64,000 bases of DNA from Deltaproteobacteria bacterium (lineage in GTDB: Bacteria > Desulfobacterota > Binatia > UBA9968), in the NCBI GenBank assembly GCA_016180805.1, contig JACPAM010000109.1, positions 734 to 64,733 of the forward strand. Direction: 5' to 3'. Shown here one piece after another: positions 1-64,000 of the stretch. The translations under genes were made by a program, and so were the position numbers. The notes below the pieces were generated by a model. The model did not search any database and was not told the origin of the DNA. It saw only the letters and a list, made by a program, of their open reading frames with translations. How positions within the stretch are numbered: position 1 is the stretch's first letter; every line of letters starts with the position of its first letter.

Positions 1-115
1 ACCCGCCGGAAACCGCCGGCGGAAACTTTGATCTTGCGAGGCAACTCAAATAAGACGGTTTCCGGTCGAGTTAATCCTGTGGTTAGGCCCCTGCATCACG
101 GTCATTCACCCACTT

Positions 116-760
116 TCAAACATTGAAGCCAGGGTGCGTATCGAAGTTGCTGTTGATGATGTTGTTCGCACGTTGCGTAGCCTGAGTTCTCATGGCAACC
201 GAGGTACTCGTTCCGGCGGCAGCGAACCACGCGAGCCAGCACACCTCCCACCGCCACGCGCCGTTGTAGCCCCAGCTCGAGTCGTTGTTGCCGCTGTCGT
301 GACCCTTGCCGTCAGCGTGCCGAGCTTCGTGAATCAATGTCCCAGCGCGCATGCTCACCCCCCAACCGTAGAAGTAAGTCAGGTAGAGCTCTGTGCGGTT
401 GTCGATGATCGGACCCCACCAGGTGTAGGCAATGAACGCGCCGCTCCCGCAGCGGGCATCGAGCTCATCAATTGCATTGCGGGCGAATCGGCAGCCCCAC
501 TCCAGGATGTTGGAGCTATAAGACTCACTTGGAAAGTTGGGAGAAGAGTAGGTCAGGCACCAAATCCCAGAAAGGGTCCGGCAGAGCGGGCGGGTGTTGT
601 CGCATACCTGGTCGTACCCGAATCCATCGTCCCAATCGCCTTTGTCGAAGTCGAAAGCTTCCCATGCCCAATCAATAAACGGTTGCCAGCAGATTCGTGG
701 AGCGTACAGGTTATCACCTGAAGTGTCGAGATTAGGGACAGAAGCAGTACATGTAGCCAT
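116..760 (-). CDS. hypothetical Trp-rich protein with HExxH motif (LIHEARH); no signal peptide evident
   Basis: 214-aa ORF immediately downstream of the 764..1477 ORF (3-bp gap), suggesting one operon. HEARH zinc-metalloprotease-like motif and many Trp/Gly/Asp residues. No family recognised. Confidence 0.4.
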   Translation of the reverse strand: MATCTASVPNLDTSGDNLYAPRICWQPFIDWAWEAFDFDKGDWDDGFGYDQVCDNTRPLCRTLSGIWCLTYSSPNFPSESYSSNILEWGCRFARNAIDELDARCGSGAFIAYTWWGPIIDNRTELYLTYFYGWGVSMRAGTLIHEARHADGKGHDSGNNDSSWGYNGAWRWEVCWLAWFAAAGTSTSVAMRTQATQRANNIINSNFDTHPGFNV

Positions 761-763
761 AGG

Positions 764-1477
764 TCAACCCTCCTGTTCGCCTTGACATTTCGTGTTGGGA
801 GACGTGGAAAGAGACGCCCTTTTGGGAGGGGCGAATCCATGCGCGGCAGCATCGCCACGCTCGGGCTCGGCATGGAGCTCGTCGGCTCGCGCGCGGCGAA
901 TATCGAGAATCCAGTGATCGTCCTTCGGCAAGATTTCCGCAACCTTGTCTTTGAGCCCGAGGGCAGTGGCAGCCTTTACCGCTTCTATCAGGATCGACCG
1001 GGCCGGAGGTTTGGAAACGACCTTCAGTACATGCTCTGCGACGTTCGGATGTCGGGTCGCAATTCGCTGGAGCGCTTCCACTGCCATGGTCCGTACCAGG
1101 ATCTCACCATCGCGCGGCCCCTCGCAGCCTCGGTCCTTCTGCTCTTCAGGCAGCCGCTCTATGGAGCAATCAACCAGAAAGGCAGCGGCTGTCGGATTGC
1201 CCGTGTCGCCCAACATGTACAATAGACTCCAGCGAAGTAAAACATCCGCCGACGGAACGCGCCGGATCAGTCCGACGAGGGTCTCCACTGCGTCCTTCTT
1301 GTCTCGAAGCAACTCGCCGACGCGTTTGTAGGCGAGCTCCCCCTCTTTGTCCGACGTGTTCAGGTAGCGCACGCCCTGGCCGATCAGCCACGCAGTCGCT
1401 GACAGATCGAATGGACGATCGCCTGAAATCACTTCAAGACTGTCACCGCGGTGCCTCGGTTGTTCTTGATGTGCCAT
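764..1477 (-). CDS. hypothetical helical-repeat (HEAT-like) protein
   Basis: 237-aa ORF, tightly linked upstream partner of 116..760. No recognisable catalytic motifs. Confidence 0.4.
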   Translation of the reverse strand: MAHQEQPRHRGDSLEVISGDRPFDLSATAWLIGQGVRYLNTSDKEGELAYKRVGELLRDKKDAVETLVGLIRRVPSADVLLRWSLLYMLGDTGNPTAAAFLVDCSIERLPEEQKDRGCEGPRDGEILVRTMAVEALQRIATRHPNVAEHVLKVVSKPPARSILIEAVKAATALGLKDKVAEILPKDDHWILDIRRARADELHAEPERGDAAAHGFAPPKRASLSTSPNTKCQGEQEG

Positions 1478-1657
1478 CTCATTACTCCTTTCTTATCGCC
1501 TAACTATTAAGTGAGCTGTGAATTAGCCGGCAAGGAAACTGCGGGCTATCTCGCCGGACCCACGACCTCGATTTGTTAAAAATCATCGGCATGATTCAAC
1601 CGTTACTAAGCCCCCACAAAATTGTCTCGCCCCGTCATAGCCAGCGGGTCTCGCTGG

Positions 1658-1972
1658 CTATGCGGCTATCAGCCCGCAGGCTATGCAGCCTCCCAACTCA
1701 ATCAGAGCCGATCCGCAGGGCTTAAAACCCCGCGGCCTCCTCGATTCAAAACGTGGGTGTAAATCATGGTTGGTGGACAAGTCTATGTCCTTCACCCTGA
1801 GGCGAAGGCATTCCATCAGGCGAAGACCAGCCCCATAGAGGAGCATCGCCATAATCCAGTCCAGCCCTTGAAGCTGGCCGAGAATAGAGCGGACCTCCTC
1901 GTGTGTCAACACCACTGGTAGCCGACGGGCTCTTTTAGCCCCGATCCGAAATAAATTCTGGCCCCTACATGA
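1658..1972 (-). pseudogene. degenerate integron-integrase-like (IntI-family) tyrosine recombinase remnant
   Basis: Minus-strand frame translates [58 protein letters not shown], closely matching the [13 protein letters not shown]....LLYGTGMR..E.L.LRVKDLD block of IntI1. An in-frame TGA (1973-1975) truncates the N-terminal side at the border of a palindromic element. The sequence after VKDIDL shows no integrase similarity. Confidence 0.6.
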
Positions 1973-1980
1973 TCAACTTC

Positions 1981-2014
1981 CCTCTCCCGTCGCGGGAGAG
2001 GGCGAGGGTGAGGG
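1981..2014 (+). repeat. REP-like GC-rich palindromic element (CCTCTCCCG-tcg-CGGGAGAGG followed by GCGAGGGTGAGGG), copy 1
   Basis: Perfect 9-bp inverted repeat seen directly. Near-identical element at 55411-55463. Abuts the stop that truncates the integrase remnant. Confidence 0.6.
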
Positions 2015-2196
2015 CAAATTCCATGCGCACCACCACGAACGACTCCCTGTACGTAGCCAACGTTTTTGAACAAGACCTCGTGGTACAGAAACAAAAGAGG
2101 CCGGATCTCACTTACAGGAACTCGAGAAAGAAGGTTTCTTCGCCGAAATGGCGAAAAAATATCCGACCAAGGGATAAGCCCTCCCAGTGATAGTGG

Positions 2197-4338
2197 CTAG
2201 CCCAACCCCGCAGAACCTGCGCCGCGTTGTGTCCGGGTTTCGCTGACGTCAAAGAGGATGCCGCAGCCGGGACAAATGGACTTGCGGAGCACGAAGTCCG
2301 GGCTGTCTCCCTGCCAGCGCAGGGCGAGCCACGGGCCTGCTTCCGACAGAGGAGCATGGTGGATTAAGATTTCGCTGCATATGCGATGGCAGGATCGACA
2401 GCGAAGCACGCGGCGGCCGTCCAGGCTGATCCGCTCCAGGTATTCGCCAATCCGCTCCGCTTTGTCCCCGCCGTCGCTTCCCGGCGGGAGCGGAGCCGCG
2501 GAGGATTGGCTGCCCGCCAGGCGGTCGTGAATCATCGTTTCCCGCAAGCGCTTCGTCGCTTCGGCATCGACCTCGAGATTGTCCTGAAGCACCACCCCGT
2601 AGCGCCGGCGCGCCGACTCGGGGCTGACCCGACCGTTTCGCACATCGTCCTGGACCAGCCGCGTGTCCCGCCGCAGCGGGTCGCCGTAGCCGCCACCTCC
2701 CGGAGAGTAAAAGACGAAGACATCATCAGGGCCCAGAATCCCGTCCGACTTGCTGAGAAGGTGTTCCACCGTGCCGCCAAAGTCCTCATAGCTTTCCGCC
2801 TTTTGGCCAGAGGAAAGGATCTCGCGGATCCGACTCCCCCGGATGACTGTGGCCTGGGAGCCTGACCCCGGGTAGCCCCCGTCAATCCCGGCTGCATTGG
2901 ACTGGTTGGTCCCCGCCGTGTTGAAGTTTTTGAAGATGAGCCGCTCAGTGCCGTAGGCTGTAAACGCGGTGATCAGCGAGAGGCCTCCGCGGAAGGCGCC
3001 TGGTCCTCCGGAGTCGATGAGCTGTTTGCGGAATACGTGGAGGATGGGCAGCTTCCATTCCTGGCTCTCCACATTGGCCATGAAGGAGAGAAACGAGGTG
3101 ACCATCCCCGCGTTGTCAAAACCATCGGCGAAAGAGCGAGCCCCGGCCCCTCCACCCCGGTGATCGGAGAGAAGCGCCCCCACCCTTTTGCCGCGTCGGT
3201 TGGTGGCGAAGACGTTGGTGCCGTTGCTCGACACCGTCCAGGAGGGACAGACGCGGTCGCGGTATTTTTCTGAGGCGGACAGCATCTTGGCGAGGACCCG
3301 CATAGAGGCCACCGTAGCCAGCCAGCGAAACCCCAGGGTACAGATGCTCACCGCGGCCGGATAGCGGGCGTTCATCACGGTGCCCTCAGGGGCCTCCACA
3401 TGGACGACCCGCTTGAGGCCGCTGTTCCAGTCGATTTCGCCGTTACAGATAAACGTATAGATGGGTACGGCCGTACCGGCATAGCAGGCGTGGTAGGTTG
3501 AATTGACGCCTCCCTCCACCTGGGCGTCGCTGCCGGTGTAGTCAAAAAAAAGCTCCTCCCCGCGCTTCTCCAAGCGCAGGAAGACCCGGTGAAGCTCGGT
3601 ACACCCGCGCTTGTCCCCGTCCATGTAAACTTCCGTCTCCCAGGCGCCGTCAGGGATCTCGGCGAAGCGCTGGCGGAGCTTCTCCTCGGTGTAATCCACG
3701 GAGCGCTCCATGACTTCCAGGACCGTCTCGACCCCCTTTTCGCGCAAGAGCTCTGTGAGGCGGTTCTTGACCACGTGTAACGCTCCCACTTGAGCCCTGA
3801 GGTCAAGCGCGACCGTATCGGGGAGCCTTGAGTTTCGCATGAAGGTGTACTCTACGTCGCGCTGTAGCCGCCCATTGTCCACGACCTTCAGAAAGTAGAG
3901 AGGAGGCTCCTGGTAAATATTCACGGCGTTGATGCAGAAGCTCCCCTCATCAATTCCACCCACGTCGGCGTGGTGCAGGACATTGCCCACCCACATGACA
4001 AGCTCCCCTTCATAAAAAAGAGGGCTCGCCACGACGAGATCGTTCTGGTGCAGCGCTCCCAGATAGGGGTCATTCGTTAGGTAGGCATCGCCGTCCTCAA
4101 ACTCCTTGGCCATGGAGATGATGCTCTTGATAGTGGTGTCTATGGTGGTCACGTGAACCAGCGAGCCGGGCCCGGGAATGACCAAGTCCCCGTGCCGGGT
4201 GAACAGACCCGTGTTGAAGTCGTTGCCCTCGACGACGATCGGGGAGGCGGAAACGGTGCGGATCGTAACTGCCTGCTCGTCGTTAATTTGCCAGAGCCGG
4301 TGCTTAATGACCTCAAAGGTGATGGGATCTAGCTGCAA
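2197..4338 (-). CDS. hyuB: hydantoinase B / 5-oxoprolinase family protein (HyuB / acetone-carboxylase alpha-like), Cys-rich C-terminus
   Basis: 713 aa with a family-typical length and sequence profile, and a C-terminal CxxC...CxxC cluster. Directly downstream of the hydantoinase A gene (11-bp gap). Confidence 0.8.
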   Translation of the reverse strand: MQLDPITFEVIKHRLWQINDEQAVTIRTVSASPIVVEGNDFNTGLFTRHGDLVIPGPGSLVHVTTIDTTIKSIISMAKEFEDGDAYLTNDPYLGALHQNDLVVASPLFYEGELVMWVGNVLHHADVGGIDEGSFCINAVNIYQEPPLYFLKVVDNGRLQRDVEYTFMRNSRLPDTVALDLRAQVGALHVVKNRLTELLREKGVETVLEVMERSVDYTEEKLRQRFAEIPDGAWETEVYMDGDKRGCTELHRVFLRLEKRGEELFFDYTGSDAQVEGGVNSTYHACYAGTAVPIYTFICNGEIDWNSGLKRVVHVEAPEGTVMNARYPAAVSICTLGFRWLATVASMRVLAKMLSASEKYRDRVCPSWTVSSNGTNVFATNRRGKRVGALLSDHRGGGAGARSFADGFDNAGMVTSFLSFMANVESQEWKLPILHVFRKQLIDSGGPGAFRGGLSLITAFTAYGTERLIFKNFNTAGTNQSNAAGIDGGYPGSGSQATVIRGSRIREILSSGQKAESYEDFGGTVEHLLSKSDGILGPDDVFVFYSPGGGGYGDPLRRDTRLVQDDVRNGRVSPESARRRYGVVLQDNLEVDAEATKRLRETMIHDRLAGSQSSAAPLPPGSDGGDKAERIGEYLERISLDGRRVLRCRSCHRICSEILIHHAPLSEAGPWLALRWQGDSPDFVLRKSICPGCGILFDVSETRTQRGAGSAGLG

Positions 4339-4349
4339 GGCCTTTCCTC

Positions 4350-6509
4350 CTAAGGGCCGCCAGGATGGCTTTCGGAAAGACAGATATTCCGGTAGCCATC
4401 CAAGCGGGCGGAAAACGTCTCAGGGACAAAAAGGGTGGTATCCCGGCGCTCGATCAGTGCCGGACCCAAAACTCGCGCTCCGGGCCAAAGGCGCTCGCCA
4501 TCGTAAACCCGGCACACGATCTCTCGCTCTCCTCTCAGGGTAGCCCGGCGCTCCGATTTCAAGGCGGGCGAGGGATCTTCCGGACCCAATGCCTCCGGCT
4601 TCAACTCAGGCGCACAAGTAGGGCGCAGAGCCTCGAGCCGGAAAGTGATGATTTCGATGGGGGATTCTTTGCGGCTGGTACCCTGCCCGTATTTCCCTTC
4701 GTAGACCGACTCGAAGGCTTCCCGTAGACGCGCGATTCCCGCGGAGTCGATGGCTTCGCGGCTGCATTCGAGGGTCATCTCATGCATCTGGCCCTCGTAG
4801 CGCAGGTCAATCTTCCGGGTGAGGATCACCTGATCCCGGCTGAGGCCCGCGTAGGAGACATCAGCCCAGGCCCGCTCTTCAAGGTCCTGAAAGAGCCGCT
4901 CAAAGTGTTCGATCGTTCCCGGTTGCTCTTCCAGGGGGGTAGGTTCTGACTTCGCATACGTGTAGAGAATATCGGAAGTGGCCACCCCGAAGGCGGAAAA
5001 GACCGAGGCCGTGTAAGGCACCACGATCTGGCGAACGCCCAACGGACGGCTGAAAAGCGCGCAGTGAGCCGGCCCCGCCCCACCGTAGGCGAAAAGCACA
5101 AACTCCCTGGGATCGTAACCGCTCTCCACAGTGACCTTCCGTATCAAGTCGCTCATTTTCGCCGTCACGATCTCATAGATCCCCGCCGCAGCTTCCATGA
5201 GAGATAGCCCCAGAGGCCTGGCAACCTTTTCGGTGATGGCCTCCCGAGCCGCGACTGGATTGAGCCTCTTTCTTCCGCCGAAGAAATAGTCGGGGTCGAG
5301 AAACCCGAGCACTACCAGGGCATCGGTGACAGTGGGCTCCGTGCCGCCGTGCCCGTAACAAGCCGGCCCCGGTTGGGCTCCGGCGCTCTGGGGGCCTACG
5401 TGCAGCCGGCGCCCGTCGCTCCAGGCAATGCTGCCGCCCCCTGCCCCGATGGTCACGACGCGGACCGCCGGGATTTGCACAGGCACGCCCTGGCTGATAA
5501 ACGGGGTGTGCTCCTGCTCGAACTGTCCACGGTAAATGACCCCCACATCAAAGCTCGTCCCCCCCATGTCCGTTGTGATGACGTTGTCAAAGCCGAGGAT
5601 CTTTCCTAGCTGCCTGGCAGCCACAAGACCGCCCACGGGTCCGGAGTTGACCGTAGCCGCCGCTTCCCGCTTCATTTGCTCGGGCAGGGTGAGACCGCCG
5701 GAGCACTTCATGATCTGTACGGGCCGCGTGAGTCCCTCCTGGGCCAGATTCTCCTGAAGCCTGGCGGTATACCGGCTCATGACTGGGCTCAAAAAAGCGT
5801 TCACCACCGTGGTCATACTGCGCTCGAACTCCCCAAGAAGCGGCGACACTTCGCAGGAAAGGTTCACAATCCAGCGGGAGTTGATCTGTCGGGCCATTTC
5901 CCCGAGACGGCGCTCGTGGGTCTCATTGCGGAAGGACCACAGGAGGCAGATAGCCAGGCTCTCGACTCCCCGTTCGGCAAGTTCCTCCAGAGCGGCCCGG
6001 GCGCTTTCCTCGTGTAATGGGGTGACAATCCGGCCGTCCACCCCTACCCGTTCCACGACCCCGCGGATCAGCTCTTTGGGAACAAGGGGCCGGGGCCTCT
6101 CCGTGTGGATGAAGTCCATGGCCTGGCTCACAGGGATGCCAAGATTGCGACCCATAGGGCCACGGCCGACGATAATCACGTCCTCGAACCCTCGGGTGGT
6201 GACCAGCCCCACCCGGGCTCCCCGCTGCTGGATCAAGGCATTAGTGCCGACAGTGGTGCCGTGGCAGAACTGCTCGACCCGACCGAGAACTTCCGAGAGG
6301 GGTCGCTCCACGCCCTCCATGCAGTTCTGCAGTGCGGCGCTCACACCTCGAGAGGGGTCTTCGGGCGTGGAGAGGGCCTTGTCAAACGTGAGCCTGCCGC
6401 GGTCATCGAGCAGTACCACGTCCGTGAAGGTCCCTCCGGTATCGACTCCGATAAACACTCTCACGATCCTTTCCCCATCCTTAAAACGAATGGGTTCTTC
6501 GAACGACAC
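4350..6509 (-). CDS. hyuA: hydantoinase A / 5-oxoprolinase family protein (HyuA-like)
   Basis: 719 aa. N-terminal GVDTGGTFTD motif typical of the hydantoinase/oxoprolinase N-terminal domain. Operon partner of hyuB. Confidence 0.85.
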   Translation of the reverse strand: MSFEEPIRFKDGERIVRVFIGVDTGGTFTDVVLLDDRGRLTFDKALSTPEDPSRGVSAALQNCMEGVERPLSEVLGRVEQFCHGTTVGTNALIQQRGARVGLVTTRGFEDVIIVGRGPMGRNLGIPVSQAMDFIHTERPRPLVPKELIRGVVERVGVDGRIVTPLHEESARAALEELAERGVESLAICLLWSFRNETHERRLGEMARQINSRWIVNLSCEVSPLLGEFERSMTTVVNAFLSPVMSRYTARLQENLAQEGLTRPVQIMKCSGGLTLPEQMKREAAATVNSGPVGGLVAARQLGKILGFDNVITTDMGGTSFDVGVIYRGQFEQEHTPFISQGVPVQIPAVRVVTIGAGGGSIAWSDGRRLHVGPQSAGAQPGPACYGHGGTEPTVTDALVVLGFLDPDYFFGGRKRLNPVAAREAITEKVARPLGLSLMEAAAGIYEIVTAKMSDLIRKVTVESGYDPREFVLFAYGGAGPAHCALFSRPLGVRQIVVPYTASVFSAFGVATSDILYTYAKSEPTPLEEQPGTIEHFERLFQDLEERAWADVSYAGLSRDQVILTRKIDLRYEGQMHEMTLECSREAIDSAGIARLREAFESVYEGKYGQGTSRKESPIEIITFRLEALRPTCAPELKPEALGPEDPSPALKSERRATLRGEREIVCRVYDGERLWPGARVLGPALIERRDTTLFVPETFSARLDGYRNICLSESHPGGP

Positions 6510-6574
6510 GTTGCGCTTGCGGCCCCTCCATCAGCTACGTTCAGCGGTCATTTCTGAAATCAAGAGCACAAGGG

Positions 6575-7615
6575 CTACTGGCAAATCTCTTTCAGGCGCC
6601 CTTCATGCGCGGCGGTCCAGATGCCAACTTCCTTGTAGAATTTGATCGCGCCCGGATGGTAGGGAACCGTAAAGTTGGTAATCGCCTGGGTCTCCTTGGT
6701 CCACCTTTTAAATAGCGGGTGCTTGGTTTGAAGCTCGGCAAGGTTTTCCCACCAGACTTTTACCAAAGAATAAACGGTCCGTTCGCTTACTTTCGTGGAC
6801 GTAACGAGATGAAGCGGATACCCTACGACATAGGTATCCCCCTTTATGCCGGTCGCCGGCGTGGACTTCACTACCAAGGCTCCGTATCTGGCCAGAATAG
6901 CATTGGCTGCGTCAGTATTCGGCAAGCTTAGGAATCGAATCGGCTCCTTTGCATTTGCCTCTTCAACGATACCGATGCCGGGGCCCGTTTGCGCGGCGTC
7001 TATCCTGCCTTCCGCAACCGCCCTCACGCCATCGGGGATGTTTGAAACCCGCACCTGGATGATTTCCGTCGGCTGAACTCCGGTGATCTCCAACATCGCA
7101 GTCTGCCAAATCTGGGTAATCGCATGGCCACCGTAATCCCAGGCCATCCGCTTCCCCTTGAGATCCTTGAATTGCTTAATGTCCGACTTGTCACGGACAA
7201 GGATCGCCACTGTGAACGGGAAAACCCCTCCGGACACCACACGGAGGCCGGGACTCGGCTTCTCGTAGTTACCAGTGCCCGTTTGCGCCATATAGGCATC
7301 GAGGATGTTCATGATGCCAAACTCGATCTCTCCGTTGTGAAGCAACGGAATCCAGGCATTGGGACCGCTGTAAGGCTGGACCCTCACAGAAATGGGCGTC
7401 GCTTTGCTGCCGACCACCGCTAGCCCGCTGCCCAGCGAGTGCGACCCGGTGCCTGCGGGAGGCGTCCCGATCGCCGCGGTGCGGGGGAGATCCTGGCTCG
7501 TATTCGTGACCGGATCGCAGTCGAGCTTGGCCGCCGTCACGGGCGCCGCAAGATAGAGAAAAAGCCCAACCCACATTAACACGAGCCTCCCCATACGACA
7601 CTGCTTCGCCTTCAT
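6575..7615 (-). CDS. TRAP transporter solute receptor, TAXI family (orphan binding protein)
   Basis: Family-typical sequence. Start moved to the internal ATG at 7615 (MKAKQ...), which is preceded by AAAGGAGGAG and followed by a hydrophobic signal peptide. No adjacent TRAP permease. Confidence 0.65.
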   Translation of the reverse strand: MKAKQCRMGRLVLMWVGLFLYLAAPVTAAKLDCDPVTNTSQDLPRTAAIGTPPAGTGSHSLGSGLAVVGSKATPISVRVQPYSGPNAWIPLLHNGEIEFGIMNILDAYMAQTGTGNYEKPSPGLRVVSGGVFPFTVAILVRDKSDIKQFKDLKGKRMAWDYGGHAITQIWQTAMLEITGVQPTEIIQVRVSNIPDGVRAVAEGRIDAAQTGPGIGIVEEANAKEPIRFLSLPNTDAANAILARYGALVVKSTPATGIKGDTYVVGYPLHLVTSTKVSERTVYSLVKVWWENLAELQTKHPLFKRWTKETQAITNFTVPYHPGAIKFYKEVGIWTAAHEGRLKEICQ

Positions 7616-7801
7616 GGCTCCTCCTTTGCCCTTTCCAACTGTTTGCATTGAGATGCCTTTTTTGGACAGAGAGTATCCGACAAGGTGCTTTTGTGTCAAC
7701 TTCGGCACGGCTTGCGGACAGAGCTAGACATTTTCTCCGCCTTGGGGTAATGGGGGATTAAACTAACGGAGTATAGGAACTGGAATGAGAGGTCTAGAAA
7801 G

Positions 7802-8447
7802 ATGGTGAACGACCAAGTGATGCGGTTGTACCCTGTGCCGGGCAAGATCGTGAAGGAATGGATCATCCCGGCCAGGGAATACTCAGCCTTCACCATGCGC
7901 CGGGGGCAAACGTTGCGCTTCGTCGACATGGAGGGCAAACAGGTGCCGGACCTGGTTTGCTTTAACGAGCATGATCTGACCGAGCACATCAACATGGGCA
8001 ACAGCCTCCTTCTCAACAAGCGGCGCGAGCTGAGACAGGGAGACGTGCTCTACTCGGTTATTTGTAATCCAATGATGACGATCGTGGGTTACTCCAACGA
8101 AGAAAGCTACGCCTACGGTCCCATGTGCAGCGAGGAACTAAATCGCATCCGCTACGGGGTGCCGGGCACGCGCAACTGCCGGGACAACTTCGCCATGGCG
8201 CTGGCTCCGTGGGGCTTCAACCAGCGGCAAATTCCCAACGCCTTTGTTCCGTTTATGCGAGTGGAGGTACGGGACCATGGAGATCAAAGAGCCGACCAGT
8301 TGTTCGGGCGACTTCTACGATCTCAGAGCCGAAATGGACTTGCTGGTGGCGGTCTCCAACTGCCCGCAGGAACGCAATCCATGCAATGGATTTAACCCCA
8401 CTGCGACGGGTATTATCATCTATGAGAGCAGTATGGGCGGTAGGTAG
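7802..8447 (+). pseudogene. DUF1989 / urea-carboxylase-associated family protein, frameshifted (+1 shift near 8270-8276 in a G-run)
   Basis: The N-terminal 150 aa (frame of 7802) and the C-terminal portion TMEIKEPTSCSGDFYDLRAEMDLLVAVSNCPQERNPCNGFNP (frame of 8244) both match DUF1989, but lie in different frames. Confidence 0.6.
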
Positions 8448-8552
8448 GGGCCGATCCTGATTCCTCGTAGGGTTCGTCCCGGTTAGTGTGCTCCCGAACG
8501 AGAAAAAAATCTTCAGTCCTTGACACTTCAAGATGCTGGGATTCCGTTGATG

Positions 8553-10223
8553 CTACATCTCGTGGGGGCCCCACTCCCAGGGATCGACGTGGACATCCAA
8601 GACAGCGGGCCGTTTTTGCGCCAGCGCTCCTGCTAGCGCGCCAGCAAGCGCCTCCGGCCGCTCGACCCTCTCGGCCGCGGCTCCCATGGCTTGGGCGCAG
8701 CGGACCACGTCCACGTTGGGTTCCGTGATATCGACCGTCTCATAGCGGCTCTGCTGCGCGGCGGGCCCGCCTCTCAGCTTCAAAAATATCTTATCGTTGA
8801 GGTAAGAGCGATTGTTGCAGATGACGGCAACCACGGGAATACCGTAGCGGCAGGCGGTCCACAGGGCCTGCGGATAATAGAGAAAGCTCCCATCACCCAC
8901 GAACGCGACGACTTCTCTTTCGGGTTTCGCTAGTTTTACGCCCAGCGCGGCAGGCAGTCCCCATCCCAAGCAGCCCGCGGTCTCAACATAGTGGAGGCCG
9001 GGCCCAGGGAAATCGAAAAACCTTCTAAGAAAGCCGTGCGACCCGCTGGCCTCATCAATGACAATGGCGTCCGCAGGCAAAGCCCGCCTTAGCTCCCCGA
9101 TGAGCCTTACAGGCGAGACCGGAATCCGCTCCCAGCGCTCCGCCATCTCCTTGCGCTTTGCATCCTCCCGCCTCACCTTTTCCTCCTCGATCTCCCGCGC
9201 TCGCTCGCGCGCCCGAGCTTCCAAGCTTTCACCCCCCAGCTCGCGCACCGCGCTGAGCAGCTCTTCGATACAAGCCCGCGGGTCACCGTAGAGGCCCACC
9301 GCCACAGGATGGTTCTTACCAATGACGCCGGGATCAGCATCGATGTGGATGACAGCGAGCCCTGGAGGGATGAGGCCAAGGTCGCGGATTTGCCGCTCGA
9401 TGAAAAGCGACTGCCCGACGACGATGAGCAGATCCGCGCGCTCGCCCGCAGCTTTGCTATACGTGCCGAGGTGGTAAGAGTGGGTAGTGGGCAAACAACA
9501 GGGGTAGCGCGAGTCGTCGTAAAGTCGGATCGCAAGCAGGTTTGCAAGCTCGATGATGAGCGGCAAGGCGCCGACCCGCTCCGCTTGCGGTCCGGAAAGG
9601 AGGGCAGGTGACTTGGCGCGCACAAGGTATTCTGCGGCCCGCCGAAGCTCTTCGCGATCCGGCCTCACCTTTTTTCCCAGCGAGCGCGTAAGCGCATGAG
9701 GGATCTCCTCCTTCACCGTCTCGTCAAGATAATCCCGCGGTATCGAGATGAGCGCAGGGCCCGTGGGAGGATCGGTGGCTTCCTTGAACGCTCGATGCAC
9801 CCCATAGGCGATCTCGTCGGCGCTCGTGATCCGGCACGCCCATTTGACCCAAGGTTTGGCGATCTCAAGAAGCCCGGACCCCAGAAAAGGGTCACGGTTG
9901 AGAAGCCGGCTGGGCTGCTCTCCCAGCAGAACGACAAGAGGAGTCCGCGAATAGTAGGCGTTGAAGATGTTCCCCAGGCCGTGTGCGATGCCCGGCGCGG
10001 CATGGAGGCTTACGACTCCAGGACTCCCGCTCGCCCAGGCATAGCCATCCGCCATGGCGACGCCGATGGCCTCGTGAAGGGCGAGGACATAATTAAGGCT
10101 CGGATAGTCGGGAAGCACATCGAGCCAAGGGACTTCGCTCGATCCGGGGTTGCCAAAAATATGCCGCACGTGTTCCGCGACCAAAGCCTCAAGAAACGCT
10201 CGGTTGCCTTTTTTGTCCGCCAT
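8553..10223 (-). CDS. thiamine-pyrophosphate-dependent enzyme (acetolactate synthase / benzoylformate decarboxylase-like) with a charged ~40-aa insert
   Basis: TPP-enzyme N-terminal, middle and C-terminal (GDG...N) regions present. Start set to ATG 10223 (MADKKGN), which has the AAGGAGG SD; M1 at 10241 directly abuts the upstream gene's TGA stop (10238-10240) and lacks an SD of its own. Insert is ...RARERAREIEEEKVRREDAKRKEMAERWER. Confidence 0.75.
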   Translation of the reverse strand: MADKKGNRAFLEALVAEHVRHIFGNPGSSEVPWLDVLPDYPSLNYVLALHEAIGVAMADGYAWASGSPGVVSLHAAPGIAHGLGNIFNAYYSRTPLVVLLGEQPSRLLNRDPFLGSGLLEIAKPWVKWACRITSADEIAYGVHRAFKEATDPPTGPALISIPRDYLDETVKEEIPHALTRSLGKKVRPDREELRRAAEYLVRAKSPALLSGPQAERVGALPLIIELANLLAIRLYDDSRYPCCLPTTHSYHLGTYSKAAGERADLLIVVGQSLFIERQIRDLGLIPPGLAVIHIDADPGVIGKNHPVAVGLYGDPRACIEELLSAVRELGGESLEARARERAREIEEEKVRREDAKRKEMAERWERIPVSPVRLIGELRRALPADAIVIDEASGSHGFLRRFFDFPGPGLHYVETAGCLGWGLPAALGVKLAKPEREVVAFVGDGSFLYYPQALWTACRYGIPVVAVICNNRSYLNDKIFLKLRGGPAAQQSRYETVDITEPNVDVVRCAQAMGAAAERVERPEALAGALAGALAQKRPAVLDVHVDPWEWGPHEM

Positions 10224-10237
10224 GCTTGAAGCCTCCT

Positions 10238-11296
10238 TCATTTGCCGGGAACCGCGCCGCCCCAGAGCTCTTTCAGGAAGCCGCTCTTTTCTAAGTTCTC
10301 GACGAAGCTGTTATCAAAGAGCTCCTCGGCCTTTTTCCTGATGTTTGTGCCCGCCTCGCGCGCAACTTGCACTTCCTCCTCCATTCCGTTTGCCGGTATG
10401 ATCATCCTCCGGTTGATGATGGCCCTGGCAAAGGTATCGTACGCGGATTGCAGCGCCTCGGGGTCATCGAGCTTGAAGACTCGGGCAATGGAGGACTTGG
10501 CCTTGTCCGGATTCTTTTCCACGAAGTAGATCGCCTCGGCCATCGCCGCAACAAATTTCTGCACCAGCCCAGGTCGCTCCTTTAAAGTTTTTGAGTTCGT
10601 GTGCACGGAACTCGAAATAAACGGAATGGCTAGATCGTTTAGATTGTAAACCAAATTAAAGCCATCCTTCTTGCCGCGCACGTCCAGAGGAGGCCCAACC
10701 GGAGTAGCTTGGATGACGTCCATGACCAATGCCTGATATTTCTCGGGCTGGCTGGCTCCGATGGAGCGGATCTTCACCTCCTCCTCAGTCAAATTGAACT
10801 TTTTCAGAAGCACCTTTGACAGCCGGTGATCCAAAGCGCCCGGCAGCGACACCCCGATGGTCTTGCCTTTCAGATCCGCGATCTTCTGGATGTCCTTGCG
10901 GGCCAAGAGAACAAAAGGGACCCCTATCTGCAGTGACGCCACGATCTTGGCATCTATCCCCGTGGCCATGCCGGCGATTGTGGCAGCAGCAGAGCAGTAC
11001 AGGAACTGGACCTGATCGGAGGATAGAGCTGGAAGCGAGCTTGTAGTGCCCCGGAGAGCGGCATGGGTGACCTTAAGCCCGTATTTGTCAAACAAGCCGT
11101 TGTCCAAGGCAGTGTAGAAGTGGACGTAACCCCCGCTCGTTGCGCAGGTAGCCGCGGTCACTGACACAGGTATCTCGCCCGGTTTGGCCAGGTAGGGATT
11201 GGCCTCGACCCCACGAGACACCAGCACACTGCCGGTAACCACCAAGGCAACTCCGAGTCCGAACCGCAATTTCTTACACGAATTGGCTCGCTTCAT
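10238..11296 (-). CDS. ABC transporter substrate-binding protein, NMT1/THI5 (SsuA/TauA-like) family, secreted
   Basis: Start set to ATG 11296 (MKRANSCKKLRFGLGVALVV), which has an upstream GGAGAGGGAGGG SD and a signal peptide. Co-operonic with the TPP enzyme. Confidence 0.7.
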   Translation of the reverse strand: MKRANSCKKLRFGLGVALVVTGSVLVSRGVEANPYLAKPGEIPVSVTAATCATSGGYVHFYTALDNGLFDKYGLKVTHAALRGTTSSLPALSSDQVQFLYCSAAATIAGMATGIDAKIVASLQIGVPFVLLARKDIQKIADLKGKTIGVSLPGALDHRLSKVLLKKFNLTEEEVKIRSIGASQPEKYQALVMDVIQATPVGPPLDVRGKKDGFNLVYNLNDLAIPFISSSVHTNSKTLKERPGLVQKFVAAMAEAIYFVEKNPDKAKSSIARVFKLDDPEALQSAYDTFARAIINRRMIIPANGMEEEVQVAREAGTNIRKKAEELFDNSFVENLEKSGFLKELWGGAVPGK

Positions 11297-11431
11297 CGTT
11301 TCTCCCTCCCTCTCCAATAAATAATACCGCCGCCTGGGTCGTTGTTGGGTGGAGAGTATCCAGTCACCTCCTTGTATGTCAAACTGAGGCGAGCCCAAAC
11401 GAAGTGCTGCTACCACCGGATCGCCTTGGCG

Positions 11432-12511
11432 CTACTTCTGCCGCGGGTCTACGAGTGACGCATCGGGCAACTTAAGCTCGCCCCGGCGAAGCAGTTTGAC
11501 GGCTTGCACGAGGCTTCGAGCTGCGTTGCGTACCTCTTCGTGGAAATCCTTCTCTCGGTCCAAGTCGTCGTGGCTTGTCGCATAAGGCTCATAGTATCCG
11601 ATGTAGCTCCCCACCAGTGCGCTCTGGCCGGCGGGGATGAGCCCGATGTCGGTCAGCCAGTCGGTGAGGATCCGGCGCAGATTTTCGACCCCGGCCGCAT
11701 CGCCGTGCACGATTACAGAGAACACCCGGCCTGCCAGATGCTTCGGATAGTCCCAACCCTTGAGCTCCAGATCCTTTGCGCGCTGGGGGTTTTTGCCGCC
11801 GGTCGAGGTCGGATCCGGATTGCCACCGTCCGCGCAAACCAGGCGGTCAATCATGAGCTTCAACGAGCTCGGCGCCTGGTACCAGTTGACCGGGCACACG
11901 ATCATGACGCCGTGGGCCGCCACCCAGCGCGGGTAAATCTCCGCCATCCAGTCGCCGACCTGGCCCATCGCGTGGTTCGGATAACAGGAGCACGGCCAGT
12001 TGCACAGCGGCATCGCGGTCGACACGCAAGCCTTGCACGGGTAGATAATGCGCCCGTACTCCGAGGTGAGGCGACTTAGGTCGAGCAGCTCGACCTCGAA
12101 ACCCCTTTCAGCCGCGATTACCTTCTGAGCCATCGAGACAAGTCTGAAAGTCTTCGACATCTCGCCTGGACAGCTCTGGTCGCTCCGGGAGGAGCCGTTG
12201 ATTAGCAGGATGCGCGATGAAGACTTGCGGTTTTTTTGCTGCCTTTCGGCTTGTTGAATCGCCCTTCGAGTCTCCAGCCATTCCATCGGGAGCCGGAAGT
12301 TGGGGTCGGCGAACCCGGATCCGGCTGCCCGAGTACGGGGGCTCTTGCGGTACCTGTCATACCCCTCCCACGCCTTTTCAATGATCCTCTCGATCTCCTC
12401 TTGCAGCTCCCCGAAGGCGGGATCATAAAAGCGGCTCCGGACCCGCCGCTGAAATTCCTCTCTGGTAAGTTGTACACCTGGCATGCCCTTTCGGACTTTC
12501 GGCTTCACCAT
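11432..12511 (-). CDS. flavodoxin-like / NADPH-dependent FMN reductase family protein with ~100-aa N-terminal extension and Cys cluster
   Basis: Core RILLINGSSR... flavodoxin-fold signature. Cys cluster YPCKACVSTAMPLCNWPCSC. Confidence 0.55.
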   Translation of the reverse strand: MVKPKVRKGMPGVQLTREEFQRRVRSRFYDPAFGELQEEIERIIEKAWEGYDRYRKSPRTRAAGSGFADPNFRLPMEWLETRRAIQQAERQQKNRKSSSRILLINGSSRSDQSCPGEMSKTFRLVSMAQKVIAAERGFEVELLDLSRLTSEYGRIIYPCKACVSTAMPLCNWPCSCYPNHAMGQVGDWMAEIYPRWVAAHGVMIVCPVNWYQAPSSLKLMIDRLVCADGGNPDPTSTGGKNPQRAKDLELKGWDYPKHLAGRVFSVIVHGDAAGVENLRRILTDWLTDIGLIPAGQSALVGSYIGYYEPYATSHDDLDREKDFHEEVRNAARSLVQAVKLLRRGELKLPDASLVDPRQK

Positions 12512-12523
12512 GATGAACCTCCT

Positions 12524-13249
12524 CTACGGCATCGCTTCCAACAACTTGCCATACCCGTTGACCGGCTGCCTTACGTGGAGCCGCTTCTGGATCGCCCACA
12601 CGCGGGCGGGCACCGGATGAATAACCGGCACCCCGAGGTCCTGCTCCAGAGGCGCGATGATATCCAGCGTGCGCCAGCCGGAGCCGAGCATGTAGATCGC
12701 GTCGGCTTCGGAATGGCGCAGAAAGACTTTTCGCGTGTGAGCGTAAACCTCTTGGGAGGAAAGCCGACCCACATCTTCGAAGGCCACCGCGATCCCCTCC
12801 ATGCCCAGGACATCGAGACCGCCTTCTTTGAAATAGCGGGAAAAAGTCTCGTTGATTTTGCCGGTGAAGTAGGTCACGCCGAGTATTCTCTTCACGTTTA
12901 AGGCCCGCATCGCTTCCACCTGCGTCATCCCGGCCGTGACAACGGGAATTTTAAACTTTTTCTCCCATTCCCCGACGACGCTTTTTTCTCCCTCGAACCC
13001 CTGGACCATGAAGGGAGGCGCCCCCTCCGGGTGAATGAGATCCGGTTTGAGCTGTGCCAGCTCGGCCACTTTGGCCTCATAGGCCACCATCGCCGCCTGA
13101 AACTCGTCCTCCGTGCCACGCTGGATCCCGAGGAACAAAGGAATCACTCCGATCCCCTCGGGAAGCAAGCGGATGAATTCCTCCAGCGAACCTGGTCTCA
13201 TCGTGGGCTTGATGACCCCGACGACACCCCGCCAACTCGTATACGCCAT
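12524..13249 (-). CDS. Asp/Glu/hydantoin racemase superfamily protein (maleate isomerase / arylmalonate decarboxylase-like)
   Basis: Start at ATG 13249 (MAYTSWRGVVGVIKPT) with an AGGAGAAAG SD. Size and profile typical of the family. Confidence 0.55.
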   Translation of the reverse strand: MAYTSWRGVVGVIKPTMRPGSLEEFIRLLPEGIGVIPLFLGIQRGTEDEFQAAMVAYEAKVAELAQLKPDLIHPEGAPPFMVQGFEGEKSVVGEWEKKFKIPVVTAGMTQVEAMRALNVKRILGVTYFTGKINETFSRYFKEGGLDVLGMEGIAVAFEDVGRLSSQEVYAHTRKVFLRHSEADAIYMLGSGWRTLDIIAPLEQDLGVPVIHPVPARVWAIQKRLHVRQPVNGYGKLLEAMP

Positions 13250-13322
13250 GGCTTTCTCCTTTCCGATCCTTGCTATGCCCGCCGAAAAGTTATACGCGAT
13301 TAAGAGCGAGACGATCAAGATA

Positions 13323-15542
13323 ATGCGGCTCTTGGTTGTATCCAACAGGCTCCCCGTTACTGGGGTCGAACGGAACGGCAAGCTCCAGTTCCAAAAAAGC
13401 GTCGGCGGCCTTGTCTCCGGTCTCAGCGCCTATCTGGACTCTCTGAAGGGTTCCCCCCTGGCCAACTCCGAATATGTCTGGGTGGGTTGGCCGGGCATCA
13501 CGGTCAGCGACAGAGAAAAAGAGCGGCTGAAGGCGGATTTCGTCACCCGGCTTCAGGCCTATCCCGTGTTCCTCTCCGAGCGGGACATGGGAGCTTTTTA
13601 CCTCGGCTTTTGCAACAAGACCATCTGGCCGCTGTTCCACTATTTCCCGGACCGAGCCACGTTCGACGAAGACTACTGGAAGTCCTACGTCAGAGTCAAT
13701 GAGACCTTCCGTAACGCCGTGTTGGAGATCATCCAGCCCGAAGACGTCGTGTGGGTTCATGACTACCACCTCATGCTGCTCCCCAAGCTTCTCAGGGAGG
13801 CCATGCCTGATATCCTCACCGGGTTCTTTCTCCACATCCCCTTCCCCTCCTTTGAGCTTTTTCGTTTGCTGGCAAGGAAATGGTCGAGGGAGATTCTCGA
13901 AGGCCTGTTAGGCGCCAACCTTATCGGCTTTCACACCCACGAATACACGCAGTACTTCTTGCGCTGCGTATTGCGCATCCTGGGCCACGAGCACGACATG
14001 GGGCGCTTCGTTATCAACCAGCGCTTCGTCAAAGCCGAGACCTTCCCGATGGGCATCGACTTCCAGAGATTTCATCACACGGCCCTCAGTCCCGAGATTC
14101 AGAAGGAGACGGCGCAGCTCAAGAAGTCGCTCGGTGACTTCAACGTGATCCTCTCCATCGACCGGCTGGACTATACCAAGGGAGTCGTCCAGCGCTTGCG
14201 GGGCTACGAAGCCTTCCTGCGACAAAACCCGCACTGGCACGGAAGGGTCATTCTCGCGCTCGTTGTCGTCCCGTCCCGCATCGGCGTCGAGCATTACCAG
14301 CAGATGAAGCGGCAGATCGACGAGCTGGTCGGGAAAATCAACGGCACGTTCGGCAACCTGAAATGGACGCCCATTCTATATCAATACAAGTTTGTGCCGA
14401 TTGAGCCCTTGATTGCCCTCTACAGGGCTTGCGATGTCGCCCTGGTCACCCCATTGCGCGACGGCATGAACCTCATTGCCAAGGAGTATGTCGCTTCGAG
14501 AACCGACCAAACCGGGGTTTTGATCCTGAGCGAGATGGCGGGCGCCGCCAAGGAGTTGCGGGAAGCCATCCTCATCAACCCCACGGACATAGAGGAGATC
14601 GCCGAAGCGCTCAAGGAAGCCCTGGAGATGGAGCGGGAGGAACAGATCCGGCGAAACCAGGCGATGCAGGCCCGGCTCAGGCGCTGCGACGTGGTTCGCT
14701 GGGCTGATGACTTCATTCGCGACCTCCTCTCCCTCAGGGAGGAACGCAGAGGGTGGGAAGCCAAAGCCTCCAGCCCTTCGCTGCAGGAGCCCTTGCTCCA
14801 CAGCGCGCGAACAGCCGAGCGACGCCTTCTCTTTCTCGACTACGACGGCACTCTCGCCGAGTTCGAGGGCGACCCGCAAAAGGCGAAACCCAGCGCGCAG
14901 CTTCTCTCCATCCTTCAGAGCCTTGCCAGCGACTTGAGAAACGATGTCGTCCTCATCAGCGGGCGGGATAAGGCAACGCTGCATCGATGGTTCGGCACGC
15001 TTTCAATCGCGCTGGTCGCGGAGCACGGAGCGTGGATAAAGGAACAAAAAGACATGCAATGGCGGATGCTCGCGCCCTCCGCCAACGACTGGAAGCCGAA
15101 GATTTTGCCGCTGCTCGAATTCTACGCGGACCGGCTTCCCGGCTCGTGGGTGGAACAGAAGGACTGCTCCCTCGTCTGGCATTACCGCAAGGCGGATCCC
15201 GAGCAGGGCTCCGCGTGGGCCAAGGAGCTCGTCGACGAGCTGGTGAACTTCACCGCAAATATCGACGTGCATGTGCTTCAGGGAAGCAAAGTAGTCGAGG
15301 TAAGGCAGGCCGGAGTCAACAAGGGCACCGCCGGCATGCACTTTTTGACGCAGAAGCGGCCCGATTTCGTGCTGGCAATAGGCGACGACTCGACCGACGA
15401 GGACCTATTCCGCATCCTTCCACAAACCGCCTACTCGATCCGGGTAGGGATGAGCCAGTCTCACGCCAAGTTCACTCTCCCCGATCACCGGGAGGTTCTC
15501 CGCCTTCTCGACGCATTGGCACAGGCCGGCCACAACCTCTAG
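13323..15542 (+). CDS. otsAB: bifunctional trehalose-6-phosphate synthase / trehalose-6-phosphate phosphatase (OtsA-OtsB fusion)
   Basis: N-terminal GT20 domain (HDYHLMLLP, ...GFFLHIPFP) and C-terminal HAD phosphatase (LFLDYDGTL, GDDSTDEDLF). Start at ATG 13323 (MRLLVVSNRLPV), avoiding overlap with the divergent gene. Confidence 0.9.
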   Translation: MRLLVVSNRLPVTGVERNGKLQFQKSVGGLVSGLSAYLDSLKGSPLANSEYVWVGWPGITVSDREKERLKADFVTRLQAYPVFLSERDMGAFYLGFCNKTIWPLFHYFPDRATFDEDYWKSYVRVNETFRNAVLEIIQPEDVVWVHDYHLMLLPKLLREAMPDILTGFFLHIPFPSFELFRLLARKWSREILEGLLGANLIGFHTHEYTQYFLRCVLRILGHEHDMGRFVINQRFVKAETFPMGIDFQRFHHTALSPEIQKETAQLKKSLGDFNVILSIDRLDYTKGVVQRLRGYEAFLRQNPHWHGRVILALVVVPSRIGVEHYQQMKRQIDELVGKINGTFGNLKWTPILYQYKFVPIEPLIALYRACDVALVTPLRDGMNLIAKEYVASRTDQTGVLILSEMAGAAKELREAILINPTDIEEIAEALKEALEMEREEQIRRNQAMQARLRRCDVVRWADDFIRDLLSLREERRGWEAKASSPSLQEPLLHSARTAERRLLFLDYDGTLAEFEGDPQKAKPSAQLLSILQSLASDLRNDVVLISGRDKATLHRWFGTLSIALVAEHGAWIKEQKDMQWRMLAPSANDWKPKILPLLEFYADRLPGSWVEQKDCSLVWHYRKADPEQGSAWAKELVDELVNFTANIDVHVLQGSKVVEVRQAGVNKGTAGMHFLTQKRPDFVLAIGDDSTDEDLFRILPQTAYSIRVGMSQSHAKFTLPDHREVLRLLDALAQAGHNL

Positions 15543-15591
15543 CCTCCCGCGCTTTGACCCAAAGCGAATTGTCCAGTACAAAGATGGCTTC

Positions 15592-17040
15592 ATGGAAAAG
15601 CGCGTCGATTGGTTGATGCTCAGCAACGCGATGCTCTGCACCTTTTTCGTTGGCATCGGTTATATGATTTTCATCATCTCCCTGCCCACTTTGGCCAATC
15701 GGCTCGGCACCGATCTGCTCGGCATCTCCTGGGCCATGATTTCCTACCAGCTCGCCACGATCAGTCTGTCGCTGGTTTTTGGCCGCGCCGGCGACCTCTA
15801 TGGTCGAGCCAAAATATTCCGCCACGGCATCCTGGTCTTTACCCTCGCCTCTCTCCTTTGTGGTCTGTCCCAAGACGTCTTGCAGCTCATATCTTTTCGC
15901 CTTGTGCAGGGTGTGGGCGGCGCCATGTGTCTTTCCCAGGCCAGGGCCCTGGCTATGGAGGCCGTGGATGAAGGATCAGCCGGAAAGGCGCAGGCCCTGA
16001 TGACCACGGCTCACTACGCGGGCTTCCTGCTCGGCCCGAGCCTTGGCGGAATCATCATTGACCTCATTCACTGGAGGGCGATCTTCTTCTTTCTCGTCCC
16101 CATGGGATTGGCGGCGCTCTGGCTAAGCCGCAGCCCCGAGAGCACACCGGTAGCCCCGATCCCTGCCAAAGAGAAGAGGCCGGATCGCGCCATCGACTAC
16201 GCCGGCGCGGCCCTGCTCGTAGCCGCCACGATCGCCCTGCTTGCAGTCATCGACCGAAGAATCATGGAAAAAATCAGCTGGGCTTGGCGCAACATGCTCC
16301 TTTCGGCCTTTGCTGGCTCCTTTTTCGGCTTTCTCTTGCGCGAGAGGAAAACCCCGAGCCCAATTTTGCACCTCGCCCTGTTTAGGATCCGGGAATTTAC
16401 CTTTAGCACGCTTTCTCTGCTTTTGGTGACGACCACTCATAGCTCGACAAATTTTGTCGTTCCCTTCTATCTCCAGGAAGTTCTCCTCCTCTCACCCACC
16501 TTCATGGGACTGCTGTTTGCCAGCGGTCCGATTCTCACGATGACGATCTCTCCTTTGGGAGGACACCTCTCCGATAAGGTAGGGCCGAAGCTGCCGGCGA
16601 CCGCCGGTGTTGTCCTCTTCACCGCCGCCTCAGCACTCGGGCTGAGCCTCAGGGCAGATTCCCACTGGTGGGTTCCCACTGCGATCCTAGCCCTGAGCGG
16701 TTTGGGCCTGGCGCTCTTCTATTCGCCGAACCATGCCGCCATGATCGGGTCCGTCCCGAAAGAGCACCGTGGCGTCGCCACCGGAGCCCTTTTTATGACT
16801 TTCGGTCTCGGAAACGCCTTAGGCGTGAGCCTGGGCAGTTTTCTGATGACAGCGTTCTTTAGGTATGTGACCGGACGAGATGCCGCCGCTCCCACCCCAG
16901 CCGACCCGAGAGCCTTCGTGGCCGCCTTGAATTACACGTTCCTAAGCGTCAGTGCGGTGGCCCTGGCCGCCGTCATGACATCGCTTCTGCGGGAAAGAAA
17001 AGTGAAAGAGAACGCCGCGAGAAGTGGAAAACCCTGCTGA
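15592..17040 (+). CDS. MFS transporter (DHA2-like, ~14 TMS)
   Basis: 482 aa, highly hydrophobic, MFS motifs (GRAGDLYGR). Confidence 0.8.
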   Translation: MEKRVDWLMLSNAMLCTFFVGIGYMIFIISLPTLANRLGTDLLGISWAMISYQLATISLSLVFGRAGDLYGRAKIFRHGILVFTLASLLCGLSQDVLQLISFRLVQGVGGAMCLSQARALAMEAVDEGSAGKAQALMTTAHYAGFLLGPSLGGIIIDLIHWRAIFFFLVPMGLAALWLSRSPESTPVAPIPAKEKRPDRAIDYAGAALLVAATIALLAVIDRRIMEKISWAWRNMLLSAFAGSFFGFLLRERKTPSPILHLALFRIREFTFSTLSLLLVTTTHSSTNFVVPFYLQEVLLLSPTFMGLLFASGPILTMTISPLGGHLSDKVGPKLPATAGVVLFTAASALGLSLRADSHWWVPTAILALSGLGLALFYSPNHAAMIGSVPKEHRGVATGALFMTFGLGNALGVSLGSFLMTAFFRYVTGRDAAAPTPADPRAFVAALNYTFLSVSAVALAAVMTSLLRERKVKENAARSGKPC

Positions 17041-17057
17041 CACGTCTTTGGCGTAGA

Positions 17058-18533
17058 TCAGACCGATGCCAATATCTTTTGAAATTTCGCTTTGAGCTTT
17101 GCGCGCAGCTCCGCACTGACTTCGACCACCCGCGGAAACTTACCCCGCAGTTTTCGGTCGTAGGGAATGCACGCGTCGACGAGAATCCGGTTATTGAAAT
17201 TTCCCGGCAGGAACATCGGATCCCGCCCCGAAGACCAGGCTTTCTGAATGATATCGATATCGGCGATGGGATCGAAGCGCGTGCACATTGCCCACAGCAC
17301 CTGCTCCAGGTCGGAGCAGTCGATATCCTCATCCACCACGACCGTCCATTTCCCATTGTAGGCCCCCGCCGAGCACGAAGAAGCCACATGCAGAACATTG
17401 CGCGAGTGCCCGGGATAGCGCTGGCGGATCTGAATCACGGTAAAGCGCGTGGCTGGGCCGGCCTCGTGGTTCCACACGCCGAGGATCTCCGGCAGACCAC
17501 AGGCATCGAGCGCTTTCCAAATTTCCGCAGCGCCCGCGATCCCCTTGAGCAGTCCCGTTTCGTCCACCGGCTTGTGCTGGGGCGCGCAGGTGAGGATCGG
17601 ATCGTCCCGGTAGAGAACGGTCTTAACGTCGATGTAGGGGCGGGGAACGACGTCATCAGAAATATAGCCCATCCACTCGCCGAACGGCCCCTCCGCCTTG
17701 ACGTTTCCCGGAACGACTTCGCCTTCGACGGCGATCTCGGCATCTGCCGGTATCGGAAAGCCAGTATAGGGCCCCTTGACGACCTCGATGGGCTCCCCCC
17801 GAATGCCGCCGGCAAACTCCAGCTCGGAGATCCCTTCGGGAAGCGGGCTTGCCGAAAGCATATACAGCAGCGGATCCTGGCCGCACACGACCACCACTTT
17901 CATGCTCTGGCCGCGCTCGAAGTATTTGTCGCGATGAATCCTTCCGTGCTTCCCCTCGGTGATCTGACAGCCGATAGTTTTTCCGTCGTAAACCTGGCAC
18001 CGGTAAGCTCCCAAGTTAAACCAGTCGGCGTCGGGGTCTTTGGTGATCACGCAGTCGGCCGTGCCGATAAAGCGTGACGTATCGAGCTCATGGTGGACGG
18101 GGACTGGAAACTTCAGCACGTCCACATCGTCGCCTTCCAAGACATGGTCGAGAACGGGTCCTTTGCTGACAAACCTGGGCTTCATGAGCTTCAGGCTTTG
18201 GATCCGCGCGTGGTAGGCCTTTACGATGTCGCACTTGCGCTCGTATTCGAGTGGTAAGCCCAGCGTCAGGGCGATCCGCTTCATCGTCGAAAATTGCCCG
18301 TAGAGAGTCCTGAACCCTTTCGGGTAGCCGGGCACCTCATCGAAAAGGATGGCCGGGGCCGTCCCCTTGCTCCGCTCGGTCAAGAGTTGCGTGATGCTAC
18401 CCATCTCCCGGTCCCAGTGAGCCCCGTTGATCCTCAGAAGCTCGCCCATCCGGTCTACCCGGTCGACCCAATCCCTGAGGCCACGATACCTCACCTGCCC
18501 TTCGACTTCGCGAACTTTCTCTGCGCGCGCCAT
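17058..18533 (-). CDS. UbiD-family (prFMN-dependent) decarboxylase, paralog 1
   Basis: 491 aa. UbiD-family profile similar to the two other paralogs at 32655 and 55463. Confidence 0.85.
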   Translation of the reverse strand: MARAEKVREVEGQVRYRGLRDWVDRVDRMGELLRINGAHWDREMGSITQLLTERSKGTAPAILFDEVPGYPKGFRTLYGQFSTMKRIALTLGLPLEYERKCDIVKAYHARIQSLKLMKPRFVSKGPVLDHVLEGDDVDVLKFPVPVHHELDTSRFIGTADCVITKDPDADWFNLGAYRCQVYDGKTIGCQITEGKHGRIHRDKYFERGQSMKVVVVCGQDPLLYMLSASPLPEGISELEFAGGIRGEPIEVVKGPYTGFPIPADAEIAVEGEVVPGNVKAEGPFGEWMGYISDDVVPRPYIDVKTVLYRDDPILTCAPQHKPVDETGLLKGIAGAAEIWKALDACGLPEILGVWNHEAGPATRFTVIQIRQRYPGHSRNVLHVASSCSAGAYNGKWTVVVDEDIDCSDLEQVLWAMCTRFDPIADIDIIQKAWSSGRDPMFLPGNFNNRILVDACIPYDRKLRGKFPRVVEVSAELRAKLKAKFQKILASV

Positions 18534-18732
18534 CCTCTCCTCCTTGTGTTAGTGGAACCACGCTTGAAGCGCTTCAAACCCACCATATGATTGCACGCGA
18601 CCTTCTGTCAAGGAATCCGGGCCAAATGGCCCATATGAACGGGCGGAGCCGCCCCTCCAGCCCGCGCGATGGTTCACCAGTCTCGGCGGCAAGCCTCTCC
18701 GTCCGAGGGCAATAACAAAATAAAAATCACGG

Positions 18733-18888
18733 CTCGCCCCCTCGACCGGCACACCTTCCCTTCGAAGCCCGAGGGGGACGAGGAGGAAGGCCGCGGACGT
18801 CCGATTACAGACGGTACGACTCATGGCACGAACGCATCGGCCGCGGCCTGATGGCTCGGCCCCCGAGGAGCTTTCGAGGGCATCATCG
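18733..18888 (+). repeat. structured intergenic repeat family, copy 1 (short variant)
   Basis: Shares CCCTCGAC..GAAGCCCGAGGGGGA, GAGGAGGAAGGCCGC, GGACGTCCGATTACAGACGGTACGACTCATGGCACGAAC..ATCGGCCGC and a CCCCCGAGGAGCTTTCGAGGG terminus with the other copies. Confidence 0.7.
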
Positions 18889-18908
18889 GACAAAGGGCCG
18901 AGAGTTTG

Positions 18909-18937
18909 TTGACCCGCGACAGTCTTAAGGGTAGAGT
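18909..18937 (+). promoter_or_regulatory. candidate sigma70 promoter for the liv operon (TTGACC-17 nt-TAGAGT)
   Basis: -35 at 18909-18914 and -10 at 18932-18937 with 17-nt spacing, about 35 nt upstream of the ATG at 18971. Confidence 0.35.
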
Positions 18938-18970
18938 TGAATCAAAAGCAATCCTTAAGGGGGAACCGCC

Positions 18971-20212
18971 ATGTTTAACACGAGGGTCGCCATTATAAGG
19001 AAGCTACTCGCAGGAAGCGGTATTGTAGCTGCTGCTTTCGTGCTCTTAACTTCTCTCACCGCTTTCGGCCAGGAGCCCATCAAGATCGGCATCTCTATGT
19101 CGGTGACCGGGCGTTTCGAACGTCCGGCCGGCTAGGGCCACAAGCTCTGGGAGAAACACGTTAACCAGCGCGGCGGTATTCAAGGGCGCCCCGTAAAACT
19201 CATTTTCTATGACGACAAAAGCGATCCGGCCGAAGCCATCAAGCTAACCCGGCGCCTGGCCACGGTGGACCGGGTCGATTTTCTATTCAGCCCCTACGGC
19301 AGCGAGCTGACGGCTGCTGTGGCATCGGTGATCGAAGAATTGGGAGTGCCGACGGCGGCCTCGATCGTCGCCACGCTCGCCCCATGGAAGGGCAAAAACG
19401 CCAAATGGATGACTCAGTTTAGCTCCACGGCTCCGCTCTATCTCATGGGGTCGGTGGACCTGGCTATCGAAAGGGCCGAGGCGAAAAACATCGCGATCCT
19501 CTACGAGGATACCCCATTCCCCATAGGGGTGGCCGACGGGCTTCGGGCGCGCGCCAAAGAGCGGGGGCTTAAAATCGCCATGGATGAAAAGTACGACAAG
19601 GCCCTCACCGATTGGTCACCGCTGGTCTCCAAGGCGCGAAGCTTAGGAGCCGAGTTTCTAGCCGGGGGAGGTTACTACCCCGCCGCCGTGGGCATCACGA
19701 GAGCCGCTGCCGGAATCGGCTATAGGCTCAAACTCCTGGCCCTTGTGGTCGGCGCCGCTGACCCCAAATTTGTCAAGGACCTCGGGATCCTGGCTGAAGG
19801 AGTGGCAGGCAGCGATATCTGGTTGCCCAGCGTAAAGACTAGAGGGTTCGTGGTTGAGGGCGCCACGATCGCCAACGAGGATTTCGTGCGCAGCTACAAA
19901 GAAGAGTTCAAGCGCGACCCGGAGTACTGGTCGGCCGCGGGTTATGGAGCGGGCCAGCTCCTCGCCCAAGCGGTCAACGATTCGCTGAAGCGGGCGCGCA
20001 AGGTCGATCGCAACCTTACTCGTGATTTCCTCTTTAACTTTTCGGGCGAGACAATTTACGGCGACTACGGGGTCGTAAAGCTCGGCCAGCCGGACGCTGG
20101 GATGCAGGTTAGGAAACAGCACTTCGTGATCCAGTGGCAAAAGGGGAAAAAAGAGGTGGTCTGGCCCAGGGAGTTGGCCAGCGCCGAGCCCTGGATCGGC
20201 TGGCCGCGGTAG
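18971..20212 (+). pseudogene. livK: branched-chain amino acid ABC transporter substrate-binding protein (LivK-like) with an in-frame TAG at 19133-19135
   Basis: ATG 18971 with a signal peptide (MFNTRVAIIRKLLAGSGIVAAAFVLLTS...) and then the PIKIGISMSVTG..PAG*GHKLWEKHVN ligand-binding N-lobe. The reading frame is the same before and after the TAG. Followed by livHMGF. Confidence 0.6.
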
Positions 20213-20314
20213 AGCCGGCAGGCGTTAATCGCTCATCGTCAATGGTCAATCGATTGAAGAATTATTGGCGGCGGTCTGTTTCCGCTGGGATGGTAAGGTT
20301 CATCGTCGATCGAC

Positions 20315-21184
20315 GTGGCTGACCTCCTGACCTTCATCGAGTTTTCATTGCGGGGGCTCATGGTCGGGGCGGTCTACGCGCTGATGGCGATGGGGCTTTC
20401 GCTTATATTCGGCGTCATGCGCGTCGTCAATGTCGCCCATGGCGAGTTCCTCATGCTCGGCGGGTACGTCAGCTTCTTCGCCTGGTCTTCCGTCCAACTC
20501 AACCCTATCGCCTCTCTGTTCGTAGCCATGCCGCTGCTGTTTTTCCTCGGCATGACGATTCAAAGGCTCTTCATCGAGCGCGTGGTTGGCAAGCCGGAGC
20601 TCTCTTCCCTGATGCTCTGCTTCGGGTTGTCGATCATTTTGCTCCAAGGCGCGCAACTTCTCTTTACCCCGGATCCCAGAGGCTTCACCTGGCTGCTTTA
20701 CCCCGTGCGCCTCTTGGGTTGGAATTTCCCCATGTACATGCTGATGATCTTCGCCACGAGCATGGCCATCGCTTTCGCGCTCTTTCTTTTCTTGAAAGCC
20801 ACGCGCTGGGGGAAGGCCATTCGCGCCGTATCGCAAAACTATGAGGTCGCCCAAGCCTGCGGCATCGACGCGCGCAAGGTCCGGATGCTGAGCTTCGGAT
20901 GCGGCGCGGCTATGGCGGGGGCGGCCGGAGCCTTCGTCCCCGTGCAGTTCTCGCTTTCTCCAGGTGTCGGGCATGAGTTCATCCTGAAGTCCTTCGCGGT
21001 CGTGGTCGTGGGCGGCCTGGGGAGCCTTTGGGGAGCTTTCCTCGCCGGCCTGCTTCTCGGGATCGTTGAAAGCCTCATCACCTTCTATTTCAGTTCCCAC
21101 CTCGCCCAACTGACGTTCTACGCGACCATCATTGCGGTGCTGCTCGTGCGCCCTGGAGGGCTTTTCGGCAGCGCGGAGGCCTGA
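20315..21184 (+). CDS. livH: branched-chain amino acid ABC transporter permease LivH (GTG start)
   Basis: 289 aa, LivH-type permease profile. Confidence 0.85.
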   Translation: MADLLTFIEFSLRGLMVGAVYALMAMGLSLIFGVMRVVNVAHGEFLMLGGYVSFFAWSSVQLNPIASLFVAMPLLFFLGMTIQRLFIERVVGKPELSSLMLCFGLSIILLQGAQLLFTPDPRGFTWLLYPVRLLGWNFPMYMLMIFATSMAIAFALFLFLKATRWGKAIRAVSQNYEVAQACGIDARKVRMLSFGCGAAMAGAAGAFVPVQFSLSPGVGHEFILKSFAVVVVGGLGSLWGAFLAGLLLGIVESLITFYFSSHLAQLTFYATIIAVLLVRPGGLFGSAEA

Positions 21185-21190
21185 TCTCCA

Positions 21191-22210
21191 ATGCGCGAGG
21201 ACTCCCCATCGAGCGCAGACCGCGCCGCCGAGGCCAGGCCGGAAATCGTCTGGGAAAGGGTCGACCGCAGAGTGCGCAGGGCGCTCGTCTGGTCTCTCCC
21301 TCTTATCCTGCTCTTCGCGCTGGCCATTCTGCCCTATATGGCCTCAGCCTACACCGTGACGCTCACATTTCTCGTCTTCTTCTGGGTGGCCACCGCGCAA
21401 AGCTGGAACCTCTTTTCCGGCTATACCGGATACGTGAACTTCGGCTACGTCGGGCTGATCGGCGTCGGCGCGTATACGACCGCGATCCTGATCGGGAAAT
21501 TCGGAGCGCACTGGCTGCTCGCCGTGGGAGCGGCAGGAGCGGTCACCGCGGCTTTTGGCTTCCTGATCGGGATTCCCTTCCTGCGCGCGCATGGGATCTA
21601 TTTTGCCATTGCCATGCTCGGCCTGGCAGAAGGGCTGCGTGTGCTGTTCTCCATGGATCTTATGGCTCCGCTGACGGGCGGCGGCGCGGGCATCGGCTTC
21701 ATCTCCGGGATGAGCCTGGCGGCGAAATACTACGCCATGGGGCTCGTGGCGCTCCTGAGCACCGCGGTCGTCTTTCTCGTTGCAAATAGCCGCTTCGGCC
21801 TCCAACTGCTGACGATTCGCGAGGACGAGCTGGCAGCTCAAGTGATGGGGATCAACACGACGAGCAAAAAGCTCATGGCCTTCACGCTGTGCGCCTTCTT
21901 GACCGGTCTAGCGGGAGGCCTCTACGCCGCTTACGTGAACTACCTCGTTCCCGCCACGATGTTTGTCACGGCCTATTACACGCTGATCCCAATCGTCATG
22001 GCCACCTTCGGAGGACTGGGCACGACGATGGGGCCTGTGGTGGGCGCCGTGCTCTTCACGATCATTTCGGAGGCTATTTGGGCGCGCTTCGTCTTCCTCC
22101 ACCTGGTCATCTTTGGAGCCGTGCTCATCATCATCATCCTCTTCATGCCGCAGGGGATCATCCCGTGGCTGCAAGATAGGCGCATCCTGCCCCGTACAAG
22201 GTGGCTGTAA
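21191..22210 (+). CDS. livM: branched-chain amino acid ABC transporter permease LivM
   Basis: 339 aa, LivM-type profile. Confidence 0.85.
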   Translation: MREDSPSSADRAAEARPEIVWERVDRRVRRALVWSLPLILLFALAILPYMASAYTVTLTFLVFFWVATAQSWNLFSGYTGYVNFGYVGLIGVGAYTTAILIGKFGAHWLLAVGAAGAVTAAFGFLIGIPFLRAHGIYFAIAMLGLAEGLRVLFSMDLMAPLTGGGAGIGFISGMSLAAKYYAMGLVALLSTAVVFLVANSRFGLQLLTIREDELAAQVMGINTTSKKLMAFTLCAFLTGLAGGLYAAYVNYLVPATMFVTAYYTLIPIVMATFGGLGTTMGPVVGAVLFTIISEAIWARFVFLHLVIFGAVLIIIILFMPQGIIPWLQDRRILPRTRWL

Positions 22211-22914
22211 TGGAGGACGGCGCGATCCTGACGCTGGAGCGGGTGAGAAAGGATTTTGGCGGGCTCAGGGCCGTGGACGACTGCTCCTTGGTGGTGGAGA
22301 CCGGAAAGATCGTGGGCCTCATCGGCCCCAACGGCGCCGGCAAGACGACTCTCTTCCAGTTGATCTCGGGAGTTCTCAGACGCGACAGCGGCCATATCTA
22401 TTTTCACGGCGACGACATCTCCCGCCTGCGTCCCCACGAGATCGCGCGCCGCGGTATCGGACGCACGTTTCAGATCACCCGCATCTTTCCGAAGATGACC
22501 GTATGGGAGAACATGATCGTCGCGTCGCACAGCGCAGGCGCCGAAGAACGGGCGCGCGCGCTGTTAGAGCTGGCCGATCTTCTGCCGCTTAAGGACCACT
22601 ATGCGGCGGAGCTGTCCTTCGGGCAGCAGAAGCTTCTCGACCTCATGCGGGTGATGATGCTCAATCCCGAGCTGATTCTTCTCGATGAGCCAGCCGCAGG
22701 CATCAACCCTACCATGCAGAACAAGATTCTGGACCTGATCCACCAGCTCAACAAAGAGGGAAGAACTTTTCTCATCATCGAACATGACATGGATATCATC
22801 ATGGGACATTGCGAGAAGGTCATCGCCTTGAACTTCGGCCGGGTCATCGCGGAAGGTCGACCCGACGAAGTGCGCGAGAACGAGGAAGTGCTGACGGCCT
22901 ATTTCGGGAAATGA
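22210..22914 (+). CDS. livG: branched-chain amino acid ABC transporter ATP-binding protein LivG
   Basis: Walker A GPNGAGKTT. ATG 22210 overlaps the livM TAA (TAATG). Confidence 0.85.
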   Translation: MEDGAILTLERVRKDFGGLRAVDDCSLVVETGKIVGLIGPNGAGKTTLFQLISGVLRRDSGHIYFHGDDISRLRPHEIARRGIGRTFQITRIFPKMTVWENMIVASHSAGAEERARALLELADLLPLKDHYAAELSFGQQKLLDLMRVMMLNPELILLDEPAAGINPTMQNKILDLIHQLNKEGRTFLIIEHDMDIIMGHCEKVIALNFGRVIAEGRPDEVRENEEVLTAYFGK

Positions 22915-23669
22915 CGCAAGCCAACCACGTCCTGCTGCGAGTTGGGACGATCGTCGCCGGGTACGGACTCAAGGAAGTTCTCCACGGCGTGTCCCTTCAC
23001 CTCCGGTCACGAGAGATCGTGGCCGTCATCGGTCCGAACGGCGCAGGTAAATCGACCGTGCTCAAGACGGTGATGGGGTATTTAAAACCCCGATCCGGCG
23101 AGATCCTCTTTGACAACCGGGATATCACGGGGCGCGAGCCCCACGAGCTTGTGTGGCTGGGCATCTCCTTTGTGTCCCAAGGCCGGGTGATATTCCCGGA
23201 TATGACCGTGCAAGAACATCTGGATATGGGCGCGTGGACTCTGCCCGCCCGCAAGCGTGCCGAGGCATACGAGAAGGTCTACAACCTCTTTCCGCGCCTG
23301 GCCGAACGCAAGGGTCAAAAAGCGGGCACGATGAGCGGGGGCGAGCGGCAAATGCTCTCCTTGGCCCGGGCGCTGGTCATCGAGCCGCGATTGCTGATTT
23401 TAGACGAGCCCTCCTTGGGGCTATCGCCCAAGTTTGTCGATCAGGTCTTCGAAAAAATTGTCGAGATCAATCAACTGGGAGTGTCCGTTTTGATGGTGGA
23501 GCAGAACGCCGCCAGGGCTTTGCAAAGCTCCCATCGGGGATACGTGCTGGAGCTAGGCGAGAACAGGTTTGAGGGACCGAGCCATGCTCTTTTGGCCGAT
23601 GAACAAGTCCGCCGGCTCTACCTCGGAGGGCGCCGGGGACTGGCTCCCGAAGGGTGCCTGTCCCCGTGA
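22911..23669 (+). CDS. livF: branched-chain amino acid ABC transporter ATP-binding protein LivF
   Basis: Walker A GPNGAGKST and signature SGGERQ. Start ATG 22911 overlaps the livG TGA (ATGA). Confidence 0.85.
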   Translation: MTQANHVLLRVGTIVAGYGLKEVLHGVSLHLRSREIVAVIGPNGAGKSTVLKTVMGYLKPRSGEILFDNRDITGREPHELVWLGISFVSQGRVIFPDMTVQEHLDMGAWTLPARKRAEAYEKVYNLFPRLAERKGQKAGTMSGGERQMLSLARALVIEPRLLILDEPSLGLSPKFVDQVFEKIVEINQLGVSVLMVEQNAARALQSSHRGYVLELGENRFEGPSHALLADEQVRRLYLGGRRGLAPEGCLSP

Positions 23670-23695
23670 CGAACATAGCTTTGCCTTCTGTCGCT

Positions 23696-23852
23696 AAGCT
23701 CCCTCGGGGAGCGCGCTCTCCGCTGCGGCCGATGGGTTGTCCTCGCTTCGCTCAGAATTTCAGATTGCAGATCTCAGATCTGAGATTTGAAATTTGCGAT
23801 TTGCAATCCCGAAGGGCTTGTCCGCAGCCTCGCTCGCGCTCCCCTCGGTCGC
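23696..23852 (-). repeat. structured intergenic repeat family, copy 2 (reverse orientation, with AT-rich palindromic internal module GATTGCAGATCTCAGATCTGAGATTTGAAATTTGCGATTTGCAATC)
   Basis: Contains the reverse complement of the GCGACCGAGGGGAGCGCGAGCGAGGCTGCGG and ..CATCGGCCGCAGC.GAGAGCGCGCTCCCCGAGGGAGC modules. Lies between the convergent liv and ssu-like operons. Confidence 0.65.
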
Positions 23853-23889
23853 AAAGAACGACCTCCTGCTGTCGGTCCTGCCGCCGTTT

Positions 23890-24894
23890 CTACCCGCCGA
23901 GCCGCTTCAGCGCCTCCTGGCGGTACGAGTCGTCGATGAACATCGACGCGGGATAAGCCTTTTCCAGGGCCTTGCGCTCGACCTCGAGGTTGATCACCGT
24001 CTCGATGCCTTTGATGCTGGGGGCGGCGTCATTGCGGATCGGCCGCAAATCTTCCATCACCTCTTTGTAGGCCAGCGCGGCATATTTCGGACTGATCTTG
24101 AAGTGGTTGAGCATCGCTTTGATGGTCGTTTCCTTGTTCTTGGGATCGGTCATGAATCTCATCGCCTTGATCATCGCCATCAGATAGCGCACGGTAACGT
24201 CCCGGTGGCTTTCCATCCACCTCGCATGTCCCGCAATCGTGGTGAATTGATAGTCCGGAAGATAGGTCGCGATGTTTGCGACGACATTCAAGCCTTCCTC
24301 TTTGGCCTGATAGGAGGTCGGGATAGTGACCATGGCACCGGAAACCGCGCCTTTTTTGACGGCAGCATAGCGCTGCGGAGTGCCCCCTACGGTCAACAGA
24401 TCGTAATCTCCAGGATACTTAAGCCCGTGCGCGGACATGATCTTCTGCAACAGGGCCGTGCTTCCCGAGGTCAGATTGATGACCCCGAAGGTGGTCCCTT
24501 TGAGATCCTCTACCTTCTTATATTTGGGGCCGGTAATGAGATCGTAGATCGCTTTGGTATAATTCCCCGCGACGATTTTGATCGGAGCATTCTTGATCAT
24601 GGCCGTGATCGAGCCCTGCGTGTTCGTGGGGTAAAGTATGTCGGTGGAGTTAGCGGATAAAGCCTGGATTGCTTTAGCGATCGAATTCGTCTGGAACTCA
24701 CGCAGCTCGAGATTCTGTTCTTTGAAATAGCCTTGATCTATGGCCACCCATATGGGCCAATGATCCCCTCCCGTGGATAGAATCCCGAGTTTGATCTCGT
24801 CTGCCGCGCGTAGCTGGCCGGGCAGGAAGATGACAAGCAAAGCCGCGGCAGTAAGCCCGATTACTGACTTCGGCACCACCGATCTTAAGTCCAT
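23890..24894 (-). CDS. ABC transporter substrate-binding protein, NMT1/SsuA/TauA family
   Basis: 334 aa with signal peptide. Last gene of the minus-strand ABC operon. Confidence 0.75.
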   Translation of the reverse strand: MDLRSVVPKSVIGLTAAALLVIFLPGQLRAADEIKLGILSTGGDHWPIWVAIDQGYFKEQNLELREFQTNSIAKAIQALSANSTDILYPTNTQGSITAMIKNAPIKIVAGNYTKAIYDLITGPKYKKVEDLKGTTFGVINLTSGSTALLQKIMSAHGLKYPGDYDLLTVGGTPQRYAAVKKGAVSGAMVTIPTSYQAKEEGLNVVANIATYLPDYQFTTIAGHARWMESHRDVTVRYLMAMIKAMRFMTDPKNKETTIKAMLNHFKISPKYAALAYKEVMEDLRPIRNDAAPSIKGIETVINLEVERKALEKAYPASMFIDDSYRQEALKRLGG

Positions 24895-24936
24895 GACCGT
24901 CCCTCCTTTTTACGGTGACATTTCGAGTCCAACCCC

Positions 24937-25719
24937 TTATACCCTATACTCGTACCACGGAGCAATCCTGCGCTCCGCGTATTTCAACAGCTCAAACGTC
25001 GTGTAACCTCCGATCGCCAACAGCACCACCCCGACGAATGCGTCGGCTGTTCGGAAGGCCTCCGAGGCCTCCGAGATCAGATAGCCGATTCCCGCCCTGG
25101 AGCCGAAAAACTCGCTCACGATCGCGCCGATGATGGCCCGCCCTACGCTCAAACGAAGGCCGGTCATGAGCAGCGGGAGCGCGCTCGGCACGGTCACCTT
25201 GAAAAATATTTGTCTCCCGGTCCCGCCGAAGGCGCGCACCGCTTCGACCAAGCGACGGTCGACCGTGGTGATACCCGTATACGTGTTGAACAACACGGGG
25301 AAGACCGCACCGATGAAAACGATGGCGATCTTCGAGGCGATGCCGACGCCAAGGGCGGTGATAAAAAGCGGCGCGAGGAGAATAATCGGAGCGTTATAAG
25401 AAATCGTTACCCAAGGATTCAGGATGTCTTTGGCGGTCCGGCTGAGCGCCATCAAAACGCCCAGGCCGATCCCGATCACGACGCCGACCAGATAACCCAG
25501 GATGAATTCGACAAACGTCGCATAGACATGGCGCGCGATCTCACCCCGCGCGAGCAGGTTCATGAAGGCTTCGGCGATCCGCGAAGGCCCGACGAGGATC
25601 AGCGGATTGTCGATGAAGAGGCCATCGACGATGTCCCACGCCACGATCCCCAGGATGACCGACGCGACGGCGTCAACCTTCTTCTCGTTCGCGCGATAGA
25701 TCTGCCTCAGCCATCCCAT
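24937..25719 (-). CDS. ABC transporter permease (SsuC/TauC-type)
   Basis: 260 aa, BPD_transp_1-type profile. Confidence 0.8.
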   Translation of the reverse strand: MGWLRQIYRANEKKVDAVASVILGIVAWDIVDGLFIDNPLILVGPSRIAEAFMNLLARGEIARHVYATFVEFILGYLVGVVIGIGLGVLMALSRTAKDILNPWVTISYNAPIILLAPLFITALGVGIASKIAIVFIGAVFPVLFNTYTGITTVDRRLVEAVRAFGGTGRQIFFKVTVPSALPLLMTGLRLSVGRAIIGAIVSEFFGSRAGIGYLISEASEAFRTADAFVGVVLLAIGGYTTFELLKYAERRIAPWYEYRV

Positions 25720-25721
25720 CG

Positions 25722-26573
25722 TTATTCCATCTCCATGCCGTGGACCTCACGCCGAACCTGATACGCGTACCAGGGAGAAATCCATCCCTGGACTTTGTCT
25801 AGCGCAATGAACGACAGAATGCCGAACACGACCAGAACCACGATCCCGACAAACACCGGGCCGGGCTGAAAGAGCTGAGAATAGAAGTACACCATATACC
25901 CAAGCCCGGCTTCCGCCCCAAACCACTCGGCCACCACCACGCCGATGACGGCGCGACCCACCGCGAGCCGGAGCCCCGCGATGATCGCGGGAGTCGCATC
26001 CGGAATCATAACCTTGAAGAACACCTGGAGCGGCGACCCGCCAAAGGCCCTCACCAGCTCGATGAGATTCTGCCTGACGGATTTGATGCCGGTGTACGTG
26101 TTTAGCAGGATCGGAAAGACGGCCCCGAGGAAGACAATCAGCGCGTTCGGGAAGATCCCCAGCCCAAACCAGACGATGATGATCGGGGCCAGGGCAACGC
26201 GGGGGGTGGCGTAAATGCAGGAGACCCATGGGTCGAGGCAGGTGTTGATCTTTTTTTGCGTCGCCATGAGAAACCCCACGGGGATCCCAACCACGACGGA
26301 CAATACAAATCCGTACGCGAATTCCAGGAGGCTGAAATAAGAGTGCCTGAAAAGCTCTCCGCTTCGATAAAGCTCGCCGAAGGTCTCGATCACCTGAAGC
26401 GGCGAAGCGAGGAAGTGCTGGATCGCATAAGCCTCAAAGTAAGGAGTCCGAGCCAAACCCTCGTAGGCAAGCTGCCAGATGCCGATCCCAACAACCACCG
26501 AGTATATGGCGATCATCCGGGATGAGCGCGCCCAAGCGGGGACACGAGGCTCTGCTTTCGCCACGGTCTTCAC
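25722..26573 (-). CDS. ABC transporter permease (SsuC/TauC-type), second permease
   Basis: The ORF extends to 26828, but a GTG at 26573 overlaps the ATPase TGA (GTGA) and gives a short positively charged N-terminus before TM1. The start is uncertain; the alternative is ATG 26516. Confidence 0.65.
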   Translation of the reverse strand: MKTVAKAEPRVPAWARSSRMIAIYSVVVGIGIWQLAYEGLARTPYFEAYAIQHFLASPLQVIETFGELYRSGELFRHSYFSLLEFAYGFVLSVVVGIPVGFLMATQKKINTCLDPWVSCIYATPRVALAPIIIVWFGLGIFPNALIVFLGAVFPILLNTYTGIKSVRQNLIELVRAFGGSPLQVFFKVMIPDATPAIIAGLRLAVGRAVIGVVVAEWFGAEAGLGYMVYFYSQLFQPGPVFVGIVVLVVFGILSFIALDKVQGWISPWYAYQVRREVHGMEME

Positions 26574-27388
26574 CGCATCCCTTCCTCGCGCTCTCTTCCC
26601 ATGGACTTGAGCACCTCGTCCTGGATGATGCTCCAGACGCGATCGGCGAGATCGAGAAATTCCTTGGTTCTTTTGACGCTCAGCGAACGGGGTCGAGGAA
26701 TGCTCACTTTGACGATCTCTCGGATGGTGGCGGGACGGGCCGAGAACACCACCACCCGGTCCGAGAGGAAAATCGCCTCTTCGATCTGGTGGGTGACGAA
26801 GATCACGGTCTTCCTCGTCTGGTTCCACATCTTTAAGAGCTCGGCTTGCATGATCTCCCGCGTTTGCGCGTCCAACGACGCGAAAGGCTCATCCATGAGG
26901 AGCACCTGCGGGTCAACGATCAGGGCGCGCGCCAGGTTGACGCGCTGCTGCATCCCTCCGGAAAGCTCGTGAGGATAGTGATTCTCAAAACCCGCGAGTC
27001 CCACGAGCGAAATATACCCTCCCGCTTTCCTCCTCGCCTCTCGCGTATCGACTCCCTGAAGCTCGAGGCCCAGAATGACGTTATCCATGACCGTGCGCCA
27101 AGGCAGAAGGGAAGAGTCCTGAAAGACGAACCCCTTGTCCGGGCCGGGCTTGATAACGGTCTTGCCGTCGAGAAGGATCTCTCCATCATCGTGGGAGATG
27201 AGCCCGTCGAGGATGCGCAAAAAAGTCGTCTTCCCGCACCCGCTCGGTCCCACCAGGGAGATGAACTCCGAAGGATGAACCTCCAGAGAAATATCTTCAA
27301 ACACCTGGACCGATTCCTCGGATCTCTGGCTGCGGAAAGCCTTGCGTAAATTGCGCACGACGAGTTTCGATGCAGGAGTTTCCATCAT
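26570..27388 (-). CDS. ABC transporter ATP-binding protein (SsuB/TauB/NitT family)
   Basis: Walker A GPSGCGKTT, signature LSGGMQQR. Confidence 0.85.
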   Translation of the reverse strand: MMETPASKLVVRNLRKAFRSQRSEESVQVFEDISLEVHPSEFISLVGPSGCGKTTFLRILDGLISHDDGEILLDGKTVIKPGPDKGFVFQDSSLLPWRTVMDNVILGLELQGVDTREARRKAGGYISLVGLAGFENHYPHELSGGMQQRVNLARALIVDPQVLLMDEPFASLDAQTREIMQAELLKMWNQTRKTVIFVTHQIEEAIFLSDRVVVFSARPATIREIVKVSIPRPRSLSVKRTKEFLDLADRVWSIIQDEVLKSMGREREEGMR

Positions 27389-27399
27389 ACCTCGGCCGC

Positions 27400-27560
27400 G
27401 TTCCCTCGAAAGCTCCTCGGGGGCCCGATCCGCCTCAGGCGGACGCGCACGTGCTTATCCGCGACCGAGGGGAGCGCGAGCGAGGCTGCGGACGTCCGAT
27501 TACAGACGGCACGACTCATGGCACGAACCCATCGGCCGCAGCCGAGAGCCCTTCCTATGC
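27400..27560 (+). repeat. structured intergenic repeat family, copy 3
   Basis: CCCTCGAAAGCTCCTCGGGGGCC..CGCCTCAGGCGG..GCGACCGAGGGGAGCGCGAGCGAGGCTGCGGACGTCCGATTACAGACGGCACGACTCATGGCACGAACCCATCGGCCGCAGCCGAGAG. Confidence 0.7.
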
Positions 27561-27607
27561 AAGGGCGAAAACTGTTTCACGAGCGTTCCTCTGCACCTTC
27601 CAGATGT

Positions 27608-28078
27608 CTAACGCCGGGCTCCCTCCAATGCCTCTACGATGGTATCCCCTTCCAGAGCCAGCTCGAGCGTGCCGAGAAGCTCGTCGTACTTCTCTCCGCC
27701 GATCATGGCTTTCATTGCGGGCTCGAAGACATGGTAGGTATCGAGGCCGAGCTCGACCCCGGTCAACGGACCCGAGTAGGTGGGATCACCGCGGGTGACC
27801 GTCTCGAATTGAATCAGGGAGCTATCGACGTTGGGCGCTCCCAGGAGTACAACGAGATTATTTCTGCCAAGACTTTCGGCGAGTTCTTTGATTCGACCTT
27901 GAACCTCAAGGTCCATGGCGCCGGCCGCGGTTCAGACAAAGCACTGCGTCGTGGAATAGACGATTTCCGCGCCGAGGTCTCCCACTGCCTCCTCGATCGT
28001 CTGCGCCGGGACTCCGTCCCTCTCTCCGAGGATGATGAGCTTTTTCCCCGCTAAACCCAGTTCCTTTGTGCCTGCCAT
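27608..28078 (-). CDS. grdA: glycine/sarcosine/betaine reductase complex selenoprotein A (GrdA), in-frame TGA = selenocysteine at 27932-27934
   Basis: Minus-strand translation from ATG 28078 (SD AAAGGACGGCGGAGG) gives MAGTKELGLAGKKLIILGERDGVPAQTIEEAVGDLGAEIVYSTTQCFV-U-TAAGAMDLEVQGRIKELAESLGRNNLVVLLGAPNVD...GDPTYSGPLTGVELGL... This matches GrdA, including the conserved CFVU-TAAGAMDLE redox motif. The ORF track reports only the post-TGA part (27608..27916). Confidence 0.85.
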
Positions 28079-28104
28079 AAGAACCTCCGCCGTCCTTTCT
28101 TTGC

Positions 28105-29550
28105 CTAAGGATGCCGCGCGAGCAAAACCGACATGCCATCGCTCAGTTGGGTCATCTGTCCGAGGAACAAACTCGCCCGGGCGAAAAGAAAACAGTTCCG
28201 AGCTTCCCCCTCGGTCAATTCCCGGTGCGCATGGGGAAGATAAGCCAGGGCCGAAGCGATATGCCCCTGGGTCGGGGCAAAACCAGGAACCCCTTTTCGC
28301 TTCATGAAGTCCTGCATCTCAGAGCGCGCCATCTTACCGCCGGAAACCAAGACTGCAGCCAGCATCTTGTAGTTGCGCTCCGGGATATCGCCGCCGTTGG
28401 CCGGCACGGTGATCTCGGGATTGTGCAGCTCGGTCACGAATCTGTCCACAGAGGCTGCGGTTAAATCCAACCGCTCCATCGGCTCCAGCACGATCGCCTT
28501 GAGCTGCTTATCCAACGCCGCCCCTGACCGCACCGGGTGACGCCCCACGCTGGCGAGGTTGATTACCGGGCTTTTGCCATCGTCCCGCCCGATCCAAACC
28601 GCGGCCGCAGCCAGCACGTCCTCGAGCACCGGCATGCCCTTCTCCAAATGGTAGAGAAATTTCATACCGAGTTTCGGGAGCGAGGCGCCGCCGACAACGA
28701 CGACGTTCTCAAAGACACCGCTGTGCACCAGCGCGGCTCCGGTCACGAGAGCCGGAATCGGGGCGGCGCAGAAGTTTTTGATGTCCATACCGGAGGCCAG
28801 CACGCAACCAGCAAACTCGGCCACGGCCTTGGCGAGATTGCCGCCGCCGCGCTGGTAGCGATCTCCGACCGCCTCCTCCGAACAGCTCAAGACGTAGTCG
28901 ACTTTCTGTTCCGAGAGCGCAGGATGGCGCATCAGGAGCTCGCGAACCGCCAAGGCCGCGGAAACCTTGACACAGAGATTCTCTAGCAAAACGTTCGCCG
29001 TAAGCGAGCCATCCTCATGATGCGCGTGTCTGATCCAGCCGATCGGTTGAGAATCGGTGCCGGTAAAGAGCGCGATCCCGTCCCCCTTGGCTATATCGGC
29101 GCGGAGCCGGTCGCGCGTGACGAGCGAGGGCGAGACTGTAGCCAAGGGCTGGAACAGCGGCACCGCCCGCAAACGCGGGCTGATATCCTGCCAAAAACCT
29201 TCAAATAAAGAAACGTGTTTGAAGACATCAGCGAGGGCCACAAGCCCGACGAAAGATCGCTCATCGATGAAATCGCCGAAGGCCCGACGATCGTTCGCGA
29301 GCGGTGATGGCCGCCCATACCACGGCCTTTCTACCTCGTAAAGGCTGGAGATGGGCGTCTGGCCAAGAAACACCCGGTTCGGCAAGTAAGCCTCGGCCTG
29401 TTCATGGGATTGGAGGCTCTTTTGAAGCTCATCAAGCCTCGAAGGGCGGTCTTGAATCTCCCGCCACGGCTTGGAGCCATAGCGGACGAGCCCGGGGGCG
29501 TGGATCAACACGCTGCTTGCGCCGTTAACAACGGGGGTGAAGCTCGCCAT
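28105..29550 (-). CDS. grdC: glycine/sarcosine/betaine reductase complex component C beta-subunit-like protein (GrdC)
   Basis: 481 aa. Blocks VLIHAPG, QRGGGNLAKAVAEFAG, KNFCAAP, NYKMLAAV, APTQGHI and GxxSLFLGQMT align with GrdC as recalled from memory. Confidence 0.65.
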   Translation of the reverse strand: MASFTPVVNGASSVLIHAPGLVRYGSKPWREIQDRPSRLDELQKSLQSHEQAEAYLPNRVFLGQTPISSLYEVERPWYGRPSPLANDRRAFGDFIDERSFVGLVALADVFKHVSLFEGFWQDISPRLRAVPLFQPLATVSPSLVTRDRLRADIAKGDGIALFTGTDSQPIGWIRHAHHEDGSLTANVLLENLCVKVSAALAVRELLMRHPALSEQKVDYVLSCSEEAVGDRYQRGGGNLAKAVAEFAGCVLASGMDIKNFCAAPIPALVTGAALVHSGVFENVVVVGGASLPKLGMKFLYHLEKGMPVLEDVLAAAAVWIGRDDGKSPVINLASVGRHPVRSGAALDKQLKAIVLEPMERLDLTAASVDRFVTELHNPEITVPANGGDIPERNYKMLAAVLVSGGKMARSEMQDFMKRKGVPGFAPTQGHIASALAYLPHAHRELTEGEARNCFLFARASLFLGQMTQLSDGMSVLLARHP

Positions 29551-29555
29551 CCTTC

Positions 29556-29700
29556 AAAACTCTCCGGCATTCCTTCGAAAGCTCCTCGGGGCCGAGCCGC
29601 CTCAGGCGACCGAGCAGAGGGCTTCGGGACTCCCTTCGCTCCACGGGACTGCGCGACGCGACCCCAGTTTGGTCTATTTCGTCATTTAGTCTTTGCATCG
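29556..29700 (+). repeat. structured intergenic repeat family, copy 4 (partial/divergent), inside the grd cluster
   Basis: Shares CTTCGAAAGCTCCTCGGGGCC..GCCGCCTCAGGCG with copy 3. Inserted between grdE and grdC. Confidence 0.55.
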
Positions 29701-29785
29701 ACCGAATGACCAAACGACCAGATAGACCAAAAACCACCCGGCGTAGTCCATCGTCCACGGGCTTCTTTCTCGTCCCTGCGCCGCC

Positions 29786-31090
29786 TCAGTAGGCTCTACA
29801 GGTCCACGACTGCCTTCCCCAATTGTCGACTCCGCCGATCACCATATCGCGCGCATCGAATGTCAGAGGGCCGCTCGCGGGCGTCAGGGGCGCCCCGGGA
29901 TAATTGAGCACCCGGATCTCCTCGTAGGGGCCGATGACTTTCTCCGGCGCCGGCAGCTCCACCCAACGATCGCGGCTTCCTGTGCTGACAACGGCCTGAG
30001 CCTCGGGAACGTAATAGAGCAGCGGGGAGTCGACCCCGTCTTTGCCACCATACTCGTAAGTCACGAGCACTGTTTTGATGCCGCGCTGCTCGCAGGCCCT
30101 AAGCGTGAGCATAACATCGACGAAGGCATTTCCCGAACCCAGCCAGGTCACCACGGCGCCGTCGGCGCCGAGGGTTTTTGCTAAATGCGCCGCGTTGTGC
30201 GCCGTGACCTCCTTCCCGTGATAGGTCTCGAAGCGGACCCGCTCGAGCGCGACGCCGGCAAAATTAAGCTCTTTTCCATGACGCCGATAAAGCTCCATCG
30301 CCAGGGCATGATTTTGCCAATCCCAGGTGTTCGGAAAGTAGCCGATCCCTCGCGTGGTATTGACCGTCACCGCGCCATCCAATAGCTCGTTGGGATGGGC
30401 GAAGGTCGCCAGGGAATCCCGGATCGACAAACCGTAGTAGGCAACACCCGAGTGGAACTGATGGGATTCGGTGAGACAACCCTGAATGAGCACGACCGTT
30501 GGCAGGTCCCGATTTTTTCTTGCCAGATCGTAGGTCTCAACCTTTTGGGGCTCCTTTCCGAGTGTCACCTCGGCCAGCCGCCGCGCCGCGTGAAGCTCGG
30601 CCTTCTGCACGGCCAGGTGAGCCTCCAGGTCGGGAAGACCCCCGGCAAGGCGCAGGATCAAGACCAAATTGACCAACGAGCCATAGCGCGAAATCTCCGC
30701 TCCCGCTCCCCACATATCGAGGACGGCGCTGCGCTGCACGCCGGTCCCGGCCCGGACTGCACCCTCGAATTCCGCCGTAGCCACCACGGCCATACCGGAA
30801 AGCCGGTGCGTTGTTCCCTCTCCGACTGGAGCCACCGGTCCAAGCACGCCGGGAAAAACCTGTCCGCTTCCTTGAGTCTTGACTCTCGGCTCAACAACGT
30901 CCCGGATCCCGGTGATTCTGACCTTCTCTCCCGGGTACGCGACTGCGACCTTCGCCTCCCGAATCCGCGGGTCTTTCAGCAGATCCCGGGCAAGCGTCTC
31001 TGCGTCTACCTCCAGAGTCCCGGACTGATACTGGAACTTATTTCCCAGAACGATCCTGCTTACCGGGAACTCTGCCAGGTCAAGTCGCAT
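29786..31090 (-). CDS. grdE: glycine/sarcosine/betaine reductase component B proprotein subunit (GrdE/GrdG/GrdI family)
   Basis: 434 aa. MRLDLAEF..., the block AYPGEKVRITGIRDVVEPRVKTQGSGQVFPGVL and ...LGADGAVVTWLGSGNAFVDVMLTLRACEQRGIKTVLVTYEYGGKDG match GrdE-family proteins as recalled from memory. Follows grdB by 15 nt. Confidence 0.65.
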   Translation of the reverse strand: MRLDLAEFPVSRIVLGNKFQYQSGTLEVDAETLARDLLKDPRIREAKVAVAYPGEKVRITGIRDVVEPRVKTQGSGQVFPGVLGPVAPVGEGTTHRLSGMAVVATAEFEGAVRAGTGVQRSAVLDMWGAGAEISRYGSLVNLVLILRLAGGLPDLEAHLAVQKAELHAARRLAEVTLGKEPQKVETYDLARKNRDLPTVVLIQGCLTESHQFHSGVAYYGLSIRDSLATFAHPNELLDGAVTVNTTRGIGYFPNTWDWQNHALAMELYRRHGKELNFAGVALERVRFETYHGKEVTAHNAAHLAKTLGADGAVVTWLGSGNAFVDVMLTLRACEQRGIKTVLVTYEYGGKDGVDSPLLYYVPEAQAVVSTGSRDRWVELPAPEKVIGPYEEIRVLNYPGAPLTPASGPLTFDARDMVIGGVDNWGRQSWTCRAY

Positions 31091-31105
31091 CCACCTTTTC
31101 TCGAA

Positions 31106-32437
31106 TCACACGGTCGCGGAAATGTTCGGATAGAATAACGTCGGCTGTTTAACCTCCGCATGGATGGCCTTGAGCGCGGTCTCCACGATCTCGCGTCTCA
31201 GCCGTGCATCGACCTCGGACGGCAGACTGGGATCACCGCACGGATGCGGAATGCTCACGGCTTTGACGATCCGGCTCGCTCCGACCTGCTCCGCGATCGG
31301 ATACATAGCGCTGATAATCGCCACCGGCAATCCCGCTCGATCAATTTCCTTGCTAATCACAGCACCGCTGCGACTGCACGTCCCTCAGGTCGCTACCAAT
31401 AGGACCCCATCGATCTGCTCCTTCTTGAGGTCGGCGGCGATCTCCTGCCCGATGCGCTTCATGACCGAGGGCGATCCCTGGTTCCCTGGAACGACGTAGT
31501 AGCTGTGGTAGAGGCGGAATCTTCCATCGGATTCCGACGCGCGCAACGCGTCGAGAGGCAATCCATAATGGGGGTTCTGATTCATGAACGCGACGTTGTA
31601 ACCGCCGTGAACTGCCTCCCACTTTCCCGGCTCCAAGACCTTCAATTCCGAAATATTGTACTTCTGCCAAAACGTGTTGCGGTAGGTCTTGAAACGGTCC
31701 GGATTGCCCCACGGCACCACCCCGCTAGTGGTAATCACGGCGATGGTCGCCTGCCGCTCCGGCGAAAGCGGCGGCGCCGGCACCGCGCGATCCCAGATTT
31801 GCACCGGAACTTCGGTCACGAAAGGCTCATTGCGGAGCCGTTTGAGAAGCATCTCGACGGCGCGCTCCACGCCGGGCCGGTCGGTCCGCTCGAGCCGCCG
31901 GATGCCCCGAGGGATATAGCCTTCTTCTCTCGCCGGTCCCAACTCCTCGCCACTCCCCAACCTGCAGGCGAATCCTGCCATCGCCATCAAAGCCTCGTTC
32001 ATCCCTGCAGCCGTCTCTCTAGTGGGCAGCAAATAGACGTTGAGATCGTGGTACCCGCGATAGGCGTCCACCGCGGGATTTTCCTCGTGCATCGCAGTCA
32101 CGCATGGAATTCCCAAACTCTCCGCCACGCCGTGACAAACCTCCACACAGCCGACCCCGTAGCGTCCAGAGTTGAAGGCGGGACCAGCAACGACCACCTG
32201 GGGCTTGCGGGAGCCGATTTCTTTGAGAATGGCGGCCTTGGCCTCTTCAGGGTGTTCGTGAAAGTAGTTGTCGCCGAAATAGATCGTCGCGACGACCTTG
32301 CCCTTATCACCGAGCTGTGCCTGTAAGCCACGCGCCGCTCCCGTCGCGCCCTCGGCTGTCCCCACGGGCACTCCCGCCTTATCCTCGCCCCCCAGACCGG
32401 CGAAGAATTGATTGATGACGTGGACAACAGTGACCAT
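31106..32437 (-). CDS. grdB: glycine/sarcosine/betaine reductase selenoprotein B (GrdB/GrdF/GrdH family), in-frame TGA = selenocysteine at 31385-31387
   Basis: ATG 32437 with an AAGGAGG SD. MVTVVHVINQFFAGLGGEDKA...AGPAFNSGRYG... runs to ...DGVLLVAT-TGA(U)-GTCSRSGAVISKEIDRAGLPVAIISAMYPIAEQVGASRIVKAVSIPHPCGDPSL... This reproduces the conserved ...T-U-GTC..GA motif and C-terminal tail of GrdB. The ORF track splits it into 31385..32437 and 31106..31360. Confidence 0.85.
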
Positions 32438-32654
32438 GATCGTTACCTCCTTGCGCTGTTTACCCCAGCCACCGAGACTTTGTCAACGCTGCCGTTTTGC
32501 CTTGATTCCCGGCTCTTTCGGGGCCTATAGTGACCCGCGTAAGCCCGGCAGTCTCAAAGGAGGAAGCTATGTTTCCCCATCGCAAAAATTTCAACTTGAA
32601 ACGGCAGACAAAAGGGACAATGGCTGAGACTGATTTAAGCAAGGAGGGCACGAA

Positions 32655-34070
32655 ATGGCCAAGGATATGCGAACTTTTATCGATCAGGTAGTCCGAGAAC
32701 GTCCGGGGGAAATTTTGGTCGTCAATGAAGAGGTAGACCCAAAGTTTGGGATAACGGGAATAGCTTCTAAGCTGGCTAGCCGGAATCGTTTCCCCGCGGT
32801 CTTGTGCCGCAAAGTCCGAGGGTCGCAGTTGCCCGTCATTATTAATCTCACTGCCAGCTATGAGCGGTTGGCTTTGGCTCTCGGGACGACAATGGCGAGC
32901 ATGGTTCCAGATTACGCCAACCGTCCTTCAGCCAAGATCCAACCGAAGATCGTCGAAAGATCCAAGGCGCCGGTGAAGGAGATCATTCTCAAGGGAAAGG
33001 AAGCCAGGATGTCAGTCTTGCCGGTTCCCACTCACAACGAGCTTGACGCCGGCCCCTATATCACCGGAGGTACTTTGATCTGCAAAGATCCCGATTCCGG
33101 TGCGTTGAATACCGGCATGTACCGGATACAGGTGCAAAAAGAGCAGCAGTTGGGAATTTGGATGTGGGACACCCATCATGGTGCTCATATCCGGCGGAGG
33201 TATGAAGAGCTGGGAAGGGAGATGGAGGTGGCCATTGCTATTGGCCACCATCCCGCTTACATCATGGCCGCTGTTTCTACGCTCCCGGGGATAGGCGGAG
33301 AATTGGAAGAGGCCGGAGCCCTTCTCGGCGAGCCTCTTGAAGTTGTGCCTGCTGAGTCTGTCGATCTGCCTGTCCCGGCCAGGGCAGAGATCGTCATTGA
33401 AGGCAAGTTGCCTCCGGGAGAACGAGCCTTCGAAGGGCCGTTTGCTGAATGGCCGGGGACCTACGTGGCGGAAGGAGATAAGCCTTTTATTAGAGTCACT
33501 GCTATCACGATGCGTAAGGATGCCATCTACTATGACGTTTTCAGTTCCAATCGAGAGCACACGGTTTTGGGCAGCCTTCCACGAATGGGGGTTATTTACC
33601 GCACTGTCAAACAGTATGCGCCAGGAGTGAGGAACGTAAATATTCCCAGCCATGGACGCATGTACTGCTACATCTCGATAAAGAAAGAATCGGAAATGGA
33701 CGTAAAAAGGGCCGCCATGGCAGCCCTCAATGTCGAGCCCTTCAATCTGAAAACAGTCGTGGTCGTAGATGATGACATCGATGTCTTCAATGATGCCGAG
33801 GTCCTTTGGGCTATTGGAACCCGCTGCCATATGGAGAGAGATCTGACGCTGGTTCCTCGATTGGCTGGTCCTGGAGGGCTGAATCCCGTGGGCTATGAGT
33901 TTCATCCTGACGGCAGCAAGACTCCCGTTATGATCTCAGCCCTTATTGTGGATGCCACGAAGCCGGCACCGCCGACCCCTTACCCGCCGAGAGCCAGAGT
34001 GCCGCAAGAAGTTCTTGATCGTATCGATCTCGGTAAGCTGCTTAAGGAATTCAAGGGATTTGAGTGTTAA
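32655..34070 (+). CDS. UbiD-family (prFMN-dependent) decarboxylase, paralog 2
   Basis: 471 aa. Divergent from grdB with a 217-bp intergenic region. Confidence 0.85.
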   Translation: MAKDMRTFIDQVVRERPGEILVVNEEVDPKFGITGIASKLASRNRFPAVLCRKVRGSQLPVIINLTASYERLALALGTTMASMVPDYANRPSAKIQPKIVERSKAPVKEIILKGKEARMSVLPVPTHNELDAGPYITGGTLICKDPDSGALNTGMYRIQVQKEQQLGIWMWDTHHGAHIRRRYEELGREMEVAIAIGHHPAYIMAAVSTLPGIGGELEEAGALLGEPLEVVPAESVDLPVPARAEIVIEGKLPPGERAFEGPFAEWPGTYVAEGDKPFIRVTAITMRKDAIYYDVFSSNREHTVLGSLPRMGVIYRTVKQYAPGVRNVNIPSHGRMYCYISIKKESEMDVKRAAMAALNVEPFNLKTVVVVDDDIDVFNDAEVLWAIGTRCHMERDLTLVPRLAGPGGLNPVGYEFHPDGSKTPVMISALIVDATKPAPPTPYPPRARVPQEVLDRIDLGKLLKEFKGFEC

Positions 34071-34147
34071 TGGACCGTCCTTAAATCAGCCCAAGAAGAG
34101 CTGAGATGAGAATGGAAAATAGAAGGGTCTGAGATAGGAGAGAGACG

Positions 34148-34834
34148 ATGTTAACGCTGTACGAGTTGCTCGGCGCCGATGACCGGCGTTTTAGCCCTTA
34201 TTGCTGGCGCACGCGTATGGCGCTTGCCCACAAGGGACTAAAGGCGGAGATCATACCCTGTAAATTTACCGACAAGCACCTGTTTGCCTTCAGCGGGCAA
34301 GACAAAGTGCCTGTCCTTAAGGACGGCGACAGGGTGGTGTTCGATTCCTGGGACATCGCCTGTTATCTAGAAGACACTTATCCTGACCGGCCGTCGCTAT
34401 TCGGCGGCCCGGTAGGCCGTTGCGAGGCGCGCTTTTTCAACGAGTGGGCCCCTACCTTGAGCCGACTGTTTCTCCTGACCGTCATCAAGGACATCTTCGA
34501 CCATGTTCATCCGGACGATAAGGCTTACTTCCGCTTAAGCCGCGAACAGCGCTTTGGGAAGAGCCTGGAGCAACTAGGAGCTGAGAGCGATAACCACCGC
34601 GCCGCTATCGATGCGGCCATGGCGCCGCTTCGGGCAGTACTGGAGCACCAGCCGTTTTTCTGCGGCGATGCGCCGGCCTACGCGGACTATATCGTCTTCG
34701 GCCACTTTCAGATGGTCCGCAGCATCAGTCCCAAACGGTTTGTGGAAAAAGGAGACGCCTTGTACGAGTGGCGTAGCCGCATGCTGGATCTGTTCGACAG
34801 CCTCGGCCGTAGTGTAAATGCTTATCCTGAATAG
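34148..34834 (+). CDS. glutathione S-transferase family protein
   Basis: 228 aa with a thioredoxin-like N-domain and helical C-domain pattern. Confidence 0.65.
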   Translation: MLTLYELLGADDRRFSPYCWRTRMALAHKGLKAEIIPCKFTDKHLFAFSGQDKVPVLKDGDRVVFDSWDIACYLEDTYPDRPSLFGGPVGRCEARFFNEWAPTLSRLFLLTVIKDIFDHVHPDDKAYFRLSREQRFGKSLEQLGAESDNHRAAIDAAMAPLRAVLEHQPFFCGDAPAYADYIVFGHFQMVRSISPKRFVEKGDALYEWRSRMLDLFDSLGRSVNAYPE

Positions 34835-34926
34835 CGGAAACGCGCACCGTTTTTCAATTTTGGCGCTTCTTTACTGGAGTGCCCGGAACCGGCCGGTATA
34901 TCAGCCGGTAAAGAGAGGGACGGGAG

Positions 34927-35718
34927 ATGCCTTACACCATAGCTACCGGAATTAGAATCCATTATGAGATCTGCGGGGAAGGATTTCCCTTTGTGTTGGT
35001 TCATGCCAACCCCTTTGACCACGATCTCTGGACGTACCAGATCGCGCACTTTTCAACGTACTTTAAGATCATTGCCGTCGATATCCGCGGTTACGGGCGG
35101 TCAGATAAACCCACCCATGAATTCAGCCTTCGGGACATGGCAGAAGACGTCTTGGGAGTTTGCCGCCATGAAGAGGTCAAACAGGCGATCGTTGGCGGAG
35201 TGAGCGTGGGATCGGGCATTGCCCTTCTCCTGGGGCTCGACCACCCGGAGATGTTCAAGGCCTTGATCCTGGTAGGGGGAAGCAGCGGGGGCGGCGCTCA
35301 CACTGAGGAAAGGATTCACGGATATACTGAAATCGGCGTTGAAAAGTATCATATTCGACATTTGGAAGAGCTCGTGAGCCCCGAGTTTCCGAGGACAAAA
35401 CTCGGAAGGTATCTGCTCCAGATATTCGCCGAGCGGGGACCATGGCTCTCAGGGGAGTCGATCGCGCAAATCTTTCGCGCTCGCGCGGGCACCGACATGA
35501 AAACCCGCCTCAGTTCGTTAAAGGTTCCTACCCTGGTCATCAACGGAGAATTGGATAGCTCACTGGAGGCCGGCCGAAGGACAGCCTCCGGGATACCTGG
35601 TGCGATCCACAGAGTCCTTCCCGGAACCGGTCATGCGTGCTGTATAGAGGACCCCGCTGGTTTTGATGCCTTTGTGGTTGAGTTCCTAAGCGCACAAGGT
35701 CTGATGCCTTCAACCTAG
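34927..35718 (+). CDS. alpha/beta-fold hydrolase (3-oxoadipate enol-lactonase-like)
   Basis: 263 aa. GVSVG nucleophile elbow, HG oxyanion, C-terminal GH. Confidence 0.7.
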   Translation: MPYTIATGIRIHYEICGEGFPFVLVHANPFDHDLWTYQIAHFSTYFKIIAVDIRGYGRSDKPTHEFSLRDMAEDVLGVCRHEEVKQAIVGGVSVGSGIALLLGLDHPEMFKALILVGGSSGGGAHTEERIHGYTEIGVEKYHIRHLEELVSPEFPRTKLGRYLLQIFAERGPWLSGESIAQIFRARAGTDMKTRLSSLKVPTLVINGELDSSLEAGRRTASGIPGAIHRVLPGTGHACCIEDPAGFDAFVVEFLSAQGLMPST

Positions 35719-35961
35719 CCAAACAGATCCTTCTGGTCCCTACTCTATCTAAGGATCTCCTTGAGTTTCCCAATCAAGCTTGGATCGTGGATGCCCATCT
35801 GGATTAAAGGCCATACCCACGGCTTCTTCTGGCAGGTGGCTGAGGAAACCGACGCCTGGGTACAGGCTTGGATCGAGACCACCGGAGTTAGAAAGATTCT
35901 CTGATCGCCTAGCCGTTGCGCTCTTTTTCCTCACCTGAATTGCTGAACGAACTGGATCGAC

Positions 35962-37161
35962 TTATAAATCATTGGGCGCGAGTTGCAGACGGGCATCCTC
36001 CAAAAGAAACACTTTCAATCCGTCGGCAAATACCTGCACGCTGGCCCGAATATAGGGATGAGGATTCTCGCCAATTTCTTGCACAAACACCTCATAAACC
36101 ACGTGGCGCGATGCCGGATCGACCTGGCCACGGCATTTGAATCGCTGCGTATGCCCGGATACGGGTTCAAAGTGATGGCCATCACGCTCCAGCGAAAAGC
36201 CCATGTATAGCAGATAGAACGCCATAGCCTGCAGGCAGCCTTCAAGCATAAACGTCCCCGGCATCACGGGATCATTTTTAAAATGCACCTTAAAAAACCA
36301 TGTATTCGGATCTACATCCGCCTCCGCTCGAAGGTATCCACGTCCCCACGGCCCGCCTTTGAGATCAATGTTGCCAACCCGATCGAGAAAAAGGAGTCTA
36401 TCACCAGGCAGACGCGCTGGACGACGGTGGTCAGAAACTTCAAATTGTGGCCCGAAACAATGAGATAAACGACCTTTTGATAATGCGACTAACTGTTCCT
36501 TGTCGAAAGCCCGACGCTCGCAAGAAACGACGGGGGCGAGAAGAGGACCATCGAGCGCGATCCGATCTCTGTTCTTCAGAGGGTCCCAAAGGATGCCGCG
36601 GGCGCCAACAAGCTCCCCATGAGTGAAAAAACCTCCATTGCTATCGCCCTTTGATCTCAACTTCCCGCCGACAAAACATTGACACAGAAAGAACACAATT
36701 AGGGTTCCTTCTTGATTGACCAAACGGTTTAAACTGATTTTATGTCTTAGCTTATCACCAATCTTGGGAAGTCCGCCGTAAAACGTCACCTTAGAGCCTA
36801 AGAGGCGAAACCTCTTTGAACCGTTGTCGAGAAAGTCGATCCCCAACTTGCTGAGCAACAAAAGGATGCCCTGGCAGCATTCTGAATAAATACCCGGTGG
36901 AATGTATCCATCTTGTAGGTACCATTTGTCCTCCGTCAGATCCGTCTCGGATATGACAAATGAGCCTTCATAAACGCCGGGCCTTGCCTTTAGCTCTACG
37001 ATTCGATCTAACAACAAAAGAGGGGGACTTGGCAGTCGAATTCGTATAAGTCGATCATCCAAGATAGAGAATGCACTTCCAAAGAGGGTCGAAACTTTTC
37101 CTTCAGCATGAAACAACAAATCTTCAAACGAAAACGAAGCGGGCGCCGTATTCACTGTCAC
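35962..37161 (-). CDS. standalone tandem hot-dog (FabA/FabZ-like double dehydratase) protein, PUFA/polyketide-synthase DH-like
   Basis: 399 aa. Second half carries the HFKNDPVMPGTFMLEGCLQAMAFYL FabA/FabZ active-site motif, and the first half is a second hotdog fold. The region is visibly AT-richer (~48-50% GC) than its surroundings. Confidence 0.6.
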   Translation of the reverse strand: MTVNTAPASFSFEDLLFHAEGKVSTLFGSAFSILDDRLIRIRLPSPPLLLLDRIVELKARPGVYEGSFVISETDLTEDKWYLQDGYIPPGIYSECCQGILLLLSKLGIDFLDNGSKRFRLLGSKVTFYGGLPKIGDKLRHKISLNRLVNQEGTLIVFFLCQCFVGGKLRSKGDSNGGFFTHGELVGARGILWDPLKNRDRIALDGPLLAPVVSCERRAFDKEQLVALSKGRLSHCFGPQFEVSDHRRPARLPGDRLLFLDRVGNIDLKGGPWGRGYLRAEADVDPNTWFFKVHFKNDPVMPGTFMLEGCLQAMAFYLLYMGFSLERDGHHFEPVSGHTQRFKCRGQVDPASRHVVYEVFVQEIGENPHPYIRASVQVFADGLKVFLLEDARLQLAPNDL

Positions 37162-37377
37162 CTCTTCAGATCAAACCCAGAGGAAGCGCGCCATCTGAAG
37201 GTGTGCGTGGAATAGGTGAAACCGCCTGCGCGCGTCGATCCACGCCTGGAGCTCTCCAGGTATGCGGTGCTTGCTCTTCGCCATCGTTCCGTTTGTTCCT
37301 GACGAGCTAACACGTTGCGGTTCAGACACGCGCCGCTTGCGGCGTGTCGTCCTGCAAGCGGCGGTTAGACGCCTCTT

Positions 37378-38460
37378 TCAGAGATCTTCTCCGAACAAGA
37401 GTTTCCACGCCGCCTTGTATGCAACGATTTCACGAGCGTTCTCAGGCAGGTAGCTCAGAAACATCCGTAACCTTTGCGCATGTTCCAGTACCTGATCCTG
37501 CCGGTCTCCACCAAGGTCCATGGCTGCGAGAAACCGCCACGGGTAGTGAGAGATGAGGTCACTCCATTCTTTTAGAATGCCGCCCTTTGCCCGATCCCAG
37601 ATTCGCGCGTGGTGTTCCCGGCTGCCGGGATACACGGAGTCAGGGCCGCCAAATGCAACGTCAAAATACAGGTTGGGATAGGTCTCTATCAGCCTGCGCA
37701 CGTAATCCGGACCATAGATCGTGCTTCGACTGGCGTAACGAATCTGCGCCAGGTGGCACCAAATCAACTTCGCCTTGGGGTACCGGCGCAGCATCTCTTC
37801 GAGGGCGGGGAGCAGGGTGTCCTCGATCTCGTAGTGGATCTGAAACGGGATTCCCGTCTTTTCCGCAAACGAAAACAGATCGTGCCCCAAGGGGCCGTTT
37901 ATCGGGATGTGCACGTCCCGATTCGTCTCTCCACGCCTGAACTGCCGCGGCGAGGGGTAGTGGCGAAACTCGAACTCGCCCAAAAGCGGGTAGCCATCGG
38001 CGAGCGCATGCTGCTTCGTGGCCTCGAGAAACTCCAGAGGGGCCTCAGTCCAGGCCGGGTAAATGCCGGCATTGGTCGTTGGCATGTACCGCCATGGGTC
38101 TGCACTGACCACGCGCGCTGCGCCGTCCGACCATTTCCTTCCATCTGAGTTCGAGGAGTAAGCGACCAGAGCAATACCCTCATCATCCATCGACCGCGAG
38201 AGCGATCGCAGGTCAAGCTTCATCGTGTTGAAGCTTGATTCGATGTCGATGATCGGCAAGATGCCCTTCGCCTTGATCGCCTGGATGCGCTTTCTCCAGT
38301 TGGCCTTGAGCGCCGCGATATCGAAGGGTAGGGCGACGGGCGCGTTTCTATAGGCGGTACCGTCTGCAGGCAGCTGTCCCAGCTCTGCGCCAGACGCAAG
38401 CCCCGCCAGGCTTAGCAAGAGAAGGGCTGCGAGTGCTCGAAATGGGTACGCACGGGTCAT
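37378..38460 (-). CDS. amidohydrolase-2 (PF04909-like TIM-barrel) family protein, secreted
   Basis: Signal peptide MTRAYPFRALAALLLLSLAGLASGA. C-terminal ...ENAREIVAYKAAWKLLFGE resembles the family's NAxRLF ending. The N-terminal HxH appears to be replaced (IDIESS). Confidence 0.5.
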   Translation of the reverse strand: MTRAYPFRALAALLLLSLAGLASGAELGQLPADGTAYRNAPVALPFDIAALKANWRKRIQAIKAKGILPIIDIESSFNTMKLDLRSLSRSMDDEGIALVAYSSNSDGRKWSDGAARVVSADPWRYMPTTNAGIYPAWTEAPLEFLEATKQHALADGYPLLGEFEFRHYPSPRQFRRGETNRDVHIPINGPLGHDLFSFAEKTGIPFQIHYEIEDTLLPALEEMLRRYPKAKLIWCHLAQIRYASRSTIYGPDYVRRLIETYPNLYFDVAFGGPDSVYPGSREHHARIWDRAKGGILKEWSDLISHYPWRFLAAMDLGGDRQDQVLEHAQRLRMFLSYLPENAREIVAYKAAWKLLFGEDL

Positions 38461-38569
38461 ATGATTACATCCGTCTAACGATCAAGCTCAGAGGCGCGCC
38501 GTTCACGGCGCGTGCGCTGCAGCGCCGGGTTGGGGCACGTGACGGTCATAGTGCAGCACGCATGATCAG

Positions 38570-39198
38570 TTACCGCTTCATGTCGGCCGGGACCACTCCG
38601 GTCTTCACCCAGGACCGCATGGCCATCACGGTTGCGCGCTCTACTCCGACAAATCCATGGGCCGTGAACGCTTCACAGGCCTCTCCGCGTCCAGGCCCGC
38701 CCCCGCGGACCGTGACGAGAGGTTTGCGGCTTCTTCGGGAAAACTCCTGTGCGTCCTGATACGACGTGTACGCACACGGATCGTCCTCGTGATGCACCCA
38801 GAGCAGCTCCGCCGAAAGGTCGTCCCACTCCGCTGCCGATAGGCCCGGCCCGTTGCGCGTGGGTCGGAACAACGATGCCGTCAGGATCGTCCGGCGTGCC
38901 AGCCCCGGGTTCATGCGCGCGGCATGGAACGCGCTGACCGAGCCTTCGCTCGTCCCGACCAGCGTCCAGTCCTCGACACTGTATCGGCGACCTATCTCCT
39001 TGAGCAGTGCCTCCACATCCGCGCCGTAGCGAGGACTCTCTCGAAAGCGCTGATAGAACGTCCCCCACTGGTCGGACGGCGCATCCACGACGACCGCTAG
39101 CATCTCCTCGTCCAGCCAGAACCTCCGAGTGCGCACGCGGAGGCGATGCTCGCCAGCAGGAGCGCGACGAAGAGGACGAAGCTTTGAAAGCCACGCAT
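38570..39198 (-). pseudogene. alpha/beta hydrolase (GTSEG nucleophile elbow) with frameshift separating its lipoprotein-like signal peptide
   Basis: [23 protein letters not shown] is encoded from ATG 39198 in one frame. The mature enzyme (FWLDEEMLAVVVDAPSDQW...) continues in the -1 frame from about 39136. May alternatively be an intact cytoplasmic protein starting at 39136. Confidence 0.45.
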
Positions 39199-39460
39199 GC
39201 TAATCAAGTTCGGGCACCAATGGTCCACTCCGGATCCGAAGAGAGAGTGCATGTTCAGCGCAGCCCAACCAGTGAGTCTACTGACCGGCATAGTACGGGT
39301 CCCTGAAACAAGAATTCGAAGCGGATTCTGTTGCCTTTGCAACCAGTTGTCAAGCTTTTTGTCGAAACCACTCCACCCCCACTCTTTGCCCGCACGTTGG
39401 GTCTTGCAGTACAGGCCAGATCGGATTAACGTCTGGGAAATTGGCGAGGAGGATACATCT

Positions 39461-39946
39461 ATGAGCAGCAAGCAGTGGGACAGTCCACCTGAGATGCAGA
39501 TTGACCCGAAGAAGGCATATAAGGCGACGATCGAGACCAAGAAAGGCAATATCGAACTGGAACTCTATCCGCAGCACGCGCCGAAAACGGTCAACAACTT
39601 CGTGTTCTTAGCCCGCGAGGGGTACTACGACGGCGTGTCGTTCCACAGGGTGATCAGCGACTTCATGATCCAGGGAGGCGATCCGACGGGGACGGGTCGA
39701 GGCGGTCCTGGCTACAAATTTGAAGATGAGTTAAAGGGCAATCCGCTGACCCATCAGACGGGAGTGATCTCGATGGCCAACGCCGGGCCGAACACCAACG
39801 GGAGCCAGTTCTTCATCACGCACTCGCCGCAGCCCCACTTAAACGGGAAGCACACGGTGTTCGGGAAGGTTGTGAAGGGTCAGGAGGTCGTGGATGCAGT
39901 GCGGCAGGGCGATAAGATGGACCGCGTGAAAGTTGACGAGGGTTAG
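39461..39946 (+). CDS. ppiB: peptidyl-prolyl cis-trans isomerase, cyclophilin type
   Basis: Start ATG 39461 (MSSKQWD) with a GGCGAGGAGG SD. Motifs [25 protein letters not shown] and QFFIT. Confidence 0.85.
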
Positions 39947-39971
39947 GGGTTCTTTTTTGAACCGTTGACGG

Positions 39972-40997
39972 CTATTTGAGAATCTCCTTTAAGTTCCCCA
40001 CAATCACGGGCTTCAACTCAAATAGACCGGCGACGGTTTTCGCAAGCTCTTCTGCCGGCACGGGATCGATCTCCAGATTGGATTTCTTGGCGTCAGCCAG
40101 AAATTCCGCGTCGCGCATCGTATCCATGAACGCCTTTCGCACCGCAGCTACCCTATCCTTCGGCGTGCCAGGAGGCAGGGTGAAAGGACGGATGAGCGCG
40201 CTCATGTCGTGAATTCCCGCCTGAAGCAACTGCCGCGCCTGATCGGTCTTAGCGAAATTGATCGCGAGCGGGACTCCGGCCAAGTCGCGGCGCGGCTTCG
40301 GCATCATCTGCAGCACAACCACCACCGCGCCCGATTCCACCGCCTTGGTCCACACGGCCTTGACCGAAAACCAGTTCCACCCGCATGACCCTGCCACCTC
40401 CCCGCTTTCGGCCGCAAGCCGAACATCGGCAGTCCCTTTGTAGCCCGAAACGAGCTGGATCGGAAGATCGAGGGCAGCCTTCAGGATTTTTGGATGGTCA
40501 TTGGTGGGATCTCCCGGACCGGTACCACCCAATTTGACCGGCGTCTTGGCAGCAATTAGTTTCTCCATGCTCGTGACCCCGCTCGCTTTGGTCAGAACAC
40601 ATACGGGGCTGTCCTTAACCGGCGCGCCGACGTACTCAAACTTACGGGCATCAAATTCAACGCCCTGCCTTCCCAGAAGCTGCTGTAAAAAAAGCCCCCC
40701 GATAAAATGGCCGATGGTAAGGCCGTCGGGCTGAGCCACCTTATAAAGATGGTTGGCGGAAATAAGGCTTCCGGCTCCCGGCATGTTTTCTACAATGATT
40801 GTCGGGTTACCCGGTATGTGCCTCCCGAAATGACGGGCGATAGCACGTGTGTACGTATCGAAGCCCCCTCCGGCCGAGAAGCCCACGACGATACGAACCG
40901 TTTTGCCCTTGTAAAAATCATGCGTGCTCGCTCGCGCTTCGTCTGAGGCGATGGCAAGCCCAATGAGTAAGGCTACAAAGCTAAAAACACTTTTCAT
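39972..40997 (-). CDS. tripartite tricarboxylate transporter substrate-binding protein (Bug/TctC family), orphan
   Basis: Signal peptide and the IIVENMPGAGS motif typical of the Bug family. No tctA/tctB adjacent. Confidence 0.7.
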   Translation of the reverse strand: MKSVFSFVALLIGLAIASDEARASTHDFYKGKTVRIVVGFSAGGGFDTYTRAIARHFGRHIPGNPTIIVENMPGAGSLISANHLYKVAQPDGLTIGHFIGGLFLQQLLGRQGVEFDARKFEYVGAPVKDSPVCVLTKASGVTSMEKLIAAKTPVKLGGTGPGDPTNDHPKILKAALDLPIQLVSGYKGTADVRLAAESGEVAGSCGWNWFSVKAVWTKAVESGAVVVVLQMMPKPRRDLAGVPLAINFAKTDQARQLLQAGIHDMSALIRPFTLPPGTPKDRVAAVRKAFMDTMRDAEFLADAKKSNLEIDPVPAEELAKTVAGLFELKPVIVGNLKEILK

Positions 40998-41169
40998 ATT
41001 ACCTTCCCTCATTAATTGCGGACATCAGGGTTAACGAGCGCCTTCTATCATAGATCATTCTGAAAGGCCACACGTGCTATTTTTCCTGAACACTCAAACG
41101 CCACTGCGCGATAGTTAGGGGACCTCGCCCAGCTTCGGACTTGACTAAACGCCCGTGGGTCGGACCACG

Positions 41170-41973
41170 CTATGTCTCAGTGTTTTCAGCGTTTTCCTTC
41201 CAAAAGATAGTATTCTCGGGCGTTAGCACCTCACTTTCGCCCCGAAAATCACCCGCATAAGCCTCTCTTTCTTCCCGCAATACGTACGTTCCGCCGATCT
41301 CCGCGACTTTGCGATGTATGGCTTTGATCCCAAGCTCGTTCTTAACGTTGTCAATAAAAGCCGAACTGCCAACGGCGATAGCCTCTGACCAGCGATCGTC
41401 TCGCACCGCCATCCCGCGCATTAGCGCTTCCTCAACCCATTGGCGGTGTGCTTGCTGAAAATCCGCTACTTCCCCAAAGCCACATAAGGCGCTTAGGCCC
41501 CGAAGATCGATAATCCCATAGCGCTCGGGTGGCTTTTGAATCTCGCGGTAGCCACTCTGTGCCCATTCGCTTGGATGCTGAACCACACGTGCCCGTACCA
41601 TGTTCAAGTCAATATAGACAAGACAGCGATGCAGGTGCTCGTCGGCCTCGATAGCGGTGGCATGGTAACGATCCTCCCAGAACGCTCCCTGCCGCCCTTT
41701 GCGCTGGTTGTATTCTTGCGCGGTGCGTCCGGCAATTAGCTGCATGCTCTGCGGAATCACCTCTCGGCCCGTATCCCTTACCAGGAGATGCACGTGGTTG
41801 GACGTCACCATATAGTTAAGCACCGAGAGGCCGAATCGCTTTTTGGCCTTAAAGACCCAATGCAAGTAACGGCGTCGATCCCGCGCAAACTTCAAGAGGA
41901 ATGTCTTGTGGTGGCAGCGGTGAGTGATGTGCCAAATGTAGCCGGGCAGAAAATGGCGGCTGGCGCGGGGCAT
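41170..41973 (-). mobile_element. REP-associated tyrosine transposase (RAYT, IS200-like TnpA_REP)
   Basis: 267 aa. HuH motif NHVHLLV, RKGRQGAFWEDRYHA..., YIDLNMVRARVV..PSEWAQSGY with a catalytic Tyr. Flanked by the inverted 10-mers GGGTCGGACC (near 41146) and GGTCCGACCC (near 42083). Confidence 0.8.
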
Positions 41974-42176
41974 CGCTTCTATTCCTTAGAGTGGATAATT
42001 CACTGTCAAAAACGCGCCGCTAAGCCTCTGAAGCGCTTCTATTCTTGAATTTTTTGGCGTGAGATCAGTACCTTGCCCAGGTCCGACCCCGCGCTGCCCC
42101 GCGCTGGTGAAGGCGATGTGCGCCCAGAATATGGGAACGTCCGTTTTTCCCCAGCAGAATCGAGTAAAATTCCTAG

Positions 42177-44429
42177 CTAAGAGGATGGCTCGTGGAGCAG
42201 CGCGTGGACGCGCTCGCTGGTCATTGGCAGGCGAACAACGCGGACGCCGATAGCGGCGCTCACCGCGTTAGCGACGGCTGCGCCCACAGGATCCAGAGTT
42301 CCCTCCGCGAAGCCTTTGGCACCGAAGGGACCTGTCGGCTCAGGGTCTTCGACGATCTCGACCGAGATCTCCTCGGGCACGTCGAAGCTGGTGGGGACGA
42401 GATAGGTGGCAAACGAAGGGTTGCTTACTCCTCCGTTAACTTTGACCTCCTCGGTGAGGGCGTATCCGATGCCCATCATCACGCCTCCCCTTACCTGCCC
42501 CTCCACAGTTATCGGGTTGATCAGGCGCCCAACATCGCACACGGCGGCGTAGCGTAACACTTGAACCTGCCCCGTTCCTTCGTCCACATCGACTAATGCG
42601 GCATGGGTGCTAAAGCTGTAAGTTCCCGCAGCACTCCCCTGCCCTGTTTCCGGATCCAGAGGTTCGGTCTCGGGCATAAAGTCCGCGACCGCGGTAATCT
42701 CATGATAAACATGTCTGTTGAAAAGATCGGCTAGAGTGATCCCGCGCTCGCGATACGCCACCACACCGTCCACCAACCTGAGATCTTCCGGGTCACACCC
42801 CAAATCCCGTCCCGCCAGCTCCAGCACTTGCCGCCGTACTTTTTCAGCGGCAAGCCGCACGGCGTTTCCTGAAAGGTAGGTAACCCGGCTCGCCGAAGTC
42901 GACTCGCAGTCGGGTGCAACGGCGGTGTCGTTGGTCAGAAGCTGAATCCGATCGACATCAACTCCCAGTACTTCAGCCGCCACCTGCGCCATCATAATGT
43001 CCGAGCCTTGGCCGAGATCGACGTGCCCGCAGGCTATCGTCACGCTGCCATCCGGACTGAGGGTTACAATAGCCGTGCTGCGGGACGATTTGCGGATGCT
43101 GCCGATGCTTCGGGTGCTGCATCCCACGCCGATCCCGCGCCGCTTTCCTTTCGGAGCCTTGGCCAGCAGTGGCTTGAAGGAGTCCGCGGCACGTTTCGTC
43201 CGCTGGAGCATCTCCTTGAACGGGACGCTCGCATGCAAAACCTGGCCTGTGGCAGTCGGCAACGTGGTATCCAGGGCGTTGCGCATCCTGACTTCGATCG
43301 GGTCGAGCCCGACACGGGTTGCCAATTCATCCATAAGAGATTCGAGGGCGAAAGCAATCTGAGGTATCCCGTAGCCGCGCATCGCGCCGCACGGGACCGT
43401 GTGGGTGAAGACAGCGTAGCCGTCAGCTTTCACACTGGGAATGTAATAGGGGCCGGTGACGTGGGTAACGGACTTCGTAATCACCGCTCGCCCCTCGTAG
43501 AGATACGCCCCGGTATCGCCTACCAGGGTCGCTTCGATGGCCAAGAGCTTGCCCTCTTTCGTGGCCCCGAGCTTGAGGTCCATCACGTAGGGGTGACGCT
43601 TGTGGCTGGCGATGATGGACTCGTCCCGCTGGTATTTGACCTTTGCGGGCCGCCCCGTCTTCCAGGCGATCAACGCGGCGCAACACTGAGCATGAGGAGT
43701 GAGCTTGCCGCCGAAGCCGCCGCCGGTAGTCATCTGGTGAACCCGAACACGGCTTTGGGGCAGCCCGAGCATGCGGGAGACTTCTTCCCGATCACGGTGA
43801 GGGTATTGCGTGGAAGACCAGATGGTTATCCCTCCTTGAGGATCGACGGCGGCCACGGCCCCCTCTGGCTCCATGTAGGCGTGCTCGATGCGCTGCGTGA
43901 AAAAACGCCTTTCGAGCACGACGGCCGCGTCCCGCAGCGCCGCTTGCACGTCGCCGCGACGAGCCTTGAAATGAGTCCCGATGTTTCCGGCAGGATGCAC
44001 CGAGGGCGCTCCCGGTTCCATCGCCTTCAGCGGATCCATCACCGCGGGTAGAACCTCGTAGTTGACCACAACCTGCGCCATCGCCTCCTCCGCAGCCCGC
44101 TCCGTCTCCGCCGCAACCACGGCAACCGCGTCACCAGCGAAGCGGACCACATCCCCGCACAGGATGGGTTGATCTTTGATGATGGCTCCGATCGAGTTGG
44201 CACCTGGGATATCTTGGGCGGTGAGAACCGCGAGCACCCCCGGATGCTTGAGCGCCCGCGAGGCATCAATGGAACGAACCCGCGCGTGGGGATGGGGGCT
44301 TCGAAGCACCTTACCGTAAATCATCCCCGGAAGCGCAAGGTCGTCGACGTATCGAGCCTCGCCGGCCACCTTTCCCGGCGCATCCTTCCGCAAGATAGGC
44401 TTGCCGATGATTTTCCCGACGTGATTCAC
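42177..44429 (-). CDS. xanthine dehydrogenase family molybdopterin-binding subunit (CoxL/HcrA-like)
   Basis: 750 aa. Aldehyde oxidase/xanthine dehydrogenase a/b hammerhead and MoCo-binding profile. Last gene of the FAD-FeS-Mo operon. Confidence 0.85.
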   Translation of the reverse strand: MNHVGKIIGKPILRKDAPGKVAGEARYVDDLALPGMIYGKVLRSPHPHARVRSIDASRALKHPGVLAVLTAQDIPGANSIGAIIKDQPILCGDVVRFAGDAVAVVAAETERAAEEAMAQVVVNYEVLPAVMDPLKAMEPGAPSVHPAGNIGTHFKARRGDVQAALRDAAVVLERRFFTQRIEHAYMEPEGAVAAVDPQGGITIWSSTQYPHRDREEVSRMLGLPQSRVRVHQMTTGGGFGGKLTPHAQCCAALIAWKTGRPAKVKYQRDESIIASHKRHPYVMDLKLGATKEGKLLAIEATLVGDTGAYLYEGRAVITKSVTHVTGPYYIPSVKADGYAVFTHTVPCGAMRGYGIPQIAFALESLMDELATRVGLDPIEVRMRNALDTTLPTATGQVLHASVPFKEMLQRTKRAADSFKPLLAKAPKGKRRGIGVGCSTRSIGSIRKSSRSTAIVTLSPDGSVTIACGHVDLGQGSDIMMAQVAAEVLGVDVDRIQLLTNDTAVAPDCESTSASRVTYLSGNAVRLAAEKVRRQVLELAGRDLGCDPEDLRLVDGVVAYRERGITLADLFNRHVYHEITAVADFMPETEPLDPETGQGSAAGTYSFSTHAALVDVDEGTGQVQVLRYAAVCDVGRLINPITVEGQVRGGVMMGIGYALTEEVKVNGGVSNPSFATYLVPTSFDVPEEISVEIVEDPEPTGPFGAKGFAEGTLDPVGAAVANAVSAAIGVRVVRLPMTSERVHALLHEPSS

Positions 44430-44432
44430 AAC

Positions 44433-44915
44433 TTACTTCCCCGCACGAAGAACTTTCCCCGCAGCCGCGATGGCTTTGGCGATGGCGACGTAGTCGGCGC
44501 ACCGGCAGAGATTCCCGGCGATTGCCAGCCGTATGTCTTCCGCCGCGGCCTCGGGCTCGTCGTCCAGCAGCGACTTGGCCGCCACGATCATCCCCGGAGA
44601 GCAGAAGCCGCACTGAACCGCGCCGTGATCGATAAAGGCCTGCTGTAACGGGTGTAGCCGCCCCGCCGAGCCGATCCCTTCGATGGTGGTCACGTTGGCT
44701 CCGTCGGCTTCGACCGCGAGGACAAGGCAGGAGTTCACGGCCTTCCCATTCATGATCACCGTGCAGGCGCCACAGTCGCCGGTCTCGCAGCCTTTCTTGG
44801 TTCCGACCATTCCCAGGCGGTAGCGCAAGAAATCCGCCAGGGTCTCGTTGGTAACCGCCGGGACATCGTGCACCGCGCCATTGATATTTACGCGAACGTT
44901 GCGGCGTTGATTCAT
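44433..44915 (-). CDS. (2Fe-2S)-binding subunit of xanthine dehydrogenase family enzyme (CoxS/HcrC-like)
   Basis: Start ATG 44915 (MNQRRNVRVNINGA) overlaps the FAD-subunit TGA (ATGA). Cys motifs CETGDCGAC, CGFC and CRC. Confidence 0.85.
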   Translation of the reverse strand: MNQRRNVRVNINGAVHDVPAVTNETLADFLRYRLGMVGTKKGCETGDCGACTVIMNGKAVNSCLVLAVEADGANVTTIEGIGSAGRLHPLQQAFIDHGAVQCGFCSPGMIVAAKSLLDDEPEAAAEDIRLAIAGNLCRCADYVAIAKAIAAAGKVLRAGK

Positions 44916-45805
44916 CGTGCGCTCTCTCTCAAATCGCGAGCCAATCGATCCACAGCACGCTCTACCAATACCTGTACCATCGCCCCGCGGTAACTCGCGG
45001 AGCCGCGAATGTCGGTGATGGGATTGGCATCCTTCTCCGCCGCCAGCCGCGCCGCCTCCTTTGCGGTCTTGTCCCCGATGGGCTGTCCCTGGAGAGCTGC
45101 TTCGGCATGACGGGCGCGAACCGGTGTCGGAGCGACCGCACCTAAAGCGATCCGCACATCCTGCCAACTTTTCCGCTGCGCGTCCGCAGTGACGAACACG
45201 GCCACGCTGACGATGCAGATATCCTCGGGAGCCCCGCGCGGCCCGAGTTTGTAGAAAACGCCCCGACCCTGCGCCGGTGCGCTCGGAATCCGGACTTCCG
45301 TCAGGATCTCCTGATCCAATACGGTCTTTCCCGGGGCTAGAAAGAAATCCTCCAGGGCGACGGACCGCTCCCCTTTTGGACTCACGAGCCTGAGCGAAGC
45401 CTGGAGCGTGAGAAGCGGTGGCGCGCTATCAGCGGCGGGAGAGGCGTTGGCGAGGTTGCCTCCGAGCGTGGCCCGGTTTCCTATCTGCATGGACCCGAGA
45501 ATCTTCAACGCTTCCGAAAGAAGCGGAAATCGCTCCCGCACCACAGGCGAGCGCGAAATGGCTCGGGTGCTGACCGCGGCGCCCAAACGGAGCGTCCCGT
45601 TATCCGCTTGGATCCCGCCGAGTTCGGGGATGCGCTTAATGTCAATGAGCGCTTGCGGCTTGAGCTTCCCCTCCTTCAGCGCAACCAGAACCTCGGTCCC
45701 GCCCGCGTACAGCGAAACGTTCCCGTCGAGCCGTCGCATGAGGTCGAATGCTTCCTCGATGGTGGAGGGTTGATGATAGTCGAACGGAGGTAGGCTTCCC
45801 AGCAT
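44912..45805 (-). CDS. FAD-binding subunit of xanthine dehydrogenase family enzyme (CoxM/HcrB-like)
   Basis: 297 aa, FAD_binding_5 / CO-dehydrogenase flavoprotein C-terminal-like profile. Confidence 0.8.
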   Translation of the reverse strand: MLGSLPPFDYHQPSTIEEAFDLMRRLDGNVSLYAGGTEVLVALKEGKLKPQALIDIKRIPELGGIQADNGTLRLGAAVSTRAISRSPVVRERFPLLSEALKILGSMQIGNRATLGGNLANASPAADSAPPLLTLQASLRLVSPKGERSVALEDFFLAPGKTVLDQEILTEVRIPSAPAQGRGVFYKLGPRGAPEDICIVSVAVFVTADAQRKSWQDVRIALGAVAPTPVRARHAEAALQGQPIGDKTAKEAARLAAEKDANPITDIRGSASYRGAMVQVLVERAVDRLARDLRESAR

Positions 45806-46130
45806 AAGATACTAAGATCCGACTATTTCTCGGTCAAACGTACCGGCAGGTTGCCGTGCAAAGAGAACCGAGGCTTCGCGGTGCCCGGTTTTTTTTCGTT
45901 TCAGCAAATTGTGTACCAGCCGCAGGATTCTACACCCAACGAAAAAGCCACAAAATTTCAAGATGCCGCCGCGCACTGCTCTAGCGTAATTTCCAGAAAT
46001 TGGGAAATCGGCCGCTTTGCCTTCCCAAAACCAAGAAGAGCAGACAACACACGGATCGAGCCGGACTTCGTCTGTCCCATTTTTGTCTTGCCAAAGCCCT
46101 CTCCTTTACATAGGATCTTTCGCACATACA

Positions 46131-46166
46131 GGGGACACTCCCCCTTCCGGAAAGGGGAGTGTCCCC
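46131..46166. promoter_or_regulatory. 36-bp near-perfect palindrome GGGGACACTCCCC-cTTCCGGAAa-GGGGAGTGTCCCC (candidate operator)
   Basis: 13-bp perfect inverted arms around a palindromic TTCCGGAA core. Ends 7 nt before the SD (GAGGAG) of the CoA-ligase gene, in the divergent promoter region shared with the FAD/FeS/Mo operon. Confidence 0.45.
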
Positions 46167-46185
46167 CTCGCGAGGAGCATTGGGT

Positions 46186-47778
46186 ATGGAAGGAATAGAG
46201 CTTCGTCCGTGGGAAAAGGGGTTTACGCTACCGGAACGCTTCAACATGGTGAGCCTGCTCCTGGAGCGTCACGTGGAGCAGGGCCGCGGCAATCGTATAG
46301 CCATTTACTATGGCGATGAGCGGATCACTTACCAGCAGCTTCATGAACTCACCAACCGAGTAGGCAACGCGCTCGCGGGTCTCGGAGTAGAGCCCGAGCA
46401 GCGAGTCATGCTGCTTCTGACCGACGGCCCTGAGTTCGTGGCAACCTTCCTGGGGGCCATGAAGATCGGGGCGGTGCCAGTGCCGATCAATGTCCTGGCG
46501 ACCCCTTCGGACTTAACGTACTTCCTGAACGACAGCCGCACCAAAGTAGTCGTGACGGCGCAGGAGTTTTTGCCAAAGGTCGCGGCCTCCAGAGGTCAGT
46601 GCCCCTTCTTACGGCACGTTATCGTGGCCGGCGAAGACCCGGGAGAGCATCACTCTTTCCGTCGGCTGGTCGACGCGAGCGCGCCCAAGCTCGACGTTTT
46701 TCCGGCTCACCGCGACGATGCCTCCTACTGGCTGTACAGCTCCGGCACGACCGGGCAGCCCAAGGGTGTAATCCATCTGCACCATGACCTGGTCTATTGT
46801 GTGGAAACTTGGGGCTACCACGTGGTGCGCTTCACTTCGGACGACATCTGCTATTGCGTGCCCCGACTGTTTTTCTCTTACGGTCTCAATACGGCCCTCT
46901 ACCTTCCCTTCTACTATGGGGCTGCCGTGGTGCTTTCGCCTCATCGGCAGGAGCCGGCCGTCGTGCTGGAGAACATTCGTCGTTATCGCCCCACCGCGTT
47001 CTTCTCTGTTCCTACCTCTTATGGCCAGATCCTGCGCGAAATCGAGGACAAGGGTATCGAGGCCGACTTGAGCTCGGTGCGCCATTGCGTCTCCGCCGGG
47101 GAAGCCCTGCCTGCGCCCCTTTACGATCGCTGGCTACGTCGCTTCGGTGTCGAGATCCTCGATGGTTTGGGCTCGACAGAAGTAGGGTGGATCTATGTCT
47201 GCAACATTCCCGGAAAGGTCAGGCGCGGGAGCAGCGGATTGCTCTTGCCAGGCTACGAAGCCAAAATCGTCGATTCGGATGGCCAGGAACTCCCTCCCGG
47301 CGAGGTGGGTGATCTCCTGGTCTCGAGCGACAGTTTGGCTGCAGGCTACTGGAACAAACACGAAAAGAACAAGGAGACTTTTTTCGGCCCATGGATGCGC
47401 ACCGGGGACCGCTACTCGCGTGATGGGGAAGGGTATTTCTTTTACGGGGGTCGCACTGACGATGTGCTCAAGGTTAGCGGGATCTGGGTCTCGCCTCTGG
47501 AAGTCGAGCAGGCGCTGCTCGAGCATGAGGCCGTAGCTGAGTGCGCCGTGATCGGCACCGAGGATGAAATGGGTCTGGTGAAGCCCAGGGCTTTCGTCAC
47601 TCTCCGCTCGGGCTTCCAACCCAGCCCAGAGCTGGCGGCCGGTCTCCAGCAGTCCGTGAAGGAGAGGCTGGCGCCGTATAAATACCCGCGTTGGATTGAT
47701 TTCGTGGACGAGATCCCGAAAACGGTCACGGGCAAGATTCAGCGCTACAGACTGCGCCAATTAGAAAAGCACAAGTAG
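46186..47778 (+). CDS. benzoate-CoA ligase family protein (aryl-CoA ligase / AMP-dependent synthetase)
   Basis: YWLYSSGTTGQPKGVIHLHHD AMP-binding motif, with an overall benzoate/4-hydroxybenzoate-CoA ligase-like profile. Start ATG 46186 (MEGIELRPW) has an SD; the upstream GTG 46159 lies inside the palindrome. Confidence 0.8.
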   Translation: MEGIELRPWEKGFTLPERFNMVSLLLERHVEQGRGNRIAIYYGDERITYQQLHELTNRVGNALAGLGVEPEQRVMLLLTDGPEFVATFLGAMKIGAVPVPINVLATPSDLTYFLNDSRTKVVVTAQEFLPKVAASRGQCPFLRHVIVAGEDPGEHHSFRRLVDASAPKLDVFPAHRDDASYWLYSSGTTGQPKGVIHLHHDLVYCVETWGYHVVRFTSDDICYCVPRLFFSYGLNTALYLPFYYGAAVVLSPHRQEPAVVLENIRRYRPTAFFSVPTSYGQILREIEDKGIEADLSSVRHCVSAGEALPAPLYDRWLRRFGVEILDGLGSTEVGWIYVCNIPGKVRRGSSGLLLPGYEAKIVDSDGQELPPGEVGDLLVSSDSLAAGYWNKHEKNKETFFGPWMRTGDRYSRDGEGYFFYGGRTDDVLKVSGIWVSPLEVEQALLEHEAVAECAVIGTEDEMGLVKPRAFVTLRSGFQPSPELAAGLQQSVKERLAPYKYPRWIDFVDEIPKTVTGKIQRYRLRQLEKHK

Positions 47779-47789
47779 CTCAGCGGTCC

Positions 47790-47897
47790 GCGACCGAGGG
47801 GAGCGCAAGCGAGGCTGCGGACGTCCGATCACAGACGATGCGACTCATGGCACGAACCTATCGGCCGCAACCGAGAGGGCGCTTCCCGAGGGAGCTT
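47790..47897 (+). repeat. structured intergenic repeat family, copy 5 (core only)
   Basis: GCGACCGAGGGGAGCGCAAGCGAGGCTGCGGACGTCCGATCACAGACGATGCGACTCATGGCACGAACCTATCGGCCGCAACCGAGAGGGCGCTTCCCGAGGGAGCTT. Begins 12 nt after the ligase stop. Confidence 0.7.
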
Positions 47898-47964
47898 AGT
47901 CCATCGGCCGCCGCCTGGGTCTGCAAGCACTACCGGACAGCGGAAATACGCGAGCGGAAAGTAA

Positions 47965-48696
47965 ATGGCTGATCCTGTAGACGAGGCCCGGGAAAAGGTC
48001 GCGCTCTCCTGCCGCATCTTGGCCATGGAAGGTTTGGCCGAGGGTATTCTAGGTCACGTCAGCGCCCGAATCCCCGATCGCGATGAAATGTGGATACGGT
48101 GCCGGAGTCAACAGGAACAAGGGGTGCGCTACACAACGGTCGACGCGATCAGGCGGGTAGACTTTAATGGCAAAGGGTCGCTGATGGGAGAACAGTATGA
48201 GGTGCCGAAGGAGCTTGCCATCCATGGGGAGATCTATAAAAAACGCTCTGAGGTGGGTTGTGTGATTCACGCCCATCCCGGAGAGGCTCTTATTTGCGGC
48301 ATCACCGATCTAGAGCTGCGGCCGATCTTTGGCGCCTTCAACATACCGGCCATGCGGCTGGCCCTAGCGGGCGTCCCGGTTTTTCCACGCTCTTTTCTCG
48401 TTACCCGTCCTGAACTGGCGGCTCCCATGATCGATATCATGGGCGAAAAGCAAATCTGTCTGATGAGGGGCCATGGGATCACCGTGACCGGCAAAACCGT
48501 GGAAGAGGCCACGGTGCGCGCTCTGAACTTTAATATCTTGGCTACAACGACATTGCAGGTGGCTCTGACGGGCAGAAAGGCGCCTGACATTTCGCCTGAA
48601 GATATCGCCGAACTGCCTAACTTGGGTTCCACATTTAACGACCTGTGGGTTTGGCGGTACTACGCGAGAAAAGTCGATCAAGTGGATCGTCGCTGA
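47965..48696 (+). CDS. class II aldolase/adducin family protein
   Basis: 243 aa, with a profile typical of the L-fuculose-phosphate-aldolase-like fold. Confidence 0.6.
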   Translation: MADPVDEAREKVALSCRILAMEGLAEGILGHVSARIPDRDEMWIRCRSQQEQGVRYTTVDAIRRVDFNGKGSLMGEQYEVPKELAIHGEIYKKRSEVGCVIHAHPGEALICGITDLELRPIFGAFNIPAMRLALAGVPVFPRSFLVTRPELAAPMIDIMGEKQICLMRGHGITVTGKTVEEATVRALNFNILATTTLQVALTGRKAPDISPEDIAELPNLGSTFNDLWVWRYYARKVDQVDRR

Positions 48697-48790
48697 GGCG
48701 ACCTTACAAGCTGATGACATAAGAGCGGCTTAACGGGCACTTTCACCTATCAGTCAGTCTGCACAGCACCACCGTTAGCGCCCCGAATCG

Positions 48791-49681
48791 ATGTTACGCC
48801 GACTGATAAGAGGGCTGGGCGGTTCCGGACTGCGAGGCGGAACGCGCGGGGTTCTGGAAAACGCGGAGCCGCGCGATTGGCGCAAACATCTTTTCGGGCT
48901 TTCGCCGCAGCGCTGGGCGAGATTGAACGGGAAGGCGTTCTGGATAACCGGGGCGGGCACGGGCTATGGCCGCAGTCTGGCCTGTGCGCTGGCGGCGGCG
49001 GGCGGTACCGTCTTTCTGACCGGACGACGTATCGCCAAACTGGAGGAATCACTGCAGGAGCTGGAACGGGTGTTCCGCGTCAGCCCCGCCAACTGTCACC
49101 TTGTTCCTGCCGATATAACCAAGCAAAAGGATCTGGAGGAAGCCTGCAACTCTGTGATGCAGCGCTGCAGCTCTCTGTGTGGCCTTGTCAACAATGCCGC
49201 AGTACCCGGCCCACCGGGCTGTGCTTGGCCGCTGCGGGAGTGCAGCGCGGAAGACTGGCAGCGGATGATGGATACCAACGTCCGGGCCCCCTGGTTGCTG
49301 ACACGCGGCATCTTTCCTCACCTGCTCCACGGCGCGGAGATCCGCGTCTTGTTCATCACGTCCGAGGCGGGCTGGTCAGGCACGCCGGGCTTTGGCATCT
49401 ACAATGTCTCGAAGGCGGCGCTGAACAGTCTCGCGTTCTCCCTGGCCCAGGAATATGCCGCTGCCAACCCGGGCGCCGACATTCAGATGAACGTCGTATC
49501 GCCCGGGCAGGCAAGAACGGAGATGAACCGCGGCTCCTCCGTCAGCCCGTATTCGATCGTGAGCATCGCGCTGACTCTGTTGTCGCATCCCTCCGGTGGA
49601 CCGAACGGCAGATTTTTTTACCGGGACGGCAGGCCGCTTGAGTTCTGCGACTCAACTGCGTATCCTTATAAGCTGCTTTAG
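48791..49681 (+). CDS. SDR-family oxidoreductase
   Basis: Rossmann TGAGTGYGRSLA, NNAA, catalytic YNVSKAA. Start uncertain. Confidence 0.7.
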   Translation: MLRRLIRGLGGSGLRGGTRGVLENAEPRDWRKHLFGLSPQRWARLNGKAFWITGAGTGYGRSLACALAAAGGTVFLTGRRIAKLEESLQELERVFRVSPANCHLVPADITKQKDLEEACNSVMQRCSSLCGLVNNAAVPGPPGCAWPLRECSAEDWQRMMDTNVRAPWLLTRGIFPHLLHGAEIRVLFITSEAGWSGTPGFGIYNVSKAALNSLAFSLAQEYAAANPGADIQMNVVSPGQARTEMNRGSSVSPYSIVSIALTLLSHPSGGPNGRFFYRDGRPLEFCDSTAYPYKLL

Positions 49682-49760
49682 CCCTTTCCAATGGCCGGGC
49701 TTTGGGACAGTCCCCGCCGGGCTGGAGAATGCCCGGTTAATTGCCGGATAGGGGTGAGTC

Positions 49761-51476
49761 GTGGTGTCTGAGTGCAAACGGCGCGCCAAGGTGATGAAGC
49801 AGTATGTTGTGCGCGCAATGAGATCCGCGGTGGTCTGGAGCGAGCATAATCTCCCGCCGGTCGTGCTCGACTACCTCAGGTCGTCCCGGGTCGCGCTGCC
49901 GCTCCGCAGGCTTCGTCGCGCGGCATACAAGCACACGCATATCTACCCCATACAGCTACCCGCGGTCGCCATCAGGCCGAATCTGGATCTGCTGCTGCTG
50001 GAACCGCCACCGCGTTATATACCCATGATGCCGAACGGCATCGGTTATGTGCATAACATCCTCAGGAAGTGCGGCGTAGCGTTTCAGACCATAGATCTGA
50101 ACATCCTCGTTTATCACTGGTATCACTCCGAGCGTATTCTCGGCGGCAAGCCCATCGTGATATCCAGCGGCTACGTTCTGTCGGATGACCCCTGGGACAA
50201 CACCAATACCCATGAGTGGGAGCGAACCGACGTGGTTGATTACGTCCTGGGCAGGCTTGAGAAGGTCATCCAGGACATCATCCATAAGCGCCCGAAGGCG
50301 GTCGGGATATCCGTGCAGGCGAACAGTCGCCACCTGGCCAACAAACTCATAGAGAGGTTGCGCCGGGACACCCCCGACATGGTCATTTTGGTCGGTGGAT
50401 ATGACTGCAAATACCCCGACATCGGGCCGTACCTGATCCCCGACTTCGATTACATGGCCATCGGAGATACCGAGTTGACGATGGAACCTCTTGTCACCGC
50501 CCTGGCCAGGGGCGAACGGCCGAGGAACCTCCCGGGTTTCCTGTCCCGGTTTGATTCCCCGGATCGCGTGTGGATGCCGACGCCGGAACTCGCCGCGCTC
50601 GATCGCATAGAGTTCCCCCGCTATGAATGGACGGATGCATCACTGTACCGGACTTACAACGGGCAGCATCTGATTCCCATCACTTCCACGCGCGGCTGCT
50701 CGTGGAGCAAATGCCGTTTCTGCGCCGAATGTTTCACGTTCAGGAAACGCACGCCCAAGGATGTGGCCGACGAGATCGAGTTCTGGATGTCGCAGCAGGG
50801 ATTCCCGCCCATATTCCACTTCAATGACAGCGACCTGAACGGCGATCACGAGTATCTGCACGACATATGCTCGGCCGTCATTGAACGCAACCTGAATGCG
50901 AACCTCATGGGGCAACTGCGGATCTCGAAGCGCAATACGGGGGAATATTTTCTCCATCTGCGCAAGGCCGGCTTCCGGCACCTGCGCTTCGGCGTCGATG
51001 CGTGGTCGAAGCATGTTCTCCGCCTTCAGAAGAAAAGCAACAACATGGACCACGTGTTCCAGAATCTGCGCGACTGTCACAATGCCGGCATCCGCACGGC
51101 GGTGAACATCGTGCTCGGCGTGCCCGGCGAAACGGAAGCGGATGTAGATGAAACGATTGGGAACCTGGTCCGCTGCAAGAATTCCATCGATCTGGTGGAA
51201 GGCATCAACACCATCATCCTTGCCGGCGGGAGCGAATATTTCAATTATCCCGACGAGCACAAGATCCGGTTCCGCGGCGACAAGGATGAAATCTACAGAA
51301 AGCACAGGTACGTCATCCCTCCCGATCTGTGGTACAGCGAGGATCCCTATATCGATCAGGAGGTCAGGTTGCGGCGCCTCGACCGTATCTGCACCGAGCT
51401 TTATGACAAGGGCGTCAACATCGGGCCCTTCGCCGCGCGCGTGGTAAGAACGCTGAAGGAAAGCAAGGCCGCCTGA
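49761..51476 (+). CDS. B12-binding-domain radical SAM protein (atypical Cx4Cx2C cluster GCSWSKCRFC)
   Basis: N-terminal cobalamin-binding-like Rossmann segment (VGISVQ...MVILVGGYDCKYP). Radical-SAM core TSTRGCSWSKCRFCAEC with additional glycine-rich SAM-binding elements. Confidence 0.65.
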   Translation: MVSECKRRAKVMKQYVVRAMRSAVVWSEHNLPPVVLDYLRSSRVALPLRRLRRAAYKHTHIYPIQLPAVAIRPNLDLLLLEPPPRYIPMMPNGIGYVHNILRKCGVAFQTIDLNILVYHWYHSERILGGKPIVISSGYVLSDDPWDNTNTHEWERTDVVDYVLGRLEKVIQDIIHKRPKAVGISVQANSRHLANKLIERLRRDTPDMVILVGGYDCKYPDIGPYLIPDFDYMAIGDTELTMEPLVTALARGERPRNLPGFLSRFDSPDRVWMPTPELAALDRIEFPRYEWTDASLYRTYNGQHLIPITSTRGCSWSKCRFCAECFTFRKRTPKDVADEIEFWMSQQGFPPIFHFNDSDLNGDHEYLHDICSAVIERNLNANLMGQLRISKRNTGEYFLHLRKAGFRHLRFGVDAWSKHVLRLQKKSNNMDHVFQNLRDCHNAGIRTAVNIVLGVPGETEADVDETIGNLVRCKNSIDLVEGINTIILAGGSEYFNYPDEHKIRFRGDKDEIYRKHRYVIPPDLWYSEDPYIDQEVRLRRLDRICTELYDKGVNIGPFAARVVRTLKESKAA

Positions 51477-51525
51477 GCGCACGCTCGGCGGCGGACCTGC
51501 AAAGGGAACTTTTTACCATTTCATT

Positions 51526-52491
51526 CTACCGCCTTACGGCGAGCTCCCTGGGAAAGCTTTCGTCGATGAAGTCCGTAACCTTGAACTTTCCTTTGAGCTT
51601 GCCGGCCTCCGATTCCATGAGAAGCTCGAAACCTTTGGTTGGAATCCTCCCGTCGAAGGCAAAGGACTTCATAAACTCTTTGTAGCCTGCCTCCGCATAT
51701 GCGGGACTGATCTTGACGTCATCGGTGAGCACCTTGACCCCGCCGGCTGGATTTGCCTTGAGCCACTCCAGCGCCTTTACGTGAGCCCTGAGGTACCGCA
51801 TCACCTTATCCCGCTCGCCCCTGAGCACTTTAGCCATGGCGTAATAGCCCAGATAGGGCCAGTCCGTGATGATGTCGTTGAGATCCGCGAGCATGCGGTA
51901 GCCCTCCTTGGCGGCAATTAGAGTCACAGGAAACCACATGATAGTCCCATCCACGCCGCCGCTCTTCAATGCCGCGTAACGGGCCGGCGTCGAGCCGATC
52001 TGCAGAACCGTCACGTCCTTCGCGGGATCGAGGCCAAGCTTGGAGACCGCGTAGCGGGTGAGGAAATCCGATTGCGCGCCGAACCGACTGACGGCCAATC
52101 TCTTTCCCTTGAGATCCGCGGCCGACTTAATGTTGGGGTGGACGTAAAGCTTGAAAGGCATGAAGTTCGAAATGCCGAAAAAGAACCGAGCATCTTCGCC
52201 GGCGAGGCGGATCGTAAAAACCTCCGTGCCCGAGCCCAGAGCGATGTCGATCTCGCCTGCCAGCGCCGCCTGTGAATTGATCGTGCCGCTGGTGAAAACG
52301 ATCGGCTCAACGTTAAGACCAACATCTTTGAAATAGCCCTGCCGCTTCGCCACCCAAACGGGCAGGGTCGTAGGAGCCAAAGACGTGAGCCCCACTCGCA
52401 TCCGCTCCTGCGAATAACCTGGCGCGACGGAAAGCAAGAGCACGAGCGCGGGCATAACGATCCACCAATAGATGCCGCGGAAAATTCCCAT
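51526..52491 (-). CDS. ABC transporter substrate-binding protein, NMT1/SsuA-like, orphan
   Basis: 321 aa with signal peptide. Paralogous to 57329..58282. Confidence 0.7.
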   Translation of the reverse strand: MGIFRGIYWWIVMPALVLLLSVAPGYSQERMRVGLTSLAPTTLPVWVAKRQGYFKDVGLNVEPIVFTSGTINSQAALAGEIDIALGSGTEVFTIRLAGEDARFFFGISNFMPFKLYVHPNIKSAADLKGKRLAVSRFGAQSDFLTRYAVSKLGLDPAKDVTVLQIGSTPARYAALKSGGVDGTIMWFPVTLIAAKEGYRMLADLNDIITDWPYLGYYAMAKVLRGERDKVMRYLRAHVKALEWLKANPAGGVKVLTDDVKISPAYAEAGYKEFMKSFAFDGRIPTKGFELLMESEAGKLKGKFKVTDFIDESFPRELAVRR

Positions 52492-52569
52492 GGCATTTCC
52501 CCCTTTCCACAGACGGAGTTTTAACTAATACAAACGACTTAACTCGTGTTACGTTTCCTCAGGGGGCAA

Positions 52570-52745
52570 GCCTTCCGGCCGCAGCCGATAGACTAGGCTC
52601 CCTCGGGAAGCCCGCTCTCGGCTTCGTGCCATGAGTCGTACCGTCTGTAATCGGACGTCCGCAGCCTCGCTCGCGCTCCCCTCGGTCGCGAGCAAGCATG
52701 TCTGCGTCCTTCAGTCTCGCCCCCTTCGGAAGCTGTTGTCGTATC
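52570..52745 (-). repeat. structured intergenic repeat family, copy 6 (reverse orientation)
   Basis: Contains the reverse complement of the GCGACCGAGGGGAGCGCGAGCGAGGCTGCGGACGTCCGATTACAGACGGTACGACTCATGGCACGAA core. Confidence 0.7.
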
Positions 52746-52825
52746 AGAGGAGAAGTTGTAACCATTTTCATTTCGTTTGTATTAGTCCTTCTGGACTGTC
52801 AAACCAAAGCGAGAGGTGTCATCGG

Positions 52826-55132
52826 CTAGGTGCGCCCAGACTTCTTGGCGCGCAGGCCACGCCAAACCTTAGGAGGCGTGAGCGGGAGGTCGTAAAAACG
52901 CACGCCGGTGGCCCTCGCCACGGCGTTGGCGATTGCGGAAGCGACCGGTAAAAGCCCTCCCTCACCCATCCCTTTGGCGCCAAACGGCCCCGGCCCGTTG
53001 GCATTCTCGATCAGAAAGGATTCGAACTCCTGCGGGAGATGGCGGAAGCTCGGCACCCGATAGTCGATCAGGTTGGGATTCAGAGGCTGCCCGTCTTCAT
53101 AGACCATCTCCTCATAGAGAGTATGCCCGATTCCAAACAGGACGCCACCTTCGTCCTGACCTTCACACTGGAGCGGATTGATGGCTTTGCCGACATCCGA
53201 CGCGGAGATATATTTCAGCAGTCGTATTTCTCCGGTCTCAGGGTCGACCTCGACCTCAGCCCCACCCCAACCCACTTCCCAAAAGGTCGTGGGAGAGCCC
53301 AGGACAGCGCTCTTGCTCCGCTTATCCCGGTAGAGCCCTTTCCCGACGATTTCTCCTGCTTTGCTTCCGAAATAATCGGTGATGATCCTGCCGTAGAGCA
53401 CGCCCTTCCCTTTGGAATCGTAGACCTTGCCGCTCTTGAGCTTCAGCCGGCTGACCTTTTCTCCCATAACCTTCGAAGCCGCGCGCACGAGCTGCATCTT
53501 GACGTCCCGGGCTGCCCGCTGTACGGCAAGGCCCATGACCGTCGTGGAGCTGCTCGCGCTGGTCGAGATATCGTAAGGGGTGACATCGGTATCGAGCTGT
53601 GCAACCGCGACTTGATCCAAATCCAAGGCCAACTCCTCAGCGACTACCTGGCTCAACGCGGTCCGGGGACCTTGACCGGCCTCGACGGTCCCTGTCATCA
53701 GAACCGCGCTGCCGTCCGAAGACATTTTCACCGTCGCGCCGGCGATCTTAAACGTTCCCCCTGCATCTTTGATGCAGCAACTCAGACCTTTGCCTGTATG
53801 AGGCTTCGAGGGCTTCTTTTTCCAATCCAGCGCGCGAGCCACCTTGAGCAAACCCTCTTTAAGGTCACAGTCGACCGGCGTGTCCCCCGGCGTGTAGGCC
53901 TCGCCTTTTTTCAGAAGATTGTCGAGCCGTAACTCCAACGGATCGATGCCCAATCGCTCCGCAATCAAATCCATCTGCGACTCGTAGGCCCAGGTCACCT
54001 GGACCGCTCCGAAACCCCGAAAGGCCCCGGCCGGAGCCGTGTTGGTATAAACGCCATGCGCGTCCACCTTGACGCGAGGGATCCGGTAAGGCCCCAAGGC
54101 GCGATAGCCCGCCTTCTGGGTCACGCGCGGACCGGCGTCGGCGTACGCGCCGGTGTCCATGTAGACCTCGCACTCCCTGGCCACAAGCCTGCCATCGCGC
54201 GTCACCCCGGTCTTAATCCGGACGCGCGCCGGATGGCGCGTGATCGTTTTGAAACTCTCGCTCACCGTGAAGGCGAGCTGCACGGGGCGGCGCGCCTTCC
54301 AGGAGAGCGCGGCGGCAATCGGCTCGGTCTTCACGTAGAGCTTGCCCCCATACCCTCCCCCCACGTAAGGCACGATCACCCGGACCCGGCTGGCCGGGAG
54401 CCTGAACATGTTAGCCAGATGATCGCGCAGGGGGAACGGATCCTGGGATGAGGTCCACACGGTCAGGTGATCTTCCTGGAAGTAGGCGACGGTGATGTGA
54501 GGCTCAAGCGAGCAATGCTGCACCTTGGGGAAGCGAAAGGTATCCTCGAAGACGTGGTCAGATTTTTTGAACCCGGCCTCCACGTCGCCCCGGCTGTAGC
54601 CGAAGTAGTAACAGATATTGGTCCCTCTGAAGCGCTCCGGCGCGCCGTAGCGAGATCCGCGCAGCTCCGCCTGCGCCGACTCGGGCTCGTGGATCAACGG
54701 AGCCTCGGGAGCGAGAGCCTCTTCGATGTTGGTTGCCGCTGGAAGCTCTTCGTATTCGACCTCAATGTGCTCTAAGGCTTCCTCTGCCGTGGCCTGGTCC
54801 ACGGCGAGCACGGCGGCAACCGGGTCCCCGACATATCTCACCCTATCGACGGCGACAATCGACTGATCCTTGTAGATGGCGCCGTACCTGTAGTTGAGGC
54901 TGGTGATATCGTCGCGCGTGAGTACGGTAAGGACTCCGGGCAGGCTCGCCGCCCCCCGCGCATCGACTTTGACTACGCGCGCGTGGGGCAGCGGGCTCCG
55001 CAAAATCTTGGCAATGGCCATCCCGGGAAGCTCGATGTCTCCCGTGTAGACGGCCGTTCCCGTGACCTTTTCGATCCCGTCCAGGCGCGCGGCGGAACGA
55101 CCGGCGATTCTAAGGGACTTGCTTTTCTTCAT
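52826..55132 (-). CDS. xanthine dehydrogenase family molybdopterin-binding subunit, second copy, without adjacent FeS/FAD subunits
   Basis: Start ATG 55132 (MKKSKSLRIAGRSAARLDGIEKVTG). About 768 aa with a CoxL-like profile. Confidence 0.8.
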   Translation of the reverse strand: MKKSKSLRIAGRSAARLDGIEKVTGTAVYTGDIELPGMAIAKILRSPLPHARVVKVDARGAASLPGVLTVLTRDDITSLNYRYGAIYKDQSIVAVDRVRYVGDPVAAVLAVDQATAEEALEHIEVEYEELPAATNIEEALAPEAPLIHEPESAQAELRGSRYGAPERFRGTNICYYFGYSRGDVEAGFKKSDHVFEDTFRFPKVQHCSLEPHITVAYFQEDHLTVWTSSQDPFPLRDHLANMFRLPASRVRVIVPYVGGGYGGKLYVKTEPIAAALSWKARRPVQLAFTVSESFKTITRHPARVRIKTGVTRDGRLVARECEVYMDTGAYADAGPRVTQKAGYRALGPYRIPRVKVDAHGVYTNTAPAGAFRGFGAVQVTWAYESQMDLIAERLGIDPLELRLDNLLKKGEAYTPGDTPVDCDLKEGLLKVARALDWKKKPSKPHTGKGLSCCIKDAGGTFKIAGATVKMSSDGSAVLMTGTVEAGQGPRTALSQVVAEELALDLDQVAVAQLDTDVTPYDISTSASSSTTVMGLAVQRAARDVKMQLVRAASKVMGEKVSRLKLKSGKVYDSKGKGVLYGRIITDYFGSKAGEIVGKGLYRDKRSKSAVLGSPTTFWEVGWGGAEVEVDPETGEIRLLKYISASDVGKAINPLQCEGQDEGGVLFGIGHTLYEEMVYEDGQPLNPNLIDYRVPSFRHLPQEFESFLIENANGPGPFGAKGMGEGGLLPVASAIANAVARATGVRFYDLPLTPPKVWRGLRAKKSGRT

Positions 55133-55410
55133 CTTGTTTGTGGCACACGCGAGCACTCCAGGTGCCATTTCTGGAAGTTACAGGACTGAGTAACGAGTGC
55201 TGAGGACTGAGCCTTCTTACTTGGCCCTCAGTCCTCATCGCTCAGTCCTATTTTTATTTGCGAATTTTCGGACTGTCTTTTTCCGGAAAATACAGATCGC
55301 AGAAGGGACAGTGAAAATCCATGCCGGATCCCAACATGTGGGGGTTGACGACAAAAATCTTTCTGCACTTTGGACAACTGACTTCTACGGCTTGACCCAT
55401 GGATTACTTC

Positions 55411-55463
55411 CTCTCACCCTCTCCCTACCCTCTCCCTGTGAGGGAGAGGGCAAGGGTGAGGGT
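55411..55463 (+). repeat. REP-like GC-rich palindromic element, copy 2 (CCCTCTCCC-tgtg-AGGGAGAGGG + CAAGGGTGAGGG), immediately 3-prime of UbiD paralog 3
   Basis: Same hairpin and GGGTGAGGG tail as the 1981-2014 element, in the same orientation. Abuts the TAA stop of the 55463..56911 gene. Confidence 0.6.
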
Positions 55464-56911
55464 TAGCACCAGTACGTGGTCCGATCGATCGGGATGTGCT
55501 GCAATATCTCCCCGGGGATATAGTCCTCCAGCTTGATCCTCTCCATCGCGTCATCCGGGCACTTGGAGACCGGCGAGAACGGCCGGTCCAGAGGCCGGGT
55601 CGCATCGATGATCATTCCTGAGGTCTTGATCTCATCGACCAACGATGGATCCAAAAAGTTGCCCCGAAACAAGGGCTGGAGAACCGAGACCTGCTGGTGG
55701 GGCTGCACCCGAGTGGCCAACGCCCAGAGGATGTCCGTCGGGTTGTAGACATCGATGTCGTCGTCAAAAACGAAAACGTTCTTGGTGTGATCGAACGTCA
55801 GCGCTGCGGCCGCGGCCCGCCCGGGGTCCCCCTCGGACATCTTCTTCATCGAGATGAAAACGTTGTAGTGGGCGTGGCGTCCCATCTTGCACACCGCCGT
55901 GACTCCCGGAATAGCCTCACGGCAGCGGCGCAGGTAGGCCCCCTCGCGCGGCAGGTCCATCCACGGCTTGTCCCCCTCCGGCGTGATGACCGATTGGTAC
56001 ATCCCGCCCCTGCGGTAATTGATAGCCCGAACTTCATAATGGACGCACGTGGTATAGCGCTGGGGGCCAAGATAGCCCGGCGCCTCACCGAAAGGCCCCT
56101 CGACGATACGCTTCCCTGGAATCAAGGCACCCTCGATGACGATCTCGGCGTCCGCGGGGATGAGCAGATCCTCACCCCAGGTCTCGGAGGGAGTCAGCCG
56201 AAGCGGCTCCTGGAGATAACCGCCGATGATGTCGAACTCGCTGACTTCGAAAGGGCCGCTGTAGCAAGCGCCCATGTGATACGCCGGATGGTGGCCCAGG
56301 ACAGTGGCCACCGGACATTCCAGGTTGTTGTCTTCATGATCGCGGAAGATCTTCCACAAGTGGCGCGGGGAGGCATAGAGCGCGGTCTTGTTCTTCGACT
56401 TCACCTCCATCCGGTGATAGGAGCAGTTATAGATACCGCTCTTCCGATCCCGCGTAATCGTCGACAGGACGATGTAGGGGCCGCCATCCATGTAGTGGTG
56501 GCGCATGATCGGAAGCTCGTAGAGATCGACTTCGGGCCCCTTTTTGACAACCTCTTTGACCGGCGCGCTCTTCTTGTCCACGATAACAGGCGGAATGCGG
56601 TGCTCCTCCCGCTCCAGACAGACCTCGGCCATCTGGGTCCGGTTCATTTCTCGCGGCACCCCCAAGGCGATCTGGGTCTTCCGCTGGGAGATCTCGCAGT
56701 TCATGACGAGCTTGAACTCGCTGCTGACCCTTCCGTGCAGGTTGCGAGGCCGGTCGAAGATCAATATCGGAAACTTTTTCATCGCGCCCAGATGCTTGAT
56801 TACGGCCGTGACGTCGTACTGGGCGGGATCTACTTCTTTGGTGACGTGGACCACCTCGTTGGGAATCTCTCGCTGGCATTCCTCTAAAAACGTCCTCAGG
56901 CTCTTCGGCAT
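55463..56911 (-). CDS. UbiD-family (prFMN-dependent) decarboxylase, paralog 3
   Basis: 482 aa, with a UbiD profile. Confidence 0.85.
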   Translation of the reverse strand: MPKSLRTFLEECQREIPNEVVHVTKEVDPAQYDVTAVIKHLGAMKKFPILIFDRPRNLHGRVSSEFKLVMNCEISQRKTQIALGVPREMNRTQMAEVCLEREEHRIPPVIVDKKSAPVKEVVKKGPEVDLYELPIMRHHYMDGGPYIVLSTITRDRKSGIYNCSYHRMEVKSKNKTALYASPRHLWKIFRDHEDNNLECPVATVLGHHPAYHMGACYSGPFEVSEFDIIGGYLQEPLRLTPSETWGEDLLIPADAEIVIEGALIPGKRIVEGPFGEAPGYLGPQRYTTCVHYEVRAINYRRGGMYQSVITPEGDKPWMDLPREGAYLRRCREAIPGVTAVCKMGRHAHYNVFISMKKMSEGDPGRAAAAALTFDHTKNVFVFDDDIDVYNPTDILWALATRVQPHQQVSVLQPLFRGNFLDPSLVDEIKTSGMIIDATRPLDRPFSPVSKCPDDAMERIKLEDYIPGEILQHIPIDRTTYWC

Positions 56912-57039
56912 GCAGCCCTCCTAATAGCGAAAACGAATAAATTCTCCCAATTTAGAACAAAAATTTCTAGCGCAATCGCCCGCGCTTTTCAACCCAAGTA
57001 GGGGCGGGTTTCAAACCCGCGCCTACATTCCCCTTTGCC

Positions 57040-57318
57040 CTCGCCGCCTCAGGTGGATTGCCCCCTCGACAGGCACGTTTCCACTTCGAAGCTCGAGGGG
57101 GACCAGGAGGAAGGCCGCAGTCTAGCTTGCCCGCGACCGAGGGGAGTGCGAGCGAGGCTGCGGACGTCCGATTACAAACGGCACGAATCATGGCATGAAC
57201 CCATCGGCCGCAGCCGAGAGCGCGCTCCCCGAGGGAGCTTCCTGACGGGGACAGGCACGCAAGCGAGCCAGTCCCCTTGCCGCGGCCTTCTTCCTCGTCC
57301 CCCGAGGAGCTTTCATAG
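57040..57318 (+). repeat. structured intergenic repeat family, copy 7 (longest, composite: contains all modules)
   Basis: CCCCCTCGA..TCGAGGGGG hairpin, GGAGGAAGGCCGC paired 160 nt downstream with GCGGCCTTCTTCCTC, the central core GCGACCGAGGGGAGTGCGAGCGAGGCTGCGGACGTCCGATTACAAACGGCACGAATCATGGCATGAACCCATCGGCCGCAGCCGAGAG, and the terminus CCCCCGAGGAGCTTTC. Confidence 0.7.
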
Positions 57319-57328
57319 ATAACGCGGG

Positions 57329-58282
57329 CTACTTCCCGCCCAGGGACTGCATGAAGGAGCGATCGATGAGGTCGTCGACGGAGACTTTTTTCTTGATCCT
57401 CCCCGCCTCAAATTCCTGCTCGACGACGAGCGAAATCGGTTTTTCGGCGATCTTGCCGTTGACGGGAAAGGACTCCCGGTACTGATCGTAGCCCGCGGGC
57501 GCGTAGGCCGGATCCATCTTCACGTACTTCCGGATCGCCTTCAGGGCGTCCTCTCTGTTTTCCAGCGTATGTTTCACCCCCCTCTGGTAGGCACGCAGAA
57601 ATTTCATGACCTGCCCTTTCTCCCGGGCAAGCCACGACTCGCGCGCCGCGAAGGTCTCGTAAGGCCACTCCGGGAAGATCTCTTTGAGATCGAAGAGTTT
57701 ATTGAAGCCCTGGGCTTTGGCAATCTCGGTGACCGGAAACCACACGATGCTGGCGTCGACCCCGCCCGCCTTAAGGGCGGCAAAGCGCGCCGGCGTGCTG
57801 CCGATCTGAAGGATCGTCACCTCCCTGTGATTGATGCCGAAATGGTGCAGGGTCGCGCGGGTCAGATAGTCCGTCAGGGAGCCAAACCTGCTGATCGCAA
57901 ACCGTTTGCCCTTGGCCTCCTTCATGGACTTGAAGTTCGAAAGCGAGTAGAGCTCAAAGGGCATGAGATTGCAGATTCCCCAGAAGTTTTTTATGTCCAC
58001 GCCTGCCGCCGCCCTGCCCCCGACGGTCTCCACAAACGCGCTGCCCATGATGTTCACGTCTCCGCCAATCAACGCCTGAAGATTTGTCGCTCCGGCGTTA
58101 AACATCACCAGCAAGACGTCAAGCCCTTCGTCCTTAAAAAACCCCTTCTCCTGGGTTACATAAACCGGCAAAAACGCGATGTTCACCGAGGAAAGGCCGA
58201 CGACAATCCTGCTGGTCTGGCCGGCTGCCGGGTAAAGCAGAACCGTAAGAAAACAGAAAACCACCAAACGGAACTTGCGCAT
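57329..58282 (-). CDS. ABC transporter substrate-binding protein, NMT1/SsuA-like, orphan
   Basis: 317 aa with signal peptide. Confidence 0.7.
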   Translation of the reverse strand: MRKFRLVVFCFLTVLLYPAAGQTSRIVVGLSSVNIAFLPVYVTQEKGFFKDEGLDVLLVMFNAGATNLQALIGGDVNIMGSAFVETVGGRAAAGVDIKNFWGICNLMPFELYSLSNFKSMKEAKGKRFAISRFGSLTDYLTRATLHHFGINHREVTILQIGSTPARFAALKAGGVDASIVWFPVTEIAKAQGFNKLFDLKEIFPEWPYETFAARESWLAREKGQVMKFLRAYQRGVKHTLENREDALKAIRKYVKMDPAYAPAGYDQYRESFPVNGKIAEKPISLVVEQEFEAGRIKKKVSVDDLIDRSFMQSLGGK

Positions 58283-58315
58283 AACCGTCCTCCCTGCAAA
58301 TGAAAATGGAAGATT

Positions 58316-59347
58316 TCAAATGACCGGCCGCTCGGGCAGGATGCTTTTGAGCACCCTGAGGTAGTTTCCTCCAAGGATTAGCGCAATCTCAGCCTCCTTA
58401 TAGCCGCGCCGGATGAGTCCCTCAATGAGTTTGGGGAGATCCTCCACCTCCTCAAAATCCTTGATCAGCTCGGGCGAGTGAAGCGGATGGTGTTGGTCTT
58501 TGAGCGTGCGCGGTCCGTCGTATTTGACAAAGTCGAGCCCGAGCGCGATATGCTCCACCCCCACGACGTTTACCATATAGTCGAGATGGTTGAGAAGATC
58601 GTCAAGGGCGGCGCCTTTCTTGGTCACACGGGCCGGCAAAGCCAGGATCCCCACCAGCCCGTCCTGGTCCGCGATCGCTTTGATTTGATCGTCCGCGAGG
58701 TTTCGCGGGTTGTCCAGCATCCCGCAAGCGTTCGCGTGGCTCACGATCAAAGGCGCCTGAGCCACCTCCAGAGCCTGAAAGAATCCTTCGCGGTTGATGT
58801 GGGCGAGATCGACAACCATTCCCAGGCGGTTCATCTCCCGGATCACCTCGACCCCAAAGCGCGTCAGCCCGCCTTTAGTGCGGGTCTCCCACACCCCGTC
58901 GCCCAGCTCGTTGCGAAAGTTCCAGGTGAGCTGCATCGAACGAAGACCCAACCGATAAAAATTCCTTAGCTGATGAATGCTCCCCTGAAGCGGCATTCCG
59001 CCTTCGAAGTGAAGCAGGAATGCGATATTGCCGGGGCGGACTCGATCGGAGAGGTCCGCGCGCGTCTTGACGAGCGAGATCATCCCTTCGGACTTGGGGG
59101 CCTCCTCGAGAAACATGTCGATATTTTCCAGCGCGGTCTCCAGATACCTCCCGGTGTTCTGCGAGTGCGAGTAGGAATCGCCGCTGATCGCGTAGACACA
59201 AACATTGATGCCGTCCCGGATCAAGCGCGGGGCGATCGCGTCCCTCAGCGGGTTTTGTTCGCCGACAGAGTGGCGGTAAAGCTGCTCGTAGACGTCGCGA
59301 TGCCCTTCGACGACGACATGGTTCTTAAGAATCTCCCTGGGATCCAT
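58316..59347 (-). CDS. membrane dipeptidase (peptidase family M19)
   Basis: Start ATG 59347 (MDPREILKNHVVVEGHRD) with a GGAGGAAGG SD. Motifs HxD, EG and H..N typical of renal-dipeptidase-like enzymes. Confidence 0.7.
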   Translation of the reverse strand: MDPREILKNHVVVEGHRDVYEQLYRHSVGEQNPLRDAIAPRLIRDGINVCVYAISGDSYSHSQNTGRYLETALENIDMFLEEAPKSEGMISLVKTRADLSDRVRPGNIAFLLHFEGGMPLQGSIHQLRNFYRLGLRSMQLTWNFRNELGDGVWETRTKGGLTRFGVEVIREMNRLGMVVDLAHINREGFFQALEVAQAPLIVSHANACGMLDNPRNLADDQIKAIADQDGLVGILALPARVTKKGAALDDLLNHLDYMVNVVGVEHIALGLDFVKYDGPRTLKDQHHPLHSPELIKDFEEVEDLPKLIEGLIRRGYKEAEIALILGGNYLRVLKSILPERPVI

Positions 59348-59457
59348 CCTTCCTCCGATCGGCCTGACAACAGGTTTTTCAACACCCTGTTGAAGCGCAC
59401 AGATGATTGGGGTACTAATAGCCAGAAAAGCTGTTCCGAAGCAAGTACCCTTCGCCT

Positions 59458-61053
59458 TTGCCACACGCACTGAGAATCGCGGGCCGTTGTGCCCTCGCAC
59501 TTTCGCTAGTCATTCTCTTCATTTCGTGCCGGCCTTCCTCCGAGGTCGCCAGCGACAAGGTTGTCCGCGTCAATCTCGGAACCGAGCCCCCGAGTCTCGA
59601 TTGGTCGGTGGCGACGGACCACGTTTCCTTCAACGTCATTGCCAACCTCATGGTCGGCCTCACCGAGTTCGACCGGGATCTCAAGCCAGGCCCCGTCATC
59701 GCCCGATCCTGGGACGTACTGGAAGGCGGGAAAAGGATCGTCTTTCACCTGCGCGACGACGTTTTGTGGAGCGACGGCAAGAAGGTCCGCGCCCAGGACT
59801 TCGAGTATTCGTGGAAACGGCTGCTCCATCCCAAGACGGCCTCCGAGTACGCTTATATACTGTTCGATATCGTCAACGCGGAAGCTTTCCACCGGGGAAA
59901 GATCGACGATCACCGCCTGCTCGGCGTGACCGCGAAGGATGACCGTACGCTGGAGGTCCGGCTCAGACATCCGGCCTCCTATTTTCTTTCCATCACGACT
60001 TTCGAGGTTACCTATCCTCAGCGGCAAGACATCATCGAGCGATACGGCGCCAAGTGGACCGAGCCGGAGAATATCGTGACCAACGGTCCCTTCCTGCTCG
60101 CATCGTGGAAACACGAGGATGAGATTCAACTGCGGGCCAATCCCCGTTTTTTTCTGGGAAGGCCGGCCATCGAGCGGGTCGACATGTACATGATCAATGA
60201 AAAGACAACCGCGCTCGCCCTCTACGAGCAGGGCCGGCTCGACTTTCTCGACAACCACAGCATACCGATCTTCGAAAAGCCGCGCCTGGTCAAGCACGAA
60301 GGCTTCCGCAGCGTCCCCCAGCTCCGGGGCTACTACTACGGCTTTGTCACGGATCGAAAGCCCTTCGACGACGCGCGGGTGCGCAAGGCTTTTGCGCTCG
60401 CGATCGACCGGACCGTATTTCCCAAGATCCTCCACGGCGGCGAGGAGCCGGCAACCTCCTGGATTCCTCCCGGAATGCTCGCCCATAACGTGGAAATCGG
60501 CGTTCGCTACAATCCCGCGGAGGCGCGAAGACTCCTCAGAGAAGCCGGGTACCCGGACGGCAAAGGATTTCCGCAAGTGACTTTGGGGTATAACACCGAC
60601 GAAGACCACAAGATCGTGGCTGAAGCCATCCAGGGGATGTGGAAGCAAAACCTGGGGGTGCTGGTGCGCCTGGAGAACCAGGAGTGGAAGGTCTATCTGA
60701 GCAAGCTGCAATCCGACCCACCCCACATCTTCCGCCTTGGCTGGGGCGCGGATTTTCCGGATCCCGACAATTTCATGAGACTTTTCACTTCCCTGAGCGG
60801 CAACAATAACACCCGCTGGAAGAATCGACGTTTCGACGAGCTGGTTGACCTGGCCGCCCGGGAGTGGAACACGCAGAAGCGAGTCCAGCTATACAACGAG
60901 GCGCAGAAAATCCTGTGCGAGACCGATCTGCCGATCATCCCGCTGTTTACGACGGCGGAGAGCACCCTCCTACGCCCTCGGTTTGCGGGGCTGGAGTACA
61001 ACTCCATGAGCCGCCTGGTGCTGCGTGATGTGCGCCTGAAAAATAGTCAATAG
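59458..61053 (+). CDS. ABC transporter substrate-binding protein, family 5 (OppA/DppA-like), lipoprotein; TTG start
   Basis: Lipobox LVILFISC and an SBP_bac_5 profile. Confidence 0.75.
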   Translation: MPHALRIAGRCALALSLVILFISCRPSSEVASDKVVRVNLGTEPPSLDWSVATDHVSFNVIANLMVGLTEFDRDLKPGPVIARSWDVLEGGKRIVFHLRDDVLWSDGKKVRAQDFEYSWKRLLHPKTASEYAYILFDIVNAEAFHRGKIDDHRLLGVTAKDDRTLEVRLRHPASYFLSITTFEVTYPQRQDIIERYGAKWTEPENIVTNGPFLLASWKHEDEIQLRANPRFFLGRPAIERVDMYMINEKTTALALYEQGRLDFLDNHSIPIFEKPRLVKHEGFRSVPQLRGYYYGFVTDRKPFDDARVRKAFALAIDRTVFPKILHGGEEPATSWIPPGMLAHNVEIGVRYNPAEARRLLREAGYPDGKGFPQVTLGYNTDEDHKIVAEAIQGMWKQNLGVLVRLENQEWKVYLSKLQSDPPHIFRLGWGADFPDPDNFMRLFTSLSGNNNTRWKNRRFDELVDLAAREWNTQKRVQLYNEAQKILCETDLPIIPLFTTAESTLLRPRFAGLEYNSMSRLVLRDVRLKNSQ

Positions 61054-61095
61054 TTATTGGTCAATAGTCAACGGGTGGGGACGCGACTATTGACG
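61045..61095 (+). promoter_or_regulatory. intercistronic stem-loop / repeat cluster (GTCAATAGT direct repeat; GTCAATAGTC...GACTATTGAC 10-bp inverted repeat, 15-nt loop)
   Basis: Seen directly between the oppA-like stop (61051-61053) and the permease start (61122). No U-run follows. Confidence 0.35.
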
Positions 61096-61121
61096 ATTAA
61101 CCTTTGACCATTGACGACCTC

Positions 61122-62039
61122 ATGGTTCGATTTTTGATCAAACGCCTCCTTCACGCTCTCGTTGTCCTGTGGGTGGTGGCCAGCCTGACCTTTTTCCTTC
61201 TTCATATCACCCCCGGTGGGCCCTTCGATCGTGAGCGACGCCTGCCGCCTGAGGTGCTCGCGAACGTTGCCGCCAAATACCACCTCGATGAGCCCTGGTG
61301 GAACCAATACACTCGCTATTTGACCGGAATCGTTCAGGGGGATCTGGGGCCTTCCTACAAATACCTCGATCGCAATGTGAGGGACATCGTCGCTGATACG
61401 CTTCCGGTCTCGGCCTCGCTCGGCATATTCGCCTTGGGCTTTTCTTTGGCGCTCTCGTTTCCCGTTGGGTTGATTGCCGCCTACTACCGCAACTCCTGGA
61501 CCGACCGCTTCTGCTTGTTTATCGCCACGCTGGGCATATCCGTACCCACTTTTATTCTCGGCGCCCTCCTCATCTGGCTCTTTTCCCTTCAGCTCGGCTG
61601 GTTCCAGGCCGGAAGATGGGGCGACATAAACAGCGCCGTCCTGCCGACAGCGACCCTGGGAGCAGCCCCGGCTGCGTACCTGTCTTATTTGCTTCGCTCC
61701 GCCATACTCGACACGTTGGGTGAAGATTTTGTCCGGACCGCAAGGGCGAAGGGGTTGAAAGAAACCACGGTCCTCTTCAAGCATGCGTTGAGCAACTCGT
61801 TGATCCCGGTTTTGACCGTGCTCGGCCCGCTCACGGCAGGGCTCGTGACCGGCTCCTTCGTCGTCGAGTACGTGTTTGCGATTCCCGGCATGGGGAGGTT
61901 TTTCATCACGGCCGTCACGGACCGCGACTATCCCCTGATCATGGGAGTGACCCTGGTCTACACGGCGCTCCTGGTCGGCGCCAACCTGCTCGTGGACCTG
62001 CTCTACTCTTTCTTCGATCCGCGCATAAAGGCCCAGTAA
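61122..62039 (+). CDS. ABC transporter permease (DppB/OppB-type)
   Basis: Start ATG 61122 (MVRFLIKRLL) with the family profile. Confidence 0.8.
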   Translation: MVRFLIKRLLHALVVLWVVASLTFFLLHITPGGPFDRERRLPPEVLANVAAKYHLDEPWWNQYTRYLTGIVQGDLGPSYKYLDRNVRDIVADTLPVSASLGIFALGFSLALSFPVGLIAAYYRNSWTDRFCLFIATLGISVPTFILGALLIWLFSLQLGWFQAGRWGDINSAVLPTATLGAAPAAYLSYLLRSAILDTLGEDFVRTARAKGLKETTVLFKHALSNSLIPVLTVLGPLTAGLVTGSFVVEYVFAIPGMGRFFITAVTDRDYPLIMGVTLVYTALLVGANLLVDLLYSFFDPRIKAQ

Positions 62040-62044
62040 AGTCT

Positions 62045-62902
62045 ATGAGTCGGCAAAACGAGGCCGAGGAACAACGAAGGCAGAGGGGCCAGCGGGCGCT
62101 CCTGCTTTTGAGCCTCGCTTTTATTGCGGCGGTGACTCTCTGCGGTTTTCTGGCTCCGCTTCTCTCCCCTTACTCCCCCGCCGGGCTCCAGGAGGGTCGC
62201 ATCCTGGAAGGTCCCAGTTGGAGTCACTGGTTGGGAACCGATGGTCTGGGGAGAGATCTCTTTACCCGAATCCTCTACGGCGCACGGGTATCCCTTACGG
62301 TGGGAATCGGCACCGCCCTGATCGCGCTCATCATCGGGAGCCTCTATGGTCTCATCTCGGGTTACAGCGGCGGCCCGTTGGACAGTCTTCTAATGCGCAT
62401 CGTGGATGTCGTTTACAGCCTGCCGGACCTGCTCATCTTCATACTGCTCTCGCTCCTGTTGGGCCGCAACATTGCGGGCGTTCTCCTCGCGCTTGGGCTC
62501 GTGAGCTGGGTGCGCTTTGCCCGAATCGCACGCGGACAGGTCCTTCAGGCCAAGGAGTTTGTTTACGTCGAAGGTGCCAGAGCGATCGGTGCCTCTCATC
62601 TCCGGATCATCATGCGCCACATTCTGCCCAACATTGCGGGCCCCATACTCGTAACTCTGACTTTCAGTATTCCCGCCGCGATCCTGGCTGAGTCCACGTT
62701 GAGCTTTATCGGCCTCGGAATCAACGACCCCTACAGCGAATGGGGCACGAGCTGGGGCACCCTGGCGCAGGATGGCTGGCGCGCGATGCGGACCTATCCG
62801 CACATCATCCTGTTTCCCGGCCTGGCGATCTTCTTCACGATTCTCTCCTTCAACTATCTCGGAAATGGCCTGAGGGACATCCTGGACCCGAAGGGTAAAT
62901 AG
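62045..62902 (+). CDS. ABC transporter permease (DppC/OppC-type)
   Basis: 285 aa with the family profile. No ATPase genes follow. Confidence 0.8.
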   Translation: MSRQNEAEEQRRQRGQRALLLLSLAFIAAVTLCGFLAPLLSPYSPAGLQEGRILEGPSWSHWLGTDGLGRDLFTRILYGARVSLTVGIGTALIALIIGSLYGLISGYSGGPLDSLLMRIVDVVYSLPDLLIFILLSLLLGRNIAGVLLALGLVSWVRFARIARGQVLQAKEFVYVEGARAIGASHLRIIMRHILPNIAGPILVTLTFSIPAAILAESTLSFIGLGINDPYSEWGTSWGTLAQDGWRAMRTYPHIILFPGLAIFFTILSFNYLGNGLRDILDPKGK

Positions 62903-62910
62903 GCAAGCAT

Positions 62911-63219
62911 GTGGCGCGAAAAGAATTCTTCCGACTGCTAGATGATCAGACCCGGTTAAGAGTTTTGGTGATTACCGACCGGGGACGAGTCACAAGATTT
63001 ATGGTTCAGTTGGAAATTTTAATTGAAGGTGCGTGGACCCCTATCGCTCGATATGACACGCACCACGGATTCGCTCACCTCGACATATTGCACCCGGATG
63101 GAAGAGAGGATAAAATCCGATTACTTGCAAAGGATTTTAATGAAGCTTTAGATATCGCCTTCGCCGACCTGCTAACGAATTGGGAGCGTTACGTTAGGAC
63201 TTACCTCAAGGAGCAATGA
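62911..63219 (+). CDS. hypothetical small protein (102 aa), first gene of an AT-rich two-gene cassette
   Basis: Conserved-looking YDTHHGFAHLDI segment. 1-nt gap to the next gene. Confidence 0.4.
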   Translation: MARKEFFRLLDDQTRLRVLVITDRGRVTRFMVQLEILIEGAWTPIARYDTHHGFAHLDILHPDGREDKIRLLAKDFNEALDIAFADLLTNWERYVRTYLKEQ

Positions 63220-63220
63220 G

Positions 63221-63496
63221 ATGAGAAAAAGGGGCTTGGCTTACAAAAACTTGGTGCTAGGCGTAGAGTTCGATAAATACCTGCTGGAACACCCAGAGAT
63301 TGTGGACAGAATCCCAAACAGATCCACCGTGGTCTTGTTGCCGGAGTACGATCAGGAGCTTTACGAGGCAAACCTCAAACTGGCAGAGAAGAGAATTGCC
63401 AAGGGAGAGAAAATAGTTTTCGTCCGCATCCAAAAACTTGCCCCTCTAAAGTCACGGATCATTCGGCCCCGCATCGAACTTGCTGAGTCAGCCTAG
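63221..63496 (+). CDS. hypothetical small protein (91 aa), second gene of the cassette
   Basis: Tight coupling with 62911..63219, lower GC. Confidence 0.4.
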   Translation: MRKRGLAYKNLVLGVEFDKYLLEHPEIVDRIPNRSTVVLLPEYDQELYEANLKLAEKRIAKGEKIVFVRIQKLAPLKSRIIRPRIELAESA

Positions 63497-63909
63497 TCCA
63501 CCCTCACACCAAAGGGATACGGAAAAGGGCTTGTCAGGTTATTTCGAATCGCCTAAAATCACCGGAAATTTAGGGGGATAGAGGGTGATCTGCCGGTGTT
63601 TTTCATTCCTCATCTTTCTGCCCCCATCCTTTAGTTAATGTTGGCCCGGCCAGTCATCGCCGTTTCTAAGATTTAGAAGCCGCGCATGATTACAAGACTT
63701 GACCATCGGGCCCGGATTCTCGGAACTAGACTTTCGGGAAGCCGCTCTCGAACAATTCCGCCAAAATGCCGTGGATCTGAGTGGGGAGAACGAGGAGAAA
63801 TGAACGCCATTCTCAAGGAGCTGGAGGCTACAGGGTTTGCGAAATAGCTCTATAGCGTGCGATAGTTCAGCCGGAAAAAAACAGATCGACAGTCAAAAGG
63901 AGGGGAACA

Positions 63910-64000
63910 TGCCAGTTGTGCAGGTCTACATGTATAAGGGAAAAACGAAAGAACAGAAGAAGGAGTTGGTGAGAAGGATTAGCAAGGATTTTCAAGAGGT
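63910..64000 (+). CDS. tautomerase family protein (4-oxalocrotonate tautomerase-like), 5-prime partial at window end
   Basis: MPVVQVYMYKGKTKEQKKELVRRISKDFQEV with the Pro-1 signature. AAAGGAGGGGA SD 6 nt upstream. Confidence 0.6.

Follow-up and report, generated by a model that had tools for sequence, protein, structure and literature searches.

The minus strand of positions 1–2106 of the window (the whole stretch of 64,000 nucleotides analysed here) is probably the head of a degenerate, co-oriented chromosomal integron, in which a repeat of the BoxC/PIT/TM-ECO type lies inside a 95-nt insertion in a dead integrase gene, intI. Comparison with its relatives showed that intI is a non-functional pseudogene by its sequence, and that an attI-type region with a putative G/TTAGGC crossover point (the stroke marks the point of exchange) is still recognisable next to it. 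The intI gene would be transcribed towards attI and the cassettes, which is an atypical, co-oriented layout. The first-pass annotation had proposed that an ancient integrase or integron decayed after insertion of a palindromic element; the decayed integron was upheld, as an attI-type region, GTTAGGC, a cassette and a degenerate attC candidate follow downstream, but truncation by the palindromic element was not.

By tblastn with the IntI protein of the closest full-length relative (locus L006, a near full-length intI gene with one in-frame stop) as query, three collinear pieces were found on the minus strand. The upstream piece, IRPLLFLYHEVLFKNVGYVQGVVR, lies at 2035–2106 and corresponds to about residues 106–130 of the query (E = 7e-9; also aligned at the DNA level to loci L006 and L005). 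The middle piece at 1775–1939 shows 82% identity (E = 3e-31; residues 128–185 at window 1945–1775) and contains the codon of the first catalytic Arg in GAGLRLMEC. The C-terminal piece at 1702–1770, which is reached after a one-base shift from the middle piece, shows 91% identity to the C-terminus of the query (E = 9e-11; residues 332–353 at window 1770–1705) and holds both the catalytic-Tyr codon (IYTHV) and the original stop TGA (1702–1704). The IntI-type sequence ending in LRVKDIDL that the first-pass annotation had singled out was thus recovered on the minus strand (ORF 1658–1915), and the TGA at 1973–1975 (tca on the plus strand) does close the frame of the middle piece upstream, as it had been read. 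On the other hand, the gene had been described as truncated exactly at a hairpin with about 60 residues surviving, and both statements had to be revised: translation of 1600–2260 in three frames gave about 115 surviving residues in two reading frames, including the C-terminus and the true stop, and IntI homology (LLFLYHEVLFKNVGYVQGVVR, 2106–2035) resumes beyond the far side of the hairpin, which lies within an insertion that is clean against two homologues.

Regarding the type of recombinase, the joined pieces scored 102.8 bits with the integron-integrase profile TIGR02249, compared to 33.3 bits for XerC and 27.9 bits for XerD, and the middle piece alone scored 74.8 bits versus 32 for XerC. 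Profile positions 71–146 are covered once the upstream and middle pieces are joined. The joined score is below the curated cut-off of 265 bits because two thirds of the protein are missing; L006 reached 459.5 bits over the whole model. Of the generic domain PF00589 only the N-terminal edge survives (27.6–28.7 bits, gathering score 27.1). The best solved structure was Vibrio IntI4/VchIntIA (PDB 2a3v), which was matched in two pieces, with its residues 98–153 aligned to the middle piece and its C-terminus (281–320) to the C-terminal piece, with an E-value ten orders of magnitude better than those of Xer proteins. The nearest database relatives are 60–66% identical overall. By these comparisons the fragment is of the IntI type, not XerC/D, in agreement with the IntI assignment of the first-pass annotation, and the profile fit to XerC/XerD was far worse.

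The 95-nt insertion is one of at least four lesions in intI; the disabling ones are an N-terminal truncation, a core deletion of about 0.43 kb and two frameshifts. The N-terminal loss amounts to about 105 codons, with nothing detectable upstream of residue ~106 by tblastn with the L006 protein, and a terminator-like hairpin (2135–2159), located 40 nt past the stop of hyuB (hydantoinase-B), abuts the remnant. The neighbouring stretch GRIFFRHFGEETFFLEFL (2130–2185) was considered as a decayed IntI N-terminus and discarded, as it gave no tblastn signal and is the terminator-like hairpin after hyuB. The insertion, at 1940–2034 (given on the plus strand), is a clean gap in the alignment with L006 and L005, falls between the codons for VVR and AKR, and moves the intI frame by 2. 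The junction of the internal deletion and a 1-nt frameshift lie at 1769–1777 on the minus strand (alignment with L006); in the DNA alignment with L006 and L005, about 142–146 codons are missing between KDID and (V)STTMIYTHV. The deleted part held the Lys, His-x-x-Arg and His/Trp positions as well as the IntI-specific domain (the IntegronFinder intI_Cterm region), which is present in L006 (ERKYPSAGKEWGWQWVFP) and absent from the remnant; its absence here reflects decay, not ancestry. As a result of these events the remnant changes frame twice and its catalytic set is incomplete, only the first Arg and the Tyr codons being left, in different frames. The gene therefore differs from one that a single-base correction would make intact, a case which the first-pass annotation had considered: no such fix restores it.

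The internal deletion appears to be missing from a sister sequence. A Logan contig (L002) is 99.66% identical to the window over 1–1775 and diverges exactly at the deletion junction, past which it encodes the 22 residues expected just upstream of the 3' junction of the deletion. Since this sequence is kept in a 99.7%-identical contig, the deletion seems to be recent. The junction has a GAC microhomology of its own. We also observed that about 10 substitutions cluster in 45 nt beside the junction. Three other internally deleted IntI-like ORFs (P0001, P0038 and P0082) were considered as a real "mini-IntI" family. This was rejected, their high ranking probably being an effect of the deleted query: their deletion junctions differ, with microhomology, and the contexts of P0038 and P0082 are unrelated.

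These lesions could alternatively be put down to the repeat itself, if a triplex-prone element had inactivated a working intI and then provoked deletions nearby by repeat-induced instability. TM-ECO loci are indeed deletion-prone among Escherichia coli strains, in that small deletions and rearrangements are more frequent there than at intergenic control sites (PMC4666352), and here a copy of the motif lies within 170–260 nt of the recent deletion junction, beside which the substitutions are clustered. However, the junction is away from the repeat and has its own GAC microhomology, and similar internal deletions are found in the relics P0001, P0038 and P0082, with no TM motif in their fetched loci. 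We consider it unlikely that the repeat caused the decay. In the preferred reading, insertion of the unit would have been neutral, into an intI gene that was already dying or dispensable.

Downstream of the intI stop, the minus strand of 1505–1701 aligns with the region 3' of intI in five relatives (L133, L006, L137, L134 and L136) and carries repeats of the form CATAGCC/GATAGCC. This attI-type region ends at the core, or cassette junction, G/TTAGGC (consensus GTTRRRY), at 1498–1504 on the minus strand. The core is the end of a 17-mer, TCACTTAATAGTTAGGC, which is identical in the window and in L133, lies about 200–235 nt past the intI stop and is directly followed by divergence of the two sequences. 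Co-oriented relatives likewise have a core of the form AATAGTTAGGC 200–240 nt after the intI stop. The GTTAGGC next to intI is therefore a candidate attI core by homology. The same five relatives share a TTGACA box in their attI regions, of which the aligned window sequence, GAGACAATTTT, is a degenerate form. In 1–2600 a single promoter-like site was called, at 1881–1909 inside the intI remnant, and none within the attI region.

The attI-type region also contains the 11-bp perfect palindrome with a 5-nt spacer (1636–1662, with an alternative arm at 1673–1685) that the first-pass annotation had noticed. The palindrome is real, but it does not lie in a degenerate coding tail as had been assumed, since it lies 40 nt past the real intI stop. 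In the window the block reads CATAGCC-TGCGGGCT-GATAGCC-G-CATAGCC-AGCG-agacc-CGCTGGCTATG, and the aligned block of L006 reads GATACCC-TGCGAGCT-GATATCT-G-GATACAC-TGCC-aaaat-GGCAGGGTATC, so that the palindrome has a counterpart of different letters at the corresponding position of L006. Of the other relatives, only some have palindromes after the intI stop. We infer that the palindrome is an element of the attI region with a putative structural or protein-binding role; it probably belongs to an attI-proximal array of repeats that may serve as binding sites of the integrase or of a regulator.

The sequence beyond the core is a candidate gene cassette (1–1503, minus strand), which runs off the left edge of the window. 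It contains two ORFs on the minus strand, one for a HEAT-repeat-like protein of 237 aa (764–1477, assigned by Pfam) and one for a protein of 214 aa with no Pfam family (116–760). In four contigs chosen for having a variant of the HEAT-repeat protein of 90% identity or more (L129–L132), window 93–1502 recurs at 93–95% identity with different flanks on both sides. The breakpoints of this module are thus 1502 and 93, and the 5' breakpoint falls on the GTTAGGC site: on the minus strand the module starts at AATAG/TTAGGC, and GCCTAAC follows about 25 nt after the second ORF. In L129, a vapBC cassette and its attC precede the module in place of the intI relic.

The attC site of this cassette was evaluated with a covariance model (R1) built from attC sites in the arrays of the 80 loci with full-length IntI relatives; the training sites were picked by our own fold-based heuristic, which makes the model partly circular (covariation check of the structure: paired bases in 88% of cells, two-sided changes in 54 cells, and none of 500 shuffles as high). 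The site is cut by the window edge (1–88, minus strand) and was scored on a Logan contig (L001) that is 100% identical to window 1–1964, in which the full attC at 1877–1981 corresponds to window 88–1 plus 17 nt beyond the edge. It gave a modest 20.2 bits (E = 0.017, the E-values of this model being rough by design), and the best other match in the window gave 16.8 bits (76 kb searched without filters). The top match of the search was a palindrome after vapC, which abuts the module in L129, L131 and L132 (L129 689–748: 23.1 bits, E = 0.0036). The R'' of the window site, GCCTAAC (82–88), is perfectly complementary to the GTTAGGC at the 5' end of the cassette. We regard the site as degenerate because its R' is GATAAGC, with GAT in place of the invariant GTT. 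A strict attC scan (RYYYAAC...GTTRRRY, at least 6/7 complementary) found nothing near the remnant, its criteria being too tight and the site running across the window edge; a relaxed scan and the covariance model took its place. One degenerate attC candidate at the edge of the window is thus what the search for attC-like sites around the remnant, as suggested by the first-pass annotation, has yielded. In L130–L132 the module ends about 4 nt before R'', and another attC-like palindrome follows that is unscored by the model; this is not predicted by integrase-mediated exchange at R'. The two-gene module would accordingly be read as a cassette ending in a decayed attC. Only a single cassette is visible because the window ends there.

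As for the layout, attC sites of the IntI relatives are located either upstream on the opposite strand, which is canonical, or downstream on the intI strand, and the closest relatives are of the downstream type. Such a co-oriented layout, with attC downstream on the intI strand, has been documented for Treponema (PMC3607928). The window contains no tRNA genes, so a tRNA-linked island is not indicated.

The remnant might instead be a solitary integrase relic outside any integron, GTTAGGC and GCCTAAC being chance 7-mers, the HEAT module an ordinary accessory island and its breakpoints the product of other recombination. The attC match is weak in its roughly calibrated score and its R' is without GTT, the strict motif scan was empty near the remnant, and copies of the L130 type change sequence before R'' and not at R', all of which would fit such a relic. 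It is difficult to reconcile, however, with the 17-mer ending in GTTAGGC, which the nearest intact relative has in identical form and equally far from the stop, with an alignable spacer in between; with the 5' breakpoint of the module falling on GTTAGGC and, in L129, the module abutting the top attC match; and with two 7-mers that are perfect complements, as a cassette requires. An isolated relic is accordingly quite unlikely in our view, and a degenerate integron remains the preferred reading.

The hairpin inside the insertion (copy 1, 1980–2014, plus strand) has the arrangement CCCTCTCCC GTCGC GGGAGAGGG CGA GGGTGAGGG, as identified by pattern search, inverted repeat and DNA fold; it consists of a 10-bp hairpin and a third G-block, and its G-arm also reads G3N3G3N3G3N3G3. 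A second copy (copy 2, 55428–55462, plus strand) was found by pattern search and DNA fold directly after the stop of a ubiD-like gene, in a 62-nt spacer before an ORF for a 48-aa zinc-ribbon protein. Extra C-blocks upstream of copy 2 extend it to a roughly 20-bp hairpin (DNA fold: −21.9 kcal/mol, z = −5.5), and its flanks are unlike those of copy 1. The near-identical recurrence after the UbiD stop that the first-pass annotation had pointed out therefore holds (pattern search in the window: 2 matches, 0.00 expected), and its term "REP-like" hit the right genre. The element is more specifically the motif earlier named BoxC or PIT element and now TM-ECO, whose pattern, CCCTCNCCC-N3-6-GGGNGAGGG-N3-GGGNGAGGG (Holder et al. 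2015, PMC4666352), is fitted by both copies with zero mismatch. In that study, in which the motif was counted in 262 proteobacterial genomes, the isolated strand of E. coli copies folded into a triplex in vitro, a stable structure in vivo was not detected, and no link to mobile elements was found (PMC4666352). The G-arm can also be seen as an HPGQ, a switch between G-quadruplex, hairpin and duplex (Kaplan et al. 2016, PMC5100583). The copies in the window have the block arrangement of the E. coli triplex formers; folding predicted only the Watson–Crick hairpin for them. Rfam searches yielded no family, either in 1–3000 (E <= 1) or in the window as a whole (gathering score).

A functional transcription terminator, or a REP mobilised by RAYT, might resemble copy 2, which directly follows a stop codon with a GC-rich stem of roughly 20 bp. 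To our knowledge, the hairpin shows none of the known REP features. Moreover, neither copy is followed by a T-run, and copy 1 was passed over by a terminator scan. Downstream of copy 2, at a distance of 62 nt, there is a co-oriented ORF in an apparent operon, and the sequence matches BoxC/TM-ECO block for block. In E. coli, PIT elements showed no promoter or terminator activity in an earlier study cited by Holder et al. (PMC4666352). A terminator or REP is thus very unlikely, and the BoxC-type assignment is preferred.

The motif occurs twice in the 64-kb window, with copy 2 intergenic and copy 1 in a pseudogene. In a scan of one genome per species, the motif variant of the window was found at more than 118 loci among the matches listed, in Nitrospirota, Binatia, Chloroflexota, Omnitrophota, Myxococcota, Planctomycetota, Verrucomicrobiota, Elusimicrobia, WOR-3 and several proteobacterial classes. 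No conserved sequence was detected outside the motif core across 124 copies from many phyla, so a single, universal longer element was rejected. No TM motif was present in 451 kb around the 80 IntI relatives, and therefore the repeat is not an integron component. The repeat would be without a role for the integron, and at the ubiD site it may act at most as a DNA or mRNA hairpin.

Copy 1 is part of a longer unit. In a related MAG, also labelled Deltaproteobacteria, a contig (L048) contains at 3087–3186 a sequence 97% identical to window 1935–2034, i.e. a 100-nt unit; this site follows a vapBC pair and is otherwise dissimilar to the window. The right end of this unit (2034) coincides exactly with the boundary of the insertion obtained from the intI alignment. 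Its left end reaches 5 nt (TTAGC) into sequence that the alignment had assigned to intI, and both copies follow TTAGC. Inspection by eye found neither terminal inverted repeats nor a target-site duplication at the ends of 1935–2034; AAATTC flanking the core was considered as a 6-bp target duplication and discarded, as chance alone would produce a repeat of this kind in 100 nt. In total, the unit was found in only two copies: searching JGI metagenomes with a 21-mer of the insertion flank gave 0 matches, and six-frame peptides of the insertion, searched against a protein database for more copies, gave nothing significant. Two independent Logan contigs (L001 and L003) end at 1964, exactly 30 nt into the unit. 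These short-read contigs were presumably assembled at k = 31, and a break is expected at this point because such an assembler stops at a repeat starting at 1935; the breaks suggest that further copies exist in the community. In a Nitrospirota MAG the same core is found inside a repeat of roughly 165 nt with terminal inverted repeats of about 17 bp. We infer that the 95–100-nt unit arrived as a discrete element, either mobile or copied. Whether the BoxC/PIT/TM-ECO core is more generally the conserved payload of lineage-specific, non-autonomous mobile elements spread across many phyla is a wider proposal, which we consider tentative and rather unlikely to hold.

Since independent contigs break inside the unit, the juxtaposition of intI and repeat might be thought of as an assembly chimera joined at the repeat in the MAG. 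IntI homology, however, continues in register across the insertion, from residue ~130 to residue ~131 without a change of strand or order, which would not be expected of a random join at a repeat, and a chimera is highly improbable. Finally, the possibility that the fragment derives from XerC/XerD or a phage-type tyrosine recombinase, with which the barely reached PF00589 threshold (27.6–28.7 versus 27.1 bits) and the lack of the IntI-specific domain would agree, is negligible given that integron-integrase models outscore Xer models by about 70 bits, that IntI4/VchIntIA, as the best PDB match, surpasses Xer proteins by ten orders of magnitude in E-value, and that the nearest relatives (63–82% identity) are full IntI proteins with the specific domain, encoded beside attC arrays.

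The integron and the repeat are both of known kinds, and some novelty lies in the bounded BoxC-type insertion, the wide phyletic spread of the motif and the polymorphic deletion. For integron biology, the locus would be another sedentary chromosomal integron caught in decay, in a poorly studied lineage, in which attI region and first cassette have lasted longer than the integrase. As the large deletion appears polymorphic between 99.7%-identical populations, the loss should be recent and traceable in those metagenomes. For BoxC/PIT/TM-ECO, for which neither a function nor a way of spreading has become known since the 1990s, a copy is now found inside a datable, bounded 95-nt insertion. This insertion, the loci in many phyla and the Nitrospirota unit with inverted repeats are leads, not proofs, for the motif being cargo of small mobile elements. 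If the payload proposal were true, the insertion would be a rare filled site with matching empty sites, would fix the ends of the element (about 95–100 nt, 3' of TTAGC, no duplication) and would give a first handle on how BoxC-type repeats move.

Compared to known systems, the pieces are IntI-type as in integrons (TIGR02249, 2a3v) and in Treponema denticola (PMC3607928), attI and cassette follow intI on its 3' side and share its strand, as in T. denticola and the closest relatives, and the core sites GTTAGGC and GCCTAAC are those of canonical integrons. Unlike a functional intI, the gene here is dead (5' truncation, 95-nt insertion, ~0.43-kb deletion and frameshifts), and unlike Treponema the host is not a spirochaete but an uncultured MAG labelled Deltaproteobacteria. 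An intI pseudogene beside attC-type sites resembles In0 or CALIN elements with intI pseudogenes in the IntegronFinder scheme, in which such pseudogenes were found near 15 of 279 CALIN elements (Cury et al. 2016, PMC4889954); the present locus differs in having an attI region that has been preserved unusually well compared to intI. The repeat resembles E. coli BoxC/PIT/TM-ECO in having stems identical to type B copies and to those of strain K-12 and in the intergenic position of copy 2, and HPGQ (PMC5100583) in the G3N3 quadruplex motif of its G-arm. Unlike E. coli TM-ECO, which has TTA or CCG as its second loop, it has CGA or CAA there, its host is only distantly related to Enterobacteria, and copy 1 lies in a pseudogene within a 95–100-nt unit that recurs elsewhere. 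This unit is like a MITE in being a discrete short insertion, filled here and empty in homologues, with a near-identical copy elsewhere; it is unlike MITEs in that it is without terminal inverted repeats or a target-site duplication and is known in two copies, whereas the Nitrospirota repeat with the same core does have MITE-like inverted repeats at its ends.

The sister contig L002 has retained the part of intI that lies immediately upstream of the deletion junction in the window's pseudogene (L002 1–60 vs window 1735–1777). The two were otherwise 99.7% identical, and approximately 10 substitutions, accounting for nearly all of their differences, were located within the 45 nt adjoining the junction. 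This cluster could have arisen from recombination with another allele or from error-prone repair. Other metagenomic IntI-like ORFs of 144–157 aa, P0001 (locus L005), P0038 (L125–L127) and P0082 (L128), were also internally deleted; their junctions differed, and in each the N-terminal half was joined to the same 10-residue stretch. The genomic contexts of P0038 and P0082, the two that were fetched, were ordinary and unrelated. These ORFs are probably independent relics that were enriched through the use of a deleted query. The closest near-full-length intI (L006 725–4064) bore an in-frame TGA. It overlapped the terminal part of a co-oriented gene for a family-B DNA polymerase, and integron integrase genes do not usually have such a neighbour.

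Among the intI relatives, an (A)TTGACAA box was conserved approximately 90–110 nt upstream of the attI core and was followed after 17–18 nt by A/T-rich hexamers (L133, L006, L137, L134 and L136). This arrangement is a candidate cassette promoter of the co-oriented integron clade. The counterpart of the box in the window was degenerate.

As for the cassette itself, the first ORF showed only a faint HEAT likeness, and the second, of 214 aa (window 116–760, minus strand), was not assigned to any Pfam family but has a metalloprotease-like HEARH motif. In related populations, the same HEAT and 214-aa cassette was preceded by a vapBC (PIN) cassette (L129 3–694), whose attC (L129 689–748) had an R' with GCT in place of GTT. 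The HEAT and 214-aa module was then followed by a different attC-like palindrome of 57 nt, GCGTAAC...GTTCAAG (L130 1409–1465), to which the attC covariance model gave no score. Two isolated and weak attC-like matches were located at a distance from the integron (38473–38535 and 39263–39402, both on the minus strand), one with 16.8 bits and E = 0.11 and one from a strict motif scan; both are probably due to chance.

An intergenic repeat of approximately 110 nt, with the consensus ...CGCGACCGAGGGGAGCGCGAGCGAGGCTGCGGACGTCCGATTACAGACGG...CCATCGGCCGCAGCCGAGAGCGCGCTCCCCGAGGGAGCTT, was dispersed over the window, with 6–7 copies in the 64 kb at 81–95% identity (18736–18873, 23694–23852, 27441–27555, 47787–47897, 52620–52712 and 57060–57240, additionally 29567–29663). 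One copy was interrupted by an insertion. The repeat was also found in the related MAG (L048 310–428) and had no match in Rfam.

TTAGC stood immediately ahead of both known copies of the 100-nt unit (window 1935–1939, L048 3087–3091) and immediately 3' of copy 2 of the triplex motif (window 55463–55467), which could be a coincidence or a target preference.

In the Nitrospirota MAG JBBITU01 (loci L033, L042, L045, L070, L088, L107 and L112), the triplex core occupied the centre of an approximately 165-nt repeat, which has terminal inverted repeats of approximately 17 bp (AGAGTCTGTTTATAAA...TTTATAAACAGACTCT) and a second small hairpin. As 8 copies are nearly identical, the repeat looks like a MITE with the triplex motif aboard. 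More widely, scanning of genome contigs (L007–L124) identified exact copies of the stems CCCTCTCCC/GGGAGAGGG/GGGTGAGGG, combined with a CRA loop, at more than 118 loci among the matches listed, in many phyla, and no conserved flanks were found around these matches. Given the length of the pattern and the size of the collection, we estimate that approximately 1e-4 matches or fewer would be expected by chance. The published count of this motif was limited to 262 proteobacterial genomes (PMC4666352).

Follow-up and report, generated by a model that had tools for sequence, protein, structure and literature searches.

The 64-kb window, by which we mean the whole stretch of DNA that was analysed, contains a lineage-specific family of intergenic repeats that are nested and form hairpins, present in seven copies, and a Y1_Tnp gene lies among them at 41170-41973. 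The initial annotation had placed at least seven copies between genes, and all seven sites do exist, with shared blocks that lie far above chance. At no more than three mismatches, a 26-nt half of the family's core has five matches in the window and a 27-nt half has four, with none expected from shuffles in either case; one of the arms (the A-arm) has five matches and the terminal motif CCCCCGAGGAGCTTTCGAGG has four. Repeat finding across the window recovered the same families. Since independent assemblies (the NCBI MAG contig, Logan contigs, the JACPFH01 MAG, and JGI metagenomes) all contain the family, and with flanks that differ, an origin of the copies as assembly artefacts, a concern raised from the outset, can be ruled out.

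The units are long imperfect palindromes, each with a conserved, asymmetric 52-nt core at its apex. This core, which can be written GCGG-ACGT-CCGAT-(30-nt loop)-ATCGG-CCGC, folds into stems of 8 bp (GGCYGCGG/CCGCRGCC) and 5 bp (CCGAT/ATCGG), with an ACGT bulge between them, and the 30-nt loop. It is common to five sites, being intact on the plus strand at 18793-18844, 27488-27539, 47817-47868, and 57160-57211, and lacking its 3' 12 nt on the minus strand at 52623-52662 (copy 6). Core blocks had been attributed to all copies, which holds for these five but not for 23694-23852 (minus strand), where arms and core stubs remain, nor for 29573-29731, which has peripheral modules only. The extents first given (about 110-280 bp) also fell short at some sites: copy 6 runs from 52525 to 52785 between terminal inverted repeats, and a further module, at 18669-18712, is associated with copy 1.

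Around the core, arms add 25-60 nt per side, and at least three types of shell (A, B, and C) carry it, with arm sequences that differ from one type to another but are each self-complementary. Shell B is about 200 nt long with ends CTAGCCCGGATT../..AATCCGGGCTAG, and 12-13-nt terminal inverted repeats are found at both ends of three full copies and at about 14 further right ends, in unrelated flanks; about half of the B right arms reach GAATCCGGGCTAG. Shell C, of about 215-260 nt, has the ends CTAATACAAACGTCTT/AAGACGTTTGTATTAG and 16-nt terminal inverted repeats, both termini being common to six copies whose flanks are again unrelated. Shell A has long arms only, without distinct short terminal repeats, and is often nested within B or C; other palindromes occur inside the core loop. 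Interiors of the shells fall into discrete sizes (52, 138, and about 166 nt), and chimeric copies exist, such as L063, which joins an A left arm to a B right arm.

Copy 1 (plus strand) has a B-shell left arm at 18737-18792 with a hairpin of its own (CCCCCTCG..CGAGGGGG), which shows 4 mismatches to the B-left consensus and was aligned with nine MAG copies, followed by the core at 18793-18844 and a B-shell right arm, GGCCTGATGGCTCGGCCCCCGAGGAGCTTTCGAGG, at 18845-18879 that matches the consensus without mismatch. Beside it, at 18669-18712 (plus strand), is the G module (ATGGTTCACCRGTCTCGG..GAGGGCAA), an accessory repeat of B-type copies that adjoins B-left arms at the same position in the window and at loci L009, L014, L045, and L052.

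Copy 2 (23694-23852, minus strand) consists of A-shell arms (left 23826-23852, right 23694-23724) and core stubs, GCGGAC/CCCATCGGCCGC, which enclose an AT-rich palindrome of about 83 nt in place of the core loop; this palindrome is built of tandem motifs and has two AGATCT sites, in agreement with the BglII-site palindrome that had been ascribed to one copy. Next to it, a D mini-hairpin (GGGGACAGGCAC..GCCAGTCCCC; 23635-23665, minus strand) overlaps the final codons of the ORF at 22809-23669; the same mini-hairpin is present in copy 7 and at L015, L021, L029, and L037.

Copy 3 (plus strand) begins with a block at 27404-27460 made up of a reversed B arm (27404-27423), a CCGCCTCAGGCGG hairpin (27430-27442), and the left half of an outer stem (27441-27460), and continues at 27461-27549 with an A left arm (27461-27487), the core (27488-27539), and a truncated A right arm. 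Copy 4 (29573-29731, plus strand) is a decayed mosaic without a core, in which one can recognise a reversed B arm (29573-29592), a CCGCCTCAGGCG hairpin (29597-29609), an F module on the minus strand (29619-29648), and an AT-rich palindrome (29668-29731). Copy 5 (47790-47915, plus strand) begins 12 nt past the stop codon of an acyl-CoA synthetase gene and comprises an A left arm, the core at 47817-47868, an A right arm, and the right half of the outer stem (47900-47915).

Copy 6 (52525-52785, minus strand) is a C shell between terminal inverted repeats (CTAATACAAACGAAAT at 52770-52785, and the complement of ..AAGTCGTTTGTATTAG at 52525-52540), with a nested A shell (52663-52689 and 52593-52623) that encloses the shortened core. 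Copy 7 (57044-57314, plus strand) is the fullest composite: in order, a hairpin CCGCCTCAGGTGG (57044-57056), a B left arm (57061-57116), an A left arm (57133-57159), the core (57160-57211), an A right arm (57212-57242), a D mini-hairpin (57247-57276), and a B2 right arm (57284-57314). The exact peptide GRPITDGTTHGT, which every copy had been said to yield as a spurious ORF, is encoded in three copies only; the copy at 47817 gives GRPITDDATHGT and that at 57160 gives GRPITNGTNHGM.

Every copy that was examined is intergenic, with gene calls around the copies made by a codon-usage model, and the family is both high-copy and extragenic. Five copies appear to lie within genes, and for these the best explanation is ORF calls that are over-extended or spurious: Pfam shows the miscalled ORF directly at three of them (L004, L042, and L012, where the NMT1 domain stops at residue 245 of 355), and the ORF at L030 is a weak call. 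ORF 27518-28054 in the window and the 5' ends of ORFs in L004 and L042 are spurious or over-extended in this way. Orientation with respect to flanking genes is mixed (16 antisense, 7 co-oriented, 9 divergent, and 7 convergent), and when set against GC skew it shows a modest bias (41 versus 23, p = 0.03). The genes between inverted copy pairs are ordinary metabolic or transport genes with no transposase among them, and ARAGORN found no tRNA or tmRNA.

Pairing within the arms is strongly conserved, 98.5% of cells being paired compared with 30-50% when partners are slid, and compensatory changes are found at five arm pairs; loss of pairing in an alignment, which would have counted against the family, is therefore not what is seen. 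Copy 7 is predicted to fold as one long nested hairpin (-143 kcal/mol), and the predicted fold beats shuffled controls on both strands (z = -5.4 on the plus strand and -3.3 on the minus strand). These features, together with a core conserved across shells and two genomes while the arms co-vary, slightly more G-U than A-C mismatches on the plus strand (30 versus 12), and several B-arm ends 10-25 nt upstream of start codons, might suggest that the repeats are structured RNAs, either the transcribed sRNA family of the initial annotation or cis-acting hairpins, with the apical core as the functional part. We consider this quite unlikely. Compensatory arm changes are equally expected of a DNA palindrome and so do not favour RNA, and the mismatch comparison is uninformative for selection at the RNA level since a single polymorphic column supplies 16 of the 30 G-U cells. 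No covariation is seen in the loop, and some cores are truncated or swapped for unrelated palindromes. An RNA gene or cis-regulator would be expected to have a fixed orientation, signals of its own, and strand-specific pairing, but antisense copies outnumber sense copies, and no promoter-like or terminator-like site was found inside any copy. Rfam gave no match in the whole window at gathering thresholds and only chance-level matches for copies 1 and 7 at E values up to 10.

The core search in related genomes that had been proposed at the start identified exact matches to the core, at least 45 of them, on 43 contigs of JACPFH01, a related groundwater MAG, as well as further inexact copies; the family is also present on 15 JGI contigs, and MAG contigs often terminate inside copies. 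A plasmid collection (blastn) and a viral contig scan gave no family match, and a full-text search of the literature with family sequence strings returned only chance matches to an 11-mer. The repeat-derived peptide had just two matches among 5.8 billion proteins, and the family is accordingly counted as being without coding capacity. Core similarity between the two genomes is about equal to that within a genome (roughly 0.88-0.90) despite a 12% difference in coding DNA, which hints at constraint beyond a purely selfish burst.

Comparison of orthologous sites shows that copies are inverted, swapped, or absent between relatives. The A arms and core of copy 3 are inverted in L035 (88% nucleotide identity with the window). 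At the copy 4 site, the spacer is 235 nt in the window versus 39-65 nt in L047, L048, and L050, with about 195 nt absent from L047 (85% nucleotide identity), and L066 has different content there, namely an A arm. One and the same site holds A-type and B-type arms in L022 and L054, and a 36-nt hairpin indel distinguishes contigs that are 99.6% identical.

The family is, in our judgement, likely to be a non-coding, non-autonomous, MITE-like set of mosaic palindromes that is specific to its lineage and reshuffled by recombination between copies. The MITE/BIME-type modular element first proposed is thus borne out in its main lines by non-coding, intergenic, nested palindromes, by two shells with terminal inverted repeats, and by turnover at orthologous sites; B and C, like MITEs, are small non-coding units bounded by inverted repeats and found in many copies with unrelated flanks. 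These two shells are discrete units that would be mobilised in trans, by a transposase whose gene lies elsewhere. Their ends both read C-TA..TA-G, where the TA may have arisen by duplication or may belong to the inverted repeats, and would be compatible with a putative DDE enzyme of IS630 type that targets TA or CTAG. Shared stems may then let copies recombine with or convert one another, which would result in chimeric arms, inversions, and replacement of shell type at one site, as well as Russian-doll forms, where the core's place would be taken by an A unit that in some cases has a D mini-hairpin or an AT-rich palindrome. Any effects on neighbouring genes, for instance from long hairpins in transcripts that read through the copies or from B-arm ends a short way upstream of start codons, would be a by-product.

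Several observations sit less easily with this MITE-like reading: shell A lacks short terminal repeats, simple TA insertion does not describe the nested forms, orientation is modestly biased with respect to GC skew, and no DDE transposase was found either in the window or across about 440 kb of loci. Among the relatives' loci compared, there was no clean pair of filled and empty sites at high identity for a whole unit. A DDE gene bounded by CTAATACAAACGTCTT or CTAGCCCGGATTC, if present in the genome, would confirm the MITE reading.

One might instead suppose that the palindromes were never transposed, having grown in place through template-switching or fold-back errors in replication and been homogenised by gene conversion. 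The AT-rich inserts are indeed palindromes of tandem short motifs, the D mini-hairpin appears to reuse adjoining sequence as one of its arms, and interiors are swapped at a fixed site (L022 versus L054). Yet gene conversion requires copies already at those loci, and local growth cannot account for units of 100-260 nt with identical ends at dozens of unrelated loci, so that we regard it as highly improbable. It is somewhat less improbable, though still doubtful, that the 52-nt apex is a self-contained module, perhaps a recognition hairpin for an enzyme or host factor, and is itself the specific target of insertion or replacement, such that palindromes colonise one another's loops. A search of shells found no empty ones, which would mark the core as an insertion. 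If the apex does behave in this way, the module would have stayed almost the same in two species and at least three carriers, and targeting of hairpin apices would be a way of spreading that has not been described among bacterial MITEs or REPs.

The Y1_Tnp gene in the window calls for separate consideration, as the repeats had been proposed to be mobilised by a RAYT at 41170. Its 267-aa product scores 63.6 bits against the NCBIfam REP-transposase model, below the 80-bit cutoff, and the gene is flanked by a 10-nt inverted repeat of its own, GGGTCGGACC (at 41157 and 42080), which is unrelated to the family and was not found elsewhere in the copy-bearing loci searched. No family module lies in these flanks, unlike the arrangement of a REPtron, in which family repeats flank the RAYT gene, and tblastn found no homolog in 240 kb around 43 copy-bearing loci. 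Mobilisation by this gene is therefore not upheld. A GTAG-tagged hairpin at 56998-57026, considered as a REP for the RAYT, is single copy and absent from the loci. IS200/IS605-derived PATEs have subterminal hairpins, lack terminal inverted repeats, and insert 3' of a fixed tetra- or pentanucleotide; this class was rejected as well, the left sides of A units being shell remnants or unrelated sequence with no common short target, and B and C having terminal inverted repeats.

More generally, the family could be REP- or REPIN-like, that is, single-stranded DNA hairpins moved by a Y1 (HUH) transposase encoded at 41170-41973 or elsewhere in the genome. A sub-threshold match to a REP-associated transposase within the window, a family built of hairpins with a conserved apex and with no demonstrated target duplication, a weak GC-skew bias of the kind that one would expect if the elements inserted into single-stranded DNA at replication forks, and a CGTC directly before the inner stem that recalls CGTC-tagged REPs (PMC3733652) would all be in keeping with this. 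REPs, however, are imperfect palindromes of 20-40 nt with 8-9-bp stems, 4-5-nt loops, and an unpaired GTAG or CGTC tag (PMC3733652), and they lack the terminal inverted repeats of the B and C shells; the core here, in units of 110-280 nt, is 52 nt long and has stems of 8 and 5 bp and a loop of 30 nt. Given also the flanks of the gene and the absence of homologs near the copy-bearing loci, we think this origin unlikely.

There are practical reasons to recognise such a family. It breaks assemblies and spawns or extends spurious ORFs, and masking it would improve gene calls in an uncultured lineage. Since close relatives differ by the inversion, swapping, or loss of copies, the copies may serve as markers for separating strains and timing divergence, and a conserved apex in different carriers with quantised nesting offers a tractable case of how palindromic repeats diversify, whether by transposition, by recombination between copies, or by growth at hairpin tips.

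Among the closest parallels are ERIC/IRU of enterobacteria and Correia/NEMIS of Neisseria, which are MITE-like imperfect palindromes. Like the present family, ERIC/IRU and Correia elements are non-coding and intergenic, measure 100-250 nt, form long imperfect hairpins in both orientations, have size variants that arise from internal insertions at fixed positions, and possess short inverted ends with TA-type flanks. They have no sequence similarity to the family, which differs in having one conserved, asymmetric 52-nt apex common to at least three carriers whose arms and ends differ, in its systematic nesting, and in its host, an uncultured lineage labelled Deltaproteobacteria. IS630/Tc1-type MITEs of bacteria include RUP and Nezha. 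The C-TA...TA-G ends of B and C are compatible with a TA duplication at a CTAG target, as in that type, but no matching IS630-family transposase was found in the window or in the loci searched, and the terminal repeats of B and C are unrelated although their centre is common.

BIMEs, REP clusters, and REPIN-RAYT systems share with the family high-copy extragenic palindromes arranged in mosaics, the specificity of each family to a lineage, and a Y1 transposase gene in the same genome region (PMC3116915, PMC3733652). The family's units are much longer than REPs, have no GTAG tag, and do not fit their stem and loop geometry, and the Y1 gene, with its own inverted repeat, resembles the TIRYT genes (PMC3733652). 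The family matched nothing in Rfam, plasmids, viruses, or the literature; the kind of bacterial repeat that it resembles is already known.

We refined the repeat sites of the window (copies 1-7, numbered by position) by reading all seven and mapping the consensus modules. The initial annotation had claimed at least seven copies of one family; all seven sites are real, but the 52-nt core lies in only five of them. By module mapping it is complete at 18793-18844(+), 27488-27539(+), 47817-47868(+), and 57160-57211(+), and lacks its 3' 12 nt at 52623-52662(-). The site at 23694-23852(-) holds arms and core stubs flanking an AT-rich palindrome of foreign sequence that contains two AGATCT sites, and that at 29573-29731 peripheral modules only. 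The core halves match the window five and four times with up to three mismatches (none is expected in dinucleotide shuffles), the A-arm GCGACCGAGGGGAGCGCGAGCGAGG has five matches and the terminal motif CCCCCGAGGAGCTTTCGAGG four, and an independent repeat search recovered the same families.

The 52-nt apex common to all core-bearing copies reads GCGG-ACGT-CCGAT-[TACARACGGTACGACTCATGGCACRAACCC]-ATCGG-CCGC. It is enclosed by one of at least three types of arms: shell A (GCGACCGAGGGGAGCGCGAGCGAGGCT / core / AGCCGAGAGCGCGCTYCCCGAGGGAGCTTAG), shell B (..CTTCGAAGCCCGAGGGGGACGAGAAGGAAGGCC / core / GGCCTGATGGCTCGGCCCCCGAGGAGCTTTCGAGG, with a second right-arm variant, GGCCTTCTTCCTCGTCCCCC, that pairs perfectly with the left arm), or shell C (..GGTTCCGAAGGGGGCGTGGCTGGAGGCC / core / GGCCGGAAGACGCGCCCCCGAGGAACGTAAC..). 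Arm sequence varies between shells, and self-complementarity is kept in each. As units, shells B and C are discrete. Six copies of C start with CTAATACAAACGTCTT and finish with AAGACGTTTGTATTAG between unrelated flanks, and three full copies of B start with CTAGCCCGGATT and finish with AATCCGGGCTAG, an end to which roughly half the B right arms extend. Shell A, usually with an extra outer stem (GGCCGCGGACGTGCTTGYCC .. TTAGTCCATCGGCCGCGGCC), nests in B or C precisely at the place of their own core. Shell interiors are quantised, at 52 nt (core alone), 138 nt (outer stem, A, and core), 165-167 nt (the same plus the D mini-hairpin), or 100-194 nt (core loop replaced or interrupted by an AT-rich palindrome); no empty shell was found among the copies. 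The fullest example, copy 7 (57044-57314), folds over its whole length into a single nested hairpin (-143 kcal/mol, z = -5.4). That such structures arose purely by local palindrome growth is highly improbable, since this process cannot put identical 100-260-nt units at dozens of loci.

Two further kinds of sequence accompany the family. Palindromes built from tandem short motifs (e.g., CAATAGT, GGACTGAG, GTTCAA, GATTTT, and GGTCGTC) are a separate class, located at window positions 61042-61112, 55182-55249, 29668-29731, and 23756-23801 and, among 66 loci from related assemblies, in L007, L016, L019, L022, and L023; some lie free in intergenic spacers, and others sit in family copies, inside the core loop or in its place. 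A conserved module of 44 nt, ATGGTTCACCGGTCTCGGGGGCAAGCCTCTCCGGCCGAGGGCAA (window 18669-18712, L009, L014, L045, and L052), always adjoins a B-type left arm. Since it has no Rfam match and the genes downstream of it differ, it probably represents one more repeat module rather than a riboswitch.

In an alignment of 51 copies, RNAalifold predicts 20 pairs, five of them with compensatory changes, and paired cells reach 98.5%, versus 30-50% when partners are slid by 1-3 columns. The suggestion of a transcribed, structured sRNA family draws on the excess of G-U over A-C (30 to 12); however, 16 of the 30 G-U cells come from one column, the loop is without covariation, orientation is mixed, neither a sigma-70-like promoter nor an intrinsic-terminator-like site lies within any window copy, and the Rfam scan proposed in the initial annotation gave no match. 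We therefore consider a structured RNA quite unlikely.

The best-supported reading, and probably the correct one, is a non-autonomous, MITE-like mosaic repeat family. This upholds the earlier proposal of a MITE/BIME-type element, as the units are small and non-coding, have inverted ends, and lie in either orientation at numerous intergenic sites that are unrelated to one another. The family is confined to a single lineage, and its copies are unstable from one relative to the next. At the copy-3 site both flanks are common to the window and L035, and the inner A+core unit is inverted. At the copy-4 site the spacer between reductase genes measures 235 nt in the window and 39-65 nt, without the repeat, in relatives of 76-82% protein identity; about 195 nt are missing there from L047 (about 85% nucleotide identity), and in L066, a closer relative (91% protein identity), the site holds an A arm that is absent from the window. 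L022 and L054 (82% nucleotide identity) carry A-type versus B-type arms at the same site, and chimeras exist (e.g., L063, with an A left arm joined to a B right arm). A hairpin of precisely 36 nt (CCTTCGATGTACTCAGGGCCTGAGCTTGTCGAAGG and one ambiguous C) occurs in L054 (about 7862-7897) and is absent from L058 (9256) and L064, these loci being otherwise 99.6% identical; here a mini-palindrome was gained or lost very recently. Between the two genomes, copies resemble one another about as closely as they do within each (~0.88-0.90), with coding DNA differing by 12%, a pattern at odds with simple selfish bursts.

Scanning species-representative genomes for the exact pattern gave at least 45 matches on at least 43 contigs, all of those listed being from the groundwater MAG JACPFH01, and a profile search of the same loci added further inexact copies. 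One of these loci, L035, is the ortholog of window 25217-28440 (88% nucleotide identity), which makes JACPFH01 a related species. Only 15 contigs of the JGI metagenome collection carry the pattern, the viral collection has none, the plasmid collection holds no similar sequence, and a full-text literature search with family sequence strings returned no relevant match; the family is thus abundant in a narrow lineage and otherwise unknown. Nor are the copies assembly artefacts, a concern raised at the outset, because the family recurs with different flanks in independent assemblies (Logan contigs, an NCBI MAG contig, another MAG, and JGI metagenomes). Many JACPFH01 contigs (L006, L010, L012, L014, L016, L021, L033, L034, L037, L040, and L042) begin or end no more than about 300 nt from a family copy, and the repeats appear to rank among the main reasons why assemblies of this lineage are fragmented.

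The window (59% GC) derives from an uncultured 'Deltaproteobacteria bacterium' MAG, and the nearest named relatives of one of its proteins are labelled Binatia (63-65% identity). It encodes mostly metabolic and transport functions, including UbiD-family decarboxylases, molybdenum hydroxylases, a glycine/betaine reductase operon, hydantoinases, and many NMT1-type binding proteins; a tRNA search of the window found none. The grdA-like gene (27608-28078(-)) contains an in-frame TGA in the motif CFV*TAAG, where the selenocysteine codon of selenoprotein A is expected, and for this reason ORF lists give it as two pieces of 48 and 102 aa. The same appears to hold for the grdB-like gene (31106-32437). 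A near-perfect 18+18-nt palindrome, GGGGACACTCCCCCTTCC/GGAAAGGGGAGTGTCCCC (46131-46166), overlaps the predicted GTG start (46159) of an acyl-CoA synthetase ORF.

With genes called by a codon-usage model, 51 of 56 classified copies are plainly intergenic, and the other five are best explained by ORF over-extension or weak calls. In L004 and L042 Pfam domains begin only downstream of the repeat, in L012 (two of the five) the NMT1 domain stops at residue 245 of a 355-residue call, and the L030 ORF scores only 10.9. Between tandem genes 16 copies are antisense and 7 sense; 9 lie between divergent and 7 between convergent genes. Relative to local GC skew, orientation is modestly biased (41 vs 23, p = 0.03). 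The ABC ATPase ORF at 22809-23669 extends with its last ~12 codons into the D mini-hairpin of copy 2 (23635-23669), and its annotated C-terminus may be repeat-derived. NMT1-type genes are unusually frequent beside copies (window 23890-24894, 51526-52491, and 57329-58282; L012, L038, and L004), which may merely reflect their abundance in the genome.

No DDE transposase was found among the window genes, the sole transposase-like gene being that of a 267-aa Y1_Tnp protein (41170-41973(-)). Its presence favors a REPIN/RAYT-type element, and the initial annotation had proposed it as a possible mobilising RAYT. However, it scores 63.6 bits against an NCBIfam cutoff of 80, no homolog lies near the copies, the units differ in geometry from REPs as PMC3733652 defines them, and the flanks of the gene carry only its own 10-nt inverted repeat, GGGTCGGACC, at 41157-41166 (4 nt beyond the stop codon) and 42080-42089 (about 107 nt upstream of the start), a motif absent from all other loci examined. 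Mobilisation by this gene is thus not borne out, and a REPIN/RAYT-type origin is unlikely. Y1 genes with unrelated terminal repeats are termed TIRYT (PMC3733652), an arrangement that the window gene resembles. Directly left of copy 7 lies a GTAG-tagged, REP-like hairpin, GTAGGGGCGGGTTTCAAACCCGCGCCTAC (56998-57026), present once in the window and absent from the 66 loci.

For the MITE-like family, we suggest that small units with inverted ends would be moved by a transposase encoded elsewhere; the C-TA..TA-G ends are compatible with one targeting TA/CTAG. Modularity could have arisen by recombination or conversion between copies through their common GGCYGCGG/CCGCRGCC stems. A more novel reading, of low probability, is that the apex works as a functional module and that insertion is specifically directed at hairpin tips. 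The family does not belong to the ERIC, Correia, or BIME elements by sequence or by defining features, although its behavior is like theirs.

Follow-up and report, generated by a model that had tools for sequence, protein, structure and literature searches.

The reductases that act on glycine, sarcosine and betaine are textbook selenoenzymes of strict anaerobes that ferment amino acids, with canonical glycine reductases in Acetoanaerobium, C. difficile and E. acidaminophilum, and their mechanism is thought to require protein C as a GrdC-GrdD pair. The canonical gene order, grdX-trxB-trxA-grdE-grdA-grdB-grdC-grdD, is found in A. noterae and in dozens of metagenome loci. Betaine reductase (GrdH/GrdI), as encoded in Enterococcus gilvus pCR1A in the order trxB-trx-A-C-D-I-H, combines a Sec-containing GrdB-family subunit with a Cys-less PF09338 subunit and uses selenoprotein A and GrdC. 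In Cloacibacillus porcorum MFA1 the fluoroacetate reductase FarB/FarE demonstrates that members of the family are able to break bonds other than C-N and need no pyruvoyl group to do so; its far operon includes an MFS antiporter and an Fe-S oxidoreductase and relies on proteins A and C encoded outside it (PMC10838667). Neither GrdI nor FarE has the processing cysteines, and neither is a proprotein (PMC10838667).

Here we analyse a 64,000-nt stretch of DNA (the window) from an uncultured Binatia-like soil bacterium; its source contig measures 65,644 bp, so that about 1.6 kb lies beyond the window. The cluster it holds is a variant of this already known reductase system and, judging from its sequence, is probably (at roughly 60%) a complete and functional member of the glycine/sarcosine/betaine reductase family, in a form typical of its lineage. 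Gene content, Sec signals, purifying selection, the absence of Cys, the altered GrdB motif, clade structure and gene neighbourhoods were observed directly.

Gene layout, selenocysteine signals and the grdE-grdC spacer

Four minus-strand genes make up the cluster at positions 27608-32437, namely a grdB-like gene with Sec, a grdE-like gene and, after a gap of 235 bp, grdC and a grdA with Sec. The grdB-like gene (31106-32437, minus strand) encodes a selenoprotein of 443 aa including Sec351 (PF07355, 7e-111), and the grdE-like gene (29786-31090, minus strand) a 434-aa protein B subunit without the processing Cys (PF09338, 6e-94). The protein C beta-like grdC (28105-29550, minus strand, 481 aa) matches PF19364, PF08545 and, with 503 bits over a cut-off of 450, NF040746. 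Selenoprotein A is encoded by grdA (27608-28078, minus strand, 156 aa), with Sec49 (UGA 27932-27934) in the CxxU motif CFV-U-TAAGAMD and matches to PF04723 and NF040748 (190 bits, cut-off 130).

The four minus-strand ORFs and their family profiles agree in every gene call, coordinate and the order B-E-C-A with a sequence-only reading made earlier of this DNA, which was also right to set this order apart from the classical clostridial one, as recovered in A. noterae and the metagenome loci. That reading presented the layout as non-canonical. We do not regard it as peculiar to this locus: B-E-C-A is the conserved layout of the lineage, kept at five loci of the nearest relatives, which are Binatia/"Deltaproteobacteria" MAGs. 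The exact cluster proteins were found only on short Logan contigs and on the 65.6-kb NCBI source contig itself, and homologues number more than 1000 at 66-96% identity.

Purifying selection acts on all four genes, with dN/dS of 0.08-0.18 against two orthologous loci (0.09-0.13 for the grdB-like and 0.08-0.11 for the grdE-like gene). The in-frame UGA of grdB (31385-31387, minus strand), read as Sec in the context LLVAT-U-GTCSRSG, is kept in every homologous locus examined, and the frame runs on for 92 conserved residues past it. Sec insertion at both UGAs is supported by a conserved GGU-loop hairpin downstream of each. The SECIS-like hairpin of grdB (31348-31380, minus strand) lies 8-40 nt 3' of the UGA and carries GGU in its apical loop; RNAalifold gives it 14 pairs over seven Binatia-type loci, the apical eight being invariant, synonymous sites included. 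Its counterpart in grdA (27893-27915, minus strand), of the form GACCUUGA-GGU-UCAAGGUC, lies about 20 nt 3' of the UGA, and its 8-bp stem is invariant in five loci despite synonymous freedom. An Rfam scan of the window returned no match, neither a riboswitch nor an annotated SECIS family, and a tRNA scan of it returned no tRNA, tRNA-Sec included.

The spacer between grdE and grdC (29551-29785, 235 bp, not assigned to a strand) had been described as holding a copy of about 145 bp of an intergenic repeat. Only an end fragment of about 66 nt survives from that claim, together with a separate 64-nt palindrome: positions 29551-29616 match the end (27382-27449) of the repeat copy between grdA and the ABC genes (blastn 79%, 68 nt, E 8e-11), and 29668-29731 form an imperfect palindrome (self-inverted match, 75% over 64 nt). 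That copy is complete (27376-27613, minus strand; nhmmer E 6e-50), and five others lie at 18729-18897, 23695-23895, 47783-47942, 52554-52759 and 57055-57324. A profile built from these six clear copies found no match in the gap at E≤1 with nhmmer. Spacers at this place measure 6-64 bp in three relatives, against 235 bp here. A terminator/promoter scan of the spacer gave no terminator and nothing better than shuffles, as did its fold (z-score −1.5), so that neither repeat profile, terminator scan nor fold gives a sign that the repeat interrupts the operon.

The fragment and palindrome might nevertheless mark a decaying remnant, one that has lost grdD, gained a repeat and is no longer expressed in working form; the related locus L002/L003, where grdE is followed by a mere 99-aa remnant of grdC, could be read in the same sense. 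We regard such decay as hardly credible, since the four ORFs are intact at the low dN/dS given above, the SECIS-like hairpins are conserved, the same architecture recurs in many genomes and no terminator is predicted in the spacer. The loss of Cys and the missing adjacent grdD, described below, are both typical of the lineage, and the cluster is therefore predicted to encode a probably working enzyme.

Protein B subunits and the substrate class

Gap-free alignment, anchored at DGA and T(Y/W)xxQN around the cleavage site, places Cys242 of Acetoanaerobium noterae GrdE (SGN-C242-VSAC), the pyruvoyl precursor, on Thr246 of the grdE-like protein (VNT-T246-RGIG; codon 30353-30355, minus strand) and the second conserved GrdE Cys on Gly250. 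The replacement of the processing Cys had been noticed before, one position off, at Thr245. Around the processing site the comparison with both GrdE and GrdI indeed leaves no conserved Cys at the cleavage position, where E. gilvus GrdI has Phe. Cys loss is common in the GrdE family and already known for GrdI and FarE: the GNC motif occurs in five of the 121 nearest relatives (full-length 50%-cluster representatives, aligned), among which Cys-less forms predominate, and in the family tree the grdE-like protein falls in a branch whose 45 members lack the Cys. Its identity is 31% to A. noterae GrdE (193 bits) and 35% to E. gilvus GrdI (204 bits), and the curated profiles score 220 bits for GrdG (cut-off 780) and 127 bits for FarE (NF053623, cut-off 675). 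A PDB sequence search gave no solved relative, which leaves the cleavage loop without a structural anchor.

Given the absence of Cys242, the pyruvoyl group is probably absent too, and we infer that the subunit is most likely left uncleaved, by analogy with GrdI in betaine reductase and FarE in fluoroacetate reductase. An N-to-O acyl shift is in principle open to threonine as well, and as Thr246 is conserved (8/8 GrdB-adjacent copies and 114/121 close homologues), a small chance of processing is left. Thr246 would then replace Cys242 as the self-cleavage nucleophile, and the carbonyl cofactor formed at the N-terminus of the cleaved proprotein would be 2-oxobutyryl instead of pyruvoyl. Besides Thr246 itself, Arg247 (118/121) fits this scheme, and a C242T mutant of GrdE reportedly cleaved slowly in vitro. 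The chances of such a cofactor seem slim to us: position 246 is Ala, Val, Ile or Met in seven close homologues, Ile in an orphan paralogue and Tyr, Phe, Ile or Arg across the wider Cys-less branch, the other conserved Cys is gone as well, and no natural enzyme is known to us whose 2-oxobutyryl cofactor derives from Thr.

The GrdB-like partner of this presumably uncleaved subunit departs from the canonical UxxCxxC motif as well. Its VAT-U-GTCSRSG is UxxCxxS, identical in all five Binatia-type GrdB sequences, whereas UGTCTRCG stands in all other GrdB/GrdH loci examined, GrdH included and the Actinomycetota clade excepted. In FarB, too, the Cys pattern after Sec is altered; the cluster retains the first Cys of the motif. 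The resemblance to FarB/FarE extends, by analogy, to the pairing of a GrdB-like with a GrdE-like subunit, the latter left unprocessed. It does not extend to the far operon, since the cluster itself holds grdC and grdA, and no MFS antiporter or Fe-S oxidoreductase neighbours were found in the window.

The label 'glycine/betaine reductase' attached earlier to the cluster cannot be kept, as its GrdB- and GrdE-like proteins score far under all curated substrate-specific cut-offs of NCBIfam. The GrdB-like protein passes only the general subfamily TIGR01918 (439 bits) and reaches 403 bits of 602 for the glycine equivalog TIGR01917, 419 of 800 for sarcosine GrdF and 380 of 775 for betaine GrdH (NF040795); scores for the D-proline reductase equivalogs PrdA and PrdB are 29 (cut-off 700) and 78 (cut-off 300). 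Such genes are named 'glycine', 'sarcosine' or 'betaine reductase' nearly at random in current annotation. The neighbourhood within the 64-kb window holds no gene that identifies the substrate.

A NitT/TauT-type ABC transporter (23890-27388, minus strand; Pfam and NCBIfam) lies 3' of grdA on the same strand, with an ATPase at 26570-27388, permeases at 25722-26828 and 24937-25719 and an NMT1/SsuA-like binding protein at 23890-24894; a permease gene probably starts later than listed. Pfam and NCBIfam place the subunits in their families, all far under the equivalog cut-offs. A related ATPase (46% identity) lies near the cluster in L002 only. In relatives the conserved neighbour is a binding protein upstream of grdB, 62-72% identical among them and not found in the window. 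A link between transporter and reductase is possible and is not conserved, and we rejected the transporter as a clue to the substrate on account of its scores, this lack of conserved linkage and the missing binding protein of the relatives. Some Binatia genomes hold several GrdE-like paralogues, each beside a periplasmic binding protein of its own.

Betaine reductase of the GrdH/GrdI type, or a reductase of another quaternary or 'onium' carboxymethyl compound that would free the amine for a methylotroph-like host, might be considered next. The GrdE-like protein lacks the processing Cys as GrdI does and is slightly nearer to GrdI than to GrdE, and Binatota are described as methylotrophs using methylamine (PMC8262859). 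The Cys-less partner is a resemblance only, at 35% identity to GrdI, and identity to the betaine system as a whole is no more than 36-37%. Moreover, the GrdH score falls below those for GrdF and GrdB and misses the equivalog cut-off, GrdH retains UxxCxxC where the cluster has UxxCxxS, and the E. gilvus order contrasts with B-E-C-A without adjacent grdD or trx. The window shows neither a BCCT nor an OpuD- or OpuA-type betaine transporter; its neighbouring transporter is of NitT/TauT type and the associated binding proteins are SsuA/TauA-like. Taken together, we consider a betaine-type substrate unlikely.

A grdA-linked branch of GrdC

The sequence-only reading reported no grdD, trxA or trxB in the window and no grdD next to grdC, and both statements stand, with grdX equally missing. 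Pfam scans of the window's long ORFs (a greedy non-overlapping choice that took in most ORFs from 100 aa upwards and a few below that length) found none of the four, tblastn of Firmicute GrdD, TrxA, TrxB and GrdX against the six-frame window gave nothing at E≤1e-5, and no ORF of the window carries a CGPC motif. Of the GrdC-GrdD pair that forms protein C, GrdC is thus present within the 64 kb and GrdD was not found.

This arrangement is shared by a whole branch of the family. In a neighbour-joining tree of 102 GrdC sequences, the 33 grdA-linked ones form a single clade to which none of the 69 grdD-linked ones belongs; each of the 33 loci adjoins grdA and none grdD, over four or more phyla, with members in Binatia, Actinomycetota, Desulfobulbales and Alphaproteobacteria. 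K27, R174, C193, Y232, K258 and K297 are signature residues of the clade (columns fixed to at least 90% in each type), whereas C223 and C261 do not vary in either type. The window's grdC falls inside the clade, carries the signature residues and has grdA directly downstream. Each of the 29 genome loci retrieved for this GrdC shows the pair grdC-grdA, with grdD missing over distances of up to 10 kb, and a closed 5.68-Mb genome holds grdC-grdA alone. As a control, grdC lies directly upstream of grdD in 80/80 metagenome grdD loci with room upstream, these being the loci most similar to Firmicute GrdD, both Firmicute-like and other grdC-grdD loci. We found no description of grdC-grdA modules without grdD in the literature searched.

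The modules of Desulfobulbales, Alphaproteobacteria and Actinomycetota MAGs share with the window the GrdC clade, its signature residues, the grdC-grdA pair and the lack of grdD, at 40-50% protein identity. Those of the Actinomycetota resemble it further, as their GrdE (SGQFG) lacks the Cys and their GrdB motif is altered, to UxxGxxC. Those of Desulfobulbales and Alphaproteobacteria differ in having a canonical GrdE (SGNCVSACDK) and a UxxCxxC GrdB, often beside tdh-kbl-like genes, and are by sequence probably true glycine reductases. Because the grdC-grdA module is also paired with canonical GrdE in these two groups, the module by itself says nothing on the substrate.

These relatives also bear on a reading as an ordinary glycine reductase, with grdD and trx elsewhere in the genome and a gene order of no functional meaning. 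GrdA and GrdC exceed their NCBIfam cut-offs, thioredoxin systems are housekeeping genes, and grdC-grdA accompanies Cys-containing GrdE and, as a presumed source of glycine, the tdh-kbl-like genes. The cluster does share with canonical glycine reductase the GrdB, GrdE, GrdC and GrdA families, both Sec residues and the motifs CFVU (A) and U-GTC (B). Identity is nevertheless 31-42% across the proteins, at its lowest for GrdE-like against true GrdE; both processing cysteines and the second Cys of UxxCxxC are lost, the glycine equivalog cut-off is far off, the order is another, grdD and trx are not adjacent and GrdC belongs to a separate clade. The accepted mechanism requires Schiff-base activation of glycine (Andreesen 2004, cited in PMC10838667). 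An ordinary glycine reductase therefore strikes us as very unlikely.

Proposed reaction scheme and its meaning

For the lineage-typical variant that we favour, we infer direct-attack chemistry, a class of substrate and a route of acetyl release as follows. Protein B would consist of the Sec-containing GrdB-like subunit (UxxCxxS) and the uncleaved GrdE-like subunit. Its GrdB selenolate would attack an X-CH2-COO- type substrate directly, X being a good leaving group, with no Schiff base formed, and the carboxymethyl group would then move to Sec49 of GrdA. GrdC would turn it into an enzyme-bound acetyl thioester, leaving GrdA oxidised and to be re-reduced by a thioredoxin system encoded elsewhere. 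Because genes of this GrdC clade invariably adjoin grdA and in no case grdD, acetyl release would either dispense with GrdD, the acceptor being phosphate, CoA or water, or depend on a GrdD whose gene lies elsewhere. A more specific and tentative version, possible in our view though we lean against it, would have the clade work without GrdD throughout Binatia, Actinomycetota, Desulfobulbales and Alphaproteobacteria, with another acetyl release, e.g., to CoA, and the Binatia module serve unprocessed, pyruvoyl-free GrdE-like subunits that cleave carboxymethyl compounds new as Grd substrates.

The architecture is widespread and conserved outside Firmicutes, with grdD never next to grdC, and should GrdD really be missing, the formation of acetyl phosphate, with which the pathway ends and conserves energy, must differ or be replaced. 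Existing descriptions of the lineage as an aerobic methylotroph are purely genomic, and selenium-dependent reductive metabolism goes unmentioned in the reference genomic description of Binatota (PMC8262859). Following GrdI and FarE, the Binatia-type protein B would be a third kind of B component that lacks the Cys and probably the pyruvoyl group, and would imply a further substrate class for Grd chemistry in soils.

Gene order and surroundings of the cluster

The cluster, at 27608-32437 of the window (G+C ~59%), comprises four minus-strand genes: a grdB-like gene (32437..31106; PF07355) with an in-frame UGA at 31385-31387 within LLVAT-U-GTCSRSG, a grdE-like gene (31090..29786; 434 aa; PF09338), grdC (29550..28105; 481 aa; PF19364/PF08545) and grdA (28078..27608; PF04723) with a UGA at 27932-27934 within CFV-U-TAAGAMD. 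NCBIfam accepts GrdC (503 bits vs a cut-off of 450) and GrdA (190 vs 130), and both protein B subunits score far under all of its substrate-specific models: 403 vs 602 (glycine), 419 vs 800 (sarcosine) and 380 vs 775 (betaine) for the GrdB-like protein, 220 vs 780 (GrdG) and 127 vs 675 (FarE) for the GrdE-like one. Tight protein clusters of relatives bear the mixed database names 'glycine', 'sarcosine', 'betaine reductase' and 'hypothetical protein'; curated cut-offs back none of these reductase names in the source annotations. A protein search with the GrdE-like subunit returned ~1200 homologues; identity is 66-96% for the best 120, and many of these bear the MAG names Binatia or 'Deltaproteobacteria bacterium'.

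The sequence-only reading had described a non-canonical glycine/betaine reductase cluster. The order grdB-grdE-grdC-grdA (B-E-C-A) is a trait of the lineage, shared with five Binatia-type relatives (L001, L006, L035, L036 and L038), and the genes are under selection: dN/dS is 0.08-0.18 across the four genes between the window and the orthologous loci L006 and L038, the UGAs of grdB and grdA are both conserved, and each is followed by a GGU-loop hairpin that is unchanged even at synonymous sites. Immediately upstream of grdB most relatives, L001 (7628-8620) among them, encode an SsuA/TauA-like secreted binding protein (62-72% mutual identity, with signal peptide). It is missing from the window and also from L038, whose contig shows the upstream flank. 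In two other relatives, L002 and L037, the locus consists of the binding protein, grdB and grdE alone. An N-terminal grdC remnant of 99 aa, 72% identical to the window GrdC, lies behind grdE at L002 11371-11667 and L003 4787-5083, and the relative bearing it has lost grdC and grdA at that locus.

Two extra GrdE-like paralogues were found in L001 and L035, where they precede the cluster (L001 2229-13494; L035 678-13483). Since each stands behind its own periplasmic binding protein (NMT1-type or PhnS-like) and has no grdB of its own, the arrangement suggests that GrdE-like subunits are exchangeable specificity modules. The L035 array also carries an inserted reverse-transcriptase gene (RVT_1).

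The grdE-grdC spacer measures 235 bp in the window and 6-64 bp in relatives. A ~145-bp copy of the intergenic repeat had been placed there, a claim that did not survive: an nhmmer profile built from the six clear repeat copies of the window has no match in the spacer, which holds only a stretch resembling the end of the neighbouring copy (29551-29616; 79% over 68 nt) and a 64-nt palindrome (29668-29731), with nothing suggestive of a terminator. The six copies (18729-18897, 23695-23895, 27376-27613, 47783-47942, 52554-52759 and 57055-57324) are GC-rich, 160-270 bp long, in both orientations and with internal palindromes; the third sits between grdA and the ABC transporter genes, and no copy was seen in the related loci fetched. 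An IS200-like Y1 transposase (41170-41973, minus strand; 267 aa; PF01797, E 1e-10) could be a REP-associated (RAYT-like) partner of these repeats.

The NitT/TauT-type ABC transporter at 23890-27388 lies on the same strand as the cluster, a linkage not kept in relatives; it and the relatives' binding proteins resemble sulfonate/taurine systems at family level only. Five NMT1/SsuA-like solute-binding proteins (6575-7708, 10238-11416, 23890-24894, 51526-52491 and 57329-58282), most without an adjoining permease, and a TctC-like receptor (39972-41012) make up a large orphan binding-protein expansion. Three UbiD-family decarboxylase paralogues of 30-34% mutual identity are present at 17058-18533 (minus), 32655-34070 (plus) and 55463-56911 (minus), one of them divergent from grdB; UbiD genes also occur near the grd clusters of L002, L035 and L036. 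Molybdenum hydroxylases of the xanthine/CO-dehydrogenase family are represented by two large subunits, accompanied by a single FAD-binding subunit (42177-45805, 52826-55168). Elsewhere the window encodes hydantoinase/oxoprolinase A and B at 2197-6509, a fused trehalose-6-phosphate synthase/phosphatase at 13113-15542 and, at 49761-51476, a B12-binding radical SAM protein.

Cleavage site of the GrdE-like subunit and the GrdB motif

In C. difficile GrdE, peptide 242-266 begins with a Cys-derived pyruvoyl group (PMC9908766), and residue 242 of Acetoanaerobium noterae GrdE is the Cys within SGN-C-VSAC. In an alignment with canonical GrdE that is gap-free from the anchor HPNExxDGA to the anchor T(Y/W)xxQN, the counterpart of Cys242 is Thr246 (VNT-T-RGIGYFP) and that of the second conserved Cys is Gly250. 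The cleavage Cys is thus missing, as had been suspected, but the position then assigned was off by one residue. Phe occupies the equivalent position in Enterococcus gilvus GrdI; GrdI and FarE, which do not have these cysteines, are not proproteins (PMC10838667). Full-length representatives of 50% clusters were compared, the 121 closest to the window protein: only 5 have the GNC motif and most have Tyr or Phe. Top scores with the GrdG model go to the GNC-bearing group, and a neighbour-joining (NJ) tree places the window protein within a 45-member branch that is Cys-free at the cleavage column.

Cleavage at Thr in place of Cys is a minor rival. Thr246 is present in 114/121 close-family sequences (at least 66% identical) and kept in 8/8 GrdE-like copies adjacent to grdB; the remaining 7 sequences have Ala, Val, Ile or Met, and an orphan paralogue has Ile. 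Loss of the Cys, the GrdI/FarE precedent and the variable residue in this column favour a GrdE-like protein that is not processed.

All five Binatia-type GrdB sequences read VAT-U-GTCSRSG (UxxCxxS). Outside this clade and that of Actinomycetota, every GrdB/GrdH recovered has TST-U-GTCTRCG. The Actinomycetota loci (L007-L009; order E-B-C-A) form a second, independent clade with a Cys-less GrdE (SGQFGHPGLK); their GrdB motif is U-GTGTRCG (UxxGxxC), and therefore it is the first Cys that was lost, not the second.

A grdC-grdA module without grdD

The claim that grdD, trxA and trxB are missing from the window was borne out. A Pfam scan of selected long ORFs of the window (most of those of at least 100 aa and a few shorter) detected no PlsX-like/GrdD, thioredoxin or thioredoxin-reductase domain, tblastn against the six-frame window gave no match at E<=1e-5 for GrdD, TrxA, TrxB or GrdX, and no window ORF has a CGPC motif. 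Queries were the proteins of the E. gilvus megaplasmid locus (L004, annotated trxB-trx-grdA-grdC-grdD-grdI-grdH-BCCT) and of the A. noterae locus (L005, grdX-trxB-trxA-grdE-grdA-grdB-grdC-grdD by ORF calls). An NCBI MAG protein matches the window GrdC at 100% identity; its contig is 65,644 bp long, and these searches cover nearly all of it.

Scanning species-representative genomes with the window GrdC returned 29 loci: one Binatia-like (79% identity), three from Actinomycetota in the order E-B-C-A, and 25 that belong to Desulfobulbales, other Thermodesulfobacteriota, Alphaproteobacteria and a small number of MAGs that are unclassified or from other groups. Immediate succession of grdC by grdA holds for 28 loci, the exception (L032) having a truncated grdC and no detected grdA, and GrdD had no match inside the flanks of any of the 29. 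A closed 5.68-Mb genome (L125, ENA assembly) has a solitary grdC-grdA pair (GrdC 58% identical), with no grdB, grdE or grdD within 10 kb of it (L124 and L125 10001-12015); toxin-antitoxin and defence-like genes lie close by. As a control, a GrdD alignment was scanned against metagenomes, and grdC was directly upstream of grdD in all 80 returned loci with upstream room, these being the loci most similar to Firmicute GrdD.

In an NJ tree (n=102) the 33 grdA-linked, grdD-less GrdCs form one clade and all 69 grdD-linked GrdCs fall outside it, a contrast that carries a sampling caveat, the two sets having come from different queries and absence of grdD being judged on the locus flanks. The clades show fixed differences, grdD-less vs grdD-linked, at window positions 27 (K/T), 174 (R/K), 232 (Y/N), 258 (K/R), 297 (K/N) and 323 (D/N), and position 193 is Cys in 28/33 vs 0/69; C223 and C261 are unchanged across both.

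The Desulfobulbales and Alphaproteobacteria loci have a wholly canonical GrdE (SGNCVSACDK), and threonine dehydrogenase-like and glycine C-acetyltransferase-like genes often adjoin their grdC. The latter belong to the Kbl/BioF family (322 bits, under the cut-off of 460); the former are of the short-chain type. Both kinds of gene stand beside grdC-grdA or grdE-grdB (L016 7497-9741, L021, L026, L028, L033 and L034) in MAGs of Desulfobulbales, Alphaproteobacteria and Rhodospirillales. This neighbourhood points to a supply of glycine from threonine for a grdD-less, otherwise canonical glycine reductase. With their canonical GrdE and threonine-pathway neighbours, such loci look like true glycine reductases, which the grdD-less module thus serves as well.

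A Grd-system variant in Binatia

The reference genomic study of Binatota makes no mention of glycine, betaine, sarcosine or selenoproteins (PMC8262859), and our literature search found no paper tying Binatota to these reductases and no description of grdD-less clusters. What the sequence-only reading observed was essentially correct; its interpretation has to be recast. The cluster is a conserved variant of the Grd system under selection, not an aberrant glycine/betaine reductase operon, with a protein B that is probably pyruvoyl-free, its own selenoprotein A and a GrdC from a clade never linked to grdD in the loci sampled. The first half-reaction would most likely resemble that of betaine or fluoroacetate reductase, and the cycle would end with discharge of an acetyl thioester.

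Follow-up and report, generated by a model that had tools for sequence, protein, structure and literature searches.

Grd-type selenoenzymes have been described chiefly in anaerobic Firmicutes, Spirochaetes and Synergistota, and four substrates are known for them in addition to fluoroacetate. The canonical redox motif that follows the selenocysteine (Sec) of the B subunit is UxxCxxC (Wagner 1999, in the form cited by PMC6778437). A pyruvoyl group is needed to bind a primary amine, and two partner subunits, GrdI of the betaine system and FarE of the fluoroacetate system, are without the pyruvoyl-forming cysteine (PMC10838667). Several substrate modules served by one A/C set have been described for Cloacibacillus (PMC10838667). 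Sequence motifs for GrdB and GrdF have been published, with the elements YxN, CGD, [NF]AGRYG, AHGGxD / IHGGYDR and TxGNxTxV / TTGTGT (Nobu et al. 2022, PMC9751293).

Here we describe an operon on the minus strand of a 64-kb stretch of DNA from a Deltaproteobacteria bacterium, referred to below as the window. One of its genes can be recognised as encoding a selenoprotein B, of a divergent and uncharacterised type within this known family (Table 1). In the ORF listing the gene appears as two minus-strand ORFs, 31385..32437 (350 aa, starting with ATG) and 31106..31360 (84 aa, starting with GTG), which a preliminary description had proposed to be one gene of the GRDB family. Read in a single frame, 32437..31106 gives 443 sense codons with one internal stop (...QIDGVLLVAT, stop, GTCSRSGAVISKEIDRAG...), a TGA at 31387..31385. 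A GGAGG box precedes the ATG at 32437, and the gene ends at a second TGA at 31108..31106. Since TGA ends this gene and also 16 of the 52 long ORFs in the window, it is a normal stop codon in the genome. Juxtaposed ORFs are not in themselves above chance, because a scan across the window (58.5% GC) found about 85 TGAs with at least 40 open codons on each side; for the same reason we rejected the window-wide search for in-frame TGAs both as evidence and as a selenoprotein finder.

Table 1 Features of the grdB-like operon, with coordinates counted from the first letter of the window
Feature	Coordinates	Strand	Evidence or remark
grdB-like gene, 443-aa selenoprotein B family subunit	31106..32437	-	Readthrough of one UGA
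UGA codon 351, predicted to be read as Sec, motif VAT-U-GTCSRSG	31385..31387	-	Alignment with annotated Sec of GrdF/GrdH
Putative SECIS-type hairpin of grdB-like gene	31351..31378	-	UGCAGUCGCAGC-GGU-GCUGUGAUUAGCA
grdE-like partner subunit, 434 aa	29786..31090	-	PF09338, 315 bits
grdC, reductase complex component C beta subunit, 481 aa	28105..29550	-	NF040746, 502.8 bits, cut-off 450
grdA, selenoprotein A, 156 aa	27608..28078	-	NF040748, 189.6 bits, above 130; PF04723
Putative SECIS-type hairpin of grdA	27895..27913	-	GACCUUGA-GGU-UCAAGGUC
ABC transporter ATPase, nitrate/sulfonate/taurine (NitT/TauT) group	26570..27388	-	PF00005
ABC permease 1 (start codon approximate)	25722..26540	-	BPD_transp_1; SsuC/TauC-like, below cut-offs
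ABC permease 2	24937..25719	-	Profile matches
NMT1/SsuA-like periplasmic substrate-binding protein	23890..24894	-	PF09084, PF13379

Homology across the TGA confirms that 32437..31106 on the minus strand is one gene with an in-frame TGA. Against the NCBIfam model TIGR01918 (glycine/betaine/sarcosine/D-proline family reductase selenoprotein B; cut-off 65.45 bits) the readthrough product scores 438.7 bits over residues 4-435 and profile positions 2-430 of 431, and against the Pfam GRDB model PF07355 it scores 371 bits over residues 2-350, so that the profile search bears out the proposed family. GrdF of E. acidaminophilum, taken from the Peptoclostridium (Eubacterium) acidaminophilum megaplasmid, spans the TGA as a single tblastn segment (residues 4-434 against 32434..31133, 40% identity, E 7e-108), and the TGA aligns with the Sec of GrdF and GrdH. 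The C-terminal part, on whose alignment the proposal had been staked, aligns with the C-terminus of the family profile and of GrdF, GrdH and GrdB.

Homologues were collected from one genome per GTDB species, giving 55 loci, 52 of which have 61-87% identity over the best segment. In every relative with a readable site (more than 50 loci) the TGA occupies the identical codon, and the residues that follow it are invariably UG[TS]C[ST]RSG. The 79 codons after the TGA are free of stops in 51 homologous tails, which have a mean protein identity to the window of 77%. Differences among these tails fall at codon positions 1, 2 and 3 in the ratio 809:320:2036, a third-position excess indicating that the tail is translated and under purifying selection. 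The best 120 database relatives are each 350-356 aa long, except one of 313 and one of 383, and the database copies that we retrieved consist of a protein of 350-353 aa and a separate orphan ORF of 66-84 aa. These lengths indicate that gene callers truncate the family at the UGA.

A SECIS fold had been suggested as a check, and a SECIS-type hairpin was found after the TGA. It begins 6 nt downstream of the UGA and comprises 28 nt, with 12 bp, one bulged A and a GGU loop; its core stem is 31374..31356, and the GGY loop lies 22-24 nt past the U of the UGA. In the bacterial SECIS consensus that Zhang and Gladyshev reportedly set out in 2005, the apical loop contains G and lies about 20 nt beyond the UGA, and the loop found here fits it. 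The hairpin folds with -13.8 kcal/mol (z -2.76, equalled by 3 of 200 shuffles) over a segment picked after the fold had been seen; the full 66 nt after the UGA fold no better than shuffles (z -0.25). The hairpin of grdA, which is identical in all grdA copies of the family, gives -9.5 kcal/mol (z -3.36, the segment again picked after the fold had been seen), and the full 66 nt after the grdA UGA are at shuffle level (z -0.07). An Rfam E-value scan of 27000-33000 returned no SECIS family, only chance snoRNA and IRES matches.

The comparative evidence for the predicted SECIS of the grdB-like gene is stronger than the folding energy, and we take it as support rather than proof. Across 51 distinct family sequences the third-position entropy is 0 at the stem codons AGU, CGC, AGC, GCU and GUG, and the four-fold sites in CGC, GCU and GUG are invariant; codons for invariant residues outside the stem (Val-3, Thr-1, Gly+1, Thr+2, Ala+17) have third-position entropies of 1.0-1.7 bits. 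In grdB, grdF and grdH a hairpin, CGUUGC-GGY-GCAACG, occupies the very same codons. Of the cells in a 50-sequence alignment, 95.6% are paired; sliding the 3' strand lowers the figure to 59% or less. Compensatory changes are seen at two core stem pairs, 18-28 (CG to UA in 5 sequences) and 19-27 (AU to UA in 4), and a Cys to Ser change at codon +6 (UGC to AGC) is paralleled by a synonymous GCA to GCU change in the opposite Ala codon, this covariation amounting to few independent events, mainly between the family and the canonical clade.

The same data bear on the reading that the TGA is a true stop, which would make the locus a pseudogene or truncated gene with an ORF of 84 codons, unrelated or a remnant, behind it. 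The TGA and the frame downstream of it are kept at 61-87% protein identity in the more than 50 readable loci, the tail is under purifying selection and aligns with the C-terminal domain of the characterised GrdF and GrdH, and the synonymous sites are invariant precisely along a hairpin common to characterised selenoprotein genes. Set against this, a true stop is barely credible, although gene callers split the gene in all databases, TGA is a normal stop in the genome and no Sec machinery was seen: neither tRNA-Sec nor selA, selB or selD occurs in the window or the fetched flanks, and a search for tRNA-Sec in the window and 32 related loci found only tRNA-Ser and tRNA-Arg. We assume that the host has the capacity to decode Sec, and infer that Sec is inserted at UGA-351.

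A full-length profile match, the conserved UGA and the in silico hairpin place the protein in the selenoprotein B superfamily. None of the more specific models is reached: the scores are 402.5 bits for GrdB (TIGR01917, cut-off 602.2), 419.3 for GrdF (NF040794, cut-off 800), 379.7 for GrdH (NF040795, cut-off 775) and 77.9 for PrdB (TIGR04483, cut-off 300), the last over residues 208-425 only. No Far-type model is among the six NCBIfam models that the B subunit matches. Identity is 42% to GrdB of A. noterae, 40% to GrdF and 36% to GrdH of E. gilvus; GrdB and GrdF are 65% identical to each other, GrdH is 47-48% identical to both, and the family averages 70%. When the motifs of Nobu et al. were run as regular expressions, that for GrdB matched the control GrdB (L065) and that for GrdF matched only the control GrdF (L064), with no match to either in the window protein or in 46 full-length relatives. 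The preliminary description had also recognised the active-site context of selenoprotein B; the Sec site is indeed of this kind, but the motif reads UGTCSRS, and the second Cys of the UGTCTRC found in the controls has been lost. The 46 full-length relatives all retain the first Cys and have Ser in place of the second, giving UxxCxxS.

Judged by sequence, the protein is a member of the selenoprotein B superfamily outside every characterised substrate class, and is not an orthologue of GrdB, GrdF or GrdH. With scores below three curated cut-offs and neither published motif present, assignment to one of these classes is impossible, and the suggestion that comparison with them would single out glycine, sarcosine or betaine fell through; the substrate is probably none of the three. 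NCBI likewise names the relatives at superfamily level. A sequence search of the PDB found no relative of the B-like or the E-like protein, so there is no structural template.

The GrdE-like partner scores 220 bits against the GrdG model (cut-off 780) and 127.3 bits against the FarE model NF053623 (cut-off 675). Where canonical GrdE and GrdG have SGNCV(S/A)(A/P)CDK, it aligns with TVNTTRGIGY. The Cys at the cleavage position is absent from this subunit and from its relatives, and the canonical pyruvoyl group therefore cannot be made by it. The subunit is thus predicted to be an unprocessed partner like GrdI, to which it is 35.5% identical (204 bits), with 31% identity (195 bits) to GrdG. A partner without the canonical pyruvoyl group implies that the substrate probably needs no Schiff base. 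A residue conserved specifically in this family, Cys205 (LIQGC[LI]T), may offer another site for processing, and in that case the argument would be weakened.

The genes are ordered on the minus strand as grdB-like, grdE-like, grdC, grdA and a NitT/TauT-type ABC importer. The grdA gene bears out the claim of a second Sec gene within 5 kb: its UGA, at 27934..27932 on the minus strand, stands in the canonical context CFV-U-TAAG, in the same operon and 3.4 kb from the TGA of the grdB-like gene. GrdA and GrdC, both required by a Grd complex, are thus present, each above its equivalog cut-off. We found no tblastn match to GrdD, TrxB or Trx in the 64-kb window or within 8 kb on either side of the relatives' loci (E. 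gilvus queries, E at most 1e-5); only two Firmicute control loci matched, and there grdD, trxB and trx adjoin grdC. At other loci grdA is followed by unrelated genes (TPR-sensor, patatin, SDR). In the DNA searched, part of the downstream half of the canonical pathway is missing near the operon, and grdD, trxB and trx may lie elsewhere in the genome. No radical-SAM or antiporter gene occurs among the operon ORFs. The window also has genes for a beta-etherase-like GST and a PcaD-like hydrolase.

The importer was considered as a guide to the substrate. Its components match best to the SaoA/P/X, SsuC and TauC types, the ATPase scoring 251 bits against SaoA (cut-off 360) and 235 against the TauB type (cut-off 357). 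No ABC component reaches any NCBIfam equivalog cut-off, and naming the substrate from the transporter was rejected. The type of importer does bear on whether the locus encodes a reductase for betaine, or for a related quaternary N-methyl glycine, as a functional equivalent of GrdH/GrdI. Both characterised grdF/grdH loci that we fetched have a BCCT carrier, whereas this operon has a NitT/TauT-type importer with an NMT1-like binding protein. A betaine reductase would agree with a partner that is of the unprocessed type, as GrdI is, and slightly closer to GrdI than to GrdG, and some JGI relatives are named 'betaine reductase'; yet the score against NF040795 is the lowest of those for GrdB, GrdF and GrdH, and identity to GrdH is low. 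On balance we regard this function as unlikely.

The relatives come almost exclusively from uncultured metagenome-assembled genomes (MAGs) from groundwater, soil and sediments, with the labels Deltaproteobacteria, Candidatus Binatia, Syntrophobacter(aceae) or Thermodesulfobacteriota. Four Logan assemblies contain the window's own proteins. At least six GrdB-like paralogues are found in one MAG (JACQUW01), each GrdB-like gene is accompanied by two or three GrdE-like genes at many loci, and grdC-grdA is present at only about a dozen loci. These counts fit several substrate modules sharing one A/C set. In all eight relatives with Pfam annotation of their neighbours, a gene for an NMT1-type substrate-binding protein is found no more than about 10 kb from the B/E pair, and in six of them it is directly adjacent. 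Genes for TctC binding proteins, UbiD decarboxylases and amidohydrolase_2 proteins also recur in the neighbourhood. As a clue to the substrate, the UbiD-, GST- and PcaD-type neighbours are a weak lead, since these genomes are rich in such genes.

Multiple paralogues and partners also fit several substrates better than they fit an ordinary glycine reductase GrdB, of the Stickland type or the reductive glycine pathway, that has diverged because its lineage is far from the Firmicutes. Under that reading it is to be expected that the operon's grdA and grdC pass their equivalog cut-offs, that JGI annotations of relatives read 'glycine reductase' and that the highest pairwise identity is to a GrdB. 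We nevertheless hold it to be very unlikely, given the shortfall of some 200 bits against TIGR01917, the absence of the published motif from the window protein and 46 relatives and its presence in the control, UxxCxxS in place of UxxCxxC, and a partner without the Cys that yields the pyruvoyl group for a primary amine (PMC10838667).

We consider it likely that the locus is best explained as a whole by one Sec-containing Grd-type protein B gene, different from GrdB, GrdF and GrdH, whose substrate probably needs no Schiff base. We infer its chemistry and substrate class by analogy, taking as the model the canonical Grd mechanism (Andreesen 2004, summarised by PMC10838667 and PMC13188914). UGA-351 would be decoded as Sec with the help of the downstream hairpin, and the B-type subunit would pair with the adjacent GrdE-like subunit to bind an imported X-CH2-COO- compound, which the co-transcribed NitT/TauT-type ABC importer probably supplies. 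Sec351, with Cys354 as its neighbouring thiol, would attack the alpha-carbon and displace X, giving a Se-carboxymethyl intermediate. The carboxymethyl group would then move to the Sec of GrdA, where the cysteine of CxxU would resolve it to an acetyl thioester that GrdC may process to activated acetyl, with or without an unseen GrdD. On the same analogy the substrate probably has a quaternary or otherwise good leaving group, like betaine or fluoroacetate.

More tentatively, the locus may belong to a large, uncharacterised clade of Sec-dependent, pyruvoyl-independent protein B reductases, expanded in uncultured Binatia/'Deltaproteobacteria' from soil and groundwater, that would reductively cleave X-CH2-COO- substrates other than glycine, sarcosine and betaine through modules that are each tied to an NMT1/SsuA-type binding protein and feed an apparently GrdD-less A/C pair. 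Candidate substrates are sulfonium or other quaternary carboxymethyl compounds, sulfoacetate, haloacetates and aryloxyacetates, the last prompted by nothing more than the UbiD, beta-etherase-like GST and PcaD-like genes nearby.

Once the truncated database entries are joined, these proteins regain their catalytic Sec and C-terminal domain. What emerges is a separate, well-populated Binatia-type branch with an altered redox motif, a partner predicted to lack the pyruvoyl group, and ABC importers of its own. Such a branch points to additional reactions of reductive C-X cleavage that yield activated acetate, and to selenium dependence in a poorly known lineage that is widespread in soil and groundwater. 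In the literature searched we found no description of a Binatia-type grdB-like clade, and no paper linking Binatia or Binatota with grdB, betaine reductase or selenocysteine.

D-proline reductase is one of the known systems with which the locus was compared. PrdB shares a homologous C-terminal Sec domain with the window protein, but the match of 78 of 300 bits is confined to residues 208-425, and PrdB/PrdA do not use GrdA and GrdC, both of which are encoded here. GrdB/GrdE of Acetoanaerobium noterae and GrdF/GrdG of P. acidaminophilum resemble the locus in overall architecture: their B subunits are of 430-440 aa and 40-42% identical to it from end to end, with Sec at the equivalent position and grdE-type, grdA and grdC genes as neighbours. 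The window protein differs from them in failing their HMM cut-offs and motifs and in having Ser as the second Cys of UxxCxxC, and its partner has TVNTTRG where GrdE and GrdG have SGNCV(S/A)(A/P)C.

The betaine pair GrdH/GrdI (Eubacterium/Peptoclostridium acidaminophilum; that of Enterococcus gilvus, L066, was used here) likewise has a Sec subunit of about 440 aa with its SECIS at the same position, has a partner without the cleavage cysteine or a pyruvoyl group, and works with GrdA and GrdC. Here, in contrast, identity to GrdH is only 36% (380 of 775 bits), the motif is UGTCSRS and not UGTCTRC, an ABC NitT/TauT importer stands in place of the BCCT carrier, and grdD, trxB and trx are not adjacent. 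The locus is set apart from FarB/FarE of Cloacibacillus (PMC10838667) by a FarE profile score of 127 of 675 bits, by the first Cys after Sec, which it keeps, and by an operon without a radical-SAM or antiporter gene among its ORFs. In other respects the two are alike, as FarB/FarE is a GrdB/GrdE-type pair with an altered CxxC after Sec and a partner without processing cysteines, and it feeds GrdA (PMC10838667); it provides a precedent for such a pair with a non-amine X-CH2-COO- substrate.

The GrdE-like subunit of the window (29786-31090) is missing the canonical cleavage cysteine. A family-specific cysteine within the motif LIQGC[LI]T is kept by almost all GrdE-like copies (about 75 copies, loci L005-L063 of relatives), and this residue, Cys205 of the window subunit, could serve as a catalytic or an alternative processing site.

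GrdE-like genes are also multiplied, with two or three accompanying a single GrdB-like gene at loci L012, L015-L020, L026, L030, L032, L036, L048, L049, L051, L056 and L061, where the GrdE-like genes often each adjoin an NMT1-type binding protein gene. The window itself holds four NMT1/SsuA-like substrate-binding protein genes, and several per stretch are typical also of the relatives' genomes; given this abundance, adjacency to grd genes needs to be read with caution. Two GrdB-GrdE modules lie in tandem at L026, and the metagenome-assembled genome (MAG) JACQUW01 has at least six GrdB-like paralogues, spread over different contigs.

Two divergent selenoprotein-B genes carry motifs after Sec that differ from that of the window family. 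One (L057, 8001-9302; UGTGTRS) is 39% identical to the window protein and shares its contig with the family member L039, while the other (L053, 8001-9290; UGTGTRC) is 43% identical and has the same ABC-grdC-grdA-grdE-grdB layout without grdD. In L050, L054, L055 and L056, all long-read-derived MAG contigs, frameshifts interrupt the grdB-like genes; these probably reflect assembly error rather than decay.

Three UbiD-family decarboxylase paralogues are present in the 64-kb window. The copy that lies divergent to the grd operon has an orthologue, 94% identical, at the same position in the related locus L005. Adjoining each other are genes for a GST (34148-34834), whose best match is a lignin beta-etherase (160 bits, cut-off 440), and for a 3-oxoadipate enol-lactonase-like hydrolase (34927-35718). 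Located beside the grd operon, this pair gives a hint of aryl-ether or aromatic catabolism.

Coordinates of selected features in the window
Feature	Position	Strand	Remark
UbiD-family decarboxylase	17058-18533	-	
UbiD-family decarboxylase	32655-34070	+	divergent from grd operon; VdcC-like, 283 bits, cut-off 650
UbiD-family decarboxylase	55463-56911	-	
Cys205 of GrdE-like subunit	about 30478-30476		codon, within 29786-31090
NMT1/SsuA-like binding protein genes	10238-11416; 23890-24894; 51526-52491; 57329-58282		
Molybdenum hydroxylase locus	42177-45805	-	xanthine dehydrogenase/CO dehydrogenase family; judged from translations
Molybdenum hydroxylase locus	52826-55168	-	xanthine dehydrogenase/CO dehydrogenase family; judged from translations

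Elsewhere on the minus strand, a 399-aa protein (35962-37161) carries a FabA-like dehydratase domain at its C-terminus (PF07977, 159 bits), its N-terminal half matching no family, and the ORF at 41170-41973 resembles by eye an IS200/REP-associated Y1 transposase (HxH-like SNHVHLL motif).

A 235-nt non-coding spacer (29551-29785) separates the stop codon of the grdE-like gene from the start of grdC, and no convincing promoter, terminator or Rfam match was found in it; the corresponding gap in the related locus L007 is only about 4 nt. Neither grdD (component C alpha) nor trxB or trx lies beside grdC-grdA (28105-29550 and 27608-28078) within the window, and all three are likewise absent within ±8-10 kb of grdC-grdA at about a dozen related loci (L006, L007/L060, L013-L018, L024 and L053). 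In contrast, grdD, trxB and trx adjoin grdC-grdA in the Firmicute controls, Acetoanaerobium noterae (L065) and Enterococcus gilvus (L066).
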